This document shows, in pieces, positions 1 through 32,000 of a DNA stretch of 32,000 nt. Made by a program: the position numbers and the translations under genes. The stretch lies in assembly GCF_000010625.1 (NCBI RefSeq), contig NC_010296.1, forward strand, positions 30,001 through 62,000, in the 5' to 3' direction. Origin of the DNA: Microcystis aeruginosa NIES-843 (GTDB taxonomy: Bacteria > Cyanobacteriota > Cyanobacteriia > Cyanobacteriales > Microcystaceae). How positions within the stretch are numbered: the first letter of the stretch is position 1; each line of letters starts with the position of its first letter. The notes beneath the pieces are model-generated. The model did not search any database. It saw only the letters and a list, made by a program, of their open reading frames with translations, and had not been told where the DNA came from.

Positions 1-327
1 CAATCCTTGATTGAGCAAACCCGCCAACAGATTATTGACCCTAACACTCAACGAAATGTTATCGAGTTAATCGAGAAGATTATTATCTACAAATTTCCTC
101 AGAAAAGTCGCCAGGAGTTAGAAGCCATGTTTAATCTCACTGAATGGAAACAAACCAAGTTTTATCAAGAAGCTAAAGAAGAAGGAAAACTTGAAGGTAA
201 ACTTGAAGGGAAATTGGAAACAATTCCTCTTCTGGTTAGGTTGGGACTTAACGAAGAACAAATTGCGCGGGAATTAAATCTAAAAGTTGAGATTGTTCAT
301 CAATTTATTGCCAATCAGAACAATTAA
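1..327 (+). CDS. C-terminal part of an Rpn-family / DUF2887-DUF4351-like putative recombination nuclease (5' end lies outside the window)
   Basis: The ORF is open to the window edge. Its tail YKFPQKSRQELEAMFNLTEWKQTKFYQEAKEEGKLEGKLEGKLE...LGLNEEQIA is typical of this cyanobacterial family, from memory. Confidence 0.5.
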   Translation, partial: QSLIEQTRQQIIDPNTQRNVIELIEKIIIYKFPQKSRQELEAMFNLTEWKQTKFYQEAKEEGKLEGKLEGKLETIPLLVRLGLNEEQIARELNLKVEIVHQFIANQNN

Positions 328-374
328 AACTTTTTGGCTACCAATGCGATGATCATCAATTCCCTTATCAAGGT

Positions 375-608
375 TTATTTTTGCAAAATTTCTCTCTTTT
401 TATTTATTTCAGGCTCAGGTAAAGATTCTCCTAATTTCTGATAAAGTTCCATCAGAGATTCTAGGACTTCTTCAGCATTTTTCACTGATTCAGCATAAGT
501 ACTACCATGAGTTCGCCATTTTTGACCTGGAAAGTCGGGTAAGCCAACTAGATAACAATTGTCTTCATCAGACCACTGAATCACTATTCTATATTTAAGT
601 TTTTTCAT
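375..608 (-). CDS. hicB: HicB-family antitoxin
   Basis: MKKLKYRIVIQWSDEDNCYLVGLPDFPG...AEEVLESL matches the HicB N-terminal fold signature. I prefer the internal ATG at 608 because it overlaps the reconstructed hicA stop. Confidence 0.7.
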   Translation of the reverse strand: MKKLKYRIVIQWSDEDNCYLVGLPDFPGQKWRTHGSTYAESVKNAEEVLESLMELYQKLGESLPEPEINKKREILQK

Positions 609-649
609 CTTCTTTTCTCCTGACCTCTTCAATGGCATTTTTGACTTCT

Positions 650-2071
650 GGCTCTTCGTTACCCTTTATGCTAAATCAACATACAAGATGCCAAGATAAC
701 ATACTTCTAACCCAAAAATTCCGAAAGTTTCTAAAGCCATAGCCTCTCCGTTTTATTAGTTTAAGTTTATTGTTGATTCCCTCGACCACCCCATTCGTTG
801 TCCTTCGCTCGAAATAACTAATTATTTCTCCAAACCAGTTTCGGATTGTTTGACAACTCTTGGTAAAAACACTGGAGGATTTTGCCAACCATTCCGAGAT
901 GGATAGCATTCCCTCTGTCGGATTCTCTGAGGTTTCATAAATCTTTCTAAATTCTTCCTTTAATTCCTGCATCTTTTTCAAATTTGGGAATTTTTCTTTG
1001 ATAGCTTCTAGTTTAATTTTTTGGGGTTCCGTTAAATCTTCTTCATTTTTTAACAGGCTATATTTACTTCGCTTTAAAACTTCTAGCTTCGCTTCTTTTT
1101 CCGCTTTCTGTTTTTTATTTTTCTGCGCTTCTACGGCTCTTTTTTCTGCTCTTCTCTGTTCGTCTAACTCTTGATTAATTTGTTTCATTACATGGAATCT
1201 ATCGGCGACTACTTCGGCCGATGGCATCAATTCTTTCACCAAATTTTTATAAGGCAACCAAAGGTCTATGCTCACTTCTTCAATTTGCTCTAACACCTCT
1301 TTTCCCCAGCCCGTAAGCGTTTCTCTCAACTCTTCTTGTGTTCGCTTCTCTAGAATAGCTATTAGTTTTCCCGTATCTAAATTTACTAAAACCGCACAGT
1401 AATTTTTTTGTCCTTTGACTAGAGCGATTTCATCAATTCCTAGTCTTTTTAATTCCGATAGGTCTGGCTCTGTAATTTCTTCGGCGATGTCCTCTATCAT
1501 TCTTTGAATCTCTTCTTCCGTTACGTCATTTATTCGACTAACATTTAAAATATCTCCTTCTTTTAATTGTTCGAGTATATTTGCGGCTAGTCTTTTCGTA
1601 TAGGTTCGTTTCTTGGCGACAAAATCTAACTCTTCGCTCAAGGGTCTCTGACAATTATCGCACTTAAATTGACGACGATTAATTTGTAGGTATACTGGTT
1701 GACCTGAGATTGGTAAATCTTTGACTAAATGTCGATGATTTTGGTGGAGTTTATCGCTCTCTAACCCACAACGAGGACAGGTTGCTTTTTGATTTTTCGA
1801 TTCGATTCGGCAAACTATACCGATATTTTCTAGGTGTAGATAGCCTTGAATACAGGTTCCTTTTAGGTTCAAAAATTTGTCAAGTATCATAAGTAAAATA
1901 ATCTCGTTTTTGGCTATTATATCAAATCTTAACTCAATTGTCTATCTTTTGGTATTAACCTGTTTGTGCCTTAAGTCCTTCCCTGTATGGATTTCAGCTA
2001 CTTTTGAGCGTAGGCGCTCTCATCGAATTTTATTTTAAGTTAATTATTTGCATAACAATTCCCGAAGAGCC
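650..2071 (-). mobile_element. ISL3-family insertion sequence (1422 bp)
   Basis: Terminal inverted repeats are GGCTCTTCG..TTATGC at 650 and its complement ending at 2071. A perfect 8-bp target-site duplication TGACTTCT sits at 642-649 and 2072-2079. Confidence 0.9.
676..1890 (-). CDS. ISL3 family transposase
   Basis: A 404-aa ORF with an N-terminal Cys-rich zinc finger (CPRCG...CDNC) and an ISL3-type DDE region. It lies inside the IR/TSD-bounded element. Confidence 0.9.
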   Translation of the reverse strand: MILDKFLNLKGTCIQGYLHLENIGIVCRIESKNQKATCPRCGLESDKLHQNHRHLVKDLPISGQPVYLQINRRQFKCDNCQRPLSEELDFVAKKRTYTKRLAANILEQLKEGDILNVSRINDVTEEEIQRMIEDIAEEITEPDLSELKRLGIDEIALVKGQKNYCAVLVNLDTGKLIAILEKRTQEELRETLTGWGKEVLEQIEEVSIDLWLPYKNLVKELMPSAEVVADRFHVMKQINQELDEQRRAEKRAVEAQKNKKQKAEKEAKLEVLKRSKYSLLKNEEDLTEPQKIKLEAIKEKFPNLKKMQELKEEFRKIYETSENPTEGMLSISEWLAKSSSVFTKSCQTIRNWFGEIISYFERRTTNGVVEGINNKLKLIKRRGYGFRNFRNFWVRSMLSWHLVC

Positions 2072-2285
2072 TGACTTCTTGTTCTTGGTAACGTTTAGCA
2101 TCCGCTCCGTCTTTTCCCGAGAGAGTGATTTTCCCTGCATATAGAGGGTGTAACCAATGGTTGTGACTGCCTTTTCCCGGAAAATCAATAAATCCAGCTT
2201 TTTTGAGCATTTGTTTCAATTCTCTGATTTTTTTGGCATCAGTCAAGATTTGATCGATCAGGTAATTTGCTGGGGGGTGTGACAA
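2040..2285 (-). CDS. hicA: HicA-family toxin whose last ~10 codons are supplied by the ISL3 terminus
   Basis: KKAGFIDFPGKGSHNHWLHP...GKDGADAKRYQ is a HicA motif. The native sequence ends at 2072, where the IS begins. TTG start. Confidence 0.7.
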   Translation of the reverse strand: MSHPPANYLIDQILTDAKKIRELKQMLKKAGFIDFPGKGSHNHWLHPLYAGKITLSGKDGADAKRYQEQEVRLFGNCYANN

Positions 2286-2335
2286 GTCTTGTATAATTCT
2301 TATTATATAAAGATTTCGAGCATTGAGCGGTTACT

Positions 2336-2419
2336 GGAGAAGCACCGGGAGCAGAGGAGAGGGGGAGCAGGGGAGCAGAGGTTGTTTATCTTCTGGGTAC
2401 CCCTTTTCCTTGATTCACC
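2336..2419 (+). repeat. Purine-tract/pyrimidine-tract element, copy a (GGAGAAGCACCGGG...CCCCTTTTCCTTGAYTCAC)
   Basis: Recurs at 2856-2937 and 4125-4188. The purine run can pair with the downstream CCCCTTTTCCT. Confidence 0.6.
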
Positions 2420-2457
2420 AGAGAATTTTCTTCCGGAAATTTAAGCTGATCAGAGCT

Positions 2458-2518
2458 AAACTTAACAAAACTTCACAAAAACTTCACAAAAACTTCACAA
2501 AAACTTCACGGAAAACTA
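2458..2518 (+). repeat. Five phased ~11-bp A-tract repeats (CTTCACAAAAA and variants)
   Basis: Tandem units read directly from the sequence, immediately 5' of the TTGACG hexamer. Confidence 0.8.
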
Positions 2519-2552
2519 TTGACGAGAAGATGTCAAGGCCGCTTAATTAAAT
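2519..2552 (+). promoter_or_regulatory. Putative promoter of precursor gene 1
   Basis: TTGACG is a -35-like hexamer. An AT-rich TTAATTAAATTAATTAA block 17-19 nt downstream offers several -10 candidates. TTGAC/GTCAA inverted repeat. GGAGGA RBS at 2567-2572. Confidence 0.35.
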
Positions 2553-2580
2553 TAATTAACATCATTGGAGGATTTACCCC

Positions 2581-2766
2581 ATGAAAACCAAAAAACTGAC
2601 ACCCCGCAATGCTGCTCCTGTGCAACGGAAAAATACCGCTACCGTCTCTCGTGATGGCAATGCGATCATTCAACTTGATTGGGGAACTTTTTGTGTGCAA
2701 GAGGATGGGGAGGGAAATTGTAAAGAGTGGTACGAACTGCCGTTTGCGGGAGACGACGCAGAGTAA
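2581..2766 (+). CDS. pirE: Cyanobactin precursor peptide 1 (PirE/AcyE-like), 61 aa
   Basis: MKTKKLTPRNAAPVQRKNTATVSRDGNAI leader, then a variable region ending in Pro, then the C-terminal FAGDDAE macrocyclisation signal. A strong RBS precedes it. Confidence 0.85.
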   Translation: MKTKKLTPRNAAPVQRKNTATVSRDGNAIIQLDWGTFCVQEDGEGNCKEWYELPFAGDDAE

Positions 2767-2855
2767 TCTGCCCGATTCTAGCACGAACCTCAAATCAGGT
2801 CAAAAGTCTTTTTCTCCTTGCCAAGGCGCACGGTTGCTTCCTTGTAATTGACGGT

Positions 2856-2937
2856 GGAGAAGCAAGGGGTCAGGGGAGAGAGGGAGCAGGGGAGTACAGG
2901 TTTTTGCTCTTCTCGGTTCCCCTTTTCCTTGACTCAC
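2856..2937 (+). repeat. Purine/pyrimidine-tract element, copy b
   Basis: Homologous to 2336-2419 and 4125-4188. Followed by TTGACT-N17-TTAGAT. Confidence 0.6.
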
Positions 2938-3057
2938 GGGTGCTAGAAGACTTAGATTCAGGGAGATAAACCCGAAAATCTGTTAAAAATATAAGATGCT
3001 AAAAAGTCTGCGCTATAATACTCGATTAGGATGATATAAAGGTAATCAGGAGAAGCG

Positions 3058-3342
3058 ATGAACACTATCCAACTGACACCAGAAATAGAAGATTTGATTG
3101 CTCAACAAATTAAAACAGGAAAATATCAAGATGATTTAGCCGTTATTCAAGAGGGATTGCGTTTATTGGCAGAAAGAGACAGAATTTACCGAGGAAGATT
3201 TGAAGAATTGAAACGGGAAGTTATGATTGGCGTTGAGGAATTAAGACGACAGGAAGGAATTAATGCCGAAGAGGTTTTTTCAGAATTAGAAGAGGATTTA
3301 CAACAAATAGAGGCTAAGGGTTTCCCGATGAGTCAGAAATAA
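3058..3342 (+). CDS. parD: ParD-like antitoxin
   Basis: 94 aa, with MNTIQLTPEIEDLIAQQIKTGKYQ...GLRLL typical of ParD. Its stop overlaps the start of the ParE gene (ATAATG). Confidence 0.7.
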   Translation: MNTIQLTPEIEDLIAQQIKTGKYQDDLAVIQEGLRLLAERDRIYRGRFEELKREVMIGVEELRRQEGINAEEVFSELEEDLQQIEAKGFPMSQK

Positions 3343-3638
3343 TGTCAAAGATTATTTTCTCACCCTCAGCTAGATTGGATTTAAAGCAAGTTAATAGTTA
3401 CTTGGCTGGGAAAAATCCGCAAGCTGCTAGAATTTTAAAAGAAAAAATCCAACAGGCTTGTAAAAAATTAGCTAAATTCCCCAATCTGGGACGTAGGCGC
3501 GATGAGTTAATCCCTAGATTACGAAGTTTTCCAGTAGAAGATTATCTGATATTTTATTTCCCTCTTGAAAACGGAATTGAAATCGCAAGAGTAGTCAGTG
3601 GATATAGAGATTTAGATGCTATGTTTGATGTTGATTAA
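3342..3638 (+). CDS. parE: RelE/ParE-family toxin
   Basis: 98 aa, with FSPSARLDL...FPNLGRRRDEL...YLIFYFPLENGIEIARVVSG typical of ParE. Confidence 0.75.
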   Translation: MSKIIFSPSARLDLKQVNSYLAGKNPQAARILKEKIQQACKKLAKFPNLGRRRDELIPRLRSFPVEDYLIFYFPLENGIEIARVVSGYRDLDAMFDVD

Positions 3639-3728
3639 GAAAGCGATCGCATCAATCTAAGGGTGTCATTCTTCCCTGCTACCCAGTAGCATCGGCTGGG
3701 GGTTTCTTCGGGAAATTTAAGCTGATCT

Positions 3729-3779
3729 AAACTTAACAAAAACTCAACAAAAACTTCACAAAAACTTCACAAAAAACTA
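3729..3779 (+). repeat. Four phased ~11-bp A-tract repeats
   Basis: CTTAACAAAAA, CTCAACAAAAA, CTTCACAAAAA, CTTCACAAAAAA, directly 5' of TTGACA. Confidence 0.8.
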
Positions 3780-3814
3780 TTGACAAGAAGATGTCAAGGC
3801 CGGTTAATTAAATT
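3780..3814 (+). promoter_or_regulatory. Putative promoter/operator of precursor gene 2
   Basis: Perfect palindrome TTGACA-AGAAGA-TGTCAA (3780-3797), followed by the TTAATTAAATTAATTAA block. GGAG RBS at 3828. Confidence 0.35.
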
Positions 3815-3841
3815 AATTAACATCATTGGAGCATTTACCCC

Positions 3842-3997
3842 ATGAAAACCAAAAAACTGACACCCCGCAATGCTGCTCCTGTCCAACGGGAAAACACCGC
3901 TACCGTCTCTCGTGATGGCAATGCGATTGCGATGATCGCTCCGCTTTGGGATTTGGTAAGGTGGGGCGCTCCTTTTGCGGGAGACGACGCAGAGTAA
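3842..3997 (+). CDS. pirE: Cyanobactin precursor peptide 2, 51 aa (absent from the ORF track)
   Basis: Hand translation: MKTKKLTPRNAAPVQRENTATVSRDGNAIAMIAPLWDLVRWGAPFAGDDAE. The leader differs from copy 1 at one residue. Confidence 0.85.
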   Translation: MKTKKLTPRNAAPVQRENTATVSRDGNAIAMIAPLWDLVRWGAPFAGDDAE

Positions 3998-4124
3998 TCC
4001 CCCTGATTCTAGCACGAACCTCAAATCAGGTCAAAAGTCTTTTTCTCCTTGCCAAGGCGCACGGTTAGCCTCAAGGAATTGACGTACAACCCTAGTTAAT
4101 TCGGGAGTTTCGGATACCGGGCAC

Positions 4125-4188
4125 GGAGAAGAAGCACCGGGGGCAGGGAAGCAGTTTCTCTTCTCGGTTCCCCTTTTCCTTGACTCAC
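4125..4188 (+). repeat. Purine/pyrimidine-tract element, copy c
   Basis: Homologous to copies a and b. Followed by TTGACT-N17-TTAGGT. Confidence 0.6.
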
Positions 4189-4345
4189 GAGTGTTAGAAG
4201 ACTTAGGTTCAGGGAGATGAACCCCAGCCAACAGCTTACTACCCCAGTGTGATCGGGTTGGGGTCTTCTTCTCCTTCGGTTTGTACCTTTGACAGAATTA
4301 GATGAGCTATGATTAAAGTAAGATTTACTTATTCATACATCACAA

Positions 4346-4738
4346 ATGACTCAGATTACTATTAATTTACCAGTCAGTTTACTTGAATCAGCCCAATGTT
4401 TAGGAAAGGCTACAGAACGAGAGTTATCAGAGGTTTTAATTGATACCTTAGAAATCATTTTGCCTACCTTTAATAATCTCTCAGCTGTGGGCAATCATCT
4501 TGAAGTTTCCAATCTTTTAGATTCCGAAGTTATTGAATTAGCTAATTCAAAAATGGATGCTGTTCAGAATCAACGCTTAGGAGAGTTACAAGCTAAGGGA
4601 AAAAATACGGGCTTAACCGAAGCCGAAGGCTATGAATTATTAGTTTTAATCTCAATTTACCAAATGGGACAATTAAGAAAGTCAATAGCCTTAGCTGAAG
4701 CCGTTAAACGAGGTTTGAGAGAGCCTTTAATACCATGA
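4346..4738 (+). CDS. Hypothetical protein, possibly RHH-like, translationally coupled to the HNH gene
   Basis: 130-aa ORF. The N-terminal MTQITINLPVSLLESA resembles a ribbon-helix-helix beta strand. ATGA overlap with the next gene. Confidence 0.35.
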   Translation: MTQITINLPVSLLESAQCLGKATERELSEVLIDTLEIILPTFNNLSAVGNHLEVSNLLDSEVIELANSKMDAVQNQRLGELQAKGKNTGLTEAEGYELLVLISIYQMGQLRKSIALAEAVKRGLREPLIP

Positions 4739-5178
4739 GTTTTCTCACAGAAACCTTACGCCAAAAAGTTAAACAACGGGCAGGAAATCGCTGTGAATAT
4801 TGCCTAAGTCACCAGGATTATATTATGGGGAGATTACAAATTGATCATATCCAACCTTTAGCTAAAGGTGGTGCTAATACAGAAGATAATTTATGTTTAG
4901 CTTGTGAATTATGTAATCAATATAAATGGACTCAAACTGAAGCTATTGATCCCAAATCTGAGGTGTTGGTTTCCTTATTTAATCCTCGCCTTCAAAAATG
5001 GCAAGAACATTTTACTTGGACTCAAGAAGGAACGGAAATTATGGGAGTAACGGCTTGTGGTCGAGCAACAATTGTAGCTTTAAGATTAAATAGTAATCTG
5101 GCTGTTATTGTGCGTAAAAATTGGGTTAAAGCTGGTTGGCATCCACCTAATTTGCAGACGGAATCTCACCTTACCTAA
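4735..5178 (+). CDS. HNH endonuclease
   Basis: CEYC...QIDHIQPLAKGGANTEDNLCLACELCNQYK is an HNH/zinc-finger motif. Confidence 0.75.
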   Translation: MSFLTETLRQKVKQRAGNRCEYCLSHQDYIMGRLQIDHIQPLAKGGANTEDNLCLACELCNQYKWTQTEAIDPKSEVLVSLFNPRLQKWQEHFTWTQEGTEIMGVTACGRATIVALRLNSNLAVIVRKNWVKAGWHPPNLQTESHLT

Positions 5179-5211
5179 AATATTCCTTTAACAATCTAAA
5201 AACTGGCCATT

Positions 5212-6108
5212 ATGATAGTTGCTGACATTCAAAAAAGCTCCCTCAAAGAGCAAAGGCTACAATTTATTCGTAACCATCAACAAGCTTTCGATGTTGAGCC
5301 GATTTATCCTCTACGGCTGTTTGAAGATTTCGTGATGGGGGTTGAGGGCGATTGTACTATTCAAGCCTCTTGTAAGATAGAATTAGATCAACTCATTGCC
5401 TCAAGGTTTATGCTCTTTTTTAAAGATAAAGCTCAAGAATGGCAAAACTATCTAGCGCAGTCTTTAGCTTTTTTTCGGCAAGTTGAAAACCGAGTTGGTG
5501 TTAAATTAGACTATTCTTTATTACAGCAGTTCTTAGGACTTAATTTTAATTTCAGTAAAATCACGGTTTTCAGTACGGGTATTGATTTAAGGACTAATCT
5601 TGCTGATTCTAGTTTAAAAATGCACATCAGGCTAAAAGATTATCCTGAAAAAATCAACCAAGCGTTATTGTTAACCAGTGATAGTGATGATTTAATAGCT
5701 GTACGAGATTTTCTTTCCATTGTCGGCTTTGATTTCTATTTTGATGGCCGTAGTGCGATCAAAATTTACCCTGAAGTTGCAGAAACAGACTTTTTTAAAC
5801 CAGAAACTCAAGACAAAGTATGGCGACATCTTCCCAAATTTGTTTTAGAACCTCTTAAAGCAACAAGCTTATTTGGTTTTGGCTTTTCCAAAACAAATAA
5901 TAACCCAGTGCTTTACTACAGGCTCAAAAATCGTCAAGATTTAACCAATTACTTCAAGCTTAATGATACCGCCCAAAGAGTTCATAGCTTTTATCAGCAT
6001 CAAGATATTTTATCTAGTGTGTGGTTAGGTACAGCCCAACAAGAATTAGAAAAAACGAGAATTGAAAATGTTAGACTTTACTATTATAAACTCTTTGGTA
6101 AATTGTAG
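5212..6108 (+). CDS. pirF: Cyanobactin prenyltransferase (PatF/LynF/TruF family, ABBA fold)
   Basis: RLQFIRNHQQAFDVEPIYPLRLFEDFVMGVEGDCTIQASCKIE aligns with recalled PatF (RLQFVRTHQEAFDVKPTFPLPLFEE...EGSCSVESSCQVE). Similar length, 298 aa. Confidence 0.85.
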   Translation: MIVADIQKSSLKEQRLQFIRNHQQAFDVEPIYPLRLFEDFVMGVEGDCTIQASCKIELDQLIASRFMLFFKDKAQEWQNYLAQSLAFFRQVENRVGVKLDYSLLQQFLGLNFNFSKITVFSTGIDLRTNLADSSLKMHIRLKDYPEKINQALLLTSDSDDLIAVRDFLSIVGFDFYFDGRSAIKIYPEVAETDFFKPETQDKVWRHLPKFVLEPLKATSLFGFGFSKTNNNPVLYYRLKNRQDLTNYFKLNDTAQRVHSFYQHQDILSSVWLGTAQQELEKTRIENVRLYYYKLFGKL

Positions 6109-6187
6109 TAAATCTTATGTTAACCACTAAACTTCCCTGATATCAAGATACTCAAAAAGATAAAACTGCTAATGGAGACCATCAATA

Positions 6188-6520
6188 ATGCAAAGTATTC
6201 ACGCCTTAAAACAACTCTATGAGCTTGATGACTCTCAATGGCTAGGAGAAACCATTAGCTTGCTTAGAAATCATCAATTTCAACAGCTAGACTTAGAACA
6301 TTTAATCGAGGAATTAGAGGATTTGGGCAAAGAAAAGAAAAATGCGGTAGCCAGTCTTTTAGAACAGGTTATCCGCCATTTATTATTACTACAATACTGG
6401 ACAAAAGAAACAGAATATAATACAATTAATTGGCAGGAAGAAATTTATAACTTCCGTACTCAATTAAAGCGAGAGATGACGACCAATCTCCGCAACTATT
6501 TAGAGGAAATCCCTAGATGA
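6188..6520 (+). CDS. DUF29 protein, C-terminally truncated paralogue
   Basis: About 95% nucleotide identity to 7228-7545 over ~295 bp, then it ends in an ATGA overlap with the Uma2 gene. Confidence 0.7.
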   Translation: MQSIHALKQLYELDDSQWLGETISLLRNHQFQQLDLEHLIEELEDLGKEKKNAVASLLEQVIRHLLLLQYWTKETEYNTINWQEEIYNFRTQLKREMTTNLRNYLEEIPR

Positions 6521-7185
6521 TAGCAACTACAACAATTTCTCCTCAATTAACCATTCCACGCCTAGAAAATGGGGATAAGCTTACTCGTCGTGAATTCGAG
6601 CGTAGATATAAGGCTATGCCAAATCTAAAAAAAGCAGAACTCATTGAAGGAATTGTTTATATTATGGCTTCTCCCCTAAGAATTACGAATCATGGCAACC
6701 CTCATGCGCGTATTATTACTTGGCTAGGTAACTATTGGTCAAGTACACCCGGAACCGAATTAGGTGATAATTGTACGGTTCGTCTTGATACTGACAATGA
6801 ACCTCAACCCGATGCACTATTAAGAATTAAAAATGGTGGACAATCAACGATTAGTGAGGATGGTTATGTCGAAGGTGCGCCAGAGTTAATCGTCGAAATT
6901 GCAGCGAGTACCGTCTCCCTTGACTTACATCAAAAACTTAATGTTTATCGCCGTAACCAAGTGCAAGAATATCTAGTCTGGCGAGTTGAAGATGGAGAAT
7001 TTGATTGGTTTAGATTAACCAATGAAGAATATATTAAACTTGAACCGAACTCAGAAGGGATAATTTGTTCCCAGATCTTCCCTGGATTATGGTTAGATAG
7101 GGATGCCTTATTAGCCGGTGACTTAGCCAAGGTTTTAGAGGTTTTGCAATTAGGAATAGCTACGCTCAAACATCAATCTAGTTAG
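6517..7185 (+). CDS. Uma2-family (DUF820) endonuclease
   Basis: GAPELIVEIAASTVSLDLHQKLNVYRRNQVQEYLVW is the PD-(D/E)XK-like Uma2 core. Confidence 0.75.
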   Translation: MIATTTISPQLTIPRLENGDKLTRREFERRYKAMPNLKKAELIEGIVYIMASPLRITNHGNPHARIITWLGNYWSSTPGTELGDNCTVRLDTDNEPQPDALLRIKNGGQSTISEDGYVEGAPELIVEIAASTVSLDLHQKLNVYRRNQVQEYLVWRVEDGEFDWFRLTNEEYIKLEPNSEGIICSQIFPGLWLDRDALLAGDLAKVLEVLQLGIATLKHQSS

Positions 7186-7227
7186 AGTAATCTAAATTCA
7201 ACAAAATCAAGACGGAGATAATCAATT

Positions 7228-7674
7228 ATGCTAGGTGTTCATCAATTAAAACAACTCTACGAGCTTGATGACTCTCAATGGCTAGGAGAAACCATTAGCT
7301 TGCTTAGAAATCATCAATTTCAACAGCTAGACTTAGAACATTTAATCGAGGAATTAGAGGATTTGGGCAAAGAAAAGAAAAATGCGGTAGCCAGTCTTTT
7401 AGAACAGGTTATCCGCCATTTATTATTACTGCAATACTGGACTAAGGAGGCAGAATATAATATAATTCATTGGCAGGAAGAAATCTATAACTTCCGTACT
7501 CAATTAAGGCGAAAAATGACGGCTAATCTCCGTAATTATTTAGAAGAAGAATTAAACTATATTTATGAAGATGCGTTAGGTTTCGTCAAAATCAAAACAG
7601 CGAATACTGTGATTTTTCCCTCTCAATGTCCTTACTCACTAGAACAATTACTAGATCGCGATTGGTTGCCATAA
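7228..7674 (+). CDS. DUF29 protein (full length)
   Basis: LYELDDSQWLGETISLLRNHQFQQLDLEHLIEELEDLGKEKKNAV is the DUF29 signature. Confidence 0.75.
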   Translation: MLGVHQLKQLYELDDSQWLGETISLLRNHQFQQLDLEHLIEELEDLGKEKKNAVASLLEQVIRHLLLLQYWTKEAEYNIIHWQEEIYNFRTQLRRKMTANLRNYLEEELNYIYEDALGFVKIKTANTVIFPSQCPYSLEQLLDRDWLP

Positions 7675-7709
7675 AAATTAATTAAACAACAAAAAGAGAT
7701 GAAGAAATT

Positions 7710-8279
7710 ATGTTAATCACAAAACCCCGCTTTCAAACCTTTGCCGAATATCTACAATATGAGGATAATTCAGAGGAATCTTATGAATTATTTAACGGAG
7801 AATTGGTAGAAATGCCACCAGAATCAGGACTTAACTTTCAAATTGCTAATCGTCTTTTTCTAGTCTTTGCTTTAATGCTAGGAACCGATAGAGTCAGAGG
7901 ACATGGTTTAGAATTAGAAGTGAGAGGCGAACCGAAAAACCGTTATCCTGACTTAACCATTATTCGAGAAGAACATATTCAATTACTCTCCCAGAGAAAT
8001 ACGATTCTTCTTTCCATGTCACCCCCCTTATTAGTCCTTGAAGTGGTTAGTCCGGGGGAAATCCAAAGAGAGAGAGATTACATCGCCAAAAGAATTCAAT
8101 ATCAAGATTGTGGGATTCCCGAATACTGGATCGTTGACCCCCAAACTCAAACCATTTTAGTCTTAGAATTAAGAGGAAATACTTATACAAAAATCGGTAA
8201 TTTTAGCAATGATGACTTAGTAAAATCTCCTGGATTCAAAGAATTAAACTTAAAGGTTTTTGATGTATTTAATTCTTAA
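7710..8279 (+). CDS. Uma2-family (DUF820) endonuclease
   Basis: PPLLVLEVVSPGEIQRERDYIAKRIQYQDCGIPEYWIVDP is the Uma2 core. Confidence 0.75.
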   Translation: MLITKPRFQTFAEYLQYEDNSEESYELFNGELVEMPPESGLNFQIANRLFLVFALMLGTDRVRGHGLELEVRGEPKNRYPDLTIIREEHIQLLSQRNTILLSMSPPLLVLEVVSPGEIQRERDYIAKRIQYQDCGIPEYWIVDPQTQTILVLELRGNTYTKIGNFSNDDLVKSPGFKELNLKVFDVFNS

Positions 8280-8625
8280 TTTTATCGGTTAACCCAAGAA
8301 TTAAAAAATGATGAACGGCTTAACTATTCCCGGATTAAAAGAACTACAAAAACAAACGAAAGGCGCATCAGAAATAACCGTCGCCATTCTTGATGGTGTA
8401 GTTGATACCGACCATCCCTGCTTCAATGGGGCAGACCTAACCCGTTTACCCACCCTCGTCCAGCATCAAGCCACCGCGGGGCAAATGTCCACTCACGGAA
8501 CCCATATTGCCAGCCTCATCTTCGCACAACCCAATAGCGACATCCAAGGTATTGCCCCCCAGTGTCGAGGCCTACTCGTACCCGTCTTCTCCGACGATAA
8601 CCGTAAACTCTCCCAACTCGATTTA
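8222..8625 (+). repeat. 404-bp direct repeat, left copy (Uma2 3' end + intergenic + first 106 codons of pirA)
   Basis: Matches 13087-13489, with one indel in an A-run and a few substitutions. Confidence 0.9.
8308..8625 (+). pseudogene. pirA: Orphan 5' fragment of the PatA-type protease gene, truncated by an IS
   Basis: Identical over 106 aa to the start of 13172..14089. After 8625 the ORF reads into the IS terminus (LDFGQRKTDL...). Confidence 0.85.
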
Positions 8626-8789
8626 TTGGACTTTGGACAAAGAAAAACAGATTTGCGTAAAACTTACGCAAATAAAATTTGAGGCAATATCTCCTTTGTC
8701 TCAGCCAGAAAAAAAGCTGAAAAATAGCGGTTCTTAAGGTCTTCTTAGCAAGACTTAGGGAACTTTCATCTTTTCTTTTTTACTTTTTG

Positions 8790-11048
8790 CCCACATTCCG
8801 CACCCTAAGTGTCACAACGTCTCAAAAGAGGAAGGGGCGCGAGTCAAAATACTTATCTAGAGGAGTGAGTTGGCGGCAAGCTGCCGGCAACTAAGCCGAA
8901 AATTTCAGAGTTCCCCCAGTCATTCTCAATAAACAGTGCTTGTTGAGAATGACTAGGCAATCAGACTTAACATCTAGGGGGAGATGTTCCAGTTGCTCGC
9001 TTTGTTTTGTCACCCCTTGAAGTCAATCCATCTGGTCAAGATAAGAGATAATATTCTTGGCAAGGTTTGGGGAAAAATCTCAAAATGTTGCGCCTCTCAT
9101 CCGTTAAGTTGCTAATCTTTTGATTGTCTTGAATACGTAGGAGATGAATCCCTTGAAAGTTCTGAAATATCCAGCGTAATGTTGGTCGGTCAGTTAACTT
9201 ACCCAACGGATTTTTCAGTCCCGTCTCCTGCTGTTTTAAACTTAAACGAAGTTGTCTTTGACCAATAGTATAAACCAGCAGGCACAAGCCCATGAGCATG
9301 GCCATGACCTCGATTCTATGGGGAGATTTGAGAAAGACACTGTGGGCAAAAAAGCAGGGGTCTTTGAGAAAAGAAAATCCTCTTTCCGGAGCTTGTTGCC
9401 CTTTATATTTTTTGAGTATATCCTCACTGCTTAATCGTTGTTTCTCCAAATCGTTAGTTGCTAAAACGAATCGTCCTGCTCGTTTCTTTAGCCTCTCAAT
9501 GGCGGTCAAATTCAACTCTAATTTGGCTTGAACTTGATAGCTTTGAGAGGGTAAATCGTCTTTTGATTTGAGTTTTGACCCCTGGGACTCAGGCGGAATG
9601 AGATTGACTTTAATCTCCGTTAACTGATGAGATTTTAAGGAGTCAGATAATCCTTTGGCTATCGCCAACGCCACCGCTCTATTCTCAAATTCTCTTCGGG
9701 ATAGTTGCCGGATTTTTTCTTGGGCAGAATTCTTTTCCTGCTCGATTTTTTTCTCTAATTTTTTCAAGTCTGATTCTTGTCTAGCTTGACTTTCAACTAG
9801 CAACCATCTTTGTTCTATCCCCCCATAGTTAGAGATGGTTTCCCGCCAGGAATAACCCGGTATTTCTGAATCGGTTAACTCTTTTTCTGAGATGCTATCA
9901 ACCAACTCTTGAGCCTCTTTAATGCTTAATGGTACTCGAGACAACCAACGCATTTCTTTCATTAGTTTTAAATTCTCTTTGCTATAGAGGGCGCTATCGC
10001 CGACTATTAAACTGTCAAAGTCAACTTGTTTTTTAAATTCTCGGGCGATTTGACCAAAAACCGCTTTGTCCGCTTCATTTCCGTCCCCTACTTTCAGGAA
10101 TAAAGGTACATCTCCATCCCCACTTACGATTAAGTCAATCATAAATTGTTTTAAGTCAGGTCTTCGGTCGCGGGAGTATCCGTAGGTAATTTTTATTGGC
10201 TGTTGTCTGGTTTCAATTTCTTCTCCCACTGCTCCTGATTTCAGGATTTCTACTGTTGGGTATTCCTTGTTATATTCTCCTTCTACTGATAGAGAAGTCG
10301 AATCTAAATGGGAGTTCTCGGTTGCTACACCAAATTTTTTCACGGCCGCTAAACTAATCAGTAGGAAAATGACCGAAACATTAAGTTGATAAAGTTTGTC
10401 CATTACTCGACCAATTTTATCATCATTCAGGTGTTTTGGTTCGATGCCCTCTCCCAGCAGATGTTCGGTTGCTTTATCTTCAAAAAATTGAGGAAATAAA
10501 TACAAGGCTCGGGAGACAAATCCCAATCCATTCAGGATAATTGCTTTCACGACTTGCCCCGCTGTGACAATTTCTCCTCGCTCAATTGAGACTTGTTCGT
10601 TGATAATTTCAACGATTCCTATTTCATCGATAATTCCGGCTACTAATCCCAGATGGTCTAGATTTTTGACTTCAATTTCTGTTGATTGATTCATGGTCGA
10701 ACAGTCCACTCGCCTCAGTTTTCCAACAATTCCTATTGGGACTTAAACAAAACCTAAGACAAAAATAGCTTCAAACCCATACAGAGAGATGACTTAAGTT
10801 CAAACAACACTCAATCTAGTCTTCTTGAGGGTTTCAGTCATTTTTTTCTTATTTACCTCTTTCCCTTATTCAGAGGGTTTTTCAGTGCTTTTATGGCTCG
10901 AAAAGTGTCTAAGTCCCACTATTTTTTCATAATTAGGGTCTCAAAGCCCCCCTAGCGGCCACCGAGAAAACCTTCACCAGCTAAGTATTTTTACTCAAGT
11001 CTCTGGCGGGGGACAGCTTATGTGACAGTTGAGGGTGCGGAATGTGGG
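8790..11048 (-). mobile_element. IS1634-family (IS4 superfamily) element nested in the outer IS (2259 bp)
   Basis: Inverted repeats CCCACATTCCGCACCCT at both ends. 6-bp TSD TTTTTG at 8784-8789 and 11049-11054. Confidence 0.8.
9036..10709 (-). CDS. IS1634 family transposase
   Basis: 557 aa. The N-terminus NLDHLGLVAGIIDEIGIVEIIN and overall architecture are typical of IS1634/IS4 transposases. Confidence 0.8.
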   Translation of the reverse strand: MDCSTMNQSTEIEVKNLDHLGLVAGIIDEIGIVEIINEQVSIERGEIVTAGQVVKAIILNGLGFVSRALYLFPQFFEDKATEHLLGEGIEPKHLNDDKIGRVMDKLYQLNVSVIFLLISLAAVKKFGVATENSHLDSTSLSVEGEYNKEYPTVEILKSGAVGEEIETRQQPIKITYGYSRDRRPDLKQFMIDLIVSGDGDVPLFLKVGDGNEADKAVFGQIAREFKKQVDFDSLIVGDSALYSKENLKLMKEMRWLSRVPLSIKEAQELVDSISEKELTDSEIPGYSWRETISNYGGIEQRWLLVESQARQESDLKKLEKKIEQEKNSAQEKIRQLSRREFENRAVALAIAKGLSDSLKSHQLTEIKVNLIPPESQGSKLKSKDDLPSQSYQVQAKLELNLTAIERLKKRAGRFVLATNDLEKQRLSSEDILKKYKGQQAPERGFSFLKDPCFFAHSVFLKSPHRIEVMAMLMGLCLLVYTIGQRQLRLSLKQQETGLKNPLGKLTDRPTLRWIFQNFQGIHLLRIQDNQKISNLTDERRNILRFFPKPCQEYYLLS

Positions 11049-12540
11049 TTTTTGTCTGTTTTTTGATAACTTGATGGCGGGTTCGTGGCACTTTTTTATA
11101 ACCTTTAATTCGTCCAGCCGAATAACCTCGGCGTTTGGGAGATTTGACCAAAGTGCCAATCTCCGAAATTATTCTGTAAAAGTCTCTTTGAACCAAGCTG
11201 GGTGTAATTTCTACCGATTCACTTTTTTTCAAATACTGCTCCCAAGGACGGGGTAAAACCAGAGCTAATTTCCTAGTTGCCCATAAATTTACAGCAGCTA
11301 ATAGGGTGAGTTGAACCCAATTTTCCTCATGATTAACTTCAGGGGTATAATAGGCATTCAGCAACAATTTTTGTTGACCAAATCGAAAAAGATGTTCCAG
11401 ATCATAACGTTGTCCATAAGCCTCATAACATTCTTGAAGACTTAACTCATAACGACGAGAACCAATAAGGATAAGCCACATCGGTTTCCAGACGGCTTTA
11501 CCAGTTTCATCACTGACAATAATTTGTAGTAAGGTAAAGGGATGAGAGTGCATTTCATAGTCGGATGTTCCCCTCATTAGCATTTGTTTCCAACCAGAGA
11601 TTTTGAGATTAAGTTCACGTCCCCTTTTAGTCGTAAAAGTTGATTGAATGATTTCATCTGGTTCGAGCCAAGTTGTCTCATCTTTGAGGTCAAATTTATC
11701 CCCATACCAACGGGGATGACCCGGTTGTTTGGGAGAATAATCTTCAGGAATAAATTGCCGATAAAAGACCCGATTACTTCTCCCTCGTGTGAGGGTAACT
11801 AAATTATTTTGCTTGACTTGTTCTCCAAGAAAACCTCGCTGACTATAGAGACTATCAGCGACTAAAACTGATAATTTATCTTTCCAGGGAACTGAGGAAT
11901 GGTTCAGGATTTTTTTGACTTGGTTACTGGCCACAGAAATGTCTTTTTCTCCTGAAGATACTCGTTGTCCTGACAGGGGAATTGCCCAAGGCACGTTTCC
12001 CGTTTCACTTCGTTCTGGCAGAGCAGCAATTACTGAATAAGCATGACCAATATTGATGGGTTTATTGCCTTTGATAGTATTGGGTTGATAGATATACTTT
12101 TTGTCTTCTAGAGTCGCCGAATAAGGTCTTGGACAAGGAGTTACATCTACTCCAAATAAATAGAATTGTCTAGAAACGGGGGGAGGAATAGTAGCCGAAA
12201 CGACTGATAATAAGCTATCAAATGCTTTTTGATAATTGTCATTTGTTGGACTTGGTAAAAACTCTTGAATCCCTTTATATAAACTGTTATAATCTCGACG
12301 AAATAAAGGGTTCAAAGATAATTCGGCAACTGTTGAAGCTTGTCGATTCGACGAGAGGGAATCCAGCAATTCCATGACCGTCTCGCGTCTCGAACCAAGG
12401 GCGTTATAGAGTTGCCTTCTCCACTTCAAAAGTTCTTCGACATCAGGACAAATTTCTTGACTTTTCATCGGAAAAAATATATGAGAAATTAATCTGCGTG
12501 AAATATACGCAAATATTCTTATAATATAAGAAGCCCCCAA
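10981..12540 (-). CDS. DDE transposase of the outer IS (family uncertain), with its 3' end replaced by the IS1634 terminus
   Basis: 519-aa ORF. The last 22 codons come from the nested IS inverted repeat. Removing the nested IS gives a 506-aa ORF ending KQTKSKKEKMKVP*. Confidence 0.65.
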   Translation of the reverse strand: MGASYIIRIFAYISRRLISHIFFPMKSQEICPDVEELLKWRRQLYNALGSRRETVMELLDSLSSNRQASTVAELSLNPLFRRDYNSLYKGIQEFLPSPTNDNYQKAFDSLLSVVSATIPPPVSRQFYLFGVDVTPCPRPYSATLEDKKYIYQPNTIKGNKPINIGHAYSVIAALPERSETGNVPWAIPLSGQRVSSGEKDISVASNQVKKILNHSSVPWKDKLSVLVADSLYSQRGFLGEQVKQNNLVTLTRGRSNRVFYRQFIPEDYSPKQPGHPRWYGDKFDLKDETTWLEPDEIIQSTFTTKRGRELNLKISGWKQMLMRGTSDYEMHSHPFTLLQIIVSDETGKAVWKPMWLILIGSRRYELSLQECYEAYGQRYDLEHLFRFGQQKLLLNAYYTPEVNHEENWVQLTLLAAVNLWATRKLALVLPRPWEQYLKKSESVEITPSLVQRDFYRIISEIGTLVKSPKRRGYSAGRIKGYKKVPRTRHQVIKKQTKTHIPHPQLSHKLSPARDLSKNT

Positions 12541-12551
12541 TCTGTAAGCTG

Positions 12552-12987
12552 ATGCTCAAATATAATTTCTTGAAGACGAACCAAGAAGCTGGACTTAGAG
12601 CCAAACAAATCAAGGCTACTATTCGTAAGTTGAAGCAAAAAATCCAGAAAATCGAAGCAGAAGGAGAAGTCGCTCCGCCCCCTTGTCATGTGATTCGTTA
12701 TCAAACTAAGCTTTCATCAAAAAATTTACTGGTATTATAAACTACAAAGCAACGAACCGCTTTTTCCAACAGCAACTGATAGTAACAAAAAAAGTAAATA
12801 TTTATATTTAGGTAAAGCTGGAAGCGAAGCTCATCTTGAGGCGGTGGAAAAAGTAGCTCGAAGAAGTCTTATTGACGAATTAGAGAGAGTTATTAATTCT
12901 CTCCATGAAAGTTACTTGGATGTTTGTTTTGGAGGGGAAACGGAGCCTGACCCTTCTTATTATAACGAGGGATTAAAAGAGGAGTAA
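12552..12987 (+). pseudogene. Accessory ORF of the outer IS, apparently frameshifted
   Basis: A 62-aa ORF followed, in another frame, by YKLQSNEPLFP...LGKAGSEAHLEAVEKVARRSLIDELERV...EE*. Function unknown. Confidence 0.3.
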
Positions 12988-13086
12988 CCCTTTCCTCTTT
13001 GATGTGAGACTGACTAGGCAAAATTAAACGCAAATTAAATTTGCGTAATATTTACGCAAATTTAATTTTTTTTGTCCAAAGTCCAA

Positions 13087-13489
13087 AAAATCTCCTGGAT
13101 TCAAAGAATTAAACTTAAAGGTTTTTGATGTATTTAATTCTTAATTTTATCGGTTAACCCAAGAATTAAAAATGATGAACGGCTTAACTATTCCCGGATT
13201 AAAAGAACTACAAAAACAAACGAAAGGCGCATCAGAAATAACCGTCGCCATTCTCGATGGTGTAGTTGATACCGACCATCCCTGCTTCAACGGGGCAGAC
13301 CTAACCCGTTTACCCACCCTCGTCCAGCATCAAGCCACCGCCGGGCAAATGTCCACCCACGGAACCCATATTGCCAGCCTCATCTTCGCACAACCCAATA
13401 GCGACATCCAAGGTATTGCCCCCCAGTGTCGAGGCCTACTCGTACCCGTCTTCTCCGACGATAACCGTAAACTCTCCCAACTCGATTTA
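13087..13489 (+). repeat. Direct repeat, right copy (403 bp)
   Basis: See 8222-8625. Confidence 0.9.
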
Positions 13490-14037
13490 GCGAGGGCGAT
13501 TGAACAAGCCGCCGAAAAAGGGGCAAAAGTGATTAATATTAGCGGCGGGACCCTCACTGATATGGGAGAAGCCGAAGACTGGCTAATTCGTGCCGTCGAG
13601 ATGTGTAACGAGAGAAATATTCTTCTCGTTGCTGCTGCTGGCAATGATGGCTGTGAATGCCTCCAAGTTCCAGCAGCCCTTCCCGCCGTCCTCGCGGTGG
13701 GTGCTGTTGATGCTAGAGGCCATCCCCTCGACTTTAGTAATTGGGGGGAAACCTACCAAAGCCAAGGCATCCTTGCCCCTGGAGAAAACATCTTAGGGGC
13801 AAAACCCGGAGGCGGGACTGTGCAACTGAGTGGGACCAGCTTCGCCGCGCCCATTGTGGCCGGAGTAGCCGCCTTATTACTCAGCTTGCAGGTGCAGCGG
13901 GGAGAAACCCCCAATCCTCACGCAGTCCGGGAGGCAATACTAAAAAGCGCCCTCCCCTGCCAATATGCAGACAGCGAAAATGAACCAAAATGTTTAGCCG
14001 GAGTATTGAACATTTCTGGGGCAATTAAACAACTAAT
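13172..14037 (+). pseudogene. pirA: PatA-type cyanobactin N-terminal protease, subtilisin domain (5' part of the interrupted gene)
   Basis: Catalytic triad contexts AILDGVVD, HGTHIASL and GTSFAAP. Long collinear match to recalled PatA (GIAPQCRGL.VP.FSDD...QLDLAR.IE...INISGG...LLVAAAGN.GC.CL.VPAALPAVLAVGA). Confidence 0.9.
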
Positions 14038-14224
14038 GGGACTTAAACGCCAAATAAAGATCAAATCGAGTATAATCGTTAAAGAGTAAGCACTTTACGT
14101 TGAAAGATCAGCGATGAAAGAGACAACCCCAGCCGCGATGCCCCCATGCTTTGACCGATGGTGTCGGCGGTTTGACAATTGCTTCAAAAACGAAGCGCAA
14201 AAAAACGGCTTCAGACAATATTTA

Positions 14225-15222
14225 GGGTCTGCTGAAAAAGTTTTTCCTAGGGGCAGGGTGTAGGGTGTGGGGTGTGGTGCGATTCGTTGGCTAGAAACTA
14301 GACAGTAAGACGTTTAGAGGATTAGCCGCTTGGTAAATGTAGTACCTTGATAACTTTATAACCCTACAGGTGCGGGTTAGTAATAACCTTAGTCCTGTCC
14401 TCTAGATGCCTAGAGTGACGGCATTTCCTGCTGCTTTAGACTTGGTACATCTGAGGTAGTGAGCGAGGAAAAAAAAGCGGTATCTGATAGCCTAAATCAG
14501 AAACCCGTTGAGCCAGAACCTATGGATAGCCCTGGGGCGAAGATACGAATTAACCATCGTCAACACCCACGAGCCAAAAGGCTGACAGGCTCGAAACAAA
14601 AGTTAACAGAGTTGGGGCTGATAGCTCATACCACTATCAGTAAGGCATTCCCGTTACTCTGTTGTGGACAGTATCATCCTAAGGGTTCAACCAATGGTTA
14701 TAGGGAACGAAGTAACCCTGATTGACTCTGCCCGTTCGGGGCAGTAGGAAACCATCCGCAAGTCAATAGAGGGAGAGGATGTCCTTAAAAGCCAAGGCTT
14801 TGAGTAATATCAAAGATATGCTGACAAAGGACGGGTAACTAGGAAGTCTAAGCAACAATCAACGGTCATATACGCCCTAAAACCAACAATCTTGTCTGGT
14901 GGGGATACAGCCAAGAGGGTTGAATAGACAAGGAAATAATAATTCCCATTATTATTCTACTAATGACAGTAGCCTAGTTACTCAGGAGCCGGATACGGCG
15001 AAAGTCGTAAGTCCGGTTTTGAAGCAGGGGGTGGGAAGGCGACTTCCTGCTCTACTGTAACGGGTGTGGGGTTTGACCGATTTTGAGGGGGTCAATTACC
15101 TAATTTTCAGGGAAAAAGTCCCTGAATTTACCCCTGATCACTCCCATATCTGGTACTTTTTGAGGGGAAAAAAGTCCAAAAGTCTTATCCAACAAGGTTT
15201 TTAGATTTATTCAGCCAGCCCT
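14225..15222 (+). mobile_element. MITE (about 213 bp) carrying a group II intron
   Basis: Ends GGGTCTGCTGAA ... TTCAGCCAGCCCT. 5-bp TSD ATTTA (14220-14224 and 15223-15227). Same family as 27072-27496. Confidence 0.75.
14277..15061 (+). ncRNA. ORF-less group II intron (785 nt)
   Basis: 5' GUGCG. Domain V at 14986-15019 (GAGCCGGAUACGGCGAAAGUCGUAAGUCCGGUUU) has the AGC triad, a 2-nt bulge and a GAAA loop. Domain VI has a bulged A 7 nt upstream of the last intron nucleotide. The EBS1 loop CAUACC (14627-14632) and EBS2 ACACCC (14563-14568) complement the 5' exon GGGUGU-G-GGUGUG. Confidence 0.8.
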
Positions 15223-16404
15223 ATTTAGGAGGATTATTAGGGGAAAGTGAGAGGAAAAACCTCACTCAAATGGCCAATAATGCCGTCGGAGTAGTTTATA
15301 ACCGATTACATCACTTTTTGACCGAATCTCCCTGGTCAGACCGTCAGGTGAATGAATGTCGGTTGCAAGTGATGAACCAATGCCGCCAGACGCAAATCCC
15401 CCGAGGATTTTCCCTGATTGTCGATGACTCAGGACATCGAAAAAGTGGCAATCTGACCGCCGGAGTTGGCAGGCAGTACCTAGGAGAAATTGGCAAGACA
15501 GACAACGGAATAGTCGCCGTCACTACCCATCTCTACGACGGCAAAAAAAGTGTCCCCCTAGACATTGAAATTTATCAACCGGCTAGTTCCTTAGCCGAGG
15601 GGAAAGAAGACAAAGAATTTAAGAAGAAACCAGAGATAGCGATAGATTTAATTGACCGGAGCTTAACCAGAGGCTATCGACCGAAAATCGTCTTAATAGA
15701 TGCTGGTTATGGCAACAACACAAATTTTCTCAAAGCCCTGGAAGAAAGAAAGCTAAAATACTTAGGAGGATTGGCAAAAAATCGAAAAGTAATTATTGAA
15801 AAAGAAGGGGGTGTGGAAGAAACAATCCAGCTTGAGCAACTAGCAAAAAGCCTATCAGAAAAGGATTGGGAGAAAATCACCCTAAATCTAGATAAAGAAA
15901 AAACGGTTTGGGTAGCGGTATTCAGAGCGAAAATATCTCAACTAGAAGGAGAAAGGAACTTGGCGATCGTCATGAATGCAAGTTCAATGGAAAAAGCCAC
16001 AGAGGTGGACTATTTCATCACCAATGTAGTTGAGGCAGATACAGTAACAGCTTCGTGGATAGTGAGGACTTACACCGAAAGAAATTGGGTGGAAGTATTC
16101 TACCGAGAAGCCAAAGGATGGTTAGGGTTAAGGGAATATCAAGTCAGGGATAAACGAAGCTTACTTCGTCATTTTATCCTGGTGTTTTGTGCCTATACAT
16201 TTATCCTGTGGCATAAGTTAACTGGGGGATTGCAAAGGCAGTGGGCGAATCGACCTTTAAACACTTTTGTGGAAGCCTTGGAAGCTTTTCGGACAGCGAT
16301 GTCTTTCCGTTTCTTTGAGTGGCTGACCGAGAATCGGGATGTGTTTGCCGCTTACAAAGCCAGTTTAGGCTTTGTTTGGGCTTGAAATTTGTTTAAGTCC
16401 CAAT

Positions 16405-17488
16405 AACAGGAGAAACCATGTCCGAATCTGTGGAAACCCAAGCAACAGTAGAAGCATCAGGCTGTGGCTGCGGTGGTACGCCCGAAACCCCTGAGGCTGA
16501 ACGCCAAAAACTCGAACTGAGTGCCGCAACTAGCGCACCGGTAATTCCCGTCGCCCAAATTCCCAATCCTGTCATCACCTCTCAAGGAGTATCTATGCCC
16601 GAAACCACTAATAAATCTGTTACCCCTAGCCAAGCTGCTGAACCTGCTGGCGGAATCGTCTATGCCATTGGCAGCTTGGGCTATGACTTCGGCTCCGAAG
16701 CCCGTCGGGACACATTTAAACAACTGATGCCGACAGCGGTAATTGGTGGTATTGAAGTTCCCTCTAATCCCTACGATGCCCGTCAGATGGTGGATTACCT
16801 GGCTGACAACCTCTCGGAAGCTAAATCCTTAATTTGGACCCTGAACCTGGAACTTACGCCAATTTACGCCATTGAACCCCTTGGCTCTTTTTCCCGCGAA
16901 GTTTATGCGGCTTTACAGGAACTTCTTTCGGGACAAGTGCAAGCAGAAGACAGCCCCGAATATATCCAGCGTGTTAGTATTCCTGGACGGATTACTGGAC
17001 GAACAGTACGCCTGTTCTCAGGACAAGTTGTTCCCGTCATTGAACCGGATAGCCCCCGGGGAATTTATGGTTGGCACGTTAATACTTTAGTCAGTGCGGC
17101 AATCGAAGCTGTTGGTGCAGAACAAACAGAAGCCCAAGAAAGCCAAATGCGCCGCACTTTGAGTAGTTTCCTCAACCGCATCTACTACGATTTACGCAAT
17201 TTAGGGCAAACTTCCCAAGACCGCGCCCTCAATTTTGCTGCGACTAACGCTTTCCAAGCAGCGCAAACTTTTTCTGAGGCTGTGGGTGCGGGGATGGAAC
17301 TCGATAGTATTAATGTTTCTAAGAGTCCTTTCTGTCGGCTGGATAGCGATTGTTGGGACGTACAGTTAAAATTCTTCGACCCGGAAAATAGCCGCCGCGC
17401 TCGTAAAGTCTTCCGTTTTACCATTGATGTCAGTGATTTAATTCCTGTCACCTTGGGCGAAGTTCGTTCCTGGTCTTCTCCTTATTAG
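16405..17488 (+). pseudogene. pirA: PatA-type protease, linker and C-terminal PatA/PatG DUF domain (3' part of the interrupted gene)
   Basis: VYAIGSLGYDFGSEARRDTFKQLMP...FRFTIDVSD...VTLGEVRSW is paralogous to the pirG C-terminus. It is in frame with 13172-14037 after IS excision. Confidence 0.85.
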
Positions 17489-17524
17489 TCCTTTCCCCTG
17501 CGCTGACTTCTGACTTCAAGTACA

Positions 17525-17586
17525 GGCGAAGCATTCGGATAGGAAATCTAAGGTTTCAGCGATAGGTTATGCCCGAATGCTTCGCC
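17525..17586 (+). promoter_or_regulatory. 14-bp perfect inverted repeat (GGCGAAGCATTCGG / CCGAATGCTTCGCC) with a 34-nt loop, spanning the pirB start
   Basis: Read directly from the sequence. The 3' arm covers codons 2-6 of the ORF starting at 17569. Confidence 0.5.
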
Positions 17587-17826
17587 CCTACCCCCATTAT
17601 TTACCCCAAAACAACCGTGAGACTTCCCAAACAATCTGCTCCCGTCAAACGACCCCATTTTATTCATCCCCATGAATGCGTCGATATTGTTCATGGAGAT
17701 GGCGAAGACTTGGTATCTATCCTGGTGAAGTTGGTTCATGGAGCTAACTACAATGATCCGGCTCAGTTTCAATACCCTCACTATGGCTATCTGAAAATGT
17801 CCTCTTTTGGCGGTTTTCGTTATTAG
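17569..17826 (+). CDS. pirB: PatB-like conserved cyanobactin-cluster protein
   Basis: 85 aa, positioned directly after the patA homologue. The HECVDIVHG...LVHGANYNDP...KMSSFGGFR motifs match recalled PatB/AcyB proteins. Confidence 0.6.
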   Translation: MPECFAPTPIIYPKTTVRLPKQSAPVKRPHFIHPHECVDIVHGDGEDLVSILVKLVHGANYNDPAQFQYPHYGYLKMSSFGGFRY

Positions 17827-17949
17827 TCAAGGGTAGAAAATATAGTCTTTATTAATCTGTCATTAAAAGGCAATCTGCCGTAACAAATAATGACAGCATG
17901 AGCAACACTGAAAACCTAGATTCACCTACTCACCTATCACTCCCATTTT

Positions 17950-18909
17950 ATGACGGCAATTCCTGTTGATTTAGTCATTGTGATTGATACCAGTGTCTCC
18001 GTTAAAGCGGAGGCCGAAGGATTGAGTCAGGCGGCGGAAACGGCGATCGCCAACGCCCGTTCTCACTGTCCCTCAGACCTGCGAGTGATCTGGCTGGGGA
18101 TCGAAGGAACCTGGAAAAACACCCAATTTGAGCGCACAGTTCGAGACTATCTAAGCAAAACCTGTGCCATTCCCGAATCAGCCTTAAAAAGCCGAAAAAA
18201 AGGTGAACTCCCATCAGGGGGAGCCCAGGAAGATGCGGCGCGGGTGATGCAAGATCTTGCCACTCATTTTGATTGGCGGACTGGGGCGAAAAGGGCGATT
18301 TTTTATCTAGGAGATGAAGCCTTAGATGCAGGCGGGGACAAAACCCTTGCCAAGGATATTGAAGCCGCTAACCAGGCGATTCAAGGAGCTAAAACGGCGC
18401 AAGTGATCATTCATACCTATTGTGGTCAATCTAAAAGTCGCTATCGTCACACGATTGAAGCTGAATATGCTCGCGTCGCCCAAGAAACTGGGGGTCAATC
18501 TTTCACCGCTGAAGGTTCTCTCAGGGATTTTGCCACGGTTCTCGAACAAATCATTTGTGGGAGTCAATCTCTTCCTCAAATCCCCTTAACCGAACCGCAG
18601 AACAACGATACGCCAACAACTGCTTTAGCAACTGACGGCGATCCACAACCTGTATTACAACAAACTCATGGAGAGCATCAAACTATGTCTAAATCCAAAG
18701 ATTCTACAGAATCAGCAGCCGCTGCTGCGAATGTTACTCAACCCACCCCAGAAAAACCCAAGACTGACCAACCAGAAACAACTGAACCTAAAACTAAATA
18801 CATTCCCGCCACTGGTTTAGAAGATTACGGACGCTGGAAAACCATGTTCAAAGACCGCAAGGCGAATCCCAATGATCCGCCGTTTCGTCGGGGTCGAATC
18901 TGGTCTTAA
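17950..18909 (+). CDS. VWA-domain protein with a PatC-like C-terminal tail
   Basis: N-terminal DLVIVIDTSVSV (DxSxS MIDAS-like) ... AIFYLGDEA. A Pro/Thr-rich linker. The C-terminus TGLEDYGRWKTMFKD...PPFRRGRIWS resembles PatC-family proteins and sits in the patC position. Confidence 0.55.
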   Translation: MTAIPVDLVIVIDTSVSVKAEAEGLSQAAETAIANARSHCPSDLRVIWLGIEGTWKNTQFERTVRDYLSKTCAIPESALKSRKKGELPSGGAQEDAARVMQDLATHFDWRTGAKRAIFYLGDEALDAGGDKTLAKDIEAANQAIQGAKTAQVIIHTYCGQSKSRYRHTIEAEYARVAQETGGQSFTAEGSLRDFATVLEQIICGSQSLPQIPLTEPQNNDTPTTALATDGDPQPVLQQTHGEHQTMSKSKDSTESAAAAANVTQPTPEKPKTDQPETTEPKTKYIPATGLEDYGRWKTMFKDRKANPNDPPFRRGRIWS

Positions 18910-18952
18910 ACTTTGTCCATTTTTCCTGCAAAACTTTGTCTATTTTTCCCGC
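18908..18952 (+). repeat. Two 22-bp direct repeats (AAACTTTGTCYATTTTTCCYGC), 20/22 identical
   Basis: Read directly. They lie about 100 bp upstream of precursor gene 3. Confidence 0.7.
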
Positions 18953-19053
18953 AAACAAATTGTTTAAAGTTGACAATAGTTAACAGAAAACTCTTGACAA
19001 AGATCGTGTAAAGCTTTTAGTGTTATCGACAACTACCTTTGGAGTAACTTACG

Positions 19054-19209
19054 ATGAAAACCCCAAAACTGACCCCTCGCATTACCGCCCCGGTTCAACG
19101 AGACAATATCAGTACCGTTCCTAGTGATGGTAATGTGATTACCCCTGCTACCTTCTGTGATTTAGCCACCAAGCAATGTTATCCCTTTGCGGGTGACGAC
19201 GCAGTGTAA
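19054..19209 (+). CDS. pirE: Cyanobactin precursor peptide 3, 51 aa (absent from the ORF track)
   Basis: Hand translation: MKTPKLTPRITAPVQRDNISTVPSDGNVITPATFCDLATKQCYPFAGDDAV. GGAG RBS upstream. Confidence 0.85.
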   Translation: MKTPKLTPRITAPVQRDNISTVPSDGNVITPATFCDLATKQCYPFAGDDAV

Positions 19210-19223
19210 TTTGTTCTTCCTGG

Positions 19224-19271
19224 CAGGTAGGCAGTCTTTTTTTACATGAATTGTTCGCGCTTGCCTACCTG
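19224..19271. terminator. Possible bidirectional stem-loop between convergent genes
   Basis: CAGGTAGGCA (19224-19233) pairs with TGCCTACCTG (19262-19271). A T7 run follows the first arm. The loop is long (28 nt), so this is weak. Confidence 0.3.
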
Positions 19272-19280
19272 ACAAAACCA

Positions 19281-20072
19281 TTAATCTTCAGGTTCTATCC
19301 CCAAGGCCCTTAACTGTTCCGCTAGGCGATCGGCTCGTTGTCGTTCCTGTTCGGCTCGTTGTCGTTCCCGTTCAGTAGATTCCTGGGAAGTTAACAACAA
19401 GTTACCTTCCCCATCCCACCAGCGAAGCCAGGGAAAGAATTGATTTTGGTATTCTCCCTGCCAAATTCCTAACTCTACCTTTAAAGGAACAATGGGATAA
19501 TGACCGCGCTGATTAGGAGTCATTTTTTGGTAACGACCATTAACTAACTGGTACATCTCGATCTGGGCCTTGTTAACTTCATAAATCCCATAAAAAGGAA
19601 TTTGAATCGCTCGCTCATAGATCCAAAATTTACCCTTAACAGGCGTTTTATCCCGTTCTTCTTCACCATTGCCCGAGACAAATTCTAAGGCAATGACTGG
19701 TTCAATGGTTTCTTTCCACATCACGAAGGAACGCCGGACTTGACCCTCAATCGTTGTGGGGACATGGGGAACATAAAACCAATCGGGAGCAACAGCACCC
19801 TTTTCTAGGGATTCTGGATACTCTGGCAATCGCCAATAAATCCCACAATCTCGACCCAGACAGTAATTACCGTCAGGATGTAATTTGTCCAAAATGGGCG
19901 TGATCGTATCCGTTAAAAGGTCTGCCTGGGGAGGCTCTTGATAGTTTTTCACAAAACTTCCATCTTTATCGGGGAGTTGGGTGTGATCGGGTAAAGGGGA
20001 ATCGCAATAAACCGTTGCAGAAGGGTCCTGAATTGTGGTTGAGGGTTGTGCCGTTGGGGTCATTGAACTCAT
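19281..20072 (-). CDS. Uma2-family (DUF820) endonuclease with a C-terminal coiled-coil tail
   Basis: PDWFYVPHV...EPVIALEFVSG core and an ERERQRAEQERQRADRLAEQLRALGIEP tail, both common in cyanobacterial Uma2 proteins. Confidence 0.75.
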   Translation of the reverse strand: MSSMTPTAQPSTTIQDPSATVYCDSPLPDHTQLPDKDGSFVKNYQEPPQADLLTDTITPILDKLHPDGNYCLGRDCGIYWRLPEYPESLEKGAVAPDWFYVPHVPTTIEGQVRRSFVMWKETIEPVIALEFVSGNGEEERDKTPVKGKFWIYERAIQIPFYGIYEVNKAQIEMYQLVNGRYQKMTPNQRGHYPIVPLKVELGIWQGEYQNQFFPWLRWWDGEGNLLLTSQESTERERQRAEQERQRADRLAEQLRALGIEPED

Positions 20073-20139
20073 CTTTAATTCCCCTATTTTTGTTATCTAG
20101 CTTTTATTCTATAACTGTTCTTGAAAACCTGCAAAAACT

Positions 20140-22235
20140 ATGCCTGATCTCAATGCTATCCCCGGAATGACCGCTCTTCGCTCCCAGACAAAAGGCGATC
20201 CACGCATCAAAATCGCCGTTCTTGATGGACCGATTGACTTAGATTGCGCCTGCTTTCAAGGAGCAAATATTACCCGCCTTGATCCCTATTGGTCGCAAGA
20301 ATTTCCCATCGATCCGCAACACTTACAAGCCTTTTTAGATGTAGAAAAAAGTGCCAAAAGTGATGAAGAAAAAGGTGATATGTTGAAAGAAGCGATTCCC
20401 GATGAAAACATCCTCCAGAGTTTGCATTTGCGCTTCCATGCTAACCATATTATCAGCACCATTTGCGGCCAGCCAGATTCACCTGTAGAAGGGATTGCTC
20501 CTAACGCTACTGTAATTAATATTCCCATCGCCTATAGCAACGAAGATTTTATTAATCCCCTCAATCTTTCTCGCGCAATTAGTACCGCTATTGAACAGGG
20601 AGTTAATATTATCCATTGTGCCGCTTGTCATCCAACTCAAAGCGGATAGCTCACGAATTTATTGATAAAGCAATTCGTCAAGCTCAAGCTAATAATATCC
20701 TGGTGATTGCCCCCGGAGGTAATGATAAGGGAGAGTGTTGGTGTGTTCCTGCGGTATTAGAAAATGTCCTGGCGGTGGGAGCGATGAAAGATACAGGCGA
20801 GCCATTTAAATTTAGTAATTTTGGTGGTAAATATGCAACTCAAGGGATTCTCGCTCCAGGAGAGAATATTTTAGGCGCTCAACCCGCAACTGATGACCCC
20901 ATTCGCAAAAAAGGGACTAGCTGCGCCGCTCCCATTGTGACAGGAACAGCCGCTTTATTGATGAGTTTACAATTAGAACAGGGTTTATCTCCTGATGCTG
21001 AAGCAGTAAGGGCCGCCTTGATTAATAGTGCCATCCCCTGCGATCCTAATGAAGTAGAAGAACCAGAACGCTGTTTATTAGGAAAAATTAATATTGCGGG
21101 TGCTTATGAACTGCTGACGGGAGAGAAATTACAAACTGTTGAAGCGGATAACAATTTGTCGAATAATATCATAGAATCGGCGGTAATTCCGATGACAGTG
21201 ACAACCTCGGTTATCCCATCTAATACAACCGAGATGGCGACTCAGGGAATAACTATAACCCCCCCAACAGCAGCGACAATAGAACTGGCGATCGCTCCTA
21301 GCAATGCTTCAGAAAATGTTTCCTCAACTGGATTAATACAAAATAATCAAACAAATAAAAATATTGTCTTTAATAGTGTCGTTCCTAGTCAACGTTCAAA
21401 CCTCGTTTATGTGTTAGGAACTTTAGGTTATGACTTCGGAACAGAAGCGCGTCGGGACACCTTTAAACAATTAATGCCAAGCATCACGATCGATAATCTT
21501 GAATTACCATCCAATCCCTACGATGCGCGGCAAATGGTAGATTATTTAGAAAGTAATCTATCAGAAACTAAGTCTTTAATTTGGACAGTCAATTTAGAAC
21601 TAACTCCCATATATGCGATTAAACCAGTGGGAGCTTTTGCCGCCGACATTTATCAAGTCATCCAATATATGTTAGCGGGTCAAATATTACCAGAATCTGA
21701 CGAAGATTATGTGGAAAGGGTGAGTATCCCCGGTATGCTGACCGAGGAAACTGTGAAACTTTTTTCTGGTCAAATTGTTCCCGTCATCAAGGTTAATAGT
21801 CCCAGGGGAATGTATGGCTGGAAAGTTAATACTTTGATTGAATCAGCGCTAGAAACTGTTAGCGCAGAACATGAAATCGCCGATGAAGCGAGGATGCGGC
21901 GTTCTCTGACCAGTTTCTTGAATCGCATTTATTATGACTTACGCAATGTCGGACAAATCGCCCGGGATCGCGCTTTAAATTTTGCAGCTACTAACGCTTT
22001 TCAAGCTGTACAAACCTTCTCCCAAGCAGTAGCGCTGGGAATGGAACTACACAGCATTGAAGTGGAAAAAAGCCCTTTTTGTCGCTATGGTAGTGAATGC
22101 TGGGATGTGAAATTAAAATTCTTCGATCCCGAAAATGGTCTGCGGGCCAAACGAGTTTTTCGCTTTACCATTGATGTCAGCGATCGCACCCCTGTAACTT
22201 TAGGTGAAGTGCGTTCTTGGGCTGTTTCTAAATAG
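20140..22235 (+). pseudogene. pirG: PatG-type cyanobactin macrocyclase (subtilisin + capping insert + C-terminal DUF), no oxidase domain, 1-nt frameshift near 20645
   Basis: Two overlapping ORFs, 20140-20649 and 20616-22235. HCAACHPTQSG* continues in the -1 frame as IAHEFIDKAIRQAQANNILVIAPGGN...GTSCAAP. This matches recalled PatG (NIIHCAFCRPTQTSEGEEILVQAIKK...). Confidence 0.85.
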
Positions 22236-22289
22236 CCTGAGTCTGCTAAGTAAGTAGTTATAATTAAATTGAAGATAGATTTTGCCTCT

Positions 22290-22367
22290 GATCCCCCCTG
22301 CCCCCCTTAATAAGGGGGGTGCCGATAGGCGGGGGGATCCCCCCTGCCCCCCTTGATAAGGGGGGTG
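22290..22367. repeat. Two 32-bp GC-rich palindromic repeats (GATCCCCCCTGCCCCCCTTRATAAGGGGGGTG) separated by 14 bp
   Basis: Each contains the hairpin CCCCCCTTRATAAGGGGGG. They lie just 3' of pirG and may act as terminator(s). Confidence 0.6.
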
Positions 22368-22525
22368 TCTGACAACTTTTAACACCTACCTACTTAAGTA
22401 CCTAAGCAAAATTGATTAACCAATAAGGCCAGGGTTAACTTGTCAAAATTGTACCAAATGTACTTAGCAAAAATGTCGCTCAAATTCAATTATAATTAAC
22501 TTCTTATTCAAAATTTTAGTTAATT

Positions 22526-23551
22526 ATGCGTTACAAACTTTTAGGTAATAGTGGTCTGCGAGTTTCCGAACTATGTCTAGGAACGATGACATTCGGGCAA
22601 GATTGGGGTTGGGGGTCGGATAAAGAGGAAAGTCGGGCGGTTTTTCAGGCTTTTGCGGAAGCGGGGGGCAATTTTCTCGATACGGCCAATATCTACACAA
22701 ACGGAACCAGTGAAACATTAGTGGGGGAATTTGTCAAGGGCGATCGAGAAAAATGGGTAATCGCCACGAAATATTCTCTCAACACGCGCCCCGGCGATGT
22801 CAATGCTTGCGGAAATCATCGAAAAAACCTCTTTCAAGCGGTAGAAGCTAGTTTAAAGCGTTTAGGCACTGATTACATCGATTTACTCTGGCTTCATATT
22901 TGGGACTCTCTCACTCCTATCGAGGAAGTGATGCGCGCTTTCGATGATTTGGTCAGGATGGGAAAAGTCCTTTATATTGGCATTTCTGACAGTCCTGCTT
23001 GGATTGTCTCTCAAGGGAACACCCTGGCCACCCTACGGGGATGGACACCCTTTATCGGACTACAAATAGAATATTCTCTCAAGGAACGCACCCCCGAACG
23101 GGAATTATTGCCCATGGCCAAAGCATTAAATATCGGGGTGACAGCTTGGAGTCCCCTGGGAGGAGGAGTTTTAACGGGAAAATATAATCAACCCAACCCC
23201 GTCGATGGTCGTTTAAGCATGACCGACCAACCTTTTCAAATTCTCGATCGCGATCTGAAAATTGCCGAGACCGCCCTAGAGATTGCCAGAGAAATCGGCA
23301 AATCACCGGCACAGGTGGCGTTAAATTGGCTCAGAAATCGCCCTAACTCCGTAATTCCCATCATTGGCGCTCGAAAATTGTCCCAATTGCAGGATAATTT
23401 AGCCTGTGTGGACTTTAACCTGACTGGGGAACAGCTGCAACGACTCGATAATATCAGTGCCATTTCCCTCGGTTTTCCCCACGAACTTTTAGCCAGTCAA
23501 TTTGTTTGCGATATCCTATTAGGAGGAGTAGCAGCACAATTGGATCGATGA
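22526..23551 (+). CDS. Aldo/keto reductase
   Basis: MRYKLLGNSGLRVSELCLGTMTFG...DTANIYTNGTSE...IDLLWLHIWD are AKR family motifs. Confidence 0.85.
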   Translation: MRYKLLGNSGLRVSELCLGTMTFGQDWGWGSDKEESRAVFQAFAEAGGNFLDTANIYTNGTSETLVGEFVKGDREKWVIATKYSLNTRPGDVNACGNHRKNLFQAVEASLKRLGTDYIDLLWLHIWDSLTPIEEVMRAFDDLVRMGKVLYIGISDSPAWIVSQGNTLATLRGWTPFIGLQIEYSLKERTPERELLPMAKALNIGVTAWSPLGGGVLTGKYNQPNPVDGRLSMTDQPFQILDRDLKIAETALEIAREIGKSPAQVALNWLRNRPNSVIPIIGARKLSQLQDNLACVDFNLTGEQLQRLDNISAISLGFPHELLASQFVCDILLGGVAAQLDR

Positions 23552-23955
23552 TGGAAGTCTTTGTTTATGGAACCCTGAAACCCAAGGAAAGTAACTATTC
23601 TGCCTACTGTGCAGGAAAAGTGATCAACTCTAAAACCGTCTACACAAGGGGGCATTTATACCATCTTACCGCCCTCGGTTATCCCGGACTGACCGAGGGC
23701 GAGGGCTGGGTGAAAGGAATTTTATTGACTTTTAACGCAGATTATGATCTGGGGCTTTTGGATGGTTTGGAAGATTATCAACCCGGCAGAGATGCAGAAG
23801 AAAACGAGTATCAGCGTCGCAGAATTCCTATTTATAATCTAGAGCGAGAATTAATCGGCGAAGCTTGGGGATATATGATGACACCGGCAAAAATAGCTTT
23901 TCATGGCGGTATTTGGCTGCCTTCCGGTTGGTGGACCAGTAGCGATCGAGAATAG
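23548..23955 (+). CDS. Gamma-glutamylcyclotransferase-like (AIG2/GGACT family) protein
   Basis: MMEVFVYGTLKP...GYPGL...E motif. The start is chosen at the ATG overlapping the AKR stop (ATGATGG). Confidence 0.7.
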   Translation: MMEVFVYGTLKPKESNYSAYCAGKVINSKTVYTRGHLYHLTALGYPGLTEGEGWVKGILLTFNADYDLGLLDGLEDYQPGRDAEENEYQRRRIPIYNLERELIGEAWGYMMTPAKIAFHGGIWLPSGWWTSSDRE

Positions 23956-24014
23956 GGATGAGGGGGCCGATTCTGTTAAGATATACAAATTAAAAGCTTA
24001 ATCGTGAAAAAATT

Positions 24015-24215
24015 ATGTATCTACTCCTAGAAGTGGCCAGTGGCAAATTCCCCGTTTATTTTGTGGCAGTTTATGTGGTCGGTTTTCTCGCTGCTGTCAC
24101 CATCGGTTCGATCGCTTGGTACAATTCTAAACGCCCGGTCGGTTGGGAAGATGCCCAAAGACCCGATATTGTCCCCGAAGTGAAGACAGAGGTGGATTCT
24201 GATTCTCAATCCTAG
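24015..24215 (+). CDS. Small single-pass membrane protein, function unknown
   Basis: 66 aa with one hydrophobic helix (FPVYFVAVYVVGFLAAVTIGSIAWY) and an acidic tail. Confidence 0.4.
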   Translation: MYLLLEVASGKFPVYFVAVYVVGFLAAVTIGSIAWYNSKRPVGWEDAQRPDIVPEVKTEVDSDSQS

Positions 24216-24354
24216 AAAAAGGCAGTGATCAGTTATTTTAGCCGTCAGCTTTTTCTCCCTTCTCAGCAATCAGGTTGGTTGGGATTGACCCTTGGCTGCG
24301 GACAAGGGACTAAAGACCTGACTAGGCGGTTATTTCAGGCATTTCCGCCCTTCC

Positions 24355-24473
24355 TGCCGAACAGAAACAGATAAATCAACCAAGGTCGATCGCAAATCGC
24401 TATGATAGAATATTGGGTCTTTAATTTCCGTCCCCTCCTCCTCTTATGAAACTGCCTGTCGTCGCTATCATCG
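24355..24473 (+). repeat. 119-bp direct repeat, left copy (der promoter region + first 9 codons)
   Basis: Matches 29616-29734 with a single mismatch (24469 C versus T). Confidence 0.9.
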
Positions 24474-25795
24474 AAAATTTGGGTCTGAAACCCCGCCGTT
24501 TTACGGCGGCTTTGCTGTTAAATATTAGCACATTTACGAAATATATGCTAAAATATGAGACATGGAAAAAGCCTATTCTTACCGATTTTACCCCACACCC
24601 GAACAAGAGTCGCTATTGCGGCGCACATTGGGCTGTGTAAGATTAGTTTACAACAAAGCTCTCCATGTCAGAACACAAGCATGGTACGAAAAGCAAGAAA
24701 GAGTAGGCTACGCTCAAACTTCTTCAATGTTGACCGATTGGAAAAAACAAGAAGAATTAGACTTTTTAAACGAAGTAAGCTGTGTACCTTTACAACAAGG
24801 GTTAAGACACCTACAAACAGCTTTCACTAATTTCTTTGCTGGTCGTACTAAGTATCCTAACTTTAAGAAAAAACATCAGGGAGGAAGTGCCGAATTTACC
24901 AAATCTGCTTTTAAATTTAAAGACAGACAAGTCTATTTAGCTAAATGCACAGAACCTTTACCTATTCGATGGTCAAGACAAATACCAGAAAGCTGTGAAC
25001 CAAGCACAGTAACAGTCAGATTACATCCATCTGGACGTTGGCATATTTCAATTAGATTTGATGACCCAACGATTAAGCCATTACCAGTAACAGATAAAGC
25101 CATCGGAATTGACTTAGGAATTAGTAGCCTCGTGATTACCAGCGATGGCGATAAAGTATCTAATCCTAAGCATTTTAACAAGCATTATCAGAGACTGCGA
25201 AAGGCCCAAAAAAGCCTTTCTAGAAAACAGAAAGGGTCAAAAAATCGGGAAAAAGCAAGAATCAAAGTAGCCAAGATTCACGCTCAAATCACCGATAGTA
25301 GAAAAGACCATTTACACAAGCTAACCACTCAATTAGTTCGTGAAAACCAAACGATTGTGGTTGAGAATTTAGCCGTCAAGAATATGGTCAAAAACCCGAA
25401 ATTATCTCAGGCAATATCTGATGTAAGCTGGGGAGAAATCACTCGACAATTAGCCTATAAATGCCGTTGGTATGGGAGAAACTACATCGAAATAGATAGA
25501 TGGTTTCCTAGCTCTAAAAGGTGTAGTAATTGCGGGTATATTGCCCTTGAAAATGCCGTTAAATGTTCGAGAATGGGATTGTCCAGACTGTGGGACGCAC
25601 CATGACCGAGATATTAACGCCAGTAAAAATATTTTGGCCGCAGGGCTTGCGGTGTCAGTCTGTAGAGCGACCATAAGACCAGAACAGAGTAAATCTGTTA
25701 AGGCAGGTGCGAAAAATCCTTCGGGAAAGAAGCAGAAACCCAAATCGTGAGGTTTGGGAATCGCCGTCCGTTTTACGGCGGCGAGGATGTCAAGT
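24474..25795 (+). mobile_element. IS200/IS605-family TnpB-only element (IS1341-like)
   Basis: Subterminal hairpins CCGCCGTTTTACGGCGG (left) and CGCCGTCCGTTTTACGGCGGCG (right). It carries only a tnpB gene. An extended -10, TGCTAAAAT, lies at 24546-24554. Confidence 0.7.
24562..25750 (+). pseudogene. tnpB: TnpB (IS605 OrfB) RNA-guided nuclease gene with a frameshift near 25535-25545
   Basis: MEKAYSYRFYPTPEQESLLRRTLGCVRLVYN... The zinc-finger/RuvC-III region is split: CSNCGYI | [35 protein letters not shown] continues in another frame. Confidence 0.85.
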
Positions 25796-26585
25796 AGTCA
25801 TGGAAAATGTTCCTGAAATTTTGAAAGCTTATGGCGGTATCATCAGAGATGAAATTGTAGCACATTTAGAATCTTGGGGTTATCAAGTAGTTACTACTTC
25901 CCTAAACGCCGCTTATTATGGAGTGCCACAAACTCGCTCAAGAGCCTTTTTTTTAGCTAGTCTAGAGCGTTTACCATCCCTTCCCCAAGCAACTCATTCT
26001 GGTGATATCAGAAGTGATTATAAAGCTGTAAAATCTTGGACACAGCTTACTTTACTAGAACCAAATATTGCCCCAGTTACTACTGTTAAAGATGCCATTA
26101 GTGATTTACCTACTTTAGAAGCAGGACAAGCTTATGATCACGAAATTTATACTAGGGAACCCGAGACCATATATCAACAGAAGATGCGTGAGCAAAGTCA
26201 AAAAATTGTTAATCATATTGCCCGTGCTTTAACACCAATTCAAATGTCAAGAGTGCAAATTCTGGCGGAAGGACAAGATGCGAGAGATTTACCTGCTGAA
26301 TTAGCACCGAAAAAACACTATAGCGGGGCCTATGGTCGACTTTCTTGGGATAAACCAGCAAGAACAATTACAAGGTGGTTTTTTCATCCCGGTTCTGGCA
26401 GATTTTTTCATCCGACCCAGAATCGGACAATCACAATTCGTGAAGCAGCAAGATTACATTCTTATCCCGATCATTTTCACTTTTTAGGGACTTATACTGA
26501 TATGGCCTCTCAAATTGGAGAATCTGTGCCACCACTGTTAGGCAAAGTGGTAGCAGACTCTATGGGACAAAATCTTGAGTATTAG
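25794..26585 (+). pseudogene. 5'-truncated DNA (cytosine-5) methyltransferase (motifs VI-X only)
   Basis: ENVPEIL (motif VI), QTRSRAFF (motif VIII), TIREAARLHSYPDHFHF and QIGESVPP (IX/X) are present. Motifs I (FxGxG) and IV (PCQ) are missing. The fragment starts at the IS605 right end. Confidence 0.8.
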
Positions 26586-27727
26586 TTTGGGTTTGTAGCG
26601 CTGCAAAAATTGTCTCCACATATCGATCTATTGTCAGACGAGTTCTCTCAATTCTCAGACGAATAGCGGCAGCGGGGATTGTTCTGCTTCTAAACAACTG
26701 TTTCTGATTTTTGTACCAAACTAACTGAGTTTTGCCAGCGATGCTTCCCTGTAAACCTGCCCCTACTCCCCCAGTTTTTTTATCTATTGCCCATGCCCAA
26801 GAAAAAACATTAGGATCAAGAGGATTAAGGGGGTATTCACAGTAAACATATTCATTGCCCTCTCGGTTTTTTAGCAATATTCCCTCATAGCTGTTGATGA
26901 CATTTTGAGCAGTTTGACTGGAGCGAATCTTCTCGTTCCAGTGTTGAATAATAGCGGTTCCCAGTTGTGCGGGGGAAGATTGCAGATTCAAAGAGGGAAC
27001 CCCAAGTTGAATGGCTTTTTTGATAATATCTGCTCGTTGAATTACGAACAAAAAGGTATTATCTGTAGTTAGGGTCTGCTGAAAAAGTTTTTCGTGGGGG
27101 CAGGGTGTGGGGTGTGGGGTGTGGGGTGTAGGGTTTTACCGATTTTGAGGTAGTCAGTTACCTGGGGTCTGCTGAAAAAGTTTTTCCTAGGGGCAGGGTG
27201 TAGGGTGTGGGGTGTGGGGTTTTACCGATTTTGAGGGGGTCAATTACCTAATTTTCAGGGAAAAAGTCCCTGAATTTCCCCCTGATCACTCCCATATCTG
27301 GTACTTTTGGATTTCAAAAAAGTCTAAAAGTCTTATCCAGCAAGGTTTTTAGATTTATTCAGCCAGCCCTACCTAATTTTCAGGGAAAAAGTCTAGGAAT
27401 TTTCCCCCCGATCACTCCAATGGTAGGCACTTTTTGAGGGAAAAAAAGTCTAAAAGCCTTATCCAACAAGGTTTTTAGATTTATTCAGCCAGCCCTAGTT
27501 AAACTATTCAGTTGTAGAGATTTTAGCGACCAACCACTGGCAGTTTTACTGTCCACTGCATCGTAGAGTAGTTTGCTTCTGCCTAGGGCAGGATCGGATA
27601 AAGGAATATTCTTGATATAATGAAAAATTGCTTCCCAGCTATAATCCTCGATCGAGCCAATCAATGGTGAGGCAATTGCGGCTAGAATGGCCTGCTTTAG
27701 TCTTTTAGTCTCGTCGTTCGTTAACAC
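26560..27727 (-). pseudogene. Putative type II restriction endonuclease gene interrupted by nested MITEs
   Basis: Fragments 27727-27497 (77 codons) and 27066-26560 join in frame once 27072-27496 and one AGTTA copy are removed, giving about 245 aa. The gene is convergent with and overlaps the MTase 3' end. The function is inferred from context only. Confidence 0.5.
27072..27496 (+). mobile_element. MITE nested inside a MITE (outer 27072-27163 + 27371-27496, inner ~27164-27370)
   Basis: Same termini (GGGTCTGCTGAA...TTCAGCCAGCCCT) and the same GGGGTGT heptamer array as 14225-15222. 5-bp TSD AGTTA at 27067-27071 and 27497-27501. Confidence 0.75.
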
Positions 27728-27775
27728 TTAGGGATTCCTCTACGGAATACAAAAATTCACTCATCCTCAGACCTA

Positions 27776-29370
27776 GGGACTTCCAAAAAATAAACTATTC
27801 ATGCTCAAGAATAATAATCATTCTCGGAGTGTAGGAGGTAGGGGTCGATGGTTGCCTCCTCCTTCCAATTTTGTAGTAGAATTAATCCTGTACATTATTA
27901 ATCAAGTTTTTCTTTGTAAGTGTATATGGAATTAACTGATTCCCTCAAGAAATTGCTCAGTGAAACTGCACTTCAATTAAAAGGTGCAGCTAAAAGAAGA
28001 TTCATGGCCCAAACAGTCTTAGAATTAGGCTATGGGGGACAAACCCTTGCTGCACAGGAGTTAGGCTGGAATCGAACTACTATTCGTAAAGGAATTAAAG
28101 AACTAAAAAGAGGTATTATTTGTGTTGATAATCATTCAGCTAAGGGGCGGAAAAAAGCAGAAGAACATTTACCTTTTCTATTGGAAAACATCAAAAGTTT
28201 AGTGGATTCTCAAAGCCAAACTGACCCAAGTTTTAAAAGCCAAAGGCTTTATGTGAGACTGAGTGCGGCCGAAGTCCGAAAGCAATTAATCTCTAAATAT
28301 GGGTACAGTGATGAGGATTTACCGAGCGAGGAAACTATTCGGGTTAAATTAAATAACTTAGGTTATCGTCTGAAAAGAGTCGCTAAAGTTTTACCTCAAA
28401 AAAAATTCCAGAAACCGAGGCAATCTTTGAGGAATTAGCTAACATTAATCGGGAAGCGGATGAAGACCCTACGATGTTACGTCTTAGTTTGGATGCCAAA
28501 GCCCGTGTTAATATTGGACTATTTGATCGAGGAGGTAAGAATAGAATAACTGTCGAAACAAACGATCATGATTTTAATCCGAAAACAACCCTAACCCCTT
28601 ACGGAATATTTATTCCAGAATTTGATGAGTTGTTTTTGTATTTCACTGCCTCCACAGTCACCAGTGACTTTATTGTTGATATATTAGAAGATTTCTGGGA
28701 GTCGGAAAAATCTCGTTTTGAGAAAATTAAAACTTTGATAATTAATCAAGATAATGGACCAGAAAATAATTGGAGACGAACTCAGTTCATGAAACGTATA
28801 GTTGAGTTTTCCCAAAAATATCAAGTTAATATACGTTTAGCTTACTATCCCCCTTACCATAGTAAATATAATCCTATTGAACGAACCTGGGCTGTGTTAG
28901 AAAACCCTTGGAATGGGAGTATTTTAGATGAAATCGAAACGGCTTTGAAATTCGCCCAAACTATGACTTGGAAAGGAAAACACCCGATTGTTAAGTTGAT
29001 TACTGAAACTTATGAAAAAGGAGTAAAGCTTACTAAAAAAGCCATGGAAAAAATCGAAGAAAAAATCGAACGTCTCACAGAATCAACGAATCAAGACTTT
29101 CCCGATTTGGGACAATGGTTTATTGATATCTATTATGATAAGACCTAGTTTGTAGTTAACTAAGATGGTTAGCTAAAAACTGTCTTTGATTCTTTAACTT
29201 GTCCTTGTTATACTCGAAAAAGCTCGGAAGTATAAGAGTTTGTGCTGCCTATTTTTTCGGAAAAATAGGTTGTAATGGGAGACTCTTTGTTTTCCTAGAC
29301 AAAAATAATTACTTTTTCAAAAAAACACTTTTCTATTTTTTTGTTGGGTATTTTATTCTCTGGAAGTCCC
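27776..29370 (+). mobile_element. ISAzo13-like insertion sequence (~1.6 kb)
   Basis: About 20-bp inverted repeats, GGGACTTCCAAAAAATAAA and (complement) GGGACTTCCAGAGAATAAA. Flanking CTA (or TA) duplication. Confidence 0.7.
27920..29148 (+). CDS. ISAzo13-family transposase in two frames (-1 shift within an A8 run at 28398-28405)
   Basis: ORFs 27920-28438 and 28474-29148. Frame 1 reads ...KKIPETEAIFEELANINREADEDPTMLRLSLDAKA upstream of the second ORF. A DDE region is present (INQDNGPEN...YYPPYHSKYNPIERTW). Confidence 0.75.
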
Positions 29371-29554
29371 CTAAAGCATTAGTAATATGACTAAGCACTC
29401 TCACCGATGGACTTTTTAATCCTCGCTCTAGTTGACTGATGTAAGTTCTATGCAGACCTGTTACTTCCGCCAAATACTCTTGCGACCACCCTTTTTCTTG
29501 GCGATAACGCTGTAGCTCTCGTCCTAAAATTTGCTCTAGTTGACCAGATTGCAT
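29333..29554 (-). CDS. XRE-family HTH protein, probable R-M controller (C) protein, with its 3' end replaced by IS sequence
   Basis: KGWSQEYLAEVTGLHRTYISQLERGLKSPSVRVLSHITNAL is a C-protein-like HTH. The native sequence ends at 29371. Excising the IS extends it to about 83 aa (…NALGLRMSEFLYSVEE…), overlapping the putative REase start. Confidence 0.6.
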   Translation of the reverse strand: MQSGQLEQILGRELQRYRQEKGWSQEYLAEVTGLHRTYISQLERGLKSPSVRVLSHITNALGDFQRIKYPTKK

Positions 29555-29615
29555 AACCTGAATTCTAGTCTTTTGTATACCAAAGTTCTACAGACTAAAG
29601 TATTCAATGTCTCAG

Positions 29616-29734
29616 TGCCGAACAGAAACAGATAAATCAACCAAGGTCGATCGCAAATCGCTATGATAGAATATTGGGTCTTTAATTTCCGTCCCCTCCT
29701 CCTCTTATGAAACTGCCTGTCGTCGCTATTATCG
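29616..29734 (+). repeat. 119-bp direct repeat, right copy (functional der promoter and start)
   Basis: See 24355-24473. Confidence 0.9.
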
Positions 29735-31065
29735 GTCGTCCCAATGTGGGCAAATCCACCCTCGTCAATCGTATCGCTGGAGATCAACAGGCGATCGTTT
29801 TCGATCAACCCGGGATTACCAGAGATCGCACCTATCAACCAGCTTTCTGGTGCGATCGAGATTTTCAAATTGTCGATACAGGGGGGCTAGTTTTTAACGA
29901 TGACAGCGAATTTCTCCCTTTAATCCGCGAACAGGCTTTAATCGCCCTAGCAGAGGCAAGTGTGGCGATTTTTGTCGTCGATGGGCAAGGGGGAATTACC
30001 GCCGGCGATCGAGAAATTGCCGCTTGGTTACGACAGCAAAATGTCCCGATACTTTTGGCCGTCAATAAATGTGAATCGGTGGAACAGGGTATCCTGCAAG
30101 CGACGGAATTCTGGGAATTAGCCATCGGTGAACCCTTCCCCATCTCGGCCATTCACGGCTCTGGTACAGGCGAACTACTCGATGCGGTGATTAAATATTT
30201 GCCACCTGCGGCGGAAATTCCCGAAAATGAAGAGATTAAAGTGGCAATTATCGGTCGTCCTAACGTGGGTAAATCCAGTCTCCTCAATGCTTTAACCGGA
30301 CAACAACGGGCGATCGTTAGTCCGATTTCGGGAACCACCAGAGACTCGATCGATACTTTAATTGAACGAGAAGGACAGGTTTATCGGTTAATTGACACCG
30401 CTGGCATTCGCCGTAAGAAGAATGTGGACTATGGAGCCGAATTTTTCAGTATTAACCGTGCTTTTAAGGCCATTCGCCGGTCTGACGTGGTACTATTCGT
30501 CATCGATGTGCTAGATGGTGTCACCGAACAGGATTTAAAATTGGCGGGACGAATTATTGAAGAAGGGCGCGCGGTGGTGCTAGTGGTCAATAAATGGGAT
30601 GCGGTGGAGAAAGACACCTACACCATCAATACTTACACCAAAATGCTCCAAGATCGGCTGTATTTTATGGATTGGGCAGAAATGATCTTTGTCAGCGCCA
30701 TGACGGGGCAAAGAGTCACCAAAATCCTCGAATTAGTCGATATTGCCGCCGAATCTCACCGTCGTCGCGTCAGTACCTCGGTAATCAACGATGTGATCGA
30801 AGAGGCGGTGAAGTGGCACAATCCCCCCACCACCAGGGGCGGAAAACAGGGGAAACTATACTATGGCACGCAAGTATCGAGTCAACCCCCCACGATCGCC
30901 CTTTTCGTTAACGATCCCCAGCGCTTTAATGATAACTATCGCCGTTACATCGAAGGGCAATTCCGGCAACAGTTAGGCTTTAAAGGAACCCCGATCCGCT
31001 TAATCTGGCGCGGCAAACCGGCGCGAGAAGTGGAAAAAACGGTTAATAGAGCCACCAAGGTCTAA
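29707..31065 (+). CDS. der: Ribosome-biogenesis GTPase Der (EngA), tandem GTPase domains + KH-like domain
   Basis: Two P-loops, GRPNVGKST and [17 protein letters not shown] and NKCE/NKWD motifs. 452 aa. Confidence 0.95.
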
Positions 31066-31068
31066 TTT

Positions 31069-31944
31069 ATGGATTTATTGCGAAGTTTGCCCATCGGTCT
31101 TTATCTCGATCAACCGATTACCCGACTACATCAACTAGATGCCCGGGTAAAATTTATCTGGTTAATGGCTTTTTTAGCAGCACCTTTATTAGCTAATCCT
31201 TGGTGGCGTTTAGCTTTGGTGGGATTGTTAATGTTTTTAACCCTGTTAGCTCCTATTCCCCCCCGCGTCTGGCGGCAACAGATGGGCTGGCTGATATTTT
31301 TAGCGATTATCGTCTTTCTGATTACTGCTATCACTCCCGATGGTTTAGCGGTGAGTATTCAGCCGCGTTTACCGGATGAAGGGCTGAATTTACCGCCAGC
31401 AAGTGATTATCAGTATGTTTTATGGGATAGAGGTCGTTTATTTGTTACCCGACGTTCTTTGGAATTAGCAGTGAGAATTAGTACCTTAGTTTTTACTTTA
31501 ATTTATAGCACTAATCTCTTTTTATTGACGACGGCCCCGGAAGAAATTACCGAAGGTTTAGAGAATTTAATGAGTCCTTTACGGCGATTTAATGTGCCGG
31601 TGACGGAAATTTCTCTGACTCTGACCCTCTCTTTGCGCTTTATTCCCCTGGTTTTAGAAGAAGTGCAAAATCTAGCTAGGGCAGTGAGAACTAGGGCGAT
31701 CGATTGGCAAAAATTAGGGATTAAAAAGAGTTTAAACGTCTGGTTAACAGTAGTGGAAAAATTCCTAGATAATTTGCTTTTGCGCGCCGAACAAATAGCG
31801 ATCGCTATGGAGGTTCGCGGTTTTACCAGTCCCAATCAGCATCAAGTACGCTGGCACCAATTACAGTTAAGATGGGCTGATTTGATCGCTTTATTTTTGT
31901 TAATTCCCTTTTGGGCAGCCCGATTAGTTTGGGGGGGTTTATAG
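31069..31944 (+). CDS. ecfT: Energy-coupling-factor transporter transmembrane (T) component, CbiQ/EcfT family
   Basis: A multi-pass membrane ORF with the LTLSLRFIP and ARAVRTRA coupling-helix motifs typical of EcfT. Confidence 0.8.
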   Translation: MDLLRSLPIGLYLDQPITRLHQLDARVKFIWLMAFLAAPLLANPWWRLALVGLLMFLTLLAPIPPRVWRQQMGWLIFLAIIVFLITAITPDGLAVSIQPRLPDEGLNLPPASDYQYVLWDRGRLFVTRRSLELAVRISTLVFTLIYSTNLFLLTTAPEEITEGLENLMSPLRRFNVPVTEISLTLTLSLRFIPLVLEEVQNLARAVRTRAIDWQKLGIKKSLNVWLTVVEKFLDNLLLRAEQIAIAMEVRGFTSPNQHQVRWHQLQLRWADLIALFLLIPFWAARLVWGGL

Positions 31945-31975
31945 CAGTTATCAGTTATCAGTTATCAGTTATCAG
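31945..31975. repeat. Tandem heptamer (CAGTTAT)x4
   Basis: Read directly after the ecfT stop. Confidence 0.8.
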
Positions 31976-32000
31976 ATTTGAGTTTTAAGTGTGCAGTATT

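Follow-up and report, generated by a model that had tools for sequence, protein, structure and literature searches.

Within a 32,000-nucleotide stretch of the Microcystis aeruginosa NIES-843 genome (the window, whose numbering is used throughout) lies what the initial annotation took to be a cyanobactin locus with damaged processing enzymes. The questions were whether this locus is new, which compounds it would encode and whether it could still function.

Identity of the locus

The segment 2581-22235 is almost certainly the piricyclamide (pir) cluster of NIES-843, a degraded version of a functional cyanobactin pathway, and no observation spoke against this identification. It spans 19,655 bp and lies at genome positions 32581-52235, so that window and published coordinates differ by exactly 30,000. 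A cluster of this length and position was described by Leikoski et al. (2012, PLoS One 7:e43002; PMC3428304) and also carries the name 'mae' (PMC3428304; review PMC4663559). The paper reported three precursors, a pirA with two insertion sequences, a duplication of 404 bp and a pirG (MAE_00690) frameshifted at nucleotide 508, and noted that PatD and an oxidase domain are both lacking (PMC3428304). Window and publication agreed in coordinates, the three cores, IS2, the duplication, the frameshift, the absence of PatD and oxidase, and the ORF lengths given in Table S1 of PMC3428304. All of these sequence features were re-derived here; the duplication, the frameshift position and the 2367-bp IS2 with its 3-bp repeat had the published values (PMC3428304). 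Because coordinates, cluster length, IS2, duplication, frameshift and ORF lengths match, the window contains the published locus and hence no new cluster. The initial annotation had pointed to a described transposase-inactivated pir cluster of M. aeruginosa; this was correct, and the locus is that very cluster. The nesting and length of IS1, the whole PirA protease domain, the long PirC allele and the PatC tail fusions elsewhere are small additions to the published account.

The sequence itself gave the gene identities, the limits of the insertions, the frameshift and the lack of PatD, while enzyme roles and the negative LC-MS result for NIES-843 were taken from the literature. Profile HMM searches of the ORFs identified three PirE, PirF, PirA, PirB, a PatC tail and PirG. 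All parts that had been listed for the pathway were recovered in place with strong statistics:

2581..2766, + strand: pirE1, precursor of 61 aa (TIGR04446, 6.5e-24), core DWGTFCVQEDGEGNCKEWYELP followed by FAGDDAE
3842..3997, + strand: pirE2, precursor of 51 aa (TIGR04446, 7e-24), core APLWDLVRWGAP
5212..6108, + strand: pirF, intact, predicted Tyr O-prenyl/geranyl transferase of 298 aa (TIGR04445, 2e-118)
13172..14036, + strand: pirA part 1 (residues 1-288), with the N-terminal subtilisin-like protease domain complete (Peptidase_S8, 1.7e-38)
16407..17488, + strand: pirA part 2, linker and C-terminal PatG_D and PatG_C (DUF) domains (PatG_C, 3.3e-42; PatG_D, 1.5e-16)
17617..17826, + strand: pirB, 69 aa, GTG start (TIGR04220, 1.2e-37 for the ORF 17569-17826)
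17950..18909, + strand: long pirC allele, 319 aa, with a predicted N-terminal VWA domain joined by a disordered linker to a PatC tail of 34 aa
19054..19209, + strand: pirE3, precursor of 51 aa (TIGR04446, 1.1e-24), core TFCDLATKQCYP
20140..22235, + strand: pirG, PatG-type macrocyclase gene, frameshifted; repaired product 698 aa

Uninterrupted collinear clusters were found in other Microcystis-type genomes or contigs, at the loci L004 (Microcystis sp. M015S2), L047, L048, L084 and L085. The shared order was pirE(s), pirF, DUF29/Uma2, pirA, pirB, pirC, pirE, antisense Uma2 and pirG.

Precursors, prenyltransferase and predicted chemistry

The FAGDDA-coding motif occurred three times in the window, against 0.02 occurrences expected by chance. 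TIGR04446, which models anacyclamide/piricyclamide precursors, was matched by each of the three precursor ORFs at E ~1e-24. All three comprised a leader, a core ending in Pro and then FAGDDAE/V, bearing out the three intact precursors of the initial annotation. The start of pirE1 coincided with the published cluster start at 32581, and the gene was 100% identical to pirE1 of L004. The pirE2 cassette resembled that of pirE1 in its flanks (89-93% identity), whereas the cores were not alignable. The NIES-843 cores matched Table 1 of PMC3428304, where APLWDLVRWGAP is listed under NIES843. In the pirE1 core, that table gives ...CKGWYELP, whereas the DNA encodes ...CKEWYELP, in agreement with Table 3 of the same paper. 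The pirE3 core TFCDLATKQCYP also appears in Table 1. It is the piricyclamide with a disulfide bridge that pirE4 of PCC 7005 encodes, and the intact PCC 7005 cluster yielded it by heterologous expression in E. coli (PMC3428304).

The PatF-type prenyltransferase was confirmed by the LynF/TruF/PatF model TIGR04445, which was covered over profile positions 1-282 of 282. The product aligned with the PirF geranyltransferase structure 6PGM at 3.8e-167 and with PagF at ~1e-145. In its segment SLFGFGFSK, Gly takes the place of the Phe in SLFFTGLSK of PagF. This residue, Phe222 of PagF, is the donor-switch position in PagF/PirF biochemistry, and the aligned Gly predicts transfer of geranyl rather than prenyl by PirF.

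A PatD-type YcaO cyclodehydratase was searched for in the window by tblastn with a PatD-type protein from Trichodesmium verified by TIGR03604. The best match had E = 0.8. The large ORFs of the window (longest ≤557 aa) were all assigned to other families, and PatD was likewise absent from the orthologous clusters at L004, L047 and L048, which are intact. The published description also states that the NIES-843 cluster lacks PatD (PMC3428304). No oxidase domain was present in PirG, for which Pfam returned just Peptidase_S8, PatG_D and PatG_C, with the subtilisin domain at the very start. Both marks of the heterocycle-forming clusters of the pat, ten, tru and mca type, PatD in the window and a thiazoline oxidase domain on the G protein, were absent. 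Together with the HMM matches, the lack of PatD supports the proposed heterocyclase-free locus of the anacyclamide/piricyclamide type.

In intact relatives, each PirE supplies one hypervariable core ending in Pro and followed by FAGDDAE/V. PirA removes the leader, and PirG cleaves after Pro and joins the ends to a ring of ordinary amino acids only. Paired cysteines form a disulfide, and PirF can attach geranyl or prenyl to Tyr. Thiazoles and oxazoles are not formed by the pir pathway because the heterocyclase and the oxidase are both missing.

Interruption of pirA and pirG

The ORFs 13172-14089 and 16418-17488 were two halves of a PatA/PatG-family protease (TIGR03895, 1.6e-106 and 7.4e-163), which upholds the annotated interrupted PatA-type protease at 13172-17488. 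Joining 13172-14036 to 16407-17488 gave an in-frame PirA of 648 aa. The first part covered TIGR03895 profile positions 1-234 and was collinear with the intact pirA of L004. The following elements lay in and upstream of the gene:

8222..8625, + strand: first copy of the 404-bp duplication, running from the end of a Uma2 gene through the intergenic region into pirA (first 318 nt)
8626..13086, - strand: IS1 of the published account, outer element with a DDE_5 transposase at 10981-12540 (DDE_5, 1e-37)
8790..11048, - strand: inner IS of 2259 bp nested in IS1, transposase at 9036-10709 (DUF4277 and DDE_Tnp_1 of Pfam)
13087..13489, + strand: second copy of the duplication, ~99% identical to the first and continuous with the remaining pirA
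14037..16403, + strand: IS2, 2367 bp, DDE_5 transposase at 15270-16385, terminal repeat TGGGACTTAAAC

The first duplication copy contains a second pirA 5' fragment at 8308-8625, which was absent from the initial list of parts. The IS1 of PMC3428304 resolved here into two nested elements, with an outer length of 4461 bp compared with 4361 bp in that paper. Its terminal inverted repeats at 8626-8681 and 13031-13086 were imperfect, with 48 of 56 bases matching, and begin TTGGACTTTGGACAAA. The inner element had a perfect inverted repeat of 17 bp, CCCACATTCCGCACCCT, and a target duplication of 6 bp, TTTTTG; its removal restored an outer transposase ORF of 513 aa. IS2 was flanked by the target duplication TAA at 14034-14036 and 16404-16406, and the L004 sequence was uninterrupted across this site. 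The insertions could be delimited because the intact collinear clusters L004, L047, L048, L084 and L085 lack them. The nested pair, flanked by the duplication, severs pirA from sequence further upstream, and IS2 separates the PirA protease domain from the C-terminal domains.

The macrocyclase gene pirG was found in two ORFs, 20140-20649 and 20616-22235, with a frameshift between them. One T was missing at 20647/20648, where the sequence reads GGA-TAG compared with GGATTAG in all four intact orthologues examined. The resulting stop codon follows residue 169, upstream of the catalytic Ser. The repaired PirG aligned with the PatG macrocyclase structures 4AKS, 4AKT and 4H6X at ~1e-102. The alignment with 4AKS and 4H6X was unbroken through the macrocyclase insert (PirG residues ~50-97), whereas PatA structures aligned only from residue 98. 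PirG thus carries the insert specific to macrocyclases, which lies between catalytic Asp and catalytic His, and the annotated PatG-type macrocyclase with capping insert and without oxidase domain is confirmed.

The insertions in pirA and the single-T loss in pirG agree with the earlier view that both genes are disabled, and together they would mean that no macrocycle can be made. LC-MS of NIES-843 detected none of the predicted pir products (PMC3428304). From the sequence and this one published negative result, we infer that the cluster is inactive, although the precursors, pirF, pirB and pirC remain intact.

The cluster might be only partly dead, with the 305-aa product of ORF 13172-14089 removing leaders from the intact precursors. 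Linear peptides retaining the FAGDDAE tail would then result, or peptides processed by enzymes encoded elsewhere. IS2 has left the PirA protease domain whole: Peptidase_S8 spans residues 21-264, the HGTH (His) and GTSFAAP (Ser) motifs are visible, and the PatA structures, which align to this product, were solved from constructs of ~280-307 aa holding the protease domain alone. Leader cleavage by the 305-aa ORF, with its whole predicted catalytic domain, is formally conceivable, and the three precursors and pirF are available. However, just 85 bp of native sequence remain between IS1 and pirA, so that the promoter may be lost, and macrocyclisation would be impossible with the pirG stop ahead of the catalytic Ser. 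The predicted cyanobactins were also missing by LC-MS (PMC3428304), although linear forms perhaps fell outside that search. Residual processing is on balance improbable. Still less credible is that the frameshift in pirG reflects faulty sequencing or assembly, or arose in laboratory culture, with pirA alone accounting for the silence of the cluster. The change is a single base within a TT dinucleotide at which all orthologues examined are intact; however, it lies outside any long homopolymer, and the authors, working with a finished genome, treated it as genuine (PMC3428304). The cluster would be inactive either way, leaving the reading as a decayed pir cluster unchanged.

Accessory genes and comparison with known clusters

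The annotated PatB homologue was recovered, with a corrected start. The longer ORF from 17569 begins within a 98-bp hairpin insert (17500-17597) that L004 lacks, and L004 has ATG at the position of the GTG in the window. PirB therefore probably starts at GTG 17617 and comprises 69 aa.

The description of pirC as a PatC-like tail on a VWA protein held for the tail, which matched TIGR04447 at 2.1e-14 over residues 288-319 of 319. The VWA label failed the Pfam and NCBIfam thresholds and was supported only by the predicted fold. VWA profiles were all sub-threshold for the 319-aa protein (Pfam VWA_4, E = 0.038; Integrin_beta, 0.062), and TIGR03436 reached 7.6e-4, 19 bits where the cut-off is 81. 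The AF2 model was assessed in blocks of 10 residues: over residues 1-200, mean pLDDT was mostly 73-96 and lay at 54-58 in two blocks, and strands alternated with helices. The best Foldseek matches in the PDB were almost all VWA/I domains (E 5e-6 to 1e-4), including integrin beta, the CD11b I domain (TMt 0.62), CMG2, TFIIH p44 and NorD. A MIDAS-like DTSVS motif lies at residues 13-17, with D13 and D122 invariant. In the model, the N-terminal region thus has a VWA fold, Rossmann-like alpha/beta with a DxSxS MIDAS motif. The paper counts PirC as '75/319' in Table S1 and makes no remark on a VWA domain (PMC3428304).

The VWA-coding segment, 17828-18656, was a clean 829-bp indel relative to the short alleles of other Microcystis. 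An accidental read-through fusion in a decaying locus, with no real product, could be imagined from the 73-aa PirC of those clusters, the 75 of 319 residues counted in PMC3428304 and the ribosome-binding-site-like context retained at internal Met246, but it is for practical purposes refuted by full-length orthologues of the same architecture (41-99% identity, including Rivularia PCC 7116 and Phormidium FACHB-1136), by their location in cyanobactin clusters, with pirA and pirG intact in L084 and L085, and by 56 invariant columns across 17 sequences. The VWA-PatC protein is a real, conserved long PirC allele. In other cyanobactin clusters, the 34-aa PatC tail was fused to LamG and CBM-like domains.

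The remaining genes of the locus, all of them passengers, were:

3058..3638, + strand: ParD/ParE toxin-antitoxin pair between pirE1 and pirE2 (ParE_toxin, 1.7e-17; ParD weak)
4346..5178, + strand: passenger pair of a 130-aa hypothetical protein and a 147-aa HNH endonuclease (HNH, 1.4e-12)
6188..8279, + strand: two DUF29/Uma2 gene pairs (Pfam DUF29, Uma2), the first DUF29 truncated to 110 aa
19281..20072, - strand: Uma2-family gene antisense to the cluster and immediately upstream of pirG (Uma2, 4.9e-17)

The initial annotation attributed the length of the locus to unrelated selfish genes. These are of two kinds. IS1, IS2 and the hypothetical/HNH pair are additions in the NIES-843 lineage; the segment of the hypothetical/HNH pair had no counterpart in L004. 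The other genes also occur in intact Microcystis pir clusters. The ParD/ParE pair had a counterpart of 98% identity in L004, and DUF29/Uma2 equivalents lay between pirF and pirA in L004, L010, L047 and L085. The antisense Uma2 gene recurred in L084 and, at 95% identity, in L004, L047 and L048.

The active pir cluster of PCC 7005 and the loci L004, L047, L048, L084 and L085 had the same gene order as NIES-843 but, unlike it, were free of IS1, IS2 and the pirG deletion. PirA, PirB and PirG of these clusters were 91-98% identical to the NIES-843 proteins. Cores in common were TFCDLATKQCYP and, in L004, that of pirE1. The short 73-aa PirC occurred in L004, L047, L048 and PCC 7005, whereas L084 and L085 shared the long VWA-PirC with NIES-843.

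The patellamide cluster of Prochloron (pat, patA-G) shares with the locus subtilisin proteases of PatA and PatG type that end in DUF domains. Also common to both are the insert of the macrocyclase, PatB, the tail of PatC, a protein with the PatF fold and the logic of the precursors. Unlike pat, the NIES-843 cluster has neither a PatD cyclodehydratase nor an oxidase domain on the G protein, carries several precursor genes with one core each, and encodes an F protein that appears to be of the active prenyl/geranyl transferase type. The anacyclamide (acy) and prenylagaramide (pag) clusters share with it the heterocyclase-free production of all-proteinogenic macrocycles and precursors of TIGR04446; they differ in genus, and PirF differs in the Gly at the PagF Phe222 position.

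Gene content and published description of the locus

Components were re-checked by a six-frame ORF listing and HMM searches of the window. The following features were recovered:

2581-2766, 3842-3997 and 19054-19209: pirE precursor ORFs, each ending in P-FAGDDAE/V and matching TIGR04446 (anacyclamide/piricyclamide precursor; E ~1e-24 each)
5212-6108: pirF, full-length LynF/TruF/PatF prenyltransferase (TIGR04445, 2e-118)
13172-14089 and 16418-17488: N- and C-terminal parts of pirA, PatA-family protease by HMM
17569-17826: pirB, PatB-family protein
17950-18909: ORF of 319 aa (long pirC) whose last 32 residues are the PatC tail (TIGR04447)
20140-20649 and 20616-22235: pirG, PatG-type macrocyclase in two overlapping frames
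Intervening genes: transposases, a ParDE pair, an HNH endonuclease, DUF29/Uma2 pairs and an antisense Uma2 gene

The initial annotation had described a heterocyclase-free cyanobactin locus, and every component that it listed (precursors, PatF, PatA, PatB, PatC tail and PatG) was recovered by ORF listing and HMM. Its observation is confirmed and its interpretation is supported. The FAGDDA-coding motif occurred three times in the window, with 0.02 occurrences expected by chance, and neither this motif nor a leader regular expression revealed a fourth precursor or remnant there. The absence of a PatD-like cyclodehydratase held as well. No PatD was detected in the window by tblastn with a TIGR03604-verified PatD-type query from Trichodesmium or among its large ORFs, the remainder of which all belonged to other families.

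By its coordinates and lengths, the locus is the pir cluster of M. aeruginosa NIES-843, published as 19,655 bp at positions 32581-52235 (Leikoski et al. 2012, PMC3428304). The start of pirE1 at 2581 and the stop of pirG at 22235 lie exactly 30,000 below the published start and end. The ORF lengths in the window equal those of Table S1 (61, 94, 98, 51, 130, 147, 298, 110, 222, 148, 189, 371, 356, 319, 51 and 169 aa; PMC3428304). The same paper reported a cluster with three precursors and with neither PatD nor an oxidase domain. Its pirG is frameshifted at position 508, and pirA contains two insertion sequences, of which one has a 404-bp duplication on its flanks and the other (2367 bp) a 3-bp repeat. 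The predicted products were not detected in NIES-843 by LC-MS (PMC3428304), and a 2015 review gave an identical account of the cluster (PMC4663559). Since coordinates, lesions and ORF lengths match these sources, the locus was already known; the statement in the initial annotation that a transposase-inactivated pir cluster had been described in Microcystis was correct. The 2012 paper and the 2015 review likewise cover the three cores, the two insertion events, the frameshift and the chemical silence. For NIES-843 pirE1, the core is printed as ...CKGWYELP in Table 1 and as ...CKEWYELP in Table 3 (PMC3428304). The DNA at 2581-2766 encodes DWGTFCVQEDGEGNCKEWYELP, and the Table 1 version is probably a typographical slip.

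The locus carries little weight as a discovery. It is a textbook-clean case of natural-product cluster decay by insertion sequences, set in a transposon-rich, bloom-forming cyanobacterium. Minor new angles are the finer anatomy of the insertions, with nested elements and long flanking duplications, and the modular make-up of PirC and of the PatC tail.

Insertions, frameshift and flanking mobile DNA

The copies of the duplication at 8222-8625 (404 bp) and 13087-13489 (403 bp) were ~99% identical. They take in the last part of the upstream Uma2 gene, cross the intergenic region and extend 318 nt into pirA. The first insertion sequence, IS1, lies between them at 8626-13086, with terminal inverted repeats starting TTGGACTTTGGACAAA. 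It measured 4461 bp versus 4361 bp in PMC3428304, and a misprint is suspected. The published single IS1 consisted of two nested elements, an inner IS within an outer IS carrying a DDE_5 transposase. The inner IS (8790-11048, 2259 bp) encoded a DUF4277/DDE_Tnp_1 transposase, was bounded by a perfect 17-bp inverted repeat and had duplicated 6 bp of its target (TTTTTG). Its deletion in silico restored an outer transposase ORF of 513 aa. Within the inner IS, a 188-bp MITE-like element was observed at 10734-10921, with termini (TGGGACTTAAAC...) similar to the ends of the second insertion sequence, IS2; it would be a third nesting level.

IS2 occupied 14037-16403 (2367 bp) with TAA duplicated on either side, in exact agreement with PMC3428304. 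That the DDE_5 transposases of IS1 and IS2 represent one element was rejected, as they were unrelated at the protein level. Excision of IS2 with one TAA copy gave an in-frame PirA of 648 aa. IS2 is inserted downstream of the protease domain, and a 305-aa ORF keeps the entire catalytic domain, an extent similar to that of the PatA crystal-structure constructs. PMC3428304 does not mention that the domain is spared. Judged from the sequence, leftover leader cleavage by the 305-aa product may be possible; against this, just 85 bp of native upstream sequence is left.

In pirG, GGA-TAG stood in place of the GGATTAG of four intact orthologues. The loss of one T at 20647/20648 results in a stop after residue 169. 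Because this stop codon precedes the catalytic Ser, the NIES-843 macrocyclase cannot be made. Repaired PirG (698 aa) aligned to the PatG macrocyclase structures 4AKS and 4H6X (~1e-102). This alignment was unbroken across the macrocyclase insert, whereas PatA structures aligned only past it. A domain search found no oxidase domain on PirG. Structure alignment and domain search thus bear out the earlier description of a PatG-type macrocyclase with the insert and without the oxidase domain.

Downstream of the cluster, a mobile block of 5.1 kb (24474-29615) comprised a TnpB/IS605 OrfB gene, a truncated C5 DNA methylase, a MITE-like repeat array and ISAzo13 transposase fragments. It was missing from the related locus L047, where the region was uninterrupted. 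A 119-bp stretch from the 5' part of the der/engA GTPase gene stood as a direct duplication on both sides of the block (24355-24473 and 29616-29734). The 119-bp and 404-bp duplications beside mobile DNA suggest that such long duplications arise by a recurrent process. Two minus-strand genes lay just upstream of pirE1 in segment 335-2563, one for an ISL3-family transposase (676-1890) and one for a HicA-like toxin (2040-2285). This segment is also an insertion, because only ~280 bp separate the left flank from the first pirE gene in L047. The pirE 3'-flank repeat is also found ahead of pirE1, at 2347-2418.

Intact counterparts and alleles of PirC

Counterparts were sought among species-representative genomes and in metagenome contigs. 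Collinear, uninterrupted clusters were present in L004 (Microcystis sp. M015S2), L047, L048 and L005 and in the Microcystis-type contigs L084 and L085. The comparison of synteny proposed in the initial annotation therefore yielded uninterrupted alleles, for example in L004, L047 and L048. PirA, PirG and pirE1 of L004 were 97%, 98% and 100% identical to those of the window. Relative to L004, the window had additional IS1 with the duplication, IS2, a hyp130/HNH pair and 829 bp at 17828-18656. Intact clusters likewise contained the DUF29/Uma2 genes, the antisense Uma2 gene and one ParDE pair, so these are long-standing passengers rather than NIES-843 decay. Of the unrelated selfish genes said to stretch the locus, IS1, IS2 and hyp130/HNH are additions in the NIES-843 lineage. 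Two hairpin-forming inserts were also absent from L004: 98 bp at 17500-17597, where a spurious upstream ATG lengthens the PirB ORF to 85 aa, and a GC-rich 142 bp at 22253-22394 with CCCCCC/GGGGGG stems. Outside cyanobacteria, PatA-family proteases ~50% identical to PirA were observed in Nonomuraea (Actinomycetota), a Dehalococcoidia MAG and a Solirubrobacterales MAG; the non-cyanobacterial loci were L064, L069, L075-L077, L079 and L083.

PirC had 319-320 aa in the window, L084 and L085 and 73 aa in L004, L047, L048 and L005; 73 aa is also given for PCC 7005 (Table 2, PMC3428304). The long and short alleles differed by one clean 829-bp indel right behind pirB. A local fusion artefact was rejected as the origin of the long ORF, given the long pirC in L084 and L085 and full-length orthologues (41-99% identity) located in cyanobactin clusters, including those of Rivularia PCC 7116 and Phormidium FACHB-1136. 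HMM matches of PirC to the VWA domain remained below threshold. An AlphaFold model built from 17 homologues had mean pLDDT values mostly of 73-96 over 10-residue blocks of residues 1-200, with two blocks at 54-58. Its top structures in Foldseek were mostly VWA or integrin I-domain, and long PirC contained a MIDAS-type motif, DTSVS. The VWA-PatC tail protein is thus a real, conserved allele, but the VWA label is that of a predicted fold. Two PirC alleles, with and without the VWA domain, circulate among Microcystis-type pir clusters. The domain is not needed for macrocycle formation, because the PCC 7005 cluster, with its short allele, yields TFCDLATKQCYP in E. coli (PMC3428304). Homologues of the VWA module (proteins P0005-P0120; ~55-62% identity) occurred in many cyanobacteria and Candidatus Entotheonella, with differing C-terminal parts, among them DUF697, PF14339 and an endonuclease/exonuclease/phosphatase domain. 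Its conservation is unusually high for a shuffled domain.

PatC tail and the pathway of intact relatives

The PatC tail comprised 34 aa of the form TGLEDYxxW...FRRGRIWx and always stopped one residue short of the C-terminus. Alone, it formed proteins of 70-90 aa in cyanobactin clusters. It was joined to a VWA/MIDAS domain in the window, L001, L003, L006, L030, L033, L084, L085 and Rivularia PCC 7116, and, across 80 related loci, to Laminin_G_3 domains (Pfam E 1e-22 to 1e-60) and a CBM-like domain. The tail followed an N-terminal VWA, Laminin_G_3 or CBM-like domain in L003, L006, L017, L020, L028, L030, L033, L037, L044, L045, L056, L059, L063 and L081; in L003, L006 and L063, the long protein with the tail stood in tandem with a short PatC. 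Tail fusions occurred in clusters both with and without PatD among the 80 loci. A restriction of long VWA-PatC to heterocyclase-free clusters was rejected, as L030 and L033 have VWA-PatC plus PatD.

A tentative and rather unlikely reading is that the PatC tail is a portable docking module, not a stand-alone protein, by which exchangeable binding domains are anchored to the cyanobactin machinery or products. If true, it could open a way to the function of PatC, and the occurrence of the tail on several binding domains could guide experiments on it. A limited search, which leaves a published link possible, found no relevant literature connecting cyanobactins or PatC to VWA or von Willebrand domains. 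This modularity is the sole lead here for which no literature discussion was found, and it is a side observation beyond the initial finding.

In intact relatives, with enzyme roles taken from the literature, PirA cleaves off the leader, and PirG cuts behind the terminal Pro of the core and then cyclises the peptide. Paired cysteines form a disulfide, and PirF may geranylate Tyr. PirF of the window is intact, and the crystallised PirF geranyltransferase (6PGM) aligned with it from end to end (E = 3.8e-167). At the position of PagF Phe222, it has Gly (SLFGFGFSK versus SLFFTGLSK), as has 6PGM. Phe222 is the donor switch that limits PagF to C5. By its sequence, PirF of the window is predicted to transfer geranyl rather than prenyl groups.

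Follow-up and report, generated by a model that had tools for sequence, protein, structure and literature searches.

The open reading frame pirE1 is a true cyanobactin precursor gene of the PirE/AcyE type, the first of three in the piricyclamide (pir) cluster of Microcystis aeruginosa NIES-843. It is highly probable that its product is built from a 32-residue leader, a 22-residue core and the C-terminal sequence FAGDDAE. Maturation would be expected in strains with working enzymes but is impossible in NIES-843. The 22-mer and the double-cysteine pattern are already known. Leikoski et al. listed the 22-mer in Tables 1 and 3 of their 2012 paper (PLoS One 7:e43002, PMC3428304), for NIES-843 and SYKE864, as a hypothetical disulfide piricyclamide. 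The whole stretch of DNA analysed here, 32,000 nucleotides, is called the window.

The pirE1 Gene and Its Precursor

Profile-HMM comparison assigned pirE1 to TIGR04446 pren_cyc_PirE (84.0 bits, cut-off 35, E = 6.5e-24) and to PF19158 (31.5 bits, cut-off 25), which bears out the preliminary description of a PirE/AcyE-type precursor at this place. All three precursor ORFs of the window reached 84–86 bits with TIGR04446 at the same cut-off of 35. The leader motif KKxxxPxxxxPVxR, as defined in PMC3428304, is present in pirE1 as MKTKKLTPRNAAPVQR. The C-terminus reads ...YELP-FAGDDAE-stop, and the precursor holds a single core without an internal Pro or a second FAGD. At the DNA level the motif FAGDDA(E/V)-stop occurs in three copies in the window, where chance alone would give 0. 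The features of the cluster are collected in Table 1.

Table 1. Features of the pir cluster in the window. Positions count from the first nucleotide of the window.
Feature	Position	Strand	Remarks
pirE1 5' cassette part	2457..2580	+	tandem ~11-nt AAAACTTCACA repeats, TTGAC(G/A) -35-like box, GGAG ribosome-binding site; putative promoter
pirE1 ORF, ATG to stop	2581..2766	+	encodes MKTKKLTPRNAAPVQRKNTATVSRDGNAIIQLDWGTFCVQEDGEGNCKEWYELPFAGDDAE, 61 aa
pirE1 leader, residues 1-32	2581..2676	+	KKLTPRNAAPVQR motif; predicted PirA cut after ...DGNAI-IQL
pirE1 core, 22 codons	2677..2742	+	DWGTFCVQEDGEGNCKEWYELP, Cys6 and Cys15
pirE1 C-terminal recognition sequence FAGDDAE and stop	2743..2766	+	RSIII, bound by the PirG macrocyclase
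pirE1 cassette 3' flank, conserved	2767..2853	+	repeat D3, 89% identity to the pirE2 3' flank
parD/parE-type toxin-antitoxin pair	3058..3638	+	between pirE1 and pirE2
pirE2 precursor	3842..3997	+	published predicted core APLWDLVRWGAP
pirF	5212..6108	+	intact prenyltransferase, LynF/TruF/PatF family
pirA duplicated N-terminal fragment	8308..8625	+	residues 1-105; remnant from the first IS insertion
First insertion, mobile DNA ("IS1" in PMC3428304)	8626..13086		two DDE transposase genes, 404-bp duplication flanking
pirA protease domain	13172..14041	+	residues 1-289; cut short by IS2
Second insertion ("IS2", about 2.37 kb)	14037..16400		carries a DDE_5 transposase gene
pirA C-terminal part	16403..17488	+	residues 287-647; PatG_D and PatG_C domains
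pirB	17569..17826	+	PatB/AcyB/McaB family
pirC	17950..18909	+	319-aa fusion; VWA-like N-terminal part, PatC/TenC/TruC domain at residues 288-319
pirE3 precursor	19054..19209	+	core TFCDLATKQCYP, identical to a verified disulfide piricyclamide of PCC 7005
pirG, C-terminal protease/macrocyclase	20140..22235	+	1-bp deletion between 20646 and 20647 (gene position ~507/508)

Six residues of the pirE1 core are acidic; it also has two Trp, one Tyr and a Cys pair at i and i+9, and our recount agrees with the composition described before. For a cyclic 22-mer with one disulfide we computed M = 2584.03, [M+H]+ 2585.04 and a net charge of -5. The published core DWGTFCVQEDGEGNCK(E/G)WYELP of NIES-843 and SYKE864 (PMC3428304) represents the same gene, locus and core, and the version in Table 3 of that paper equals the window 22-mer. 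Their Table 1 prints ...GNCKGWYELP, while the genome and their Table 3 read ...GNCKEWYELP; the KGW is probably a typographical error.

Position of the Core

The preliminary description had placed the core directly after DGN(A/V)I, at the point where the three paralogues stop being alike, and had thus obtained a 25-residue core for pirE1 and 15-residue cores for its siblings, a sensible choice given no more than three atypical paralogues. We investigated this boundary in a wider set. Searching the database gave 339 relatives, almost all of them Microcystis sequences; 127 unique precursors were compared. The three positions after DGNAI are occupied by A (84%), P (80%) and L (44%), respectively, so they belong to a conserved leader. 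Full precursors could be recovered for four LC-MS-verified piricyclamides of PMC3428304, and the products of all four (TFCDLATKQCYP, WILLADGTRPKNAP, GTHLYTITP and SQWGWRGLSDP) begin at the fourth position after DGN(A/V)I. Family-wide, cleavage therefore lies three residues past DGN(A/V)I.

Because the positions +1 to +3 are conserved leader across the family and every one of the four products begins at +4, the pirE1 core is most probably DWGTFCVQEDGEGNCKEWYELP, 22 residues long. The 25-mer described before equals the published 22-mer with IQL, three leader residues, in front of it. For pirE2 and pirE3 the +4 rule gives sibling cores of 12 residues instead of 15, and they are the same cores as in PMC3428304. 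The family alignment thus moves the protease site further downstream than DGN(A/V)I and shortens the core. What stands of the earlier boundary is that it correctly marks where the DNA of pirE1 and pirE2 ceases to be identical; it does not mark the site of the protease. The methodological lesson is that a conservation boundary among three paralogues is not equal to a protease site.

A cut by PirA in pirE1 itself, after IQL, is a strong extrapolation from these relatives. Leucine is the commonest P1 residue in the family, and P1 of pirE1 would be Leu32. However, all verified substrates have A/T-P at P3-P2, where the long precursor has IQ (AQ in other alleles); the cut is an extrapolation because the Pro shared by those substrates is missing. 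The same gap, together with the fact that DNA and protein identity between pirE1 and pirE2 ends exactly past DGNAI, could be taken to mean that the family rule is unproven for the long precursor and that PirA cuts right after DGNAI, releasing the 25-mer IQLDWGTFCVQEDGEGNCKEWYELP (coded from 2668) and 15-mers from the siblings; this is very improbable, since the products and the family leader both point to +4 and since the sibling core of pirE3 is experimentally the 12-mer TFCDLATKQCYP, not the 15-mer TPATFCDLATKQCYP, having been detected, found to be disulfide-bridged and expressed heterologously (PMC3428304).

Damage to the Cluster in NIES-843

The cluster is 19,655 bp long, counted from where pirE1 begins (2581) to where pirG ends (22235). 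Leikoski et al. described the inactive NIES-843 pir cluster as "19 655 bp from 32581-52235", with a pirG frameshift at position 508, one IS that has a 404-bp duplication on its flanks, and another IS, 2367 bp long (PMC3428304). The span, the pirG frameshift, the 404-bp duplication and the second insertion in the window all agree with this account. A 45-nt sequence across the pirA/IS2 junction had no match in the species-representative genomes, so the assignment to NIES-843 (almost certainly AP009552, positions ~30001-62000) rests on these shared coordinates and lesions. The lesions of pirA and pirG were mapped by comparison with intact relatives, in which pirA residues 1-105 aligned to 8311..8625, residues 1-289 to 13175..14041 and residues 287-647 to 16403..17485. 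The second pirA insertion measures about 2364 bp plus a 3-bp repeat, in agreement with 2367 bp. At the first insertion, about 4461 bp lie between the duplicated pirA segments here, versus 4361 bp in PMC3428304.

By family, the gene set is complete: PatA/PatG-type proteases, a PatF-type prenyltransferase and homologues of PatB and PatC are all encoded, with pirA and pirG disrupted. PirG has only S8, PatG_D and PatG_C domains and no oxidase domain. With pirA interrupted by two IS insertions and pirG frameshifted, pirE1 cannot be processed in NIES-843, and the authors found no piricyclamide product in this strain (PMC3428304). The preliminary description had counted evidence of a copy that is never processed as an objection to its reading; such evidence was obtained for NIES-843 only.

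The last 74 residues of the window PirC align to the 73-aa PirC of locus L016, and the N-terminal ~245 residues are VWA-like (weak TIGR03436 match, DTSVS motif). The same fusion is found in loci L009-L012, L027 and L028; other strains have a short PirC.

Distribution and Alleles of the Long Precursor

The identical pirE1 precursor is widespread in Microcystis. In the collection, the 61-aa protein is indexed in 257 blocks, and it was observed on 153 contigs. A search of the GTDB species representatives for the core DNA gave matches in Microcystis only, apart from one contig (L032, JBIPMW010000445.1). This contig, 5.9 kb long and assigned to a Crocinitomicaceae MAG, contains the long-core precursor sequence of Microcystis at 533-589 and is probably a binning contaminant. 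In the bloom clones of PMC3428304 the long 22-mer core was represented by 21 of 122.

Six protein alleles of the long core were collected, some of them from Table 1 of PMC3428304: ...QEDGEGNCKEWYELP, ...NCQEW..., ...EDREGNCKEWYEVP, ...EDGEGNCKEWYEVP, ...VGEDGNGNCEEW... and GWGTFCVGEDGDGNCEEW.... They agree at 16 of the 22 core positions, among which are both Cys and the terminal Pro. The frame, the start codon, the ribosome-binding site and FAGDDAE are intact in 29 of 29 long-precursor copies. Differences in the leader are mostly synonymous, up to ~7-10 among alleles. In the core, about 7 non-synonymous and 2-3 synonymous sites were counted in 10 DNA haplotypes, and with so few sites this dN/dS-style count gave no clear signal of purifying selection.

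We also compared core lengths in the 127 unique precursors. They range from 7 to 19 residues and then jump to 22, a class that consists of the long two-Cys alleles and of the metagenome protein P0026, whose 22-residue core INSPSLLTELWAQWAQEALGFP has no Cys. Because the P0026 core is unrelated, 22 residues, the top of the length range, has been reached twice independently. Two longer candidates were parsing artefacts and were discarded: a 27-aa core (P0041) came from an internal leader duplication, and a 25-aa core (P0019) from a mis-anchored regular expression.

The long precursor is the first cluster gene in every locus, and in most related loci a ParE_toxin gene with a small upstream partner lies directly 3' of it. 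Across L009-L028 and the window, the first (long two-Cys) and last (TFCDLAT(K/R/Q)QCYP) precursors are conserved, and both carry two cysteines. Between them stand one to three middle precursor cassettes with unrelated cores in nearly every strain.

Decay of the pir cluster is common in Microcystis. In about half of all clusters examined pirA is disrupted. The pirF gene is absent, with a Y1 transposase remnant in its place, in L001, L009, L015, L018, L027 and L028, which carry the long precursor.

Comparison with Known Cyanobactins

Characterised cyanobactins have 6-20 residues (review PMC4663559). The pirE1 core falls outside this range, and the preliminary expectation of a core at or beyond the known upper size holds even for the shortened core, which exceeds it slightly. 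No cyanobactin of more than 20 residues is reported in the searchable (non-subscription) literature. The double-cysteine precursors of PMC3428304 have cores from 12 to 22 residues.

The nearest verified relative is PirE4 of PCC 7005, with the core TFCDLATKQCYP. It shares with pirE1 the precursor family, the RSIII FAGDDA-, a two-Cys core and a loop that starts with T-F-C. Its disulfide and head-to-tail cyclisation are verified and it has been produced heterologously, whereas the pirE1 product is known from the gene alone. Furthermore, its core has 12 residues and net charge 0, compared with 22 residues and -5 in pirE1. The disulfide-bridged peptide TLGCMNGTERCLGLP of Izancya 36/41 co-occurs with the long-core allele …EWYEVP. 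It has 15 residues and was detected (m/z 1544), while the long core is present there only as a gene. Our computed [M+H]+ of 1544.70 for cyclo-TLGCMNGTERCLGLP with a disulfide agrees with the published m/z 1544 (PMC3428304).

The anacyclamides of Anabaena (AcyE/AcyA/AcyG) resemble the pir system in TIGR04446, in FAGDDAE, in the lack of a heterocyclase and in optional prenylation or geranylation. Unlike it, they have one precursor gene per cluster, no reported disulfide members and a maximum of 20 residues, against the predicted 22. The authors of PMC3428304 also drew an analogy to plant cyclotides, which are likewise head-to-tail cyclic, disulfide-stabilised and ribosomal. However, cyclotides have 28-37 residues and a three-disulfide knot, are made by asparaginyl endopeptidases, and are unrelated in sequence and biosynthesis.

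Proposed Maturation in Strains with Working Enzymes

In a strain with a working cluster, subtilisin-like PirA would cut after Leu32 and remove the leader, as homology with the pat, acy and pir pathways suggests. PirG would recognise Pro-FAGDDAE, cut between Pro54 and Phe55 via an acyl-enzyme, and transamidate Pro to Asp1 of the core to give a head-to-tail macrocycle of 22 residues. Cys6 and Cys15 would be oxidised to a disulfide, as in the verified 12- and 15-mers, and Tyr19 may be O-geranylated by PirF. Macrocyclisation of the 22-mer, its disulfide and its geranylation are thus all three predictions.

The two modifications had been anticipated. The verified disulfide piricyclamides of 12 and 15 residues support a bridge between the two Cys as probable, and prenylation is possible in that a PatF-type prenyltransferase, pirF, is encoded nearby and intact. 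The window PirF aligned over its full length to the PirF geranyltransferase of PCC 7005 (6PGM; E = 3.8e-167). Like the latter, it carries Gly where PagF has Phe222, the residue which switches donor preference from C5 to C10. Tyr19 is a candidate geranylation site because PirF geranylates Tyr in very diverse contexts; the PCC 7005 disulfide 12-mer, which contains a Tyr, is not geranylated (PMC3428304).

We propose tentatively, at somewhat less than even odds, that strains with intact pirA, pirG and pirF mature a 22-residue cyclic, disulfide-bridged, strongly anionic and possibly Tyr-geranylated peptide, which has been overlooked in blooms. An intact 647-aa pirA lies beside the long precursor in L010, L012, L013, L016 and L026, and each of these five also has a pirF-family gene. 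In L012, L013 and L016 a pirG of 698 aa was called; the L010 and L026 loci end before pirG. Verified piricyclamides carry D/E residues, even D at P2 (PMC3428304), and rings as large as 20 residues are made by the homologous Acy enzymes.

The 22-mer may instead be a dead end, an allele that is matured in no strain, a poor substrate of PirA and PirG that hitch-hikes at the cluster's stable 5' edge. This is rather unlikely, though a serious possibility. Poor processing could result from the non-canonical IQL/AQL site, from the six acidic residues and from the oversized ring; the related macrocyclase PagG rejects acidic residues, Asp or Glu not having been tolerated in a short core. About half of the carrier clusters have a broken or missing pirA beside the long precursor (the window, L009, L011, L014, L015, L018 and L019-L022), and most core substitutions of the alleles are non-synonymous, dN being roughly the same as dS. 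Against these points, the invariance of 16 core positions has persisted despite the ~7-10 synonymous differences in the leader, and all the copies have kept frame, start, ribosome-binding site and FAGDDAE.

The detection record has also been open to this interpretation. The long core has been met only as a gene in every strain, although other piricyclamides were detected in four of them, Izancya 36/41, SYKE864 and SYKE764 (PMC3428304). A later report of the 22-mer peptide was not found in the searchable (non-subscription) literature, recent Microcystis metabolomics included. However, the 2012 MS scan was limited to m/z 300-2200, and by its authors' own account candidates above m/z 2000 are hard to detect (PMC3428304). 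Because the predicted ion at m/z 2585.04 lies beyond this range and the net charge is -5, the non-detection of the 22-mer is uninformative.

It is also conceivable, but improbable, that the precursor is processed to something other than a simple 22-residue ring, such as a linear, N-terminally ragged or otherwise modified peptide. The authors of PMC3428304 noted that undetected piricyclamides might bear other modifications, linear cyanobactins exist (PMC4663559), and pirC is fused to a VWA-like domain in this lineage. However, the window and the related loci examined encode no more than the usual A, B, C, F and G genes, with no heterocyclase (YcaO-type), oxidase or methyltransferase in any pir cluster, and the terminal Pro and FAGDDAE, which are needed for macrocyclisation, are strictly conserved.

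If the proposed 22-residue cyclic peptide is made, it would be the largest cyanobactin macrocycle and widespread in blooms, missed since its mass of 2584 Da and its charge escape the usual positive-mode cyanopeptide screens. The natural ring limit of PatG-type macrocyclases would rise from 20 to 22 residues, and a cyclotide-like, disulfide-stapled, highly acidic cyanobactin would be common in bloom-forming Microcystis. Production of the 22-mer would be a modest extension of the 2012 hypothesis.

Duplicated Precursor Cassettes and Neighbouring Sequences

The precursor cassettes of pirE1 and pirE2 have duplicated flanks, ~93% identical on the 5' side and ~89% on the 3' side. The 5' regions form the direct repeat D1 (2457-2666 versus 3718-3927, 93% identity). 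Identity stops after the DGNAI codons and restarts at the FAGDDAE codons. A promoter role of the 5' cassette part is suggested by its sequence. A promoter/terminator scan of the region gave counts not above those of shuffles, and it did not call the TTGAC(G/A) box that precedes the precursors.

The pirE2 precursor reads DGNAI-AMI-APL-WDLVRWGAP, in which the A-P-L leader tail of the family stands three residues further on. The fixed-distance rule gives the published 12-mer APLWDLVRWGAP, a peptide never detected; reading AMI as if inserted would give an alternative 9-mer core, WDLVRWGAP. Precursors with DGNAMIAPS..., akin to pirE2, are P0028 and P0085.

A conserved promoter-like TTGACC-17-TAGAAT with an upstream TG (10 of 12 matches) runs antisense into the 3' ends of pirE1 and pirE2, at 2803..2775 and 4034..4006 on the minus strand. 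Each precursor cassette is bracketed by copies of a G-rich repeat of ~72 nt that ends in CCCCTTTTCCTTGA(C/T)TCAC (2347-2418, 2866-2937 and 4117-4188), and tandem ~11-nt AAAACTTCACA repeats lie just 5' of the putative promoter of each precursor. Both kinds of repeat may mediate cassette duplication or exchange.

Directly upstream of pirE1, a hicA/hicB toxin-antitoxin pair (375..2285, minus strand) is split by an ISL3-family transposase gene, with hicB at 375..638, the transposase at 676..1890 and hicA at 2040..2285. In L011 and L015, hicB and hicA are adjacent and overlap.

Follow-up and report, generated by a model that had tools for sequence, protein, structure and literature searches.

Dissection of the insert in the protease gene pirA of Microcystis aeruginosa NIES-843 into an insertion sequence, a MITE and an ORF-less group II intron

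Introduction

How did three mobile elements come to lie one inside the other within a single gene of Microcystis aeruginosa, a bloom-forming, toxin-associated cyanobacterium, and did their arrival silence the pathway to which this gene belongs? The 32,000-nucleotide stretch of strain NIES-843 analyzed here (the window, to which all coordinates refer; strands are given as + or -) represents the piricyclamide (pir) cluster, in which pirA (13172-17488) is interrupted by an insertion sequence (IS) that contains a miniature element (MITE), which in turn contains a group II intron. A first-pass annotation, made from the letters of the window, had proposed this nest, together with a chronology of four mobility events and an explanation of how the pathway was lost.

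The locus carries the name pirA in Leikoski et al. (2012, PMC3428304), where both pirA insertions as well as a frameshift in pirG (nt 508) have already been reported. One of these insertions, 'IS2', was described as a 2367-bp insert with inverted repeats and a 3-bp direct repeat (PMC3428304) and is the same object as the nest analyzed here (Leikoski et al. 2012, PLoS One 7:e43002). While it was treated there as one transposase-encoding IS, it is resolved here into ISMae34, a MITE and a group II intron. What is new is this dissection of the 'IS2' insert and an intron family tied to TAGGGTGTRGGGTGTR|GG heptamer arrays.

Results

The 5' part of pirA (13172..14036, +) encodes a subtilisin-like domain, identified as Pfam S8 in the restored ORF, was collinear with the intact locus L001 in BLAST comparison and ends in the left copy of the IS target, CTAA (14033-14036, +). 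The 3' part (16403..17488, +) starts with the right copy, ATAA (16403-16406, +), and encodes the domains PatG_D and PatG_C (Pfam PF18047 and PF18065). Excision of the IS restored an ORF with PF00082, PF18047 and PF18065, the product of which was 98% identical over 100% coverage to intact 647-aa Microcystis proteases of the PatA/PatG family. With S8 followed by PatG_D and PatG_C in a cyanobactin cluster, where its neighbours are a PatC-like gene, pirG and pirF (DUF5838), PirA is a PatA-type cyanobactin protease. The first-pass annotation had obtained a PatA-type ORF in the same way, but its IS ends (14038-16401) were one base off and its target duplication AAT is actually the 4-bp CTAA/ATAA (one mismatch), as judged from other ISMae34 copies; its restoration leaves an extra Ile, whereas all intact homologues read KQL-TGET at the IS site. 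Natural empty sites were found in pirA of M. viridis NIES-102 and in read-assembly contig L023, which reads CAACTAACAGG and has an identical downstream 356-aa product. The right IS/pirA junction was common to five read-assembly contigs, with L023 having the empty site instead. An exact-match query with the truncated PirA fragment (305 aa) found no record.

The IS in pirA is a copy of ISMae34 of the IS701 family and spans 14037-16402 (2366 bp including MITE and intron). Its left part (14037..14224, +) comprises the left inverted repeat TGGGACTTAAAC and the start of the transposase gene (ATG at 14114, codons 1-37, +) and includes the left copy of the MITE target repeat TATTTA (14219-14224, +). 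TATTTA recurs in the right part (15222..16402, +) at 15222-15227 (+); this part also holds the remainder of the transposase gene, whose stop lies at 16385 (+), and the right inverted repeat GTTTAAGTCCCA. Taking out 1003 bp (the MITE and one repeat copy) yielded a 1363-bp IS with a 422-aa ORF. The restored transposase scored 344 bits on NCBIfam NF033540 (IS701; cut-off 150), also carries Pfam DDE_5 and was 96-97% identical along its entire length (100%) to intact 422-aa Microcystis transposases, one of which is named 'ISMae34 family' in the source database. Its N-terminal 51 residues are part of the conserved transposase, since the NF033540 alignment begins at residue 13 and homologues of 421 aa cover 100% of the query. 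This family DDE transposase, the terminal inverted repeats and the short target duplication identify the element as ISMae34.

Nine other ISMae34 copies had the ends TGGGAC...GTCCCA and 4-bp target duplications of the form YTAN (CTAG, CTAG, TTAG, TTAG, CTAT, CTAA, TTAA, TTAT and, with one mismatch, CTAT/CTAA), which place the ends of the pirA copy at 14037/16402 and its duplication at CTAA/ATAA. Intact copies in NIES-102 are without the MITE and 99.8-100% identical at the DNA level to the window IS, the left end of which is 100% identical to theirs. ISMae34 has been described as an IS701-family element of ~1.36 kb with 32 copies in NIES-843 (Kaneko et al. 2007, PMC2779907); the pirA copy differs from this description in that it carries a MITE at about codon 37 and the full 422-aa protein is not encodable.

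The MITE is a non-coding element of 212 bp that occupies 14225-15221 including the intron and is flanked by the 6-bp target repeat TATTTA. Its left part (14225..14276, +) is made up of the terminal repeat GGGTCTGCTGAA together with the initial three GGGTGTR heptamers, the 5' exon of the intron, and its right part (15062..15221, +) extends from the remaining heptamers (the 3' exon) to the right terminal repeat TTCAGCCAGCCC; the two ends match at 10/12 positions. The excision proposed earlier, which had removed 14225-15222 and one ATTTA copy, is equivalent to ours and restores the same in-frame transposase. Its small size, lack of coding capacity, multiple copies, terminal inverted repeats and target-site duplication identify the element as a MITE. 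A second member of the family lies at 27072-27495 of the window between TAGTTA repeats (27066/27496), a position that is empty in L028; further copies were present in the fetched loci, and 390 kb of sampled Microcystis DNA gave 32 BLAST matches. No IS within the window has ends matching those of the MITE, and a derivation from the IS1634 element of the window was rejected on account of its different ends.

The innermost layer is a 785-nt group II intron without an ORF (14277..15061, +). Its 5' end GUGCG and 3' end AC (15060-15061) fit the consensus GUGYG/AY, and its boundaries agree with natural empty sites: the contiguous MITE is present in two intron-free IS::MITE copies (L020 and L044) that read exactly like the intron-excised sequence GGGCAGGGTGTAGGGTGTGGGGTGTGGGGTGTGGGGTTT, which bears out the expectation that removing the intron restores the heptamer array. 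The match to Rfam RF00029 (14984-15061; 55 bits, gathering score 40) covers the full model (1-77) and stops exactly at the claimed 3' end of the intron. Domain V (~14986-15019, +), with its AGC triad and GNRA loop, is followed by domain VI with a bulged A, as expected of a group II intron. A match to the group-II-D1D4-2 model was sub-threshold (26.7 bits, gathering score 36, E = 0.003), and the minimum-energy fold (z-score -5.1) indicated a strongly structured RNA. No reverse transcriptase/maturase ORF was found within the intron, whose domain IV is reduced to a short remnant hairpin (~14930-14958, +), and look-up of its ORFs of 88 and 53 aa gave no family match. ORF-less derivatives are a recognized subtype of group II introns.

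All three excisions were run in silico, the restored ORFs were aligned to intact homologues, and each excision works. The matches are not due to chance. The identities and nesting of the layers given in the first-pass annotation (PatA-type pirA, IS701 element, MITE, group II intron) hold, and each has its match among natural sequences.

Full-length copies of the intron at other loci were 98.6-100% identical, with most at 100% and seven matching in 785/785 positions. They were always located in TAGGGTGTRGGGTGTR|GG heptamer arrays. Across 13 distinct 5' flanks, GGGTGT was invariant at -14..-9 and -7..-2, TA was present at -16/-15 in 12/13 and GG at +1/+2 in 13/13. An unoccupied match to this target (TA GGGTGTG GGGTGTG | GGG) lies in the other MITE-family copy of the window (27201..27219, +). 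From the near-identical copies, the 13 distinct 5' flanks and the precise natural empty sites we infer that the intron is mobile. A candidate EBS1, CAUACC (14627-14632, +), is located wholly in a 9-nt hairpin loop and can pair with GGUGUG, while a candidate EBS2, ACACCC (14563-14568, +), lies ~60 nt upstream of it and can pair with GGGUGU. The EBS1 candidate pairs a C with position -1, yet an A is found there at 3/13 sites. The alternative EBS2 ACCCUACA (intron nt 87-94) could explain the conserved TA at -16/-15 but was judged less likely, as it sits too close to the 5' end of domain I and its position 88 varies (C/A/T) among copies while the target is unchanged.

The IS::MITE composite was also present at two other loci of NIES-102, where a separate 4-bp IS duplication flanks each copy. 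L020 (duplication CTAG) is without the intron, while L041 (TTAT) carries it in the same register as the pirA copy; the metagenome contig L044 represents a further IS::MITE without intron. Position, orientation and target repeat of the MITE in these composites were all the same as in pirA, and the composite MITEs were 99.5% identical, compared to 86-93% for other members of the family. Plain IS, IS::MITE and IS::MITE::intron are thus all found in public genomes. As the composite occurs at other NIES-102 loci and pirA of this strain is empty, the IS already carried the MITE when it landed in pirA. The pirA gene was probably interrupted by a composite element that had been assembled at least in part elsewhere.

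The relative chronology read from the nesting by the first-pass annotation, with first the IS, then the MITE and then the intron inserting at pirA and the stack inactivating the pathway, is compatible with the geometry of the nest, and the very high identity of the intron copies would fit the intron as the latest mover. Such a succession in situ is nevertheless improbable: the same MITE-in-IS junction is found in L044 and at the two NIES-102 loci in a strain with empty pirA, the pirG frameshift occurs beside an intact pirA, and a second, separate disruption ('IS1') is located upstream.

For the intron, arrival either before or after the landing of the IS in pirA is conceivable. Had the complete IS::MITE::intron composite (2366 bp) been put together at another site and then moved into pirA in a single transposition, the intron would have reached this gene by DNA transposition on its hosts and not by local retrohoming. 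The triple composite in L041, with the same intron register and its own duplication TTAT, would agree with such an arrival, as would the intact IS ends and the 32 ISMae34 copies of NIES-843 as possible sources of transposase (PMC2779907). We regard it as rather unlikely, because the target consensus (TA at -16/-15) fixes the register, so that independent homing gives the same junction, and because the window composite shows fewer differences from L020 (3) than from L041 (~12). In addition, the SNP at position 511 groups L041 with the intron-free L020 and not with the window copy; this single SNP favours independent gains of the intron.

Gene conversion between IS copies could be an alternative way for MITE and intron to spread among resident ISs. 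That an IS already resident in pirA acquired both from a composite copy elsewhere in the genome, through gene conversion or homologous recombination and with neither direct insertion nor transposition of the composite, appears highly improbable, even though ISMae34 copies with 99.5-100% identity over 1.36 kb provide ample homology and the SNP 511 pattern could reflect conversion within NIES-102. The composites have their own matching 4-bp duplications, as expected in transposition, although conversion, too, would leave the flanks unaltered; the sequences compared contained no positive evidence for conversion.

An assembly at least partly elsewhere, which remains our preferred reading, has to be viewed alongside the other lesions of the cluster. 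The PatG-type protease gene pirG (20140..22235, +; TIGR03895 match) is split into ORFs of 169 and 539 aa, and alignment to intact 698-aa alleles revealed a 1-nt deletion at ~20646/20647. This deletion is common to NIES-102, L028, which has an intact 648-aa pirA, and L031, which originates from SRR14576922, the same sample as the empty-site contig L023. Upstream, a duplicate of the pirA upstream region and its first 317 nt (8222..8625, +; BLAST against intact L001) forms the left arm of a 404-bp duplication; the corresponding right arm (13087-13489) differs by 4 substitutions and 1 indel in pairwise comparison. Between these arms lies the second nested insert, 'IS1' (8626..13086, -), which measured 4461 bp (4.46 kb) here compared to the 4361 bp with a 404-bp duplication given by Leikoski et al. 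(2012, PMC3428304). It consists of an outer IS with 62-nt inverted repeats (I1, I5) and a transposase of the NCBIfam NF041680 type (10981-12540), and an IS1634-family element (8790-11048; transposase 9036-10709) inside it; 'IS1' is absent from the intact loci L001 and L028. Because the pirG frameshift also accompanies an intact pirA, the host cluster would, assuming its vertical descent, have been defective before the insert arrived. The earlier suggestion that the nest shows how the pathway was inactivated is therefore not borne out, given the pirG deletion beside intact pirA and the second insert upstream. It is more probable that the pirA insert was tolerated by a cluster already in decay than that it caused the loss of this cluster.

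Relatives of the intron and a potential source of its helper protein were sought in several collections. An exact D5 scan of a genome collection recovered only 9 contig ends, all in one Microcystis MAG, and no ORF-containing relative; a degenerate version of D5 had 0 matches among viral contigs, and the whole composite had no BLAST match in the plasmid and phage collections. In 149 kb of fetched Microcystis loci, Rfam scans detected no further type of group II intron. When metagenomes were scanned with the 25 nt at the 5' end of the intron, further insertion sites were found as well as introns with unrelated exons (L049, L052, L053, L057 and L058), among which those in L057 and L058 encode RT+HNH proteins of ~580-590 aa. 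These were rejected as parent introns, since what they have in common with the pirA intron is limited to the 5' 25-mer and ~78% of the first 96 nt. With the L058 intron protein as query the best 120 matches were all from other cyanobacteria, with no Microcystis among the matches listed. NIES-843 contains seven group II reverse transcriptases, six of them nearly identical and with an HNH/McrA domain (PMC8934634), which are possible trans-acting helpers.

Discussion

Direct observation covers the layers with their ends, the empty sites and the composites at other loci; the following course of events would connect them. The 212-bp MITE probably inserted once, at TATTTA and about codon 37 of the transposase, into one ISMae34 copy and split its 422-aa gene, leaving a derivative that was probably unable to move alone. 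The transposase of the many intact ISMae34 copies would have moved this IS::MITE in trans to several YTAN sites, including a CTAA in pirA, in the linker that joins the protease domain to PatG_D, within a cluster that was probably already defective through the pirG frameshift. After this landing, or shortly before it, the intron would have entered the G-rich heptamer array of the MITE (TAGGGTGTRGGGTGTR|GG) by site-specific retrohoming, probably recognizing two GGGTGT repeats through EBS1 CAUACC and EBS2 ACACCC, with a reverse transcriptase presumably supplied in trans by another intron.

Dai and Zimmerly reportedly found in 2002 that residence in other mobile elements is a general pattern of bacterial group II introns. 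The Microcystis intron resembles this pattern in its location in mobile DNA and not in a housekeeping gene, which implies a low host cost of insertion. It differs in that its host is a MITE in an IS in a gene and in that a microsatellite-like array is recognized instead of an IS-specific sequence. A nested arrangement with a cyanobacterial group II intron is also known from the Trichodesmium twintron, an intron in an intron with both layers removed at the RNA level (PMC4649490). In pirA, unlike in the twintron, only the innermost layer is predicted to be spliceable; as the IS and the MITE are DNA transposons, the gene is not rescuable by splicing. Thermosynechococcus elongatus reportedly has ORF-less group II introns that are mobilized in trans (Mohr, Ghanem and Lambowitz 2010, PMC2882425). 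Like the introns of that account, the one described here is cyanobacterial, is without an intron-encoded protein and has multiple near-identical copies, which implies mobility with the protein of another intron; unlike them, it targets a tandem heptamer repeat in MITEs and elsewhere.

It is tempting, if still doubtful, to see in these copies an undescribed family of ORF-less Microcystis introns specialized on the TA-(GGGTGTR)n array that is carried by a high-copy MITE family. If this were true, DNA transposons would spread landing pads for the intron through the genome, and IS::MITE::intron composites would offer the retroelement a second route, hitch-hiking on DNA transposition. The result would be a three-way dependency in which the intron needs the reverse transcriptase of another intron while the MITE and the crippled IS need the transposases of others. 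For the published description of the locus, the correction is that the 'IS2' silencing pirA in NIES-843 is three elements and not one. Given several independent lesions in the cluster, the IS stack should not be read as the inactivating event, and the locus provides a worked example of a nesting order that differs from the order of events at the site itself.

An active-looking, protein-less intron with a simple, repeat-based target in a bloom-forming cyanobacterium also offers a system for studying retargeting rules and trans-mobilization. In annotation, the 785-nt intron gives rise to a spurious 88-aa gene call, and short-read assemblies break at it, with nine contig ends in one MAG stopping inside the intron.

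Layers of the pirA insertion

In Microcystis aeruginosa NIES-843 (AP009552), this region corresponds to the piricyclamide (pir) cyanobactin cluster, for which a disruption of pirA by two "insertion sequences" and a frameshift in pirG have already been published (PMC3428304). In pirA, Leikoski et al. 2012 described an insert of 2367 bp, with a direct repeat of 3 bp, and a larger one between the arms of a duplication of 404 bp, and in pirG they described a frameshift at nt 508 (PMC3428304); all three features are present in the window. Should the pirG end given there (52235) be equivalent to window 22235, the window would span genome positions of about 30001-62000. While the 2367-bp insert was treated as one IS in that study, here it resolves into ISMae34, a MITE and a group II intron; a group II intron at pirA is unmentioned both there and in the NIES-843 genome paper (PMC2779907).

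The first-pass annotation had proposed that pirA (13172-17488) holds an IS701-family element, which holds a MITE, which in turn holds the intron. The intron, the MITE and the IS were excised in silico, and all three excisions gave the expected product, confirming both the nest itself and the identity named for each layer, subject to one-base corrections. The intron segment (14277-15061, 785 nt) starts with GTGCG and lacks protein-coding capacity. Its last 78 nt match the full Rfam Intron_gpII model (domains V and VI) at 55 bits (gathering score, 40), with the alignment terminating at the final base of the claimed intron, and its predicted fold is far more stable than those of shuffled controls (z = -5.1). 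Removal of the intron restored a 212-213-bp element with the heptamer array GGGCA GGGTGTA GGGTGTG GGGTGTG GGGTGTG GGGTTT, which is exactly the array in the intron-free copy L020 of M. viridis NIES-102. Excising the MITE with one repeat copy (1003 bp in total) left a 1363-bp IS with an in-frame 422-aa ORF to which the IS701 family transposase model NCBIfam NF033540 gives 344 bits (cut-off 150) and which aligns over its full length, at 96-97% identity, with intact 422-aa Microcystis proteins, one of them named "ISMae34 family" by its source. Excision of the IS returned a pirA ORF with S8, PatG_D and PatG_C domains and 98% identity to Microcystis PatA/PatG-family proteins. The restoration of a PatA-type ORF thus held, but the ends originally assigned to the IS left one extra isoleucine exactly at the junction (KQL-I-TGET versus KQL-TGET in six intact homologues).

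The boundaries were corrected from other copies. ISMae34 elsewhere has the ends TGGGACTTAAAC...GTTTAAGTCCCA and 4-bp target duplications (CTAG, CTAG, TTAG, TTAG, CTAT, CTAA, TTAA and TTAT, and the imperfect pair CTAT/CTAA in a further copy), which therefore place the IS in pirA at 14037-16402, flanked by CTAA (14033-14036) and ATAA (16403-16406). The uninterrupted sequence CAACTAACAGG was found in the intact pirA locus L001 and in L023, a read-assembly contig in which the 356-aa product encoded downstream is identical with that of the window; the right IS/pirA junction is common to five other read-assembly contigs, and the samples with this junction are SRR14576921, SRR14576924, SRR3140621, SRR3140609 and SRR28374917. 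The MITE occupies 14225-15221 with a 6-bp repeat, TATTTA, as judged from a second family copy at 27072-27495, for which the empty site in contig L028 gives a 6-bp repeat, TAGTTA; for purposes of excision the coordinates first assigned to the MITE are equivalent. The second copy itself consists of two MITEs of the same family, one within the other, the outer one bearing the TAGTTA repeat and the inner one holding a perfect but unoccupied intron target (27201-27219). A metagenome contig (L043, 1-110) has the same right MITE/IS junction with a MITE part only 85% identical, and may reflect either chimeric assembly across the repeat or recombination between MITE copies.

Peeled states elsewhere and order of events

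Copies of the composite were located by exact look-up of the small ORFs created at its junctions. M. viridis NIES-102 (AP019314.1) yielded three states: plain ISMae34, ISMae34 with the MITE inside, and the same composite with the intron. Plain ISMae34 is present in five copies without the MITE (L037-L040 and L042), 99.8-100% identical to the IS arms of the window. The intron-free composite L020 sits in a gene other than pirA with its own duplication, CTAG, and its MITE matches that of the window in site, orientation and repeat, while the full intron-bearing composite L041 lies at a third locus (duplication TTAT) and was later struck by another ISMae34 and an extra insert of ~375 bp. The MITE-in-IS arrangement without the intron was also found in a metagenome contig (L044). 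Since the MITE is 99.5% identical within composites compared to 86-93% for other family members, the MITE-in-IS junction represents one ancestral event. The pirA gene of NIES-102 is empty at the IS site of the window and, together with the composites at other loci, this places the MITE in the IS before the IS reached pirA. A relative chronology of events at this locus, which had been read from the nesting order, is therefore not supported.

Movement has brought the composite to at least three sites. With the transposase gene interrupted at codon ~37, the composite has lost an N-terminus that is conserved in the family (the NF033540 alignment begins at residue 13, and homologues of 421 aa span 100% of the query), and so the transposase presumably came from intact ISMae34 copies and would have mobilised the composite in trans. 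NIES-843 is reported to have 32 copies of ISMae34 (PMC2779907). Gene conversion between IS copies would be a minor alternative to such trans-mobilisation.

The intron and its target

Bacterial group II introns tend to reside in other mobile elements. As a whole, the locus adds a new and well-documented case of element types that are already known. Intron copies were found by exact look-up of an 88-aa ORF within the intron (window 14459-14725), which is almost certainly spurious; gene calls in several public assemblies include it. Further searches covered representative genomes with the D5 sequence and metagenomes with the 5' 25-mer, in one scan each. Full-length copies at other loci are 98.6-100% identical, with seven, including L041, matching at 785/785 positions, and one MAG has nine contig ends that stop inside the intron. 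The 13 distinct 5' flanks define the target T(-16) A(-15) GGGTGT R GGGTGT R | G G (G), in short TAGGGTGTRGGGTGTR|GG, in which both GGGTGT blocks and positions +1 and +2 are invariant and TA is present in 12 of the 13. Roughly half of these insertions are in members of the same MITE family, and the remainder are in heptamer arrays elsewhere.

The TA requirement fixes the register in the MITE array, so that independent homing events would all yield the same junction. At the one informative SNP (position 511) the intron-bearing L041 groups with the intron-free L020, and the window composite is nearer to L020 than to L041. Based on these sequence comparisons, independent intron gains appear mildly favoured over movement of the triple composite.

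The best candidates for the intron side of the intron-exon pairing (EBS) are CAUACC (14627-14632), which occupies most of a 9-nt hairpin loop in the predicted fold, and ACACCC (14563-14568), ~60 nt upstream. They could pair with GGUGUG (-6 to -1) and GGGUGU (-14 to -9), respectively. Both are invariant across slightly diverged intron copies; the C of CAUACC faces an A at -1 in three sites, and no covariation was seen among the copies. The target is probably recognised through these candidate pairings. Seven group II reverse transcriptases are reported for NIES-843, six of them nearly identical and with an HNH/McrA domain (PMC8934634); these would be possible sources of the reverse transcriptase for the intron.

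This heptamer-targeting, ORF-less intron and its tie to a MITE are the most interesting by-product of the analysis. Full-text literature on Microcystis group II and ORF-less introns, covered incompletely, gave no description of the present family; the closest analogue is found in Thermosynechococcus elongatus, in its set of ORF-less group II introns (PMC2882425). In two other Microcystis sequences the intron is itself interrupted, which adds one level of nesting to those in the window: in L050 (3296-4670) after nt 115 by a 1145-bp IS with TACCAAATTTC ends, and in L048 (12471-12610), where intron similarity ends after nt 140.

The pirG frameshift and other insertions

The pirG gene (20140-22235) has lost 1 nt at nt 508 of the gene (window about 20646/20647), which splits it into ORFs of 169 and 539 aa. 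The same deletion is found in NIES-102 (L027), in contig L028, whose 648-aa pirA is intact, and in L031 from SRR14576922, the source sample of the empty-site contig L023, while two loci (L029 and L030) carry intact 698-aa alleles. Because the deletion co-occurs with intact or empty-site pirA, the frameshift is probably older than the pirA insertions.

Upstream of the nest, the pirA promoter region and the first 317 nt of the gene are duplicated over 404 bp (8222-8625 and 13087-13489; 4 substitutions and 1 indel between the arms). The arms enclose an insert of 4461 bp (8626-13086), compared to the 4361 bp reported by Leikoski et al. 2012 (PMC3428304). This insert is a two-level nest: the outer IS, which encodes an NF041680-type transposase and has inverted repeats of 62 nt, contains an IS1634-family element (8790-11048) with perfect 17-nt inverted repeats. 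The pirA gene of NIES-102 (L027, AP019314.1 3810779-3831738) carries five or more other insertions, one of them a plain ISMae34 in opposite orientation, with the duplication CTAT, at the position equivalent to window 17049-17052, and pirA has thus decayed independently in NIES-843 and NIES-102. Given the shared pirG frameshift, the second insert upstream and the independent hits in NIES-102, the proposal that the nest reveals how the pathway became inactive is unsupported. The picture is one of a cluster that was already free of selection and has been gathering mobile DNA independently in different strains.

The NIES-102 pirA insertions also include an IS630-type element. Directly upstream of pirF (5212-6108, DUF5838), two overlapping ORFs (4346-5178) comprise one without a family match and an HNH endonuclease (4735-5178). 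A dcm-type DNA methylase gene, of which L027 and L028 carry an intact version (381 aa), is interrupted by an IS200/IS605-type element (24474-25789) encoding TnpB (24562-25605). The equivalent sites of L027 and L028 also lack a ~1.6-kb IS found at 27776-29369, whose ISAzo13-type DDE transposase is split (27920-28438 and 28474-29148).

Follow-up and report, generated by a model that had tools for sequence, protein, structure and literature searches.

A non-autonomous, ORF-less group II intron of Microcystis that probably retrohomes into GGGTGTR heptamer arrays

A complete group II intron of 785 nt lies in the window of Microcystis aeruginosa NIES-843 DNA analysed here (the whole stretch of 32,000 nt), and near-identical copies of it occupy tandem GGGTGTR heptamer arrays elsewhere in Microcystis. 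Very probably, this is a non-autonomous intron of the CL/IIB lineage that has lost its ORF by deletion and retrohomes into such arrays with an IEP supplied in trans. The positions of the intron, its exons and the elements in which it is nested are shown in Table 1.

Table 1. Positions in the window of the intron, its exons and the elements that carry it
Feature	Position	Strand	Details
PatA/PatG-like cyanobactin protease gene, IS-split	13172..17488	+	Pfam
IS, DDE_5 transposase, IS701-like	14038..16401	+	IRs GGGACTTAAAC/GTTTAAGTCCC; Pfam DDE_5 E 4.5e-35
Target-site duplication TATTTA, 6 bp	14219-14224 and 15222-15227		Flanks the MITE
MITE left arm	14225..14276	+	TIR GGGTCTGCTGAA..., then (GGGTGTR)3; aligned with intron-free copies at 27072, 27165
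5'-exon target	14262..14276	+	A-15 14262; IBS2 GGGTGT 14263-14268; GG 14269-14270; IBS1 GGTGTG 14271-14276
ORF-less group II intron, complete, 785 nt	14277..15061	+	Rfam domains V/VI; ends fixed by 10 full copies
Lineage 5' end			GTGCGATTCGTTRGCTAGAAAC
Domain I	14277..14716	+	RNAalifold, alignment A3; starts with GUGCG 14277-14281
Tetraloop receptor (11-nt motif), 5' half CCUAUGGAU	14519..14527	+	Helices 14-16, covariation-supported
EBS2 ACACCC	14563..14568	+	6/6 complementary to IBS2 14263-14268
EBS1 hairpin	14618..14640	+	Stem CUGAUAG/CUAUCAG (14618-14624/14634-14640), loop CUCAUACCA, EBS1 CAUACC 14627-14632
EBS3 C, internal loop GGA-C-AG	14669	+	A3 column 660; C opposite G15062
Tetraloop receptor, 3' half AUCCUAAGGG	14676..14685	+	Covariation-supported helix
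Domain II	14716..14773	+	Lineage consensus helices 24-27
Domain III	14777..14839	+	Aligns with relatives (A3 columns about 830-900); homology support only
Domain IV, no ORF	14840..14985	+	Local alignments to L132, L136 ORF starts/ends
Domain V, 34 nt: AGC triad, AA bulge, GAAA loop	14986..15019	+	RF00029 55 bits, RF04356 41.7 bits
Domain VI, GCGA loop, bulged branch-point A15054	15024..15058	+	Rfam alignment and MFE structure
3'-exon part of heptamer array	15062..15075	+	G15062 = IBS3
MITE right arm	15062..15221	+	Ends ...TTCAGCCAGCCC; repeat family D3, 94% identity to 27210-27371
Intron-free MITE copies, two	27072..27495	+	27165-27369 nested in the other copy

The original prediction of an ORF-less group II intron at this place was borne out in its ends, domains and coordinates, both by Rfam models and by covariation. 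The intron starts with the expected GTGCG and ends with ...CTGTAAC at 15061, and these ends (GUGCG and ...AAC, of the GUGYG/AY type) are identical in 10 full copies. RF00029 matched 14984-15061 end to end (model positions 1-77 of 77) at 55 bits (E 2e-8; gathering score, 40), which was the sole gathering-level Rfam match in the 32-kb window. Domain V has the textbook form described before (AGC triad, 2-nt AA bulge and GAAA loop), and the bulged A of domain VI is indeed located 7 nt upstream of the last base. The MFE of the intron alone had a z of -5.1 versus shuffles.

Among the Rfam models for domains I-IV, only RF01999 (D1D4-2) gave a weak, partial and sub-threshold match (14423-14490; 26.7 bits versus 36), and a lineage alignment with 31 members (A3) was built in place of these models. 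Its RNAalifold consensus contained 116 pairs, with compensatory double changes in 78 of them. In the helices of domains I and II, paired cells amounted to 95.3%, compared with 81.1% after shuffling and 33-43% after sliding, and the observed covariation values were reached in 0 of 500 shuffles. As automatically aligned, the intron itself forms standard pairs at 90 of the 116 consensus positions; the nonstandard ones are mostly alignment shifts and include two U-U pairs in one helix. Domain I is closed by a helix between the 5' UUCGUU and GAACGAA at about 14706-14712. At the level of sequence, a tetraloop receptor (UAUGG/CCUAAG) could be recognized in covariation-supported helices, which we take to be the zeta partner of the GAAA loop of domain V. 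Domain II is shorter than that of relatives, lacking the GCUAACCGGAUGC segment and having perfect stems of its own, and domain III has zero predicted consensus pairs and forms hairpins in the MFE structure. The predicted architecture was thus recovered from the lineage consensus for domains I-II, from homology for domain III and from Rfam for domains V and VI, and the intron is probably competent for splicing.

The two exon-binding sequences named in the original prediction, CAUACC as EBS1 and ACACCC as EBS2, were both right. EBS1 forms 6/6 pairs with 14271-14276, one of them G-U. When each of 32 related cyanobacterial introns was compared with its own 5' exon, the EBS1 loop matched the last 6 exon nt with a mean of 5.53/6 (permuted, 4.32 +/- 0.13) and EBS2 matched exon positions -13 to -9 with a mean of 4.41/5 (permuted, 3.42 +/- 0.10), values that 0 of 2000 permutations reached in either case. 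The proposed pairing with IBS1 and IBS2 of the 5' exon therefore stands, but not its extent of 13 nt with a 1-nt spacer: because the spacer between IBS2 and IBS1 has 2 nt (GGGTGT-GG-GGTGTG, 14263-14276), the paired stretch comprises the last 14 nt, and this 2-nt gap is kept in related introns. On the 3' side, 18 of 22 lineage members have in the EBS3 column a Watson-Crick partner for the base that opens the 3' exon. As in subgroup IIB, EBS3 is an internal-loop base (C14669, opposite G15062), not a delta-delta' base beside EBS1. The pairing motif GGGTGTNNGGTGTRG occurs seven times in the window (0 expected).

Domain IV is small and has no RT ORF, as claimed before: ORFs inside the element have at most 88 aa, with no Pfam domain on record, and tblastn of a related IEP against the 32-kb window gave no match. 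Remnants of an ORF flank the deletion. The segment 14870-14911 corresponds to the start region of an IEP (ATG changed to ACG, then ..PKT.NNLVWW..S), and the last ~30 nt of domain IV match the segment that precedes domain V in relatives. The intron has a 5' 22-mer in common with introns that bear an IEP in L132, L136 and numerous metagenome loci, and homology to such introns spans domains I-III (53-62% identity to those compared). The IEPs of these relatives have the domains RVT_N, RVT_1, GIIM and HNH, and their best match among solved structures is the TeI4h RT (6me0_C, E 3e-112). Judging by these relatives and by where EBS3 lies, rather than by a phylogeny, the intron probably belongs to CL/IIB1.

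We also searched for a helper IEP and for more distant members of the lineage. With the lineage IEP, tblastn gave no match in any of the retrieved Microcystis contigs, and tblastn against plasmids gave no Microcystis record among the matches listed. When the L136 IEP served as a protein query, thousands of cyanobacterial IEPs matched at ~70% identity or less, and none of the 120 listed was named Microcystis. A search for a diverged parent with a spurious 88-aa ORF of domain I recovered only copies of the same element (82-98% identity). Scanning a viral collection with the lineage 22-mer gave zero matches. A semi-degenerate domain V pattern found at least 120 loci from unrelated phyla in the genome collection, with Microcystis absent among the matches listed, and these were used for no more than a weak comparison. 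Several candidates were rejected: the IEP clusters P0079 and P0040, considered as Microcystis helpers, come without heptamers and without the lineage 22-mer; an HNH ORF at 4735-5178, considered as an IEP remnant, has no more than the generic HNH motif in common (31% identity over 52 aa); and the 83-nt match to L139 that had suggested L146 as a Microcystis contig is a tRNA gene.

The nesting of the intron in a MITE, and of the MITE in an IS, was confirmed by the ends and duplications of the MITE and by the split DDE_5 transposase. Without the intron, the MITE has 212 bp, is non-coding and bears TIRs (GGGTCTGCTGAA/TTCAGCCAGCCC); it is present in multiple copies, three of them within the window and others on further Microcystis contigs, with 6-bp duplications (TATTTA, TAGTTA and TACCT(G/A)). 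It is likened by size only to the MaeMITEa (219 bp) and MaeMITEe (212 bp) of NIES-843 (PMC2779907). The MITE splits the transposase gene (14114.. and 15270-16385) of an IS of about 1361 bp without the insert, which was compared by length only with ISMae34 of NIES-843 (IS701 family, 1368 bp; PMC2779907). This IS in turn separates the Peptidase_S8 part (13172-14037) of the protease gene from its PatG_D and PatG_C part (16418-17488). That MITE copies are potential homing sites, as had been proposed, agrees with five perfect and empty target sites in the two intron-free copies (27103-27131 and 27196-27217).

About 20 further copies, differing by 0-2 nt, were recovered from Microcystis, together with one older and more diverged subfamily. 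The 10 full copies have 784-785 nt and differ by 0-2 nt except for L153. It should be noted that most of the extra copies come from metagenome assemblies, which may be joined chimerically at a repeat of 785 nt; L129, L130 and L131 have one 3' flank in common but different 5' flanks. The pooled set comprises 16 different flanks on the 5' side and 11 on the 3' side, and apart from one intron-intron junction all of them are GGGTGTR arrays. Many copies (L125, L127, L130, L139, L174 and L183) sit in arrays without nearby MITE ends. The original prediction that the homing site is the heptamer array of a MITE was therefore correct as to the heptamers and not as to the MITE: a GGGTGTG/GGGTGTA array surrounds every copy, whether a MITE is there or not, and the array, not the MITE, is the target. 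Occupancy is polymorphic. Two copies share one array, 21 nt apart, in L202 (M. viridis NIES-102), and the same spacing is found in L207, whereas L204, the same MITE-in-IS locus as that of the window, carries two abutting head-to-tail copies with 0 nt between them. Some copies are dead, either broken by an IS or changed in the tetraloop receptor, a motif that is altered in the L153/L203 subfamily. As far as the literature could be searched, we found no published description of a homing niche in GGGTGTG runs.

The 3' exon opens with GGG in all but one of the 11 distinct 3' flanks and with G in every one of them. At three sites, an A at -1 makes an A-C mismatch with EBS1, with no compensating change in EBS1. 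Position -15 was A in 10 of 11 used sites but only in 8 of 30 unused perfect sites of the same arrays (Fisher p = 3e-4; p = 0.007 after possibly related sites were dropped). This position lies outside the RNA pairings, being an A opposite an A beside EBS2 that cannot pair. The TeI4h IEP is known to select A-15 (PMC2882425). The bias thus points to a protein reading the distal 5' exon. Together with the two-copy arrays and the head-to-tail doublet, it argues for recent retrohoming.

On the basis of these results, the following course of events may be proposed. An IEP-encoding ancestor would have lost its ORF by deletion in domain IV, leaving a non-autonomous intron whose RNA would read two consecutive GGGTGTR heptamers in a staggered register. 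EBS2 would pair with the GGGTGT of one unit, 2 nt would be skipped, EBS1 would pair with the GGTGTG of the next unit and EBS3 with the G that opens the following heptamer; such a staggered reading would place the insertion precisely between two heptamers of the G-rich strand. Since the 7-nt unit would be read in two registers, with EBS3 on the next, every boundary of a (GGGTGTR)n array would be a candidate site. The intron would then have spread, in an ongoing or very recent process, by retrohoming (probably reverse splicing with cDNA synthesis) into GGGTGTR arrays anywhere, be it in the MaeMITE-like element of the window, in short elements related to it or in intergenic arrays that stand alone. 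It probably depends on a reverse transcriptase/maturase acting in trans, which another, IEP-encoding intron of the same cell would provide. Recognition would be located almost entirely in the 5' exon, with a G as the only 3' requirement, and an occupied site may remain a target because the resident intron also begins with G; this would explain the head-to-tail doublets and the two-copy arrays. If the G1 of the resident intron serves as IBS3 in this way, the site is kept and arrays could accumulate several copies. We give roughly even chances to a wider reading, namely that this is the first described group II intron lineage specialized on a microsatellite-like repeat, an ORF-less hyperparasite using a Microcystis IEP, with the protein-read A-15 picking the register and G1 acting as IBS3.

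A different history, in which an immobile relic entered an array once and was then copied at the DNA level by MITE transposition, by crossing-over or gene conversion between arrays or in larger duplications, appears unlikely. The matching relative positions of the intron in one MITE family (window, L128 and L153) would fit transposition of MITE and intron as a composite, heptamers on both sides could mediate recombination, and unequal crossing-over could produce the arrays with copies 21 nt apart. In addition, four copies (L129, L130, L131 and L138) with a common 3' flank and differing 5' flanks look like products of recombination, and the lack of a helper IEP on the retrieved Microcystis contigs would also suit a relic. 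However, the copies have no fewer than 11 different 3' flanks and 15 different 5' array flanks, and MITE ends are missing from many of these. In the GGGAGATTAAAT flank, the heptamer-like sequence on the 3' side of the intron is just 3-5 nt long, too short for spread by recombination but enough for EBS3. Heptamer-mediated crossing-over could not produce the 0-nt doublet, nor would recombination select an A at -15 among equally repetitive sites. Finally, copies from different strains and samples are identical or 1-2 nt apart, suggesting recent spread.

Some group II introns are capable of self-splicing in vitro, and the ribozyme core appears intact here. With an IEP not found nearby, it could thus be supposed that splicing and mobility do not need one, and that self-splicing and reverse splicing proceed with host factors or with a free-standing maturase of the host. 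We regard this as very improbable: group II introns need reverse transcription in order to insert into DNA, the preference for A-15 suggests that a protein reads the distal 5' exon, and M. aeruginosa NIES-843 is reported to encode seven group II RTs, of which six have an HNH domain (PMC8934634). The idea that the element is no functional intron, and resembles domains V/VI only by chance or as a degenerate sequence amid many repeats, could draw on the sub-threshold Rfam domain I-IV models, the shortened domain II and the few lost lineage pairs, but it has practically no standing against the full-length RF00029 match above the gathering score, the homology of domains I-III to IEP-bearing introns, the fit of EBS1, EBS2 and EBS3 to the flanks and the exact boundaries kept in more than 10 copies.

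Retrohoming with a trans-supplied IEP, the reading that we prefer, would have several implications. Terminators, attC sites, IS elements and intergenic DNA are already known as niches of group II introns in bacteria, and a tandem heptamer repeat that is abundant in cyanobacterial genomes would add a new type of harmless landing site. The side-by-side introns may represent a natural case without target immunity, in which occupied sites were apparently hit again. Each array offers many equivalent pairing sites, of which one is used, and since this choice of register correlates with A-15, the shares of RNA and protein in target choice become directly testable. For genomics, a near-identical 785-nt element in multiple copies within repeats will break Microcystis assemblies, and its copies offer homology for rearrangements, also within natural-product clusters, of which the cyanobactin cluster of the window is one. 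A compact ribozyme of 785 nt with simple retargeting rules could also serve as a gene-targeting tool once its IEP is known.

The closest known counterparts are the ORF-less TeI3 introns of T. elongatus, which are mobilized in trans by TeI4 'driver' IEPs and include one family located in the IS200-type ISEL1 and another within other introns (Mohr et al. 2010, PMC2882425). Like them, the Microcystis intron is of cyanobacterial CL/IIB type, has lost its ORF by a domain IV deletion that left remnants, would need a trans-supplied IEP for its mobility, shares the 5'-exon geometry with G-14/G-13 in IBS2 and the A-15 determinant, and is found in near-identical copies at several sites whose IBS sequences match. 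In contrast with the unique target of TeI3, its target is a tandem heptanucleotide repeat with several registers per array, and it shows two-copy arrays and head-to-tail doublets. Moreover, its host is mesophilic, and no IEP-bearing sister was identified, the nearest being about 60% identical in domains I-III.

EcI5 and TeI4h (CL/IIB1, structure 6ME0) also combine EBS1-EBS3 with a few protein-read bases upstream of IBS2, and the IEPs of the relatives have an RVT_N-RT-X-HNH organization, with the TeI4h RT as best match among solved structures; unlike EcI5 and TeI4h, the Microcystis intron encodes no protein. Group IIC and IIC-attC introns are specialized on terminator hairpins and integron attC sites, which offer many harmless landing sites, and these introns recognize a DNA stem-loop with a short IBS1 and without EBS2. 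Specialization on a short, highly repeated genomic motif is common to both, whereas the Microcystis intron uses a linear pairing of IIB type (12 + 1 nt) and a repeat that is a tandem, microsatellite-like array. RmInt1 retrohomes site-specifically into ISRm2011-2. The EcKTE56.groEL intron is specialized on a conserved, low-cost site (PMC12584367). Their preference for a multi-copy or conserved low-cost site resembles that of the Microcystis intron, but both have their own IEP and one site per target, whereas the Microcystis intron is ORF-less and its target internally repetitive. Finally, nested introns or twintrons are known from cyanobacteria, in Trichodesmium (PMC4649490) and also in T. elongatus F3. 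Mobile elements are nested here as well, and the lineage members L133, L146 and L148 lie inside other introns; on the other hand, the nesting in the window is that of an intron in a MITE in an IS in a cyanobactin protease gene, and the Microcystis doublet lies side by side, not as an intron within an intron.

Rfam searches gave a full-length match to RF00029 (domains V and VI) at 14984-15061, scoring 55 bits where the gathering cutoff is 40; it was the sole gathering-level RNA hit across the 32-kb window. The fold of the 785-nt RNA had a z-score of -5.1 relative to dinucleotide shuffles, and the tetraloop-receptor motif UAUGG/CCUAAG was found in domain I. The GUGCG start, the triad, bulge and GAAA loop of domain V and the bulged A of domain VI were as originally predicted (see table). 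The predicted lack of a reverse transcriptase (RT) ORF was also confirmed: ORFs in the element do not exceed 88 aa and have no Pfam domain on record, and tblastn with a related intron-encoded protein (IEP) gave zero matches in the whole window.

Positions of the intron and its host elements in the window
Feature	Position	Strand	Description
Intron 5' end	14277	+	begins GTGCG
Intron 3' end	15061	+	ends CTGTAAC
Domain V	14986-15019	+	AGC triad, two-base bulge, GAAA loop
Domain VI	15024-15058	+	bulged A at 15054, 7 bases ahead of last intron base
MITE including intron	14225-15221		212 bp without intron; TIRs GGGTCTGCTGAA.../...TTCAGCCAGCCC; 6-bp duplication TATTTA
IS701-like IS (DDE_5)	14038-16401		transposase gene split by MITE
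Two intron-free copies of the same MITE	27072-27495		one nested in the other

Distant relatives were detected in Nostocales plasmids by blastn. Full-length, IEP-encoding relatives were present in Fremyella diplosiphon (contig L132) and an Aphanizomenonaceae strain (L136); both share the 5' 22-mer GTGCGATTCGTTRGCTAGAAAC with the Microcystis intron, and domains I-III could be aligned among them. Scanning a metagenome collection with this 22-mer revealed 64 loci, comprising 7 of the Microcystis 785-nt type and 57 related introns, many full length, whose targets differ. For an alignment of 31 members, RNAalifold predicted 116 pairs, 78 of which had compensatory double changes. The proportion of paired cells was 95.3% (81.1% after shuffling and 33-43% after partners were slid), and the covariation score was 0.436 (0.175 and 0.06-0.09, respectively). 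The predicted group II architecture was supported by this consensus, 90 of whose 116 pairs were kept as aligned in the Microcystis intron. On inspection, the remaining pairs were mostly local alignment shifts near good stems, and the true departures were one helix containing two U-U pairs and a domain II of reduced length.

The IEPs of these relatives contain RVT_N, RVT_1, GIIM and HNH domains, and their best match among solved structures was the T. elongatus TeI4h RT (E 3e-112), a member of CL/IIB1 (PMC2882425). Identity between the Microcystis intron and every IEP-bearing relative was only 53-62% in domains I-III, and the intron is a long branch within the lineage. Domain IV retains both the segment immediately upstream of domain V and a remnant of the IEP start region, in which ATATG-TCTAAAAC... 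has turned into ATACGCCCTAAAAC..., followed by codons resembling ..KT..N..V.W..S. The same pattern of ORF remnants is seen in TeI3 introns that lack an ORF, and the Microcystis intron most likely arose by loss of its IEP ORF.

Several other arrangements were observed in the lineage. One member (L133, 3460-4660; 1129 nt with a partial RT remnant) lies inside a domain V-like sequence of another intron, the member of L146 (L146/L161) likewise lies within domain V-like sequence, and that of L148 sits within an RT gene, at its G-x-D-G motif. On the Crinalium plasmid L137 (2786-3579), two domain V/VI matches 715 nt apart may represent tandem ORF-less introns. In the Fremyella plasmid intron (L132), the CDS annotated as RT (4098-5921) extends through domains V and VI (5851-5927); thus, the ORF overlaps the catalytic domains unless the annotated stop codon is wrong.

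Throughout the lineage, the EBS1 loop is complementary to the last six bases of each intron's own 5' exon (for example, GUCGCC/GGCGAC, UUUACC/GGUAAA, ACUACG/CGUAGU and AUGGUA/UACCAU). The mean match was 5.53 of 6 bases, compared with 4.32 +/- 0.13 when exons were permuted among introns, and the position homologous to ACACCC (EBS2) matched exon bases -13 to -9 at 4.41 of 5, compared with 3.42 +/- 0.10. For each site, none of 2000 permutations attained the observed value, and this covariation bears out the EBS1 and EBS2 positions of the original prediction. The spacing, which had been described as 13 nt with a 1-nt spacer, did not hold: the pairings involve the last 14 bases (GGGTGT-GG-GGTGTG), and the two-base IBS2-IBS1 gap (-8, -7) is a lineage-wide feature. 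In addition, a single alignment column in an internal loop complements the first base of the 3' exon in 18 of 22 members, which gives C14669 facing G15062 as EBS3 in the window intron. An EBS3-IBS3 pair is a defining trait of subgroup IIB.

Four nesting levels were recognized. The intron resides in a MITE that bears a short (GGGTGTR)n array close to its left end; this MITE resides in the IS, as had been claimed, and the IS splits a PatA/PatG-type cyanobactin protease gene. The host is Microcystis: the window's housekeeping protein Der (29707-31065) has an identical counterpart in GCA_000312165.1, probably a Microcystis aeruginosa PCC assembly. Among the intron-free MITEs, copy b2 (27165-27369) was inserted into copy b1 (27072-27495) at TACCT (window 27066-27501), and locus L204 has a different insertion at the matching TACCT of a window-type MITE, which together suggest that this TACCT is an insertion hot spot. 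The MITE duplications are TATTTA, TAGTTA and TACCT(G/A), roughly TAnnTA.

The window is a cyanobactin-type natural-product locus (13172-14089, 16418-17488, 20616-22235, 5212-6108 and 8304-8603) encoding PatA/PatG-like S8 proteases with PatG_D and PatG_C domains and a DUF5838 protein, and besides the split protease it is heavily disrupted. The first 300 nt of that gene and 86 nt upstream are duplicated (8222-8603 vs 13087-13467, 99-100% identity). Three further transposase genes (ISL3, DUF4277 + DDE_Tnp_1 and a second DDE_5; 676-1890, 9036-10709 and 10981-12540) are present, and the terminal repeat of the second DDE_5 element is matched at the end of the IS that holds the intron (10734-10764 vs 16375-16405). 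A segment of ~1.25 kb at 2347-4224 is present in duplicate (2457-2666 vs 3718-3927 at 93% identity, plus other pairs). It includes 11-nt tandem repeats (AAACTTCACAA x4.8 at 2458-2509 and AAACTTAACAA x4.3 at 3729-3775) and G-rich GGGAGCAG motifs, and a ParDE toxin-antitoxin pair lies beside it (3058-3638). A tandem duplication of a DUF29 + Uma2 gene pair was also noted (6188-7185 and 7228-8279, with 93% identity across 300 nt), as was an additional Uma2 gene at 19281-20072 (-).

Additional intron copies were gathered via contigs encoding the 88-aa ORF of domain I (exact and close homologs), which is often annotated by gene callers, and from seven metagenome loci; NCBI names M. viridis NIES-102 and M. 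aeruginosa for homologs of this spurious ORF. Ten full copies were 784-785 nt long with 0-2 differences from the window copy, and the L153 copy had ~10 changes. Pooled copies showed 16 different 5' flanks and 11 different 3' flanks. All 5' flanks but one, an intron-intron junction, ended in GGGTGT-R-GGGTGT-R, and the 3' flanks started with G in 11 of 11 cases and with GGG in 10. The window-type MITE accompanies the window, L153 and L128 copies, and a related left end lies beside those of L126, L129 and L205, whereas the copies of L125, L127, L130, L139, L174 and L183 are hosted by free-standing intergenic arrays mixed with other heptamers (for example, GGGAAGT, GGGCTGT and CTGATAA). Because only some copies are flanked by MITE parts, the target is the heptamer array itself; thus, the proposed homing site stands as far as the array is concerned, but not the MITE as target. 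The base-pairing motif GGGTGTNNGGTGTRG occurs at seven sites in the window, where none would be expected, and five of these are empty sites in the two intron-free MITE copies, consistent with the view that other MITE copies are potential sites. Another heptamer array, CAGTTAT x4.4, is located at 31945-31984. CTGATAA/CTGATCA, GGGCTGT and GGGAAGT were found beside G-rich arrays in the flanks of L126, L129 and L205, and arrays of differing heptamers tend to adjoin one another. The TAACTGA heptamer family, including CTGATAA/CTGATCA, has been discussed previously (PMC4679880).

Flanks, double occupancies, doublets and the base at -15 suggest that these copies spread recently by retrohoming. Spread by recombination through flanking repeats would be implausible at one 3' flank (GGGAGATTAAAT...), where hardly any heptamer sequence follows the intron, whereas EBS3 requires only G. 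The complete M. viridis NIES-102 genome has an array in which two copies lie 21 nt apart (L202 3730-6838; AP019314 ~5.06 Mb). The upstream one is disrupted twice, by a palindromic insert of 87 bp at intron position 171 and by an IS (DDE_Tnp_1) that has a 17-nt duplication; an identical intron-21 nt-intron junction was found in L207. Locus L204 (106-1673) corresponds to window 14100-15100, with the same IS sequence, MITE and array, and has two complete copies head to tail, separated by 0 nt. The simplest reading would be that another copy inserted at the junction of the 5' exon with the resident intron, the first base (G) of which would satisfy IBS3; after heptamer-mediated crossing-over, one heptamer or more would remain between the copies. 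Another contig was reported to have the gene pattern of L204. Within occupied arrays, A was present at -15 in 10 of 11 used sites but in only 8 of 30 unused perfect-pairing sites (Fisher p = 3e-4; 0.007 without possibly related sites). This base is unable to pair with the base adjoining EBS2 (A opposite A), and -15 is precisely the distal 5'-exon position selected by the TeI4h protein (PMC2882425). Thus, the A-15 preference points to a protein partner.

Some copies are clearly dead, among them the disrupted one of L202. A 1.1-kb IS630/Tc1-like element, whose transposase is frameshifted, interrupts the copy of L149 (3411-4555)/L181 around position 115, and the L139 copy is also broken, after ~140 nt. 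L153 and L203, the latter with internal deletions, represent a diverged subfamily from two independent sources, in which AAUCAAAUACGG-like sequence stands in place of AUCCUAAGGG, the tetraloop receptor's 3' half, and the 5' half is unchanged; this subfamily is probably inactive. It should be noted that most extra copies came from metagenome assemblies, where repeats can give chimeric joins. L129, L130, L131 and L138 have one 3' flank and differing 5' flanks, which may be assembly artefacts or may reflect real recombination between copies.

No helper IEP was found in the window or on any retrieved Microcystis contig, and no Microcystis IEP was among the matches listed from protein and plasmid searches. 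Candidate helpers exist in M. aeruginosa NIES-843, as this strain is reported to have seven genes for group II RTs, of which six are near-identical and include an HNH domain (PMC8934634). A free-standing 147-aa HNH ORF in the window (4735-5178), preceded by a 130-aa ORF without Pfam match, was rejected as an IEP remnant, as it had only generic HNH similarity to group II IEPs.

Group IIC introns target terminators and attC sites. A literature search of incomplete coverage revealed neither a detailed account of Microcystis group II introns nor a group II intron targeting a tandem heptanucleotide repeat. ORF-less CL/IIB introns driven by IEPs in trans are well documented in cyanobacteria, where they occupy intergenic DNA, IS elements and other introns (PMC2882425; PMC4649490; PMC8919778), and EcKTE56.groEL is a recent case of a group II intron specialized on a repeated or conserved site (PMC12584367). 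Compared with these systems, the mechanism of the heptamer-targeting intron is the standard group II one, and the array niche, the reading of a single repeat unit twice in staggered register, multiple occupancy and head-to-tail doublets are new.

Follow-up and report, generated by a model that had tools for sequence, protein, structure and literature searches.

A decayed FspI-like restriction-modification unit between two copies of the der 5′ end in Microcystis: evidence for an old insertion of a known kind

Restriction-modification units that are inserted with a long target duplication constitute a published class (Nobusato et al. 2000, Gene 259:99; Furuta, Abe & Kobayashi 2010, NAR 38:2428, PMC2853133), in which repeats spanning the start codon leave the target gene intact (PMC2853133). 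Furuta et al. (2010) recognised such insertions by homologues of both the restriction (R) and the modification (M) gene, an insert of less than 20 kb that carries no other mobile-element genes, direct repeats of more than 30 bp, and an empty site in a relative. The first-pass annotation of the DNA considered here had referred to this literature, which does cover the pattern described below (PMC2853133). In its account of Microcystis, the same source gives one example, NIES-843 compared with PCC 7806, in which an orphan M is flanked by 88-bp repeats (PMC2853133); since it is described in these terms, it is probably another locus than der. Repeat-flanked restriction-modification units have been catalogued for 25 years without an account of the origin of their repeats.

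The window, i.e., the whole stretch of 32,000 nucleotides of Microcystis aeruginosa NIES-843 that was analysed, very probably contains the remains of a type II restriction-modification unit resembling FspI, placed between two direct copies of the der 5′ end; the arrangement represents an old polymorphism of Microcystis and not an event of this strain. The insertion is of a known kind, and related strains preserve unusually many of its stages. The features of the locus are as follows.

24238-24354, unstranded: spacer X, between psb35 (24015-24215) and the left repeat
24355-24473, plus strand: left repeat copy (P′), der upstream region and codons 1-9, a relic without der behind it
24446-24640, plus strand: spurious 64-codon open reading frame (ORF), which starts at the duplicated der ATG and reads into the insertion sequence (IS)
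24472-25793, plus strand: IS200/IS605-family element with tnpB only, 3′ of TCAT (24468-24471), hairpins near both ends
25794-26585, plus strand: 3′ two-thirds of the M gene, from about codon 119 of 381, the 5′ ~117 codons being gone
26560-27051, minus strand: C-terminal fragment of the R gene, 163 codons, colinear with the R gene (245 aa) of relative L006
27072-27495, unstranded: cluster of four MITE copies (two of ~93 nt, two of ~125 nt) in R at about codon 75; repeat families D2, D4, D5 and D6
27485-27727, minus strand: N-terminal fragment of the R gene, an 80-codon ORF, overlapping at its start with the C-gene 3′ remnant (27705-27775)
27776-29370, plus strand: ISAzo13-family IS, 1595 bp, 22-nt terminal inverted repeats (I2), in C at about codon 61
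29371-29554, minus strand: 5′ part of the C gene, ~61 codons, helix-turn-helix (Pfam HTH_3)
29555-29615, unstranded: right end of the unit, putative C/R promoter-operator region as read from the sequence
29616-29734, plus strand: right repeat copy (P), working der upstream region and codons 1-9, conserved upstream of der in all Microcystis contexts
29707-31065, plus strand: der (engA), intact ORF, 452 aa

A repeat search of the window detects the two copies as a direct repeat of 119 nt each, 118/119 identical, with a start-to-start distance of 5261 nt and 5142 bp in between. As the first-pass annotation had held, they comprise the der upstream region and der codons 1-9 and differ by one mismatch, which is C at 24469 and T at 29730. 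A 42-nt core of the repeat has two sites only in the 32-kb window, namely the two copies. The end of the left copy is ambiguous, as TCAT is the conserved IS target and CG (24472-24473) forms the first two bases of the IS in all its other copies; the final 2-6 nt of the left copy thus overlap the target and the IS start, and the der-derived stretch amounts to 117-119 nt. On the left flank, spacer X matches psb35-der loci only, including the empty sites of L120 and L121, and in psb35-EEP genomes the homology with the window stops ~22 nt past the psb35 stop codon.

The right copy had been proposed to serve an intact der, which agrees with the uninterrupted ORF behind it; the product has two MMR_HSR1 GTPase domains and a KH-like domain (Pfam) and is 99-100% identical to Der of other Microcystis. 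Judging from its conservation and a TGnTAGAAT motif, which the right copy contains as TGaTAGAAT and which resembles an extended -10 element, the repeat may hold the der promoter. A strict sigma-70 scan of 24200-24620, which covers the left copy and thus a sequence near-identical to the right one, gave no promoter match in the repeat, and an Rfam scan of 22000-32000 at E<=0.1 gave no match. Since the right copy supplies the native, putative promoter and the 5′ end of der, the essential gene remained uninterrupted throughout. As for the left copy, a relic, its fusion to the left end of the IS605-type element, which produces the spurious ORF at 24446, is as previously annotated, and in relatives with an intact unit its ATG opens an ORF of 14 codons only, located upstream of the M promoter. 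An essential gene can therefore look "interrupted" in annotation without loss of function, which annotators should know because the left copy yields a false der-like start.

In more than 20 other Microcystis assemblies, the same repeats enclose a compact type II restriction-modification unit of 2.2 kb. The earlier claim that accessory DNA centred on restriction-modification genes lies between the copies is supported. Both repeats and an intact unit are present in T1-4, LSC13-02, L081, L089, L090 and L094-L098. The intact unit (~2.2 kb) contains M, R and the controller gene C only, laid out as M promoter, M, convergent R, C and C promoter. In L006, M is a 381-aa m5C methyltransferase (PF00145) that shows FSGAGG, PPCQGFS and ENVP motifs; R has 245 aa, 98% of which align at 73% identity with the protein that bears the name FspI in UniRef (P0034), and more than 100 homologues at ~70-76% identity occur in Nostocales; and C, there and in other relatives, is an 83-aa HTH_3 controller protein, with a 23-nt overlap between its gene and the start of R. 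The m5C methyltransferase with its motifs and the small HTH protein encoded upstream of, and overlapping, R are those of a type II system with a controller protein. FspI of Fischerella recognises TGCGCA, and the same specificity is predicted for the unit, in which the FspI-like R is partnered with an m5C methyltransferase; in contrast to the Fischerella system, R, M and C are all broken in the window. TGCGCA is near-absent from all Microcystis loci, with or without the unit, and this genus-wide avoidance is thus uninformative about the unit.

The M remnant of the window lacks PPCQGFS and motif I (FSGAGG), and with them the catalytic PC motif, and covers positions 106-323 only of the Pfam DNA_methylase profile; ~400 bp present in relatives (T1-4 2506-2909) are absent beside the IS. 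The MITE cluster in R is shared with L084 and L087 and absent from L006 and L081. An ORF of 73 codons at 29333-29554 represents the 5′ part of C reading on into the ISAzo13-family IS, compared with 83 aa in the intact protein, and TAGAAT stands on the minus strand 7 nt before the C ATG, within the right end of the unit.

The IS200/IS605-family element encodes tnpB at 24562-25605, with a zinc-finger tail in another frame (25541-25750), indicating that tnpB is frameshifted. Its Pfam matches are OrfB_IS605, HTH_OrfB_IS605 and Cas12f1-like_TNB, the last of which is divided between two ORFs. More than 10 other copies of the element are homologous over 24468-25793, and TCAT or TTAT precedes the left end of the IS in the copies of the window, L004, L084 and L121. 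The hairpin repeat constitutes family D7, with a terminator-like hairpin at 24493-24509 and a promoter-like site at 24525-24554. TnpB, subterminal hairpins, a conserved 5′ tetranucleotide and no target duplication place the element in the IS200/IS605 family, and it resembles the tnpB-only (IS1341-like) members in its HTH, OrfB_IS605 and zinc-ribbon domains, its hairpins and its insertion 3′ of TCAT/TTAT; it differs from them in the frameshift in tnpB, and there is no tnpA. The second element belongs to the ISAzo13 family by its DDE_Tnp_ISAZ013 domain, its inverted repeats and its short target duplication, i.e., the 3-bp CTA (27773-27775 and 29371-29373). The transposase gene is broken into two ORFs (Pfam matches at 27920-28438 and 28474-29148), so that the enzyme is probably inactive; the element is absent from every relative examined.

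The exact abutment of the left copy and the IS left end could suggest that one of the two elements, IS605-family or ISAzo13, made the duplication, whether as a by-product of its transposase or because it brought der 5′ DNA along. However, the abutment arises because the TCAT target lies at the end of the left copy, and the presence of the duplication in genomes with neither IS refutes such an origin, to which we assign virtually no probability. IS200/IS605 elements make no target duplication, and the ISAzo13 element made the 3-bp CTA only. The IS605-family element is a later passenger in the unit and not the cause of the duplication.

Similar evidence bears on the description, in the first-pass annotation, of a 5.1-kb island inserted as a whole. 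The DNA is accessory, as claimed; it was not acquired in one insertion, the ancestral insert being the 2.2-kb C-R-M unit, to which the IS605-family element, the MITEs and the ISAzo13 element were added later. A single composite island of 5.1 kb, inserted at der codon 9 in this lineage with a 119-bp duplication generated by staggered breaks, would accord with repeats that bracket exactly this DNA and with an empty site that has the same left flank. However, many genomes have a clean 2.2-kb unit, with no IS or MITE, between the same repeats; the nearest relative (L087, 98.8-99.9% identical, with the MITEs and an intact M) lacks both ISs; the two ISs show separate signatures of insertion, each within a gene of the unit; and the repeat of the relatives is 100-112 nt long and not identical. 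The clean unit and the IS-free relative refute the one-piece part of this explanation, so that duplication at insertion survives for the 2.2-kb unit only, and the composite island as such is left with a very slim chance.

By the published operational criteria, the der locus is an "insertion with long target duplication". Both R and M are present in the insert, intact in L006, L081, L089, L090 and L094-L098 and as remnants in the window; the ancestral insert of ~2.2 kb is smaller than 20 kb and carries no mobile genes, the ISs of the window being secondary; the repeats exceed 30 bp, measuring 119 nt in NIES-843 and 100-112 nt among its relatives; and empty sites are found in L120, L125 and L121, and in L003 as compared with L002. 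The predicted empty site, consisting of the left flank, one copy and der, thus exists: L120 and L125 read psb35-X-P-der with a single copy, L121 likewise has this left flank and one copy, and the orf199 context provides a second empty/filled pair in L003 and L002, of which the empty member reads orf199-P-der. Empty sites occur in three upstream contexts (DUF4079, psb35-X and orf199) and filled sites with both repeats in two (psb35-X and orf199); the former could be revertants by repeat recombination as well as virgin sites, the sequences fitting both. None of the related genomes examined has both copies flanking conserved native genes.

A further arrangement, termed class C, consists of DUF4079, a spacer, the unit, P and der, with no left copy, and is found in four independent assemblies (L008/L093, L091, L092 and L141). 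The duplication was therefore not the "only way" to keep der, as had been supposed, since these assemblies carry the unit beside der without it. A deletion derivative that keeps only the C gene is also known in the population (CP011339-type). The locus thus shares with the published class R and M without a mobility gene, direct repeats of ~100 bp, a single copy in a relative and repeats that span the start codon, whereas it is distinguished by the essential der as its target, a unit with a controller gene, the variant without the left copy, the C-only deletion derivative, two filled contexts and clear concerted evolution. No point was found in favour of an assembly artefact, such as a collapsed or chimeric join at the repeat; the same structure recurs in several complete chromosomes (among them CP020664, AP019314 and the CP011339-type deletion derivative), as well as in metagenomes and in drafts that were assembled independently. 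The duplication is accordingly no product of assembly, and we attach practically no weight to that explanation.

In relatives, the two copies share 100-112 nt and differ at 1-5 positions. Left and right copies have on average 2.6 mismatches within a genome compared with 4.7 between genomes, and L001 and L002 each have private variants that are present in both of their copies. These patterns suggest that the repeats recombine, so that the copies within a genome are homogenised, and the 118/119 identity in the window may partly be secondary, resulting from homogenisation over a longer stretch than the 100-112 nt of the relatives. The repeats may also provide homology arms through which the unit enters strains whose upstream neighbours differ (the psb35-X and orf199 contexts), and they could excise it precisely. 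A site-specific element, which inserted repeatedly and independently at the der 5′ end and produced recent duplications, would likewise account for the identical junction in two different upstream contexts, for the private variants in both copies of L001 and L002, and for the unit haplotypes of filled genomes, which do not group together. However, the 2.2-kb unit encodes no integrase, recombinase or transposase, homologous recombination via the repeats together with gene conversion explains the same facts, and class C has the unit at der without the junction; such an element is thus considered improbable.

For the origin of the duplication, we see roughly an even chance that DNA with the unit already just upstream of der, as in class C, recombined into a recipient and thereby created the left copy. 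On the right side, this exchange would rely on homology in the der promoter or 5′ end, and on the left side on an illegitimate join at TATCG in der codons 8-9. In its favour, the four independent class C assemblies have no left copy and their right junction is that of the other unit carriers; this junction between the unit and the der upstream region is the same in every unit-carrying genome and identical in classes C and D. The left border of class C reads cttacTATCG followed by CTATTATATTTAG, and der reads gctatTATCG followed by gtcg, TATCG being common to the class C left border and der codons 8-9 at the junction. Additionally, diversity among the units is highest in class C, every class D haplotype finds its closest sequence there, and T1-4 and L002 have class A/C-like der 5′ variants by the unit, which are absent in their empty-site counterparts.

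Other observations point in the opposite direction. Next to the junction, the class C left border matches der codons 6-8 perfectly over 10 nt, TCGCTATTAT, yet another register was used, which fits better with the remnant of a lost left copy. The spacer of class C (L85, ~85 nt) is a native repeat whose family also occurs in L131, and may thus show where the left copy was later replaced. Moreover, over the 19 nt upstream of the right copy, the likeness is to the allele of the orf199 context and not to that of the DUF4079 context. The SNP blocks of der/cbiQ and the unit haplotypes, compared between classes C and D, are both mosaic and give hints only, so that all arguments on direction are weak. 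Alternatively, the duplication may date from the original insertion, and class C would then have lost its left copy later; this is a serious possibility, somewhat short of an even chance. We tentatively propose, likewise at somewhat less than even odds, that the unit landed upstream of the der promoter first and that a later illegitimate join made the repeats, which would then have served as portable homology arms for both entry and exit.

Homology-facilitated illegitimate recombination is reported to occur in natural transformation (de Vries & Wackernagel 2002; Prudhomme et al. 2002). A join of the kind proposed would resemble it in having one homology-anchored end and the other at the TATCG microhomology, with 7/8 positions matching, and both partners, the class C donor and the empty-site recipient, are represented among the observed arrangements; it would differ in that the nearby 10-nt match was not used, and the reverse history fits the junction equally. 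The comparison presupposes natural transformation, and competence of Microcystis is here an assumption. If the proposed history were general, it would supply the mechanism behind a pattern known since 2000 and so far unexplained. The outgroups, Pannus and other Chroococcales, share neither upstream neighbour of der and thus cannot polarise the rearrangements. A look-up of DUF4079 yielded one Microcystis cluster representative, in a GT2-DUF4079 context, in which the reciprocal junction was not found. Class C would have been ancestral if L85 were additional foreign DNA, a reading that was rejected upon finding the family copy in L131. Public genomes contain a natural series of empty sites, sites filled with both repeats, sites filled without the left repeat, the C-only derivative and decayed copies, against which ideas on the mechanism, on spread by recombination and on the sequence of decay can be tested.

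For the window, the order of decay is probably as follows. The MITEs first split R, a state common to L087 and L084, and the ISAzo13 element subsequently split C. M lost its 5′ 117 codons together with the insertion of the tnpB-only IS605-family element after TCAT, a target that the single T-to-C difference of the left copy created. For the loss of ~400 bp, we considered two IS copies at two TCAT sites with subsequent recombination between them, and one IS insertion followed by a deletion between two TCATCG repeats. In L084, the IS is present at the left site, and a scaffold gap covers the remainder. In the present arrangement, the left copy abuts an IS whose left-end hairpin resembles a terminator.

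A repeat search of the window returned one 119-nt direct repeat pair (24355-24473 and 29616-29734), in which 118 of 119 positions are identical and 5142 bp lie between the copies, confirming the duplication of the der 5′ region claimed in the first-pass annotation. Each copy comprises about 91 nt 5′ of the der ATG together with codons 1-9, and the 42-nt core of the repeat has no further occurrence in the window. An intact der (engA), a gene established as essential in other bacteria, continues from the right copy (29707-31065, 452 aa), and its product shares 99-100% identity with the Der proteins of other Microcystis. Since the right copy is conserved in every upstream context, it presumably constitutes the working 5′ region of der. 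The left copy serves no gene: the 64-codon ORF that begins at its ATG in the window is spurious, the corresponding ORF in relatives with an intact restriction-modification unit has 14 codons, and a terminator-like hairpin is located 3′ of the copy within the IS left end (24493-24509). The DNA between the copies contains the following features.

24472-25793: IS200/IS605-family element carrying tnpB only (Pfam and relatives)
25794-26585: m5C methyltransferase gene, M, of which the 3′ two-thirds are left (Pfam and relatives)
26560-27051 and 27485-27727, minus strand: 245-codon R gene in two fragments (relatives)
27072-27495: cluster of four MITE copies, 424 bp, between the R fragments
27776-29370: ISAzo13-family IS, bounded by 22-nt inverted repeats and a duplicated CTA target; transposase split
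29371-29554, minus strand: 5′ part of a small helix-turn-helix gene, C

The tnpB gene is frameshifted, as its zinc-ribbon domain is spread over two ORFs. Judged from their sequences, M, R and C are all broken in NIES-843, so the unit would be unable to restrict or methylate in this strain. Further copies of the MITE families that split R are present at 14945-15227 and, in several relatives, 3′ of cbiQ.

In strain T1-4 (locus L006), the same two repeats flank a clean 2.2-kb unit composed of three genes.

M: plus strand, 381 aa
R: minus strand, 245 aa
C: minus strand, 83 aa, overlapping the start of R

The intact unit with both repeats is also found in the related loci L081, L089, L090 and L094-L098, while both repeats surround a unit with a MITE at the left junction in LSC13-02 (L001) and one with an internal deletion in M. 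novacekii (L002). Because T1-4 and others hold the clean unit between the same repeats, the 5142 bp, initially taken for one inserted island, is better read as a 2.2-kb controller-type restriction-modification unit with three later-acquired kinds of transposable element. R is 73% identical to a protein named FspI of Fischerella muscicola in UniRef, on which basis an FspI-like specificity is predicted for the unit; more than 100 homologues of R, at about 70-76% identity, occur in Nostocales. By sequence reading, M has a predicted promoter (TTGACA-17-TAGTAT) ending 6 nt before its ATG, and C has a putative TAGAAT 7 nt before its ATG (L006 2515-2560; window 29555-29575). The placement of a good -10 hexamer only 6-7 nt from the ATG of both genes suggests that their transcripts may be leaderless, a feature also reported for genes that encode controller proteins in other restriction-modification systems. 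TGCGCA, the FspI recognition site, is absent from the 32-kb window, against 4.0 ± 1.9 expected; across the window and 31 related loci, there are 0 occurrences in 142 kb of intact-unit loci and 1 in 167 kb of loci that lack the unit. Its avoidance is genus-wide and independent of the unit and is therefore uninformative about it.

The closest relative found, L087 (AP019314.1, a 5.87-Mb chromosome), is 98.8-99.9% identical across the region and carries the MITE cluster within R beside an intact M, with neither the IS605 element nor ISAzo13. From this arrangement, R was inactivated first, leaving an orphan M; in NIES-843, C was then lost to ISAzo13, and the 5′ end of M was lost as well. The IS605-family element bears on the latter loss. 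Homology with its other copies spans 24468-25793, and the copies in the related loci L004, L084 and L121 are preceded by TCAT or TTAT. In the window, the left IS junction follows a TCAT formed by the single T-to-C difference of the left copy, and the right junction (tcaa joined to gtagtcatgg) maps, in the T1-4 sequence, to the point following a second TCAT, about 400 bp farther on. The DNA between both TCAT sites, namely the M promoter and codons 1-117, including FSGAGG and PPCQGFS, is missing. These junctions would fit two insertions of the IS, with subsequent recombination between the two copies, and also a single insertion with subsequent loss of the stretch between TCATCG repeats.

The arrangements around the locus were found through look-up of psb35 variants and their contigs. 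The empty site predicted in the first-pass annotation, with the left flank, one repeat copy and der, was recovered in exactly that form in L120 and L125, where psb35, a spacer, a single copy and an intact der follow one another, and in L121, where an IS605-type MITE lies within the spacer. This 186-nt insertion (L121 3760-3945) ends with the reverse complement of an IS605-type left end (…GGACGGGGTTTTAACCCAAATTTTCG) beside TTAT, and is a MITE derived from the IS family to which 24472-25793 belongs. A second context is provided by M. novacekii, in which a 199-codon ORF (orf199) precedes the left copy, unit, right copy and der; L003 is its empty counterpart. Single-copy sites that are virgin and those that are revertant look alike in sequence. 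In other genomes, the unit is absent, psb35 has either an EEP-family gene or glgA 3′ of it, and a DUF4079 gene precedes der; outgroups share none of these neighbours. Given the several arrangements on both the psb35 and der sides, both flanks of the locus are prone to rearrangement. Microcystis genomes diverge about 22 nt past the psb35 stop (window 24216-24237 onwards; L104, L106, L110-L119, L122-L135), with at least three arrangements, in which psb35 adjoins an EEP phosphatase-like gene, glgA or the 117-nt spacer and der, so that this 3′ flank looks like a rearrangement hot spot. The orf199 reading frame (L003 4284-4883; L002 1-260) stops exactly where the conserved der upstream region starts (TGA at about -114), and represents a third, accessory-looking upstream neighbour of der to which no function is assigned.

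Insertion accompanied by a long target duplication was defined by Furuta, Abe and Kobayashi through four criteria: R and M genes within the insert, an insert below 20 kb with no other mobile element, a duplication above 30 bp and an empty site in a related genome (PMC2853133). All four operational criteria describe the der locus, which belongs to an already known class, and the first-pass annotation represented this literature accurately. Such insertions are reported for all restriction types, one of them from Microcystis, with repeats of 88 bp and what is described as an orphan M; their mechanism is called unknown there, and DNA double-strand breakage is proposed to be involved (PMC2853133).

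Within one genome, the left and right copies show on average 2.6 differences over a 100-nt core, against 4.7 for copies from different genomes, and in LSC13-02 and in M. novacekii both copies have variants private to that genome. The length shared by the two copies ranges from 100 nt in T1-4 to 109 in M. novacekii, 112 in LSC13-02 and 119 in the window group. Since within-genome copies are closer and the shared length varies, the near-perfect 119 nt in the window are at least partly a product of gene conversion and do not preserve the first event unchanged.

In an arrangement called class C (DUF4079, spacer, unit, right copy, der; the four independent assemblies L008=L093, L091, L092 and L141), the right junction is as elsewhere and the left copy is missing. 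The class C left border reads ...cagcttacTATCG joined to CTATTATATTTAG, the filled-site left border ...gtcgctatTATCG joined to CTATTATATTTAG, and der itself ...gtcgctatTATCG joined to gtcgtcc. Roughly half of the probability goes to an origin in which, as it does in class C, the unit originally stood immediately upstream of the der promoter, and the duplication came from later recombination. DNA with the unit and the der 5′ sequence would have recombined into an empty-site recipient, by homology on the right and by an illegitimate join at TATCG, codons 8-9 of the recipient, on the left, so that no staggered cut would be needed for the duplication. In favour of this route, the donor and the recipient arrangement both occur; diversity is highest among class C units, with every filled-site haplotype nearest to a class C sequence; and T1-4 and M. 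novacekii have class A/C-like der 5′ variants beside the unit that their empty-site counterparts lack. A substantial but smaller share goes to a duplication made at the first insertion of the unit, as in the published cases; its repeats would then have let the module spread into other contexts by homologous recombination, and class C would descend from it by loss of the left copy. In favour of this reading, the left border of class C holds, remnant-like and out of junction register, a perfect 10-mer of der codons 6-8 (TCGCTATTAT), the spacer of class C is a native repeat that L131 has too, and the 19 nt 5′ of the right copy are similar to the allele of the orf199 context. The data are mosaic, and recurrent site-specific insertion takes the small remainder.

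A repeat family, termed L85 (...TTTGTACTAAAAT...ACGCAGTTTAAAT.CAGTACAGCTTA), preceded by GGGTGT-type runs, is present at the class C left border (L092 7340-7412; also L008, L091 and L141) and at an unrelated place (L131 981-1040, minus strand), and is probably the end of an undescribed MITE. L082, L083, L085, L086 and L088 (about 8250-8580 in each) share a deletion whose end points are identical; it spans T1-4 coordinates 2302-4321 and takes out M, the left copy and the greater part of R, sparing C and the right copy. Four of these five genomes, two of them complete chromosomes, retain an intact 83-aa controller gene beside der, a curious persistence of an orphan C protein next to an essential gene.

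Elsewhere in the window, a PatG-like subtilisin/cyanobactin protease gene (20140-22235) consists of overlapping 169-aa and 539-aa ORFs, as in L087. Because it is a single 698-aa ORF in L081, L088, L094 and others, it is probably a frameshifted pseudogene in a cyanobactin-type cluster with Uma2 and DUF5840 neighbours.
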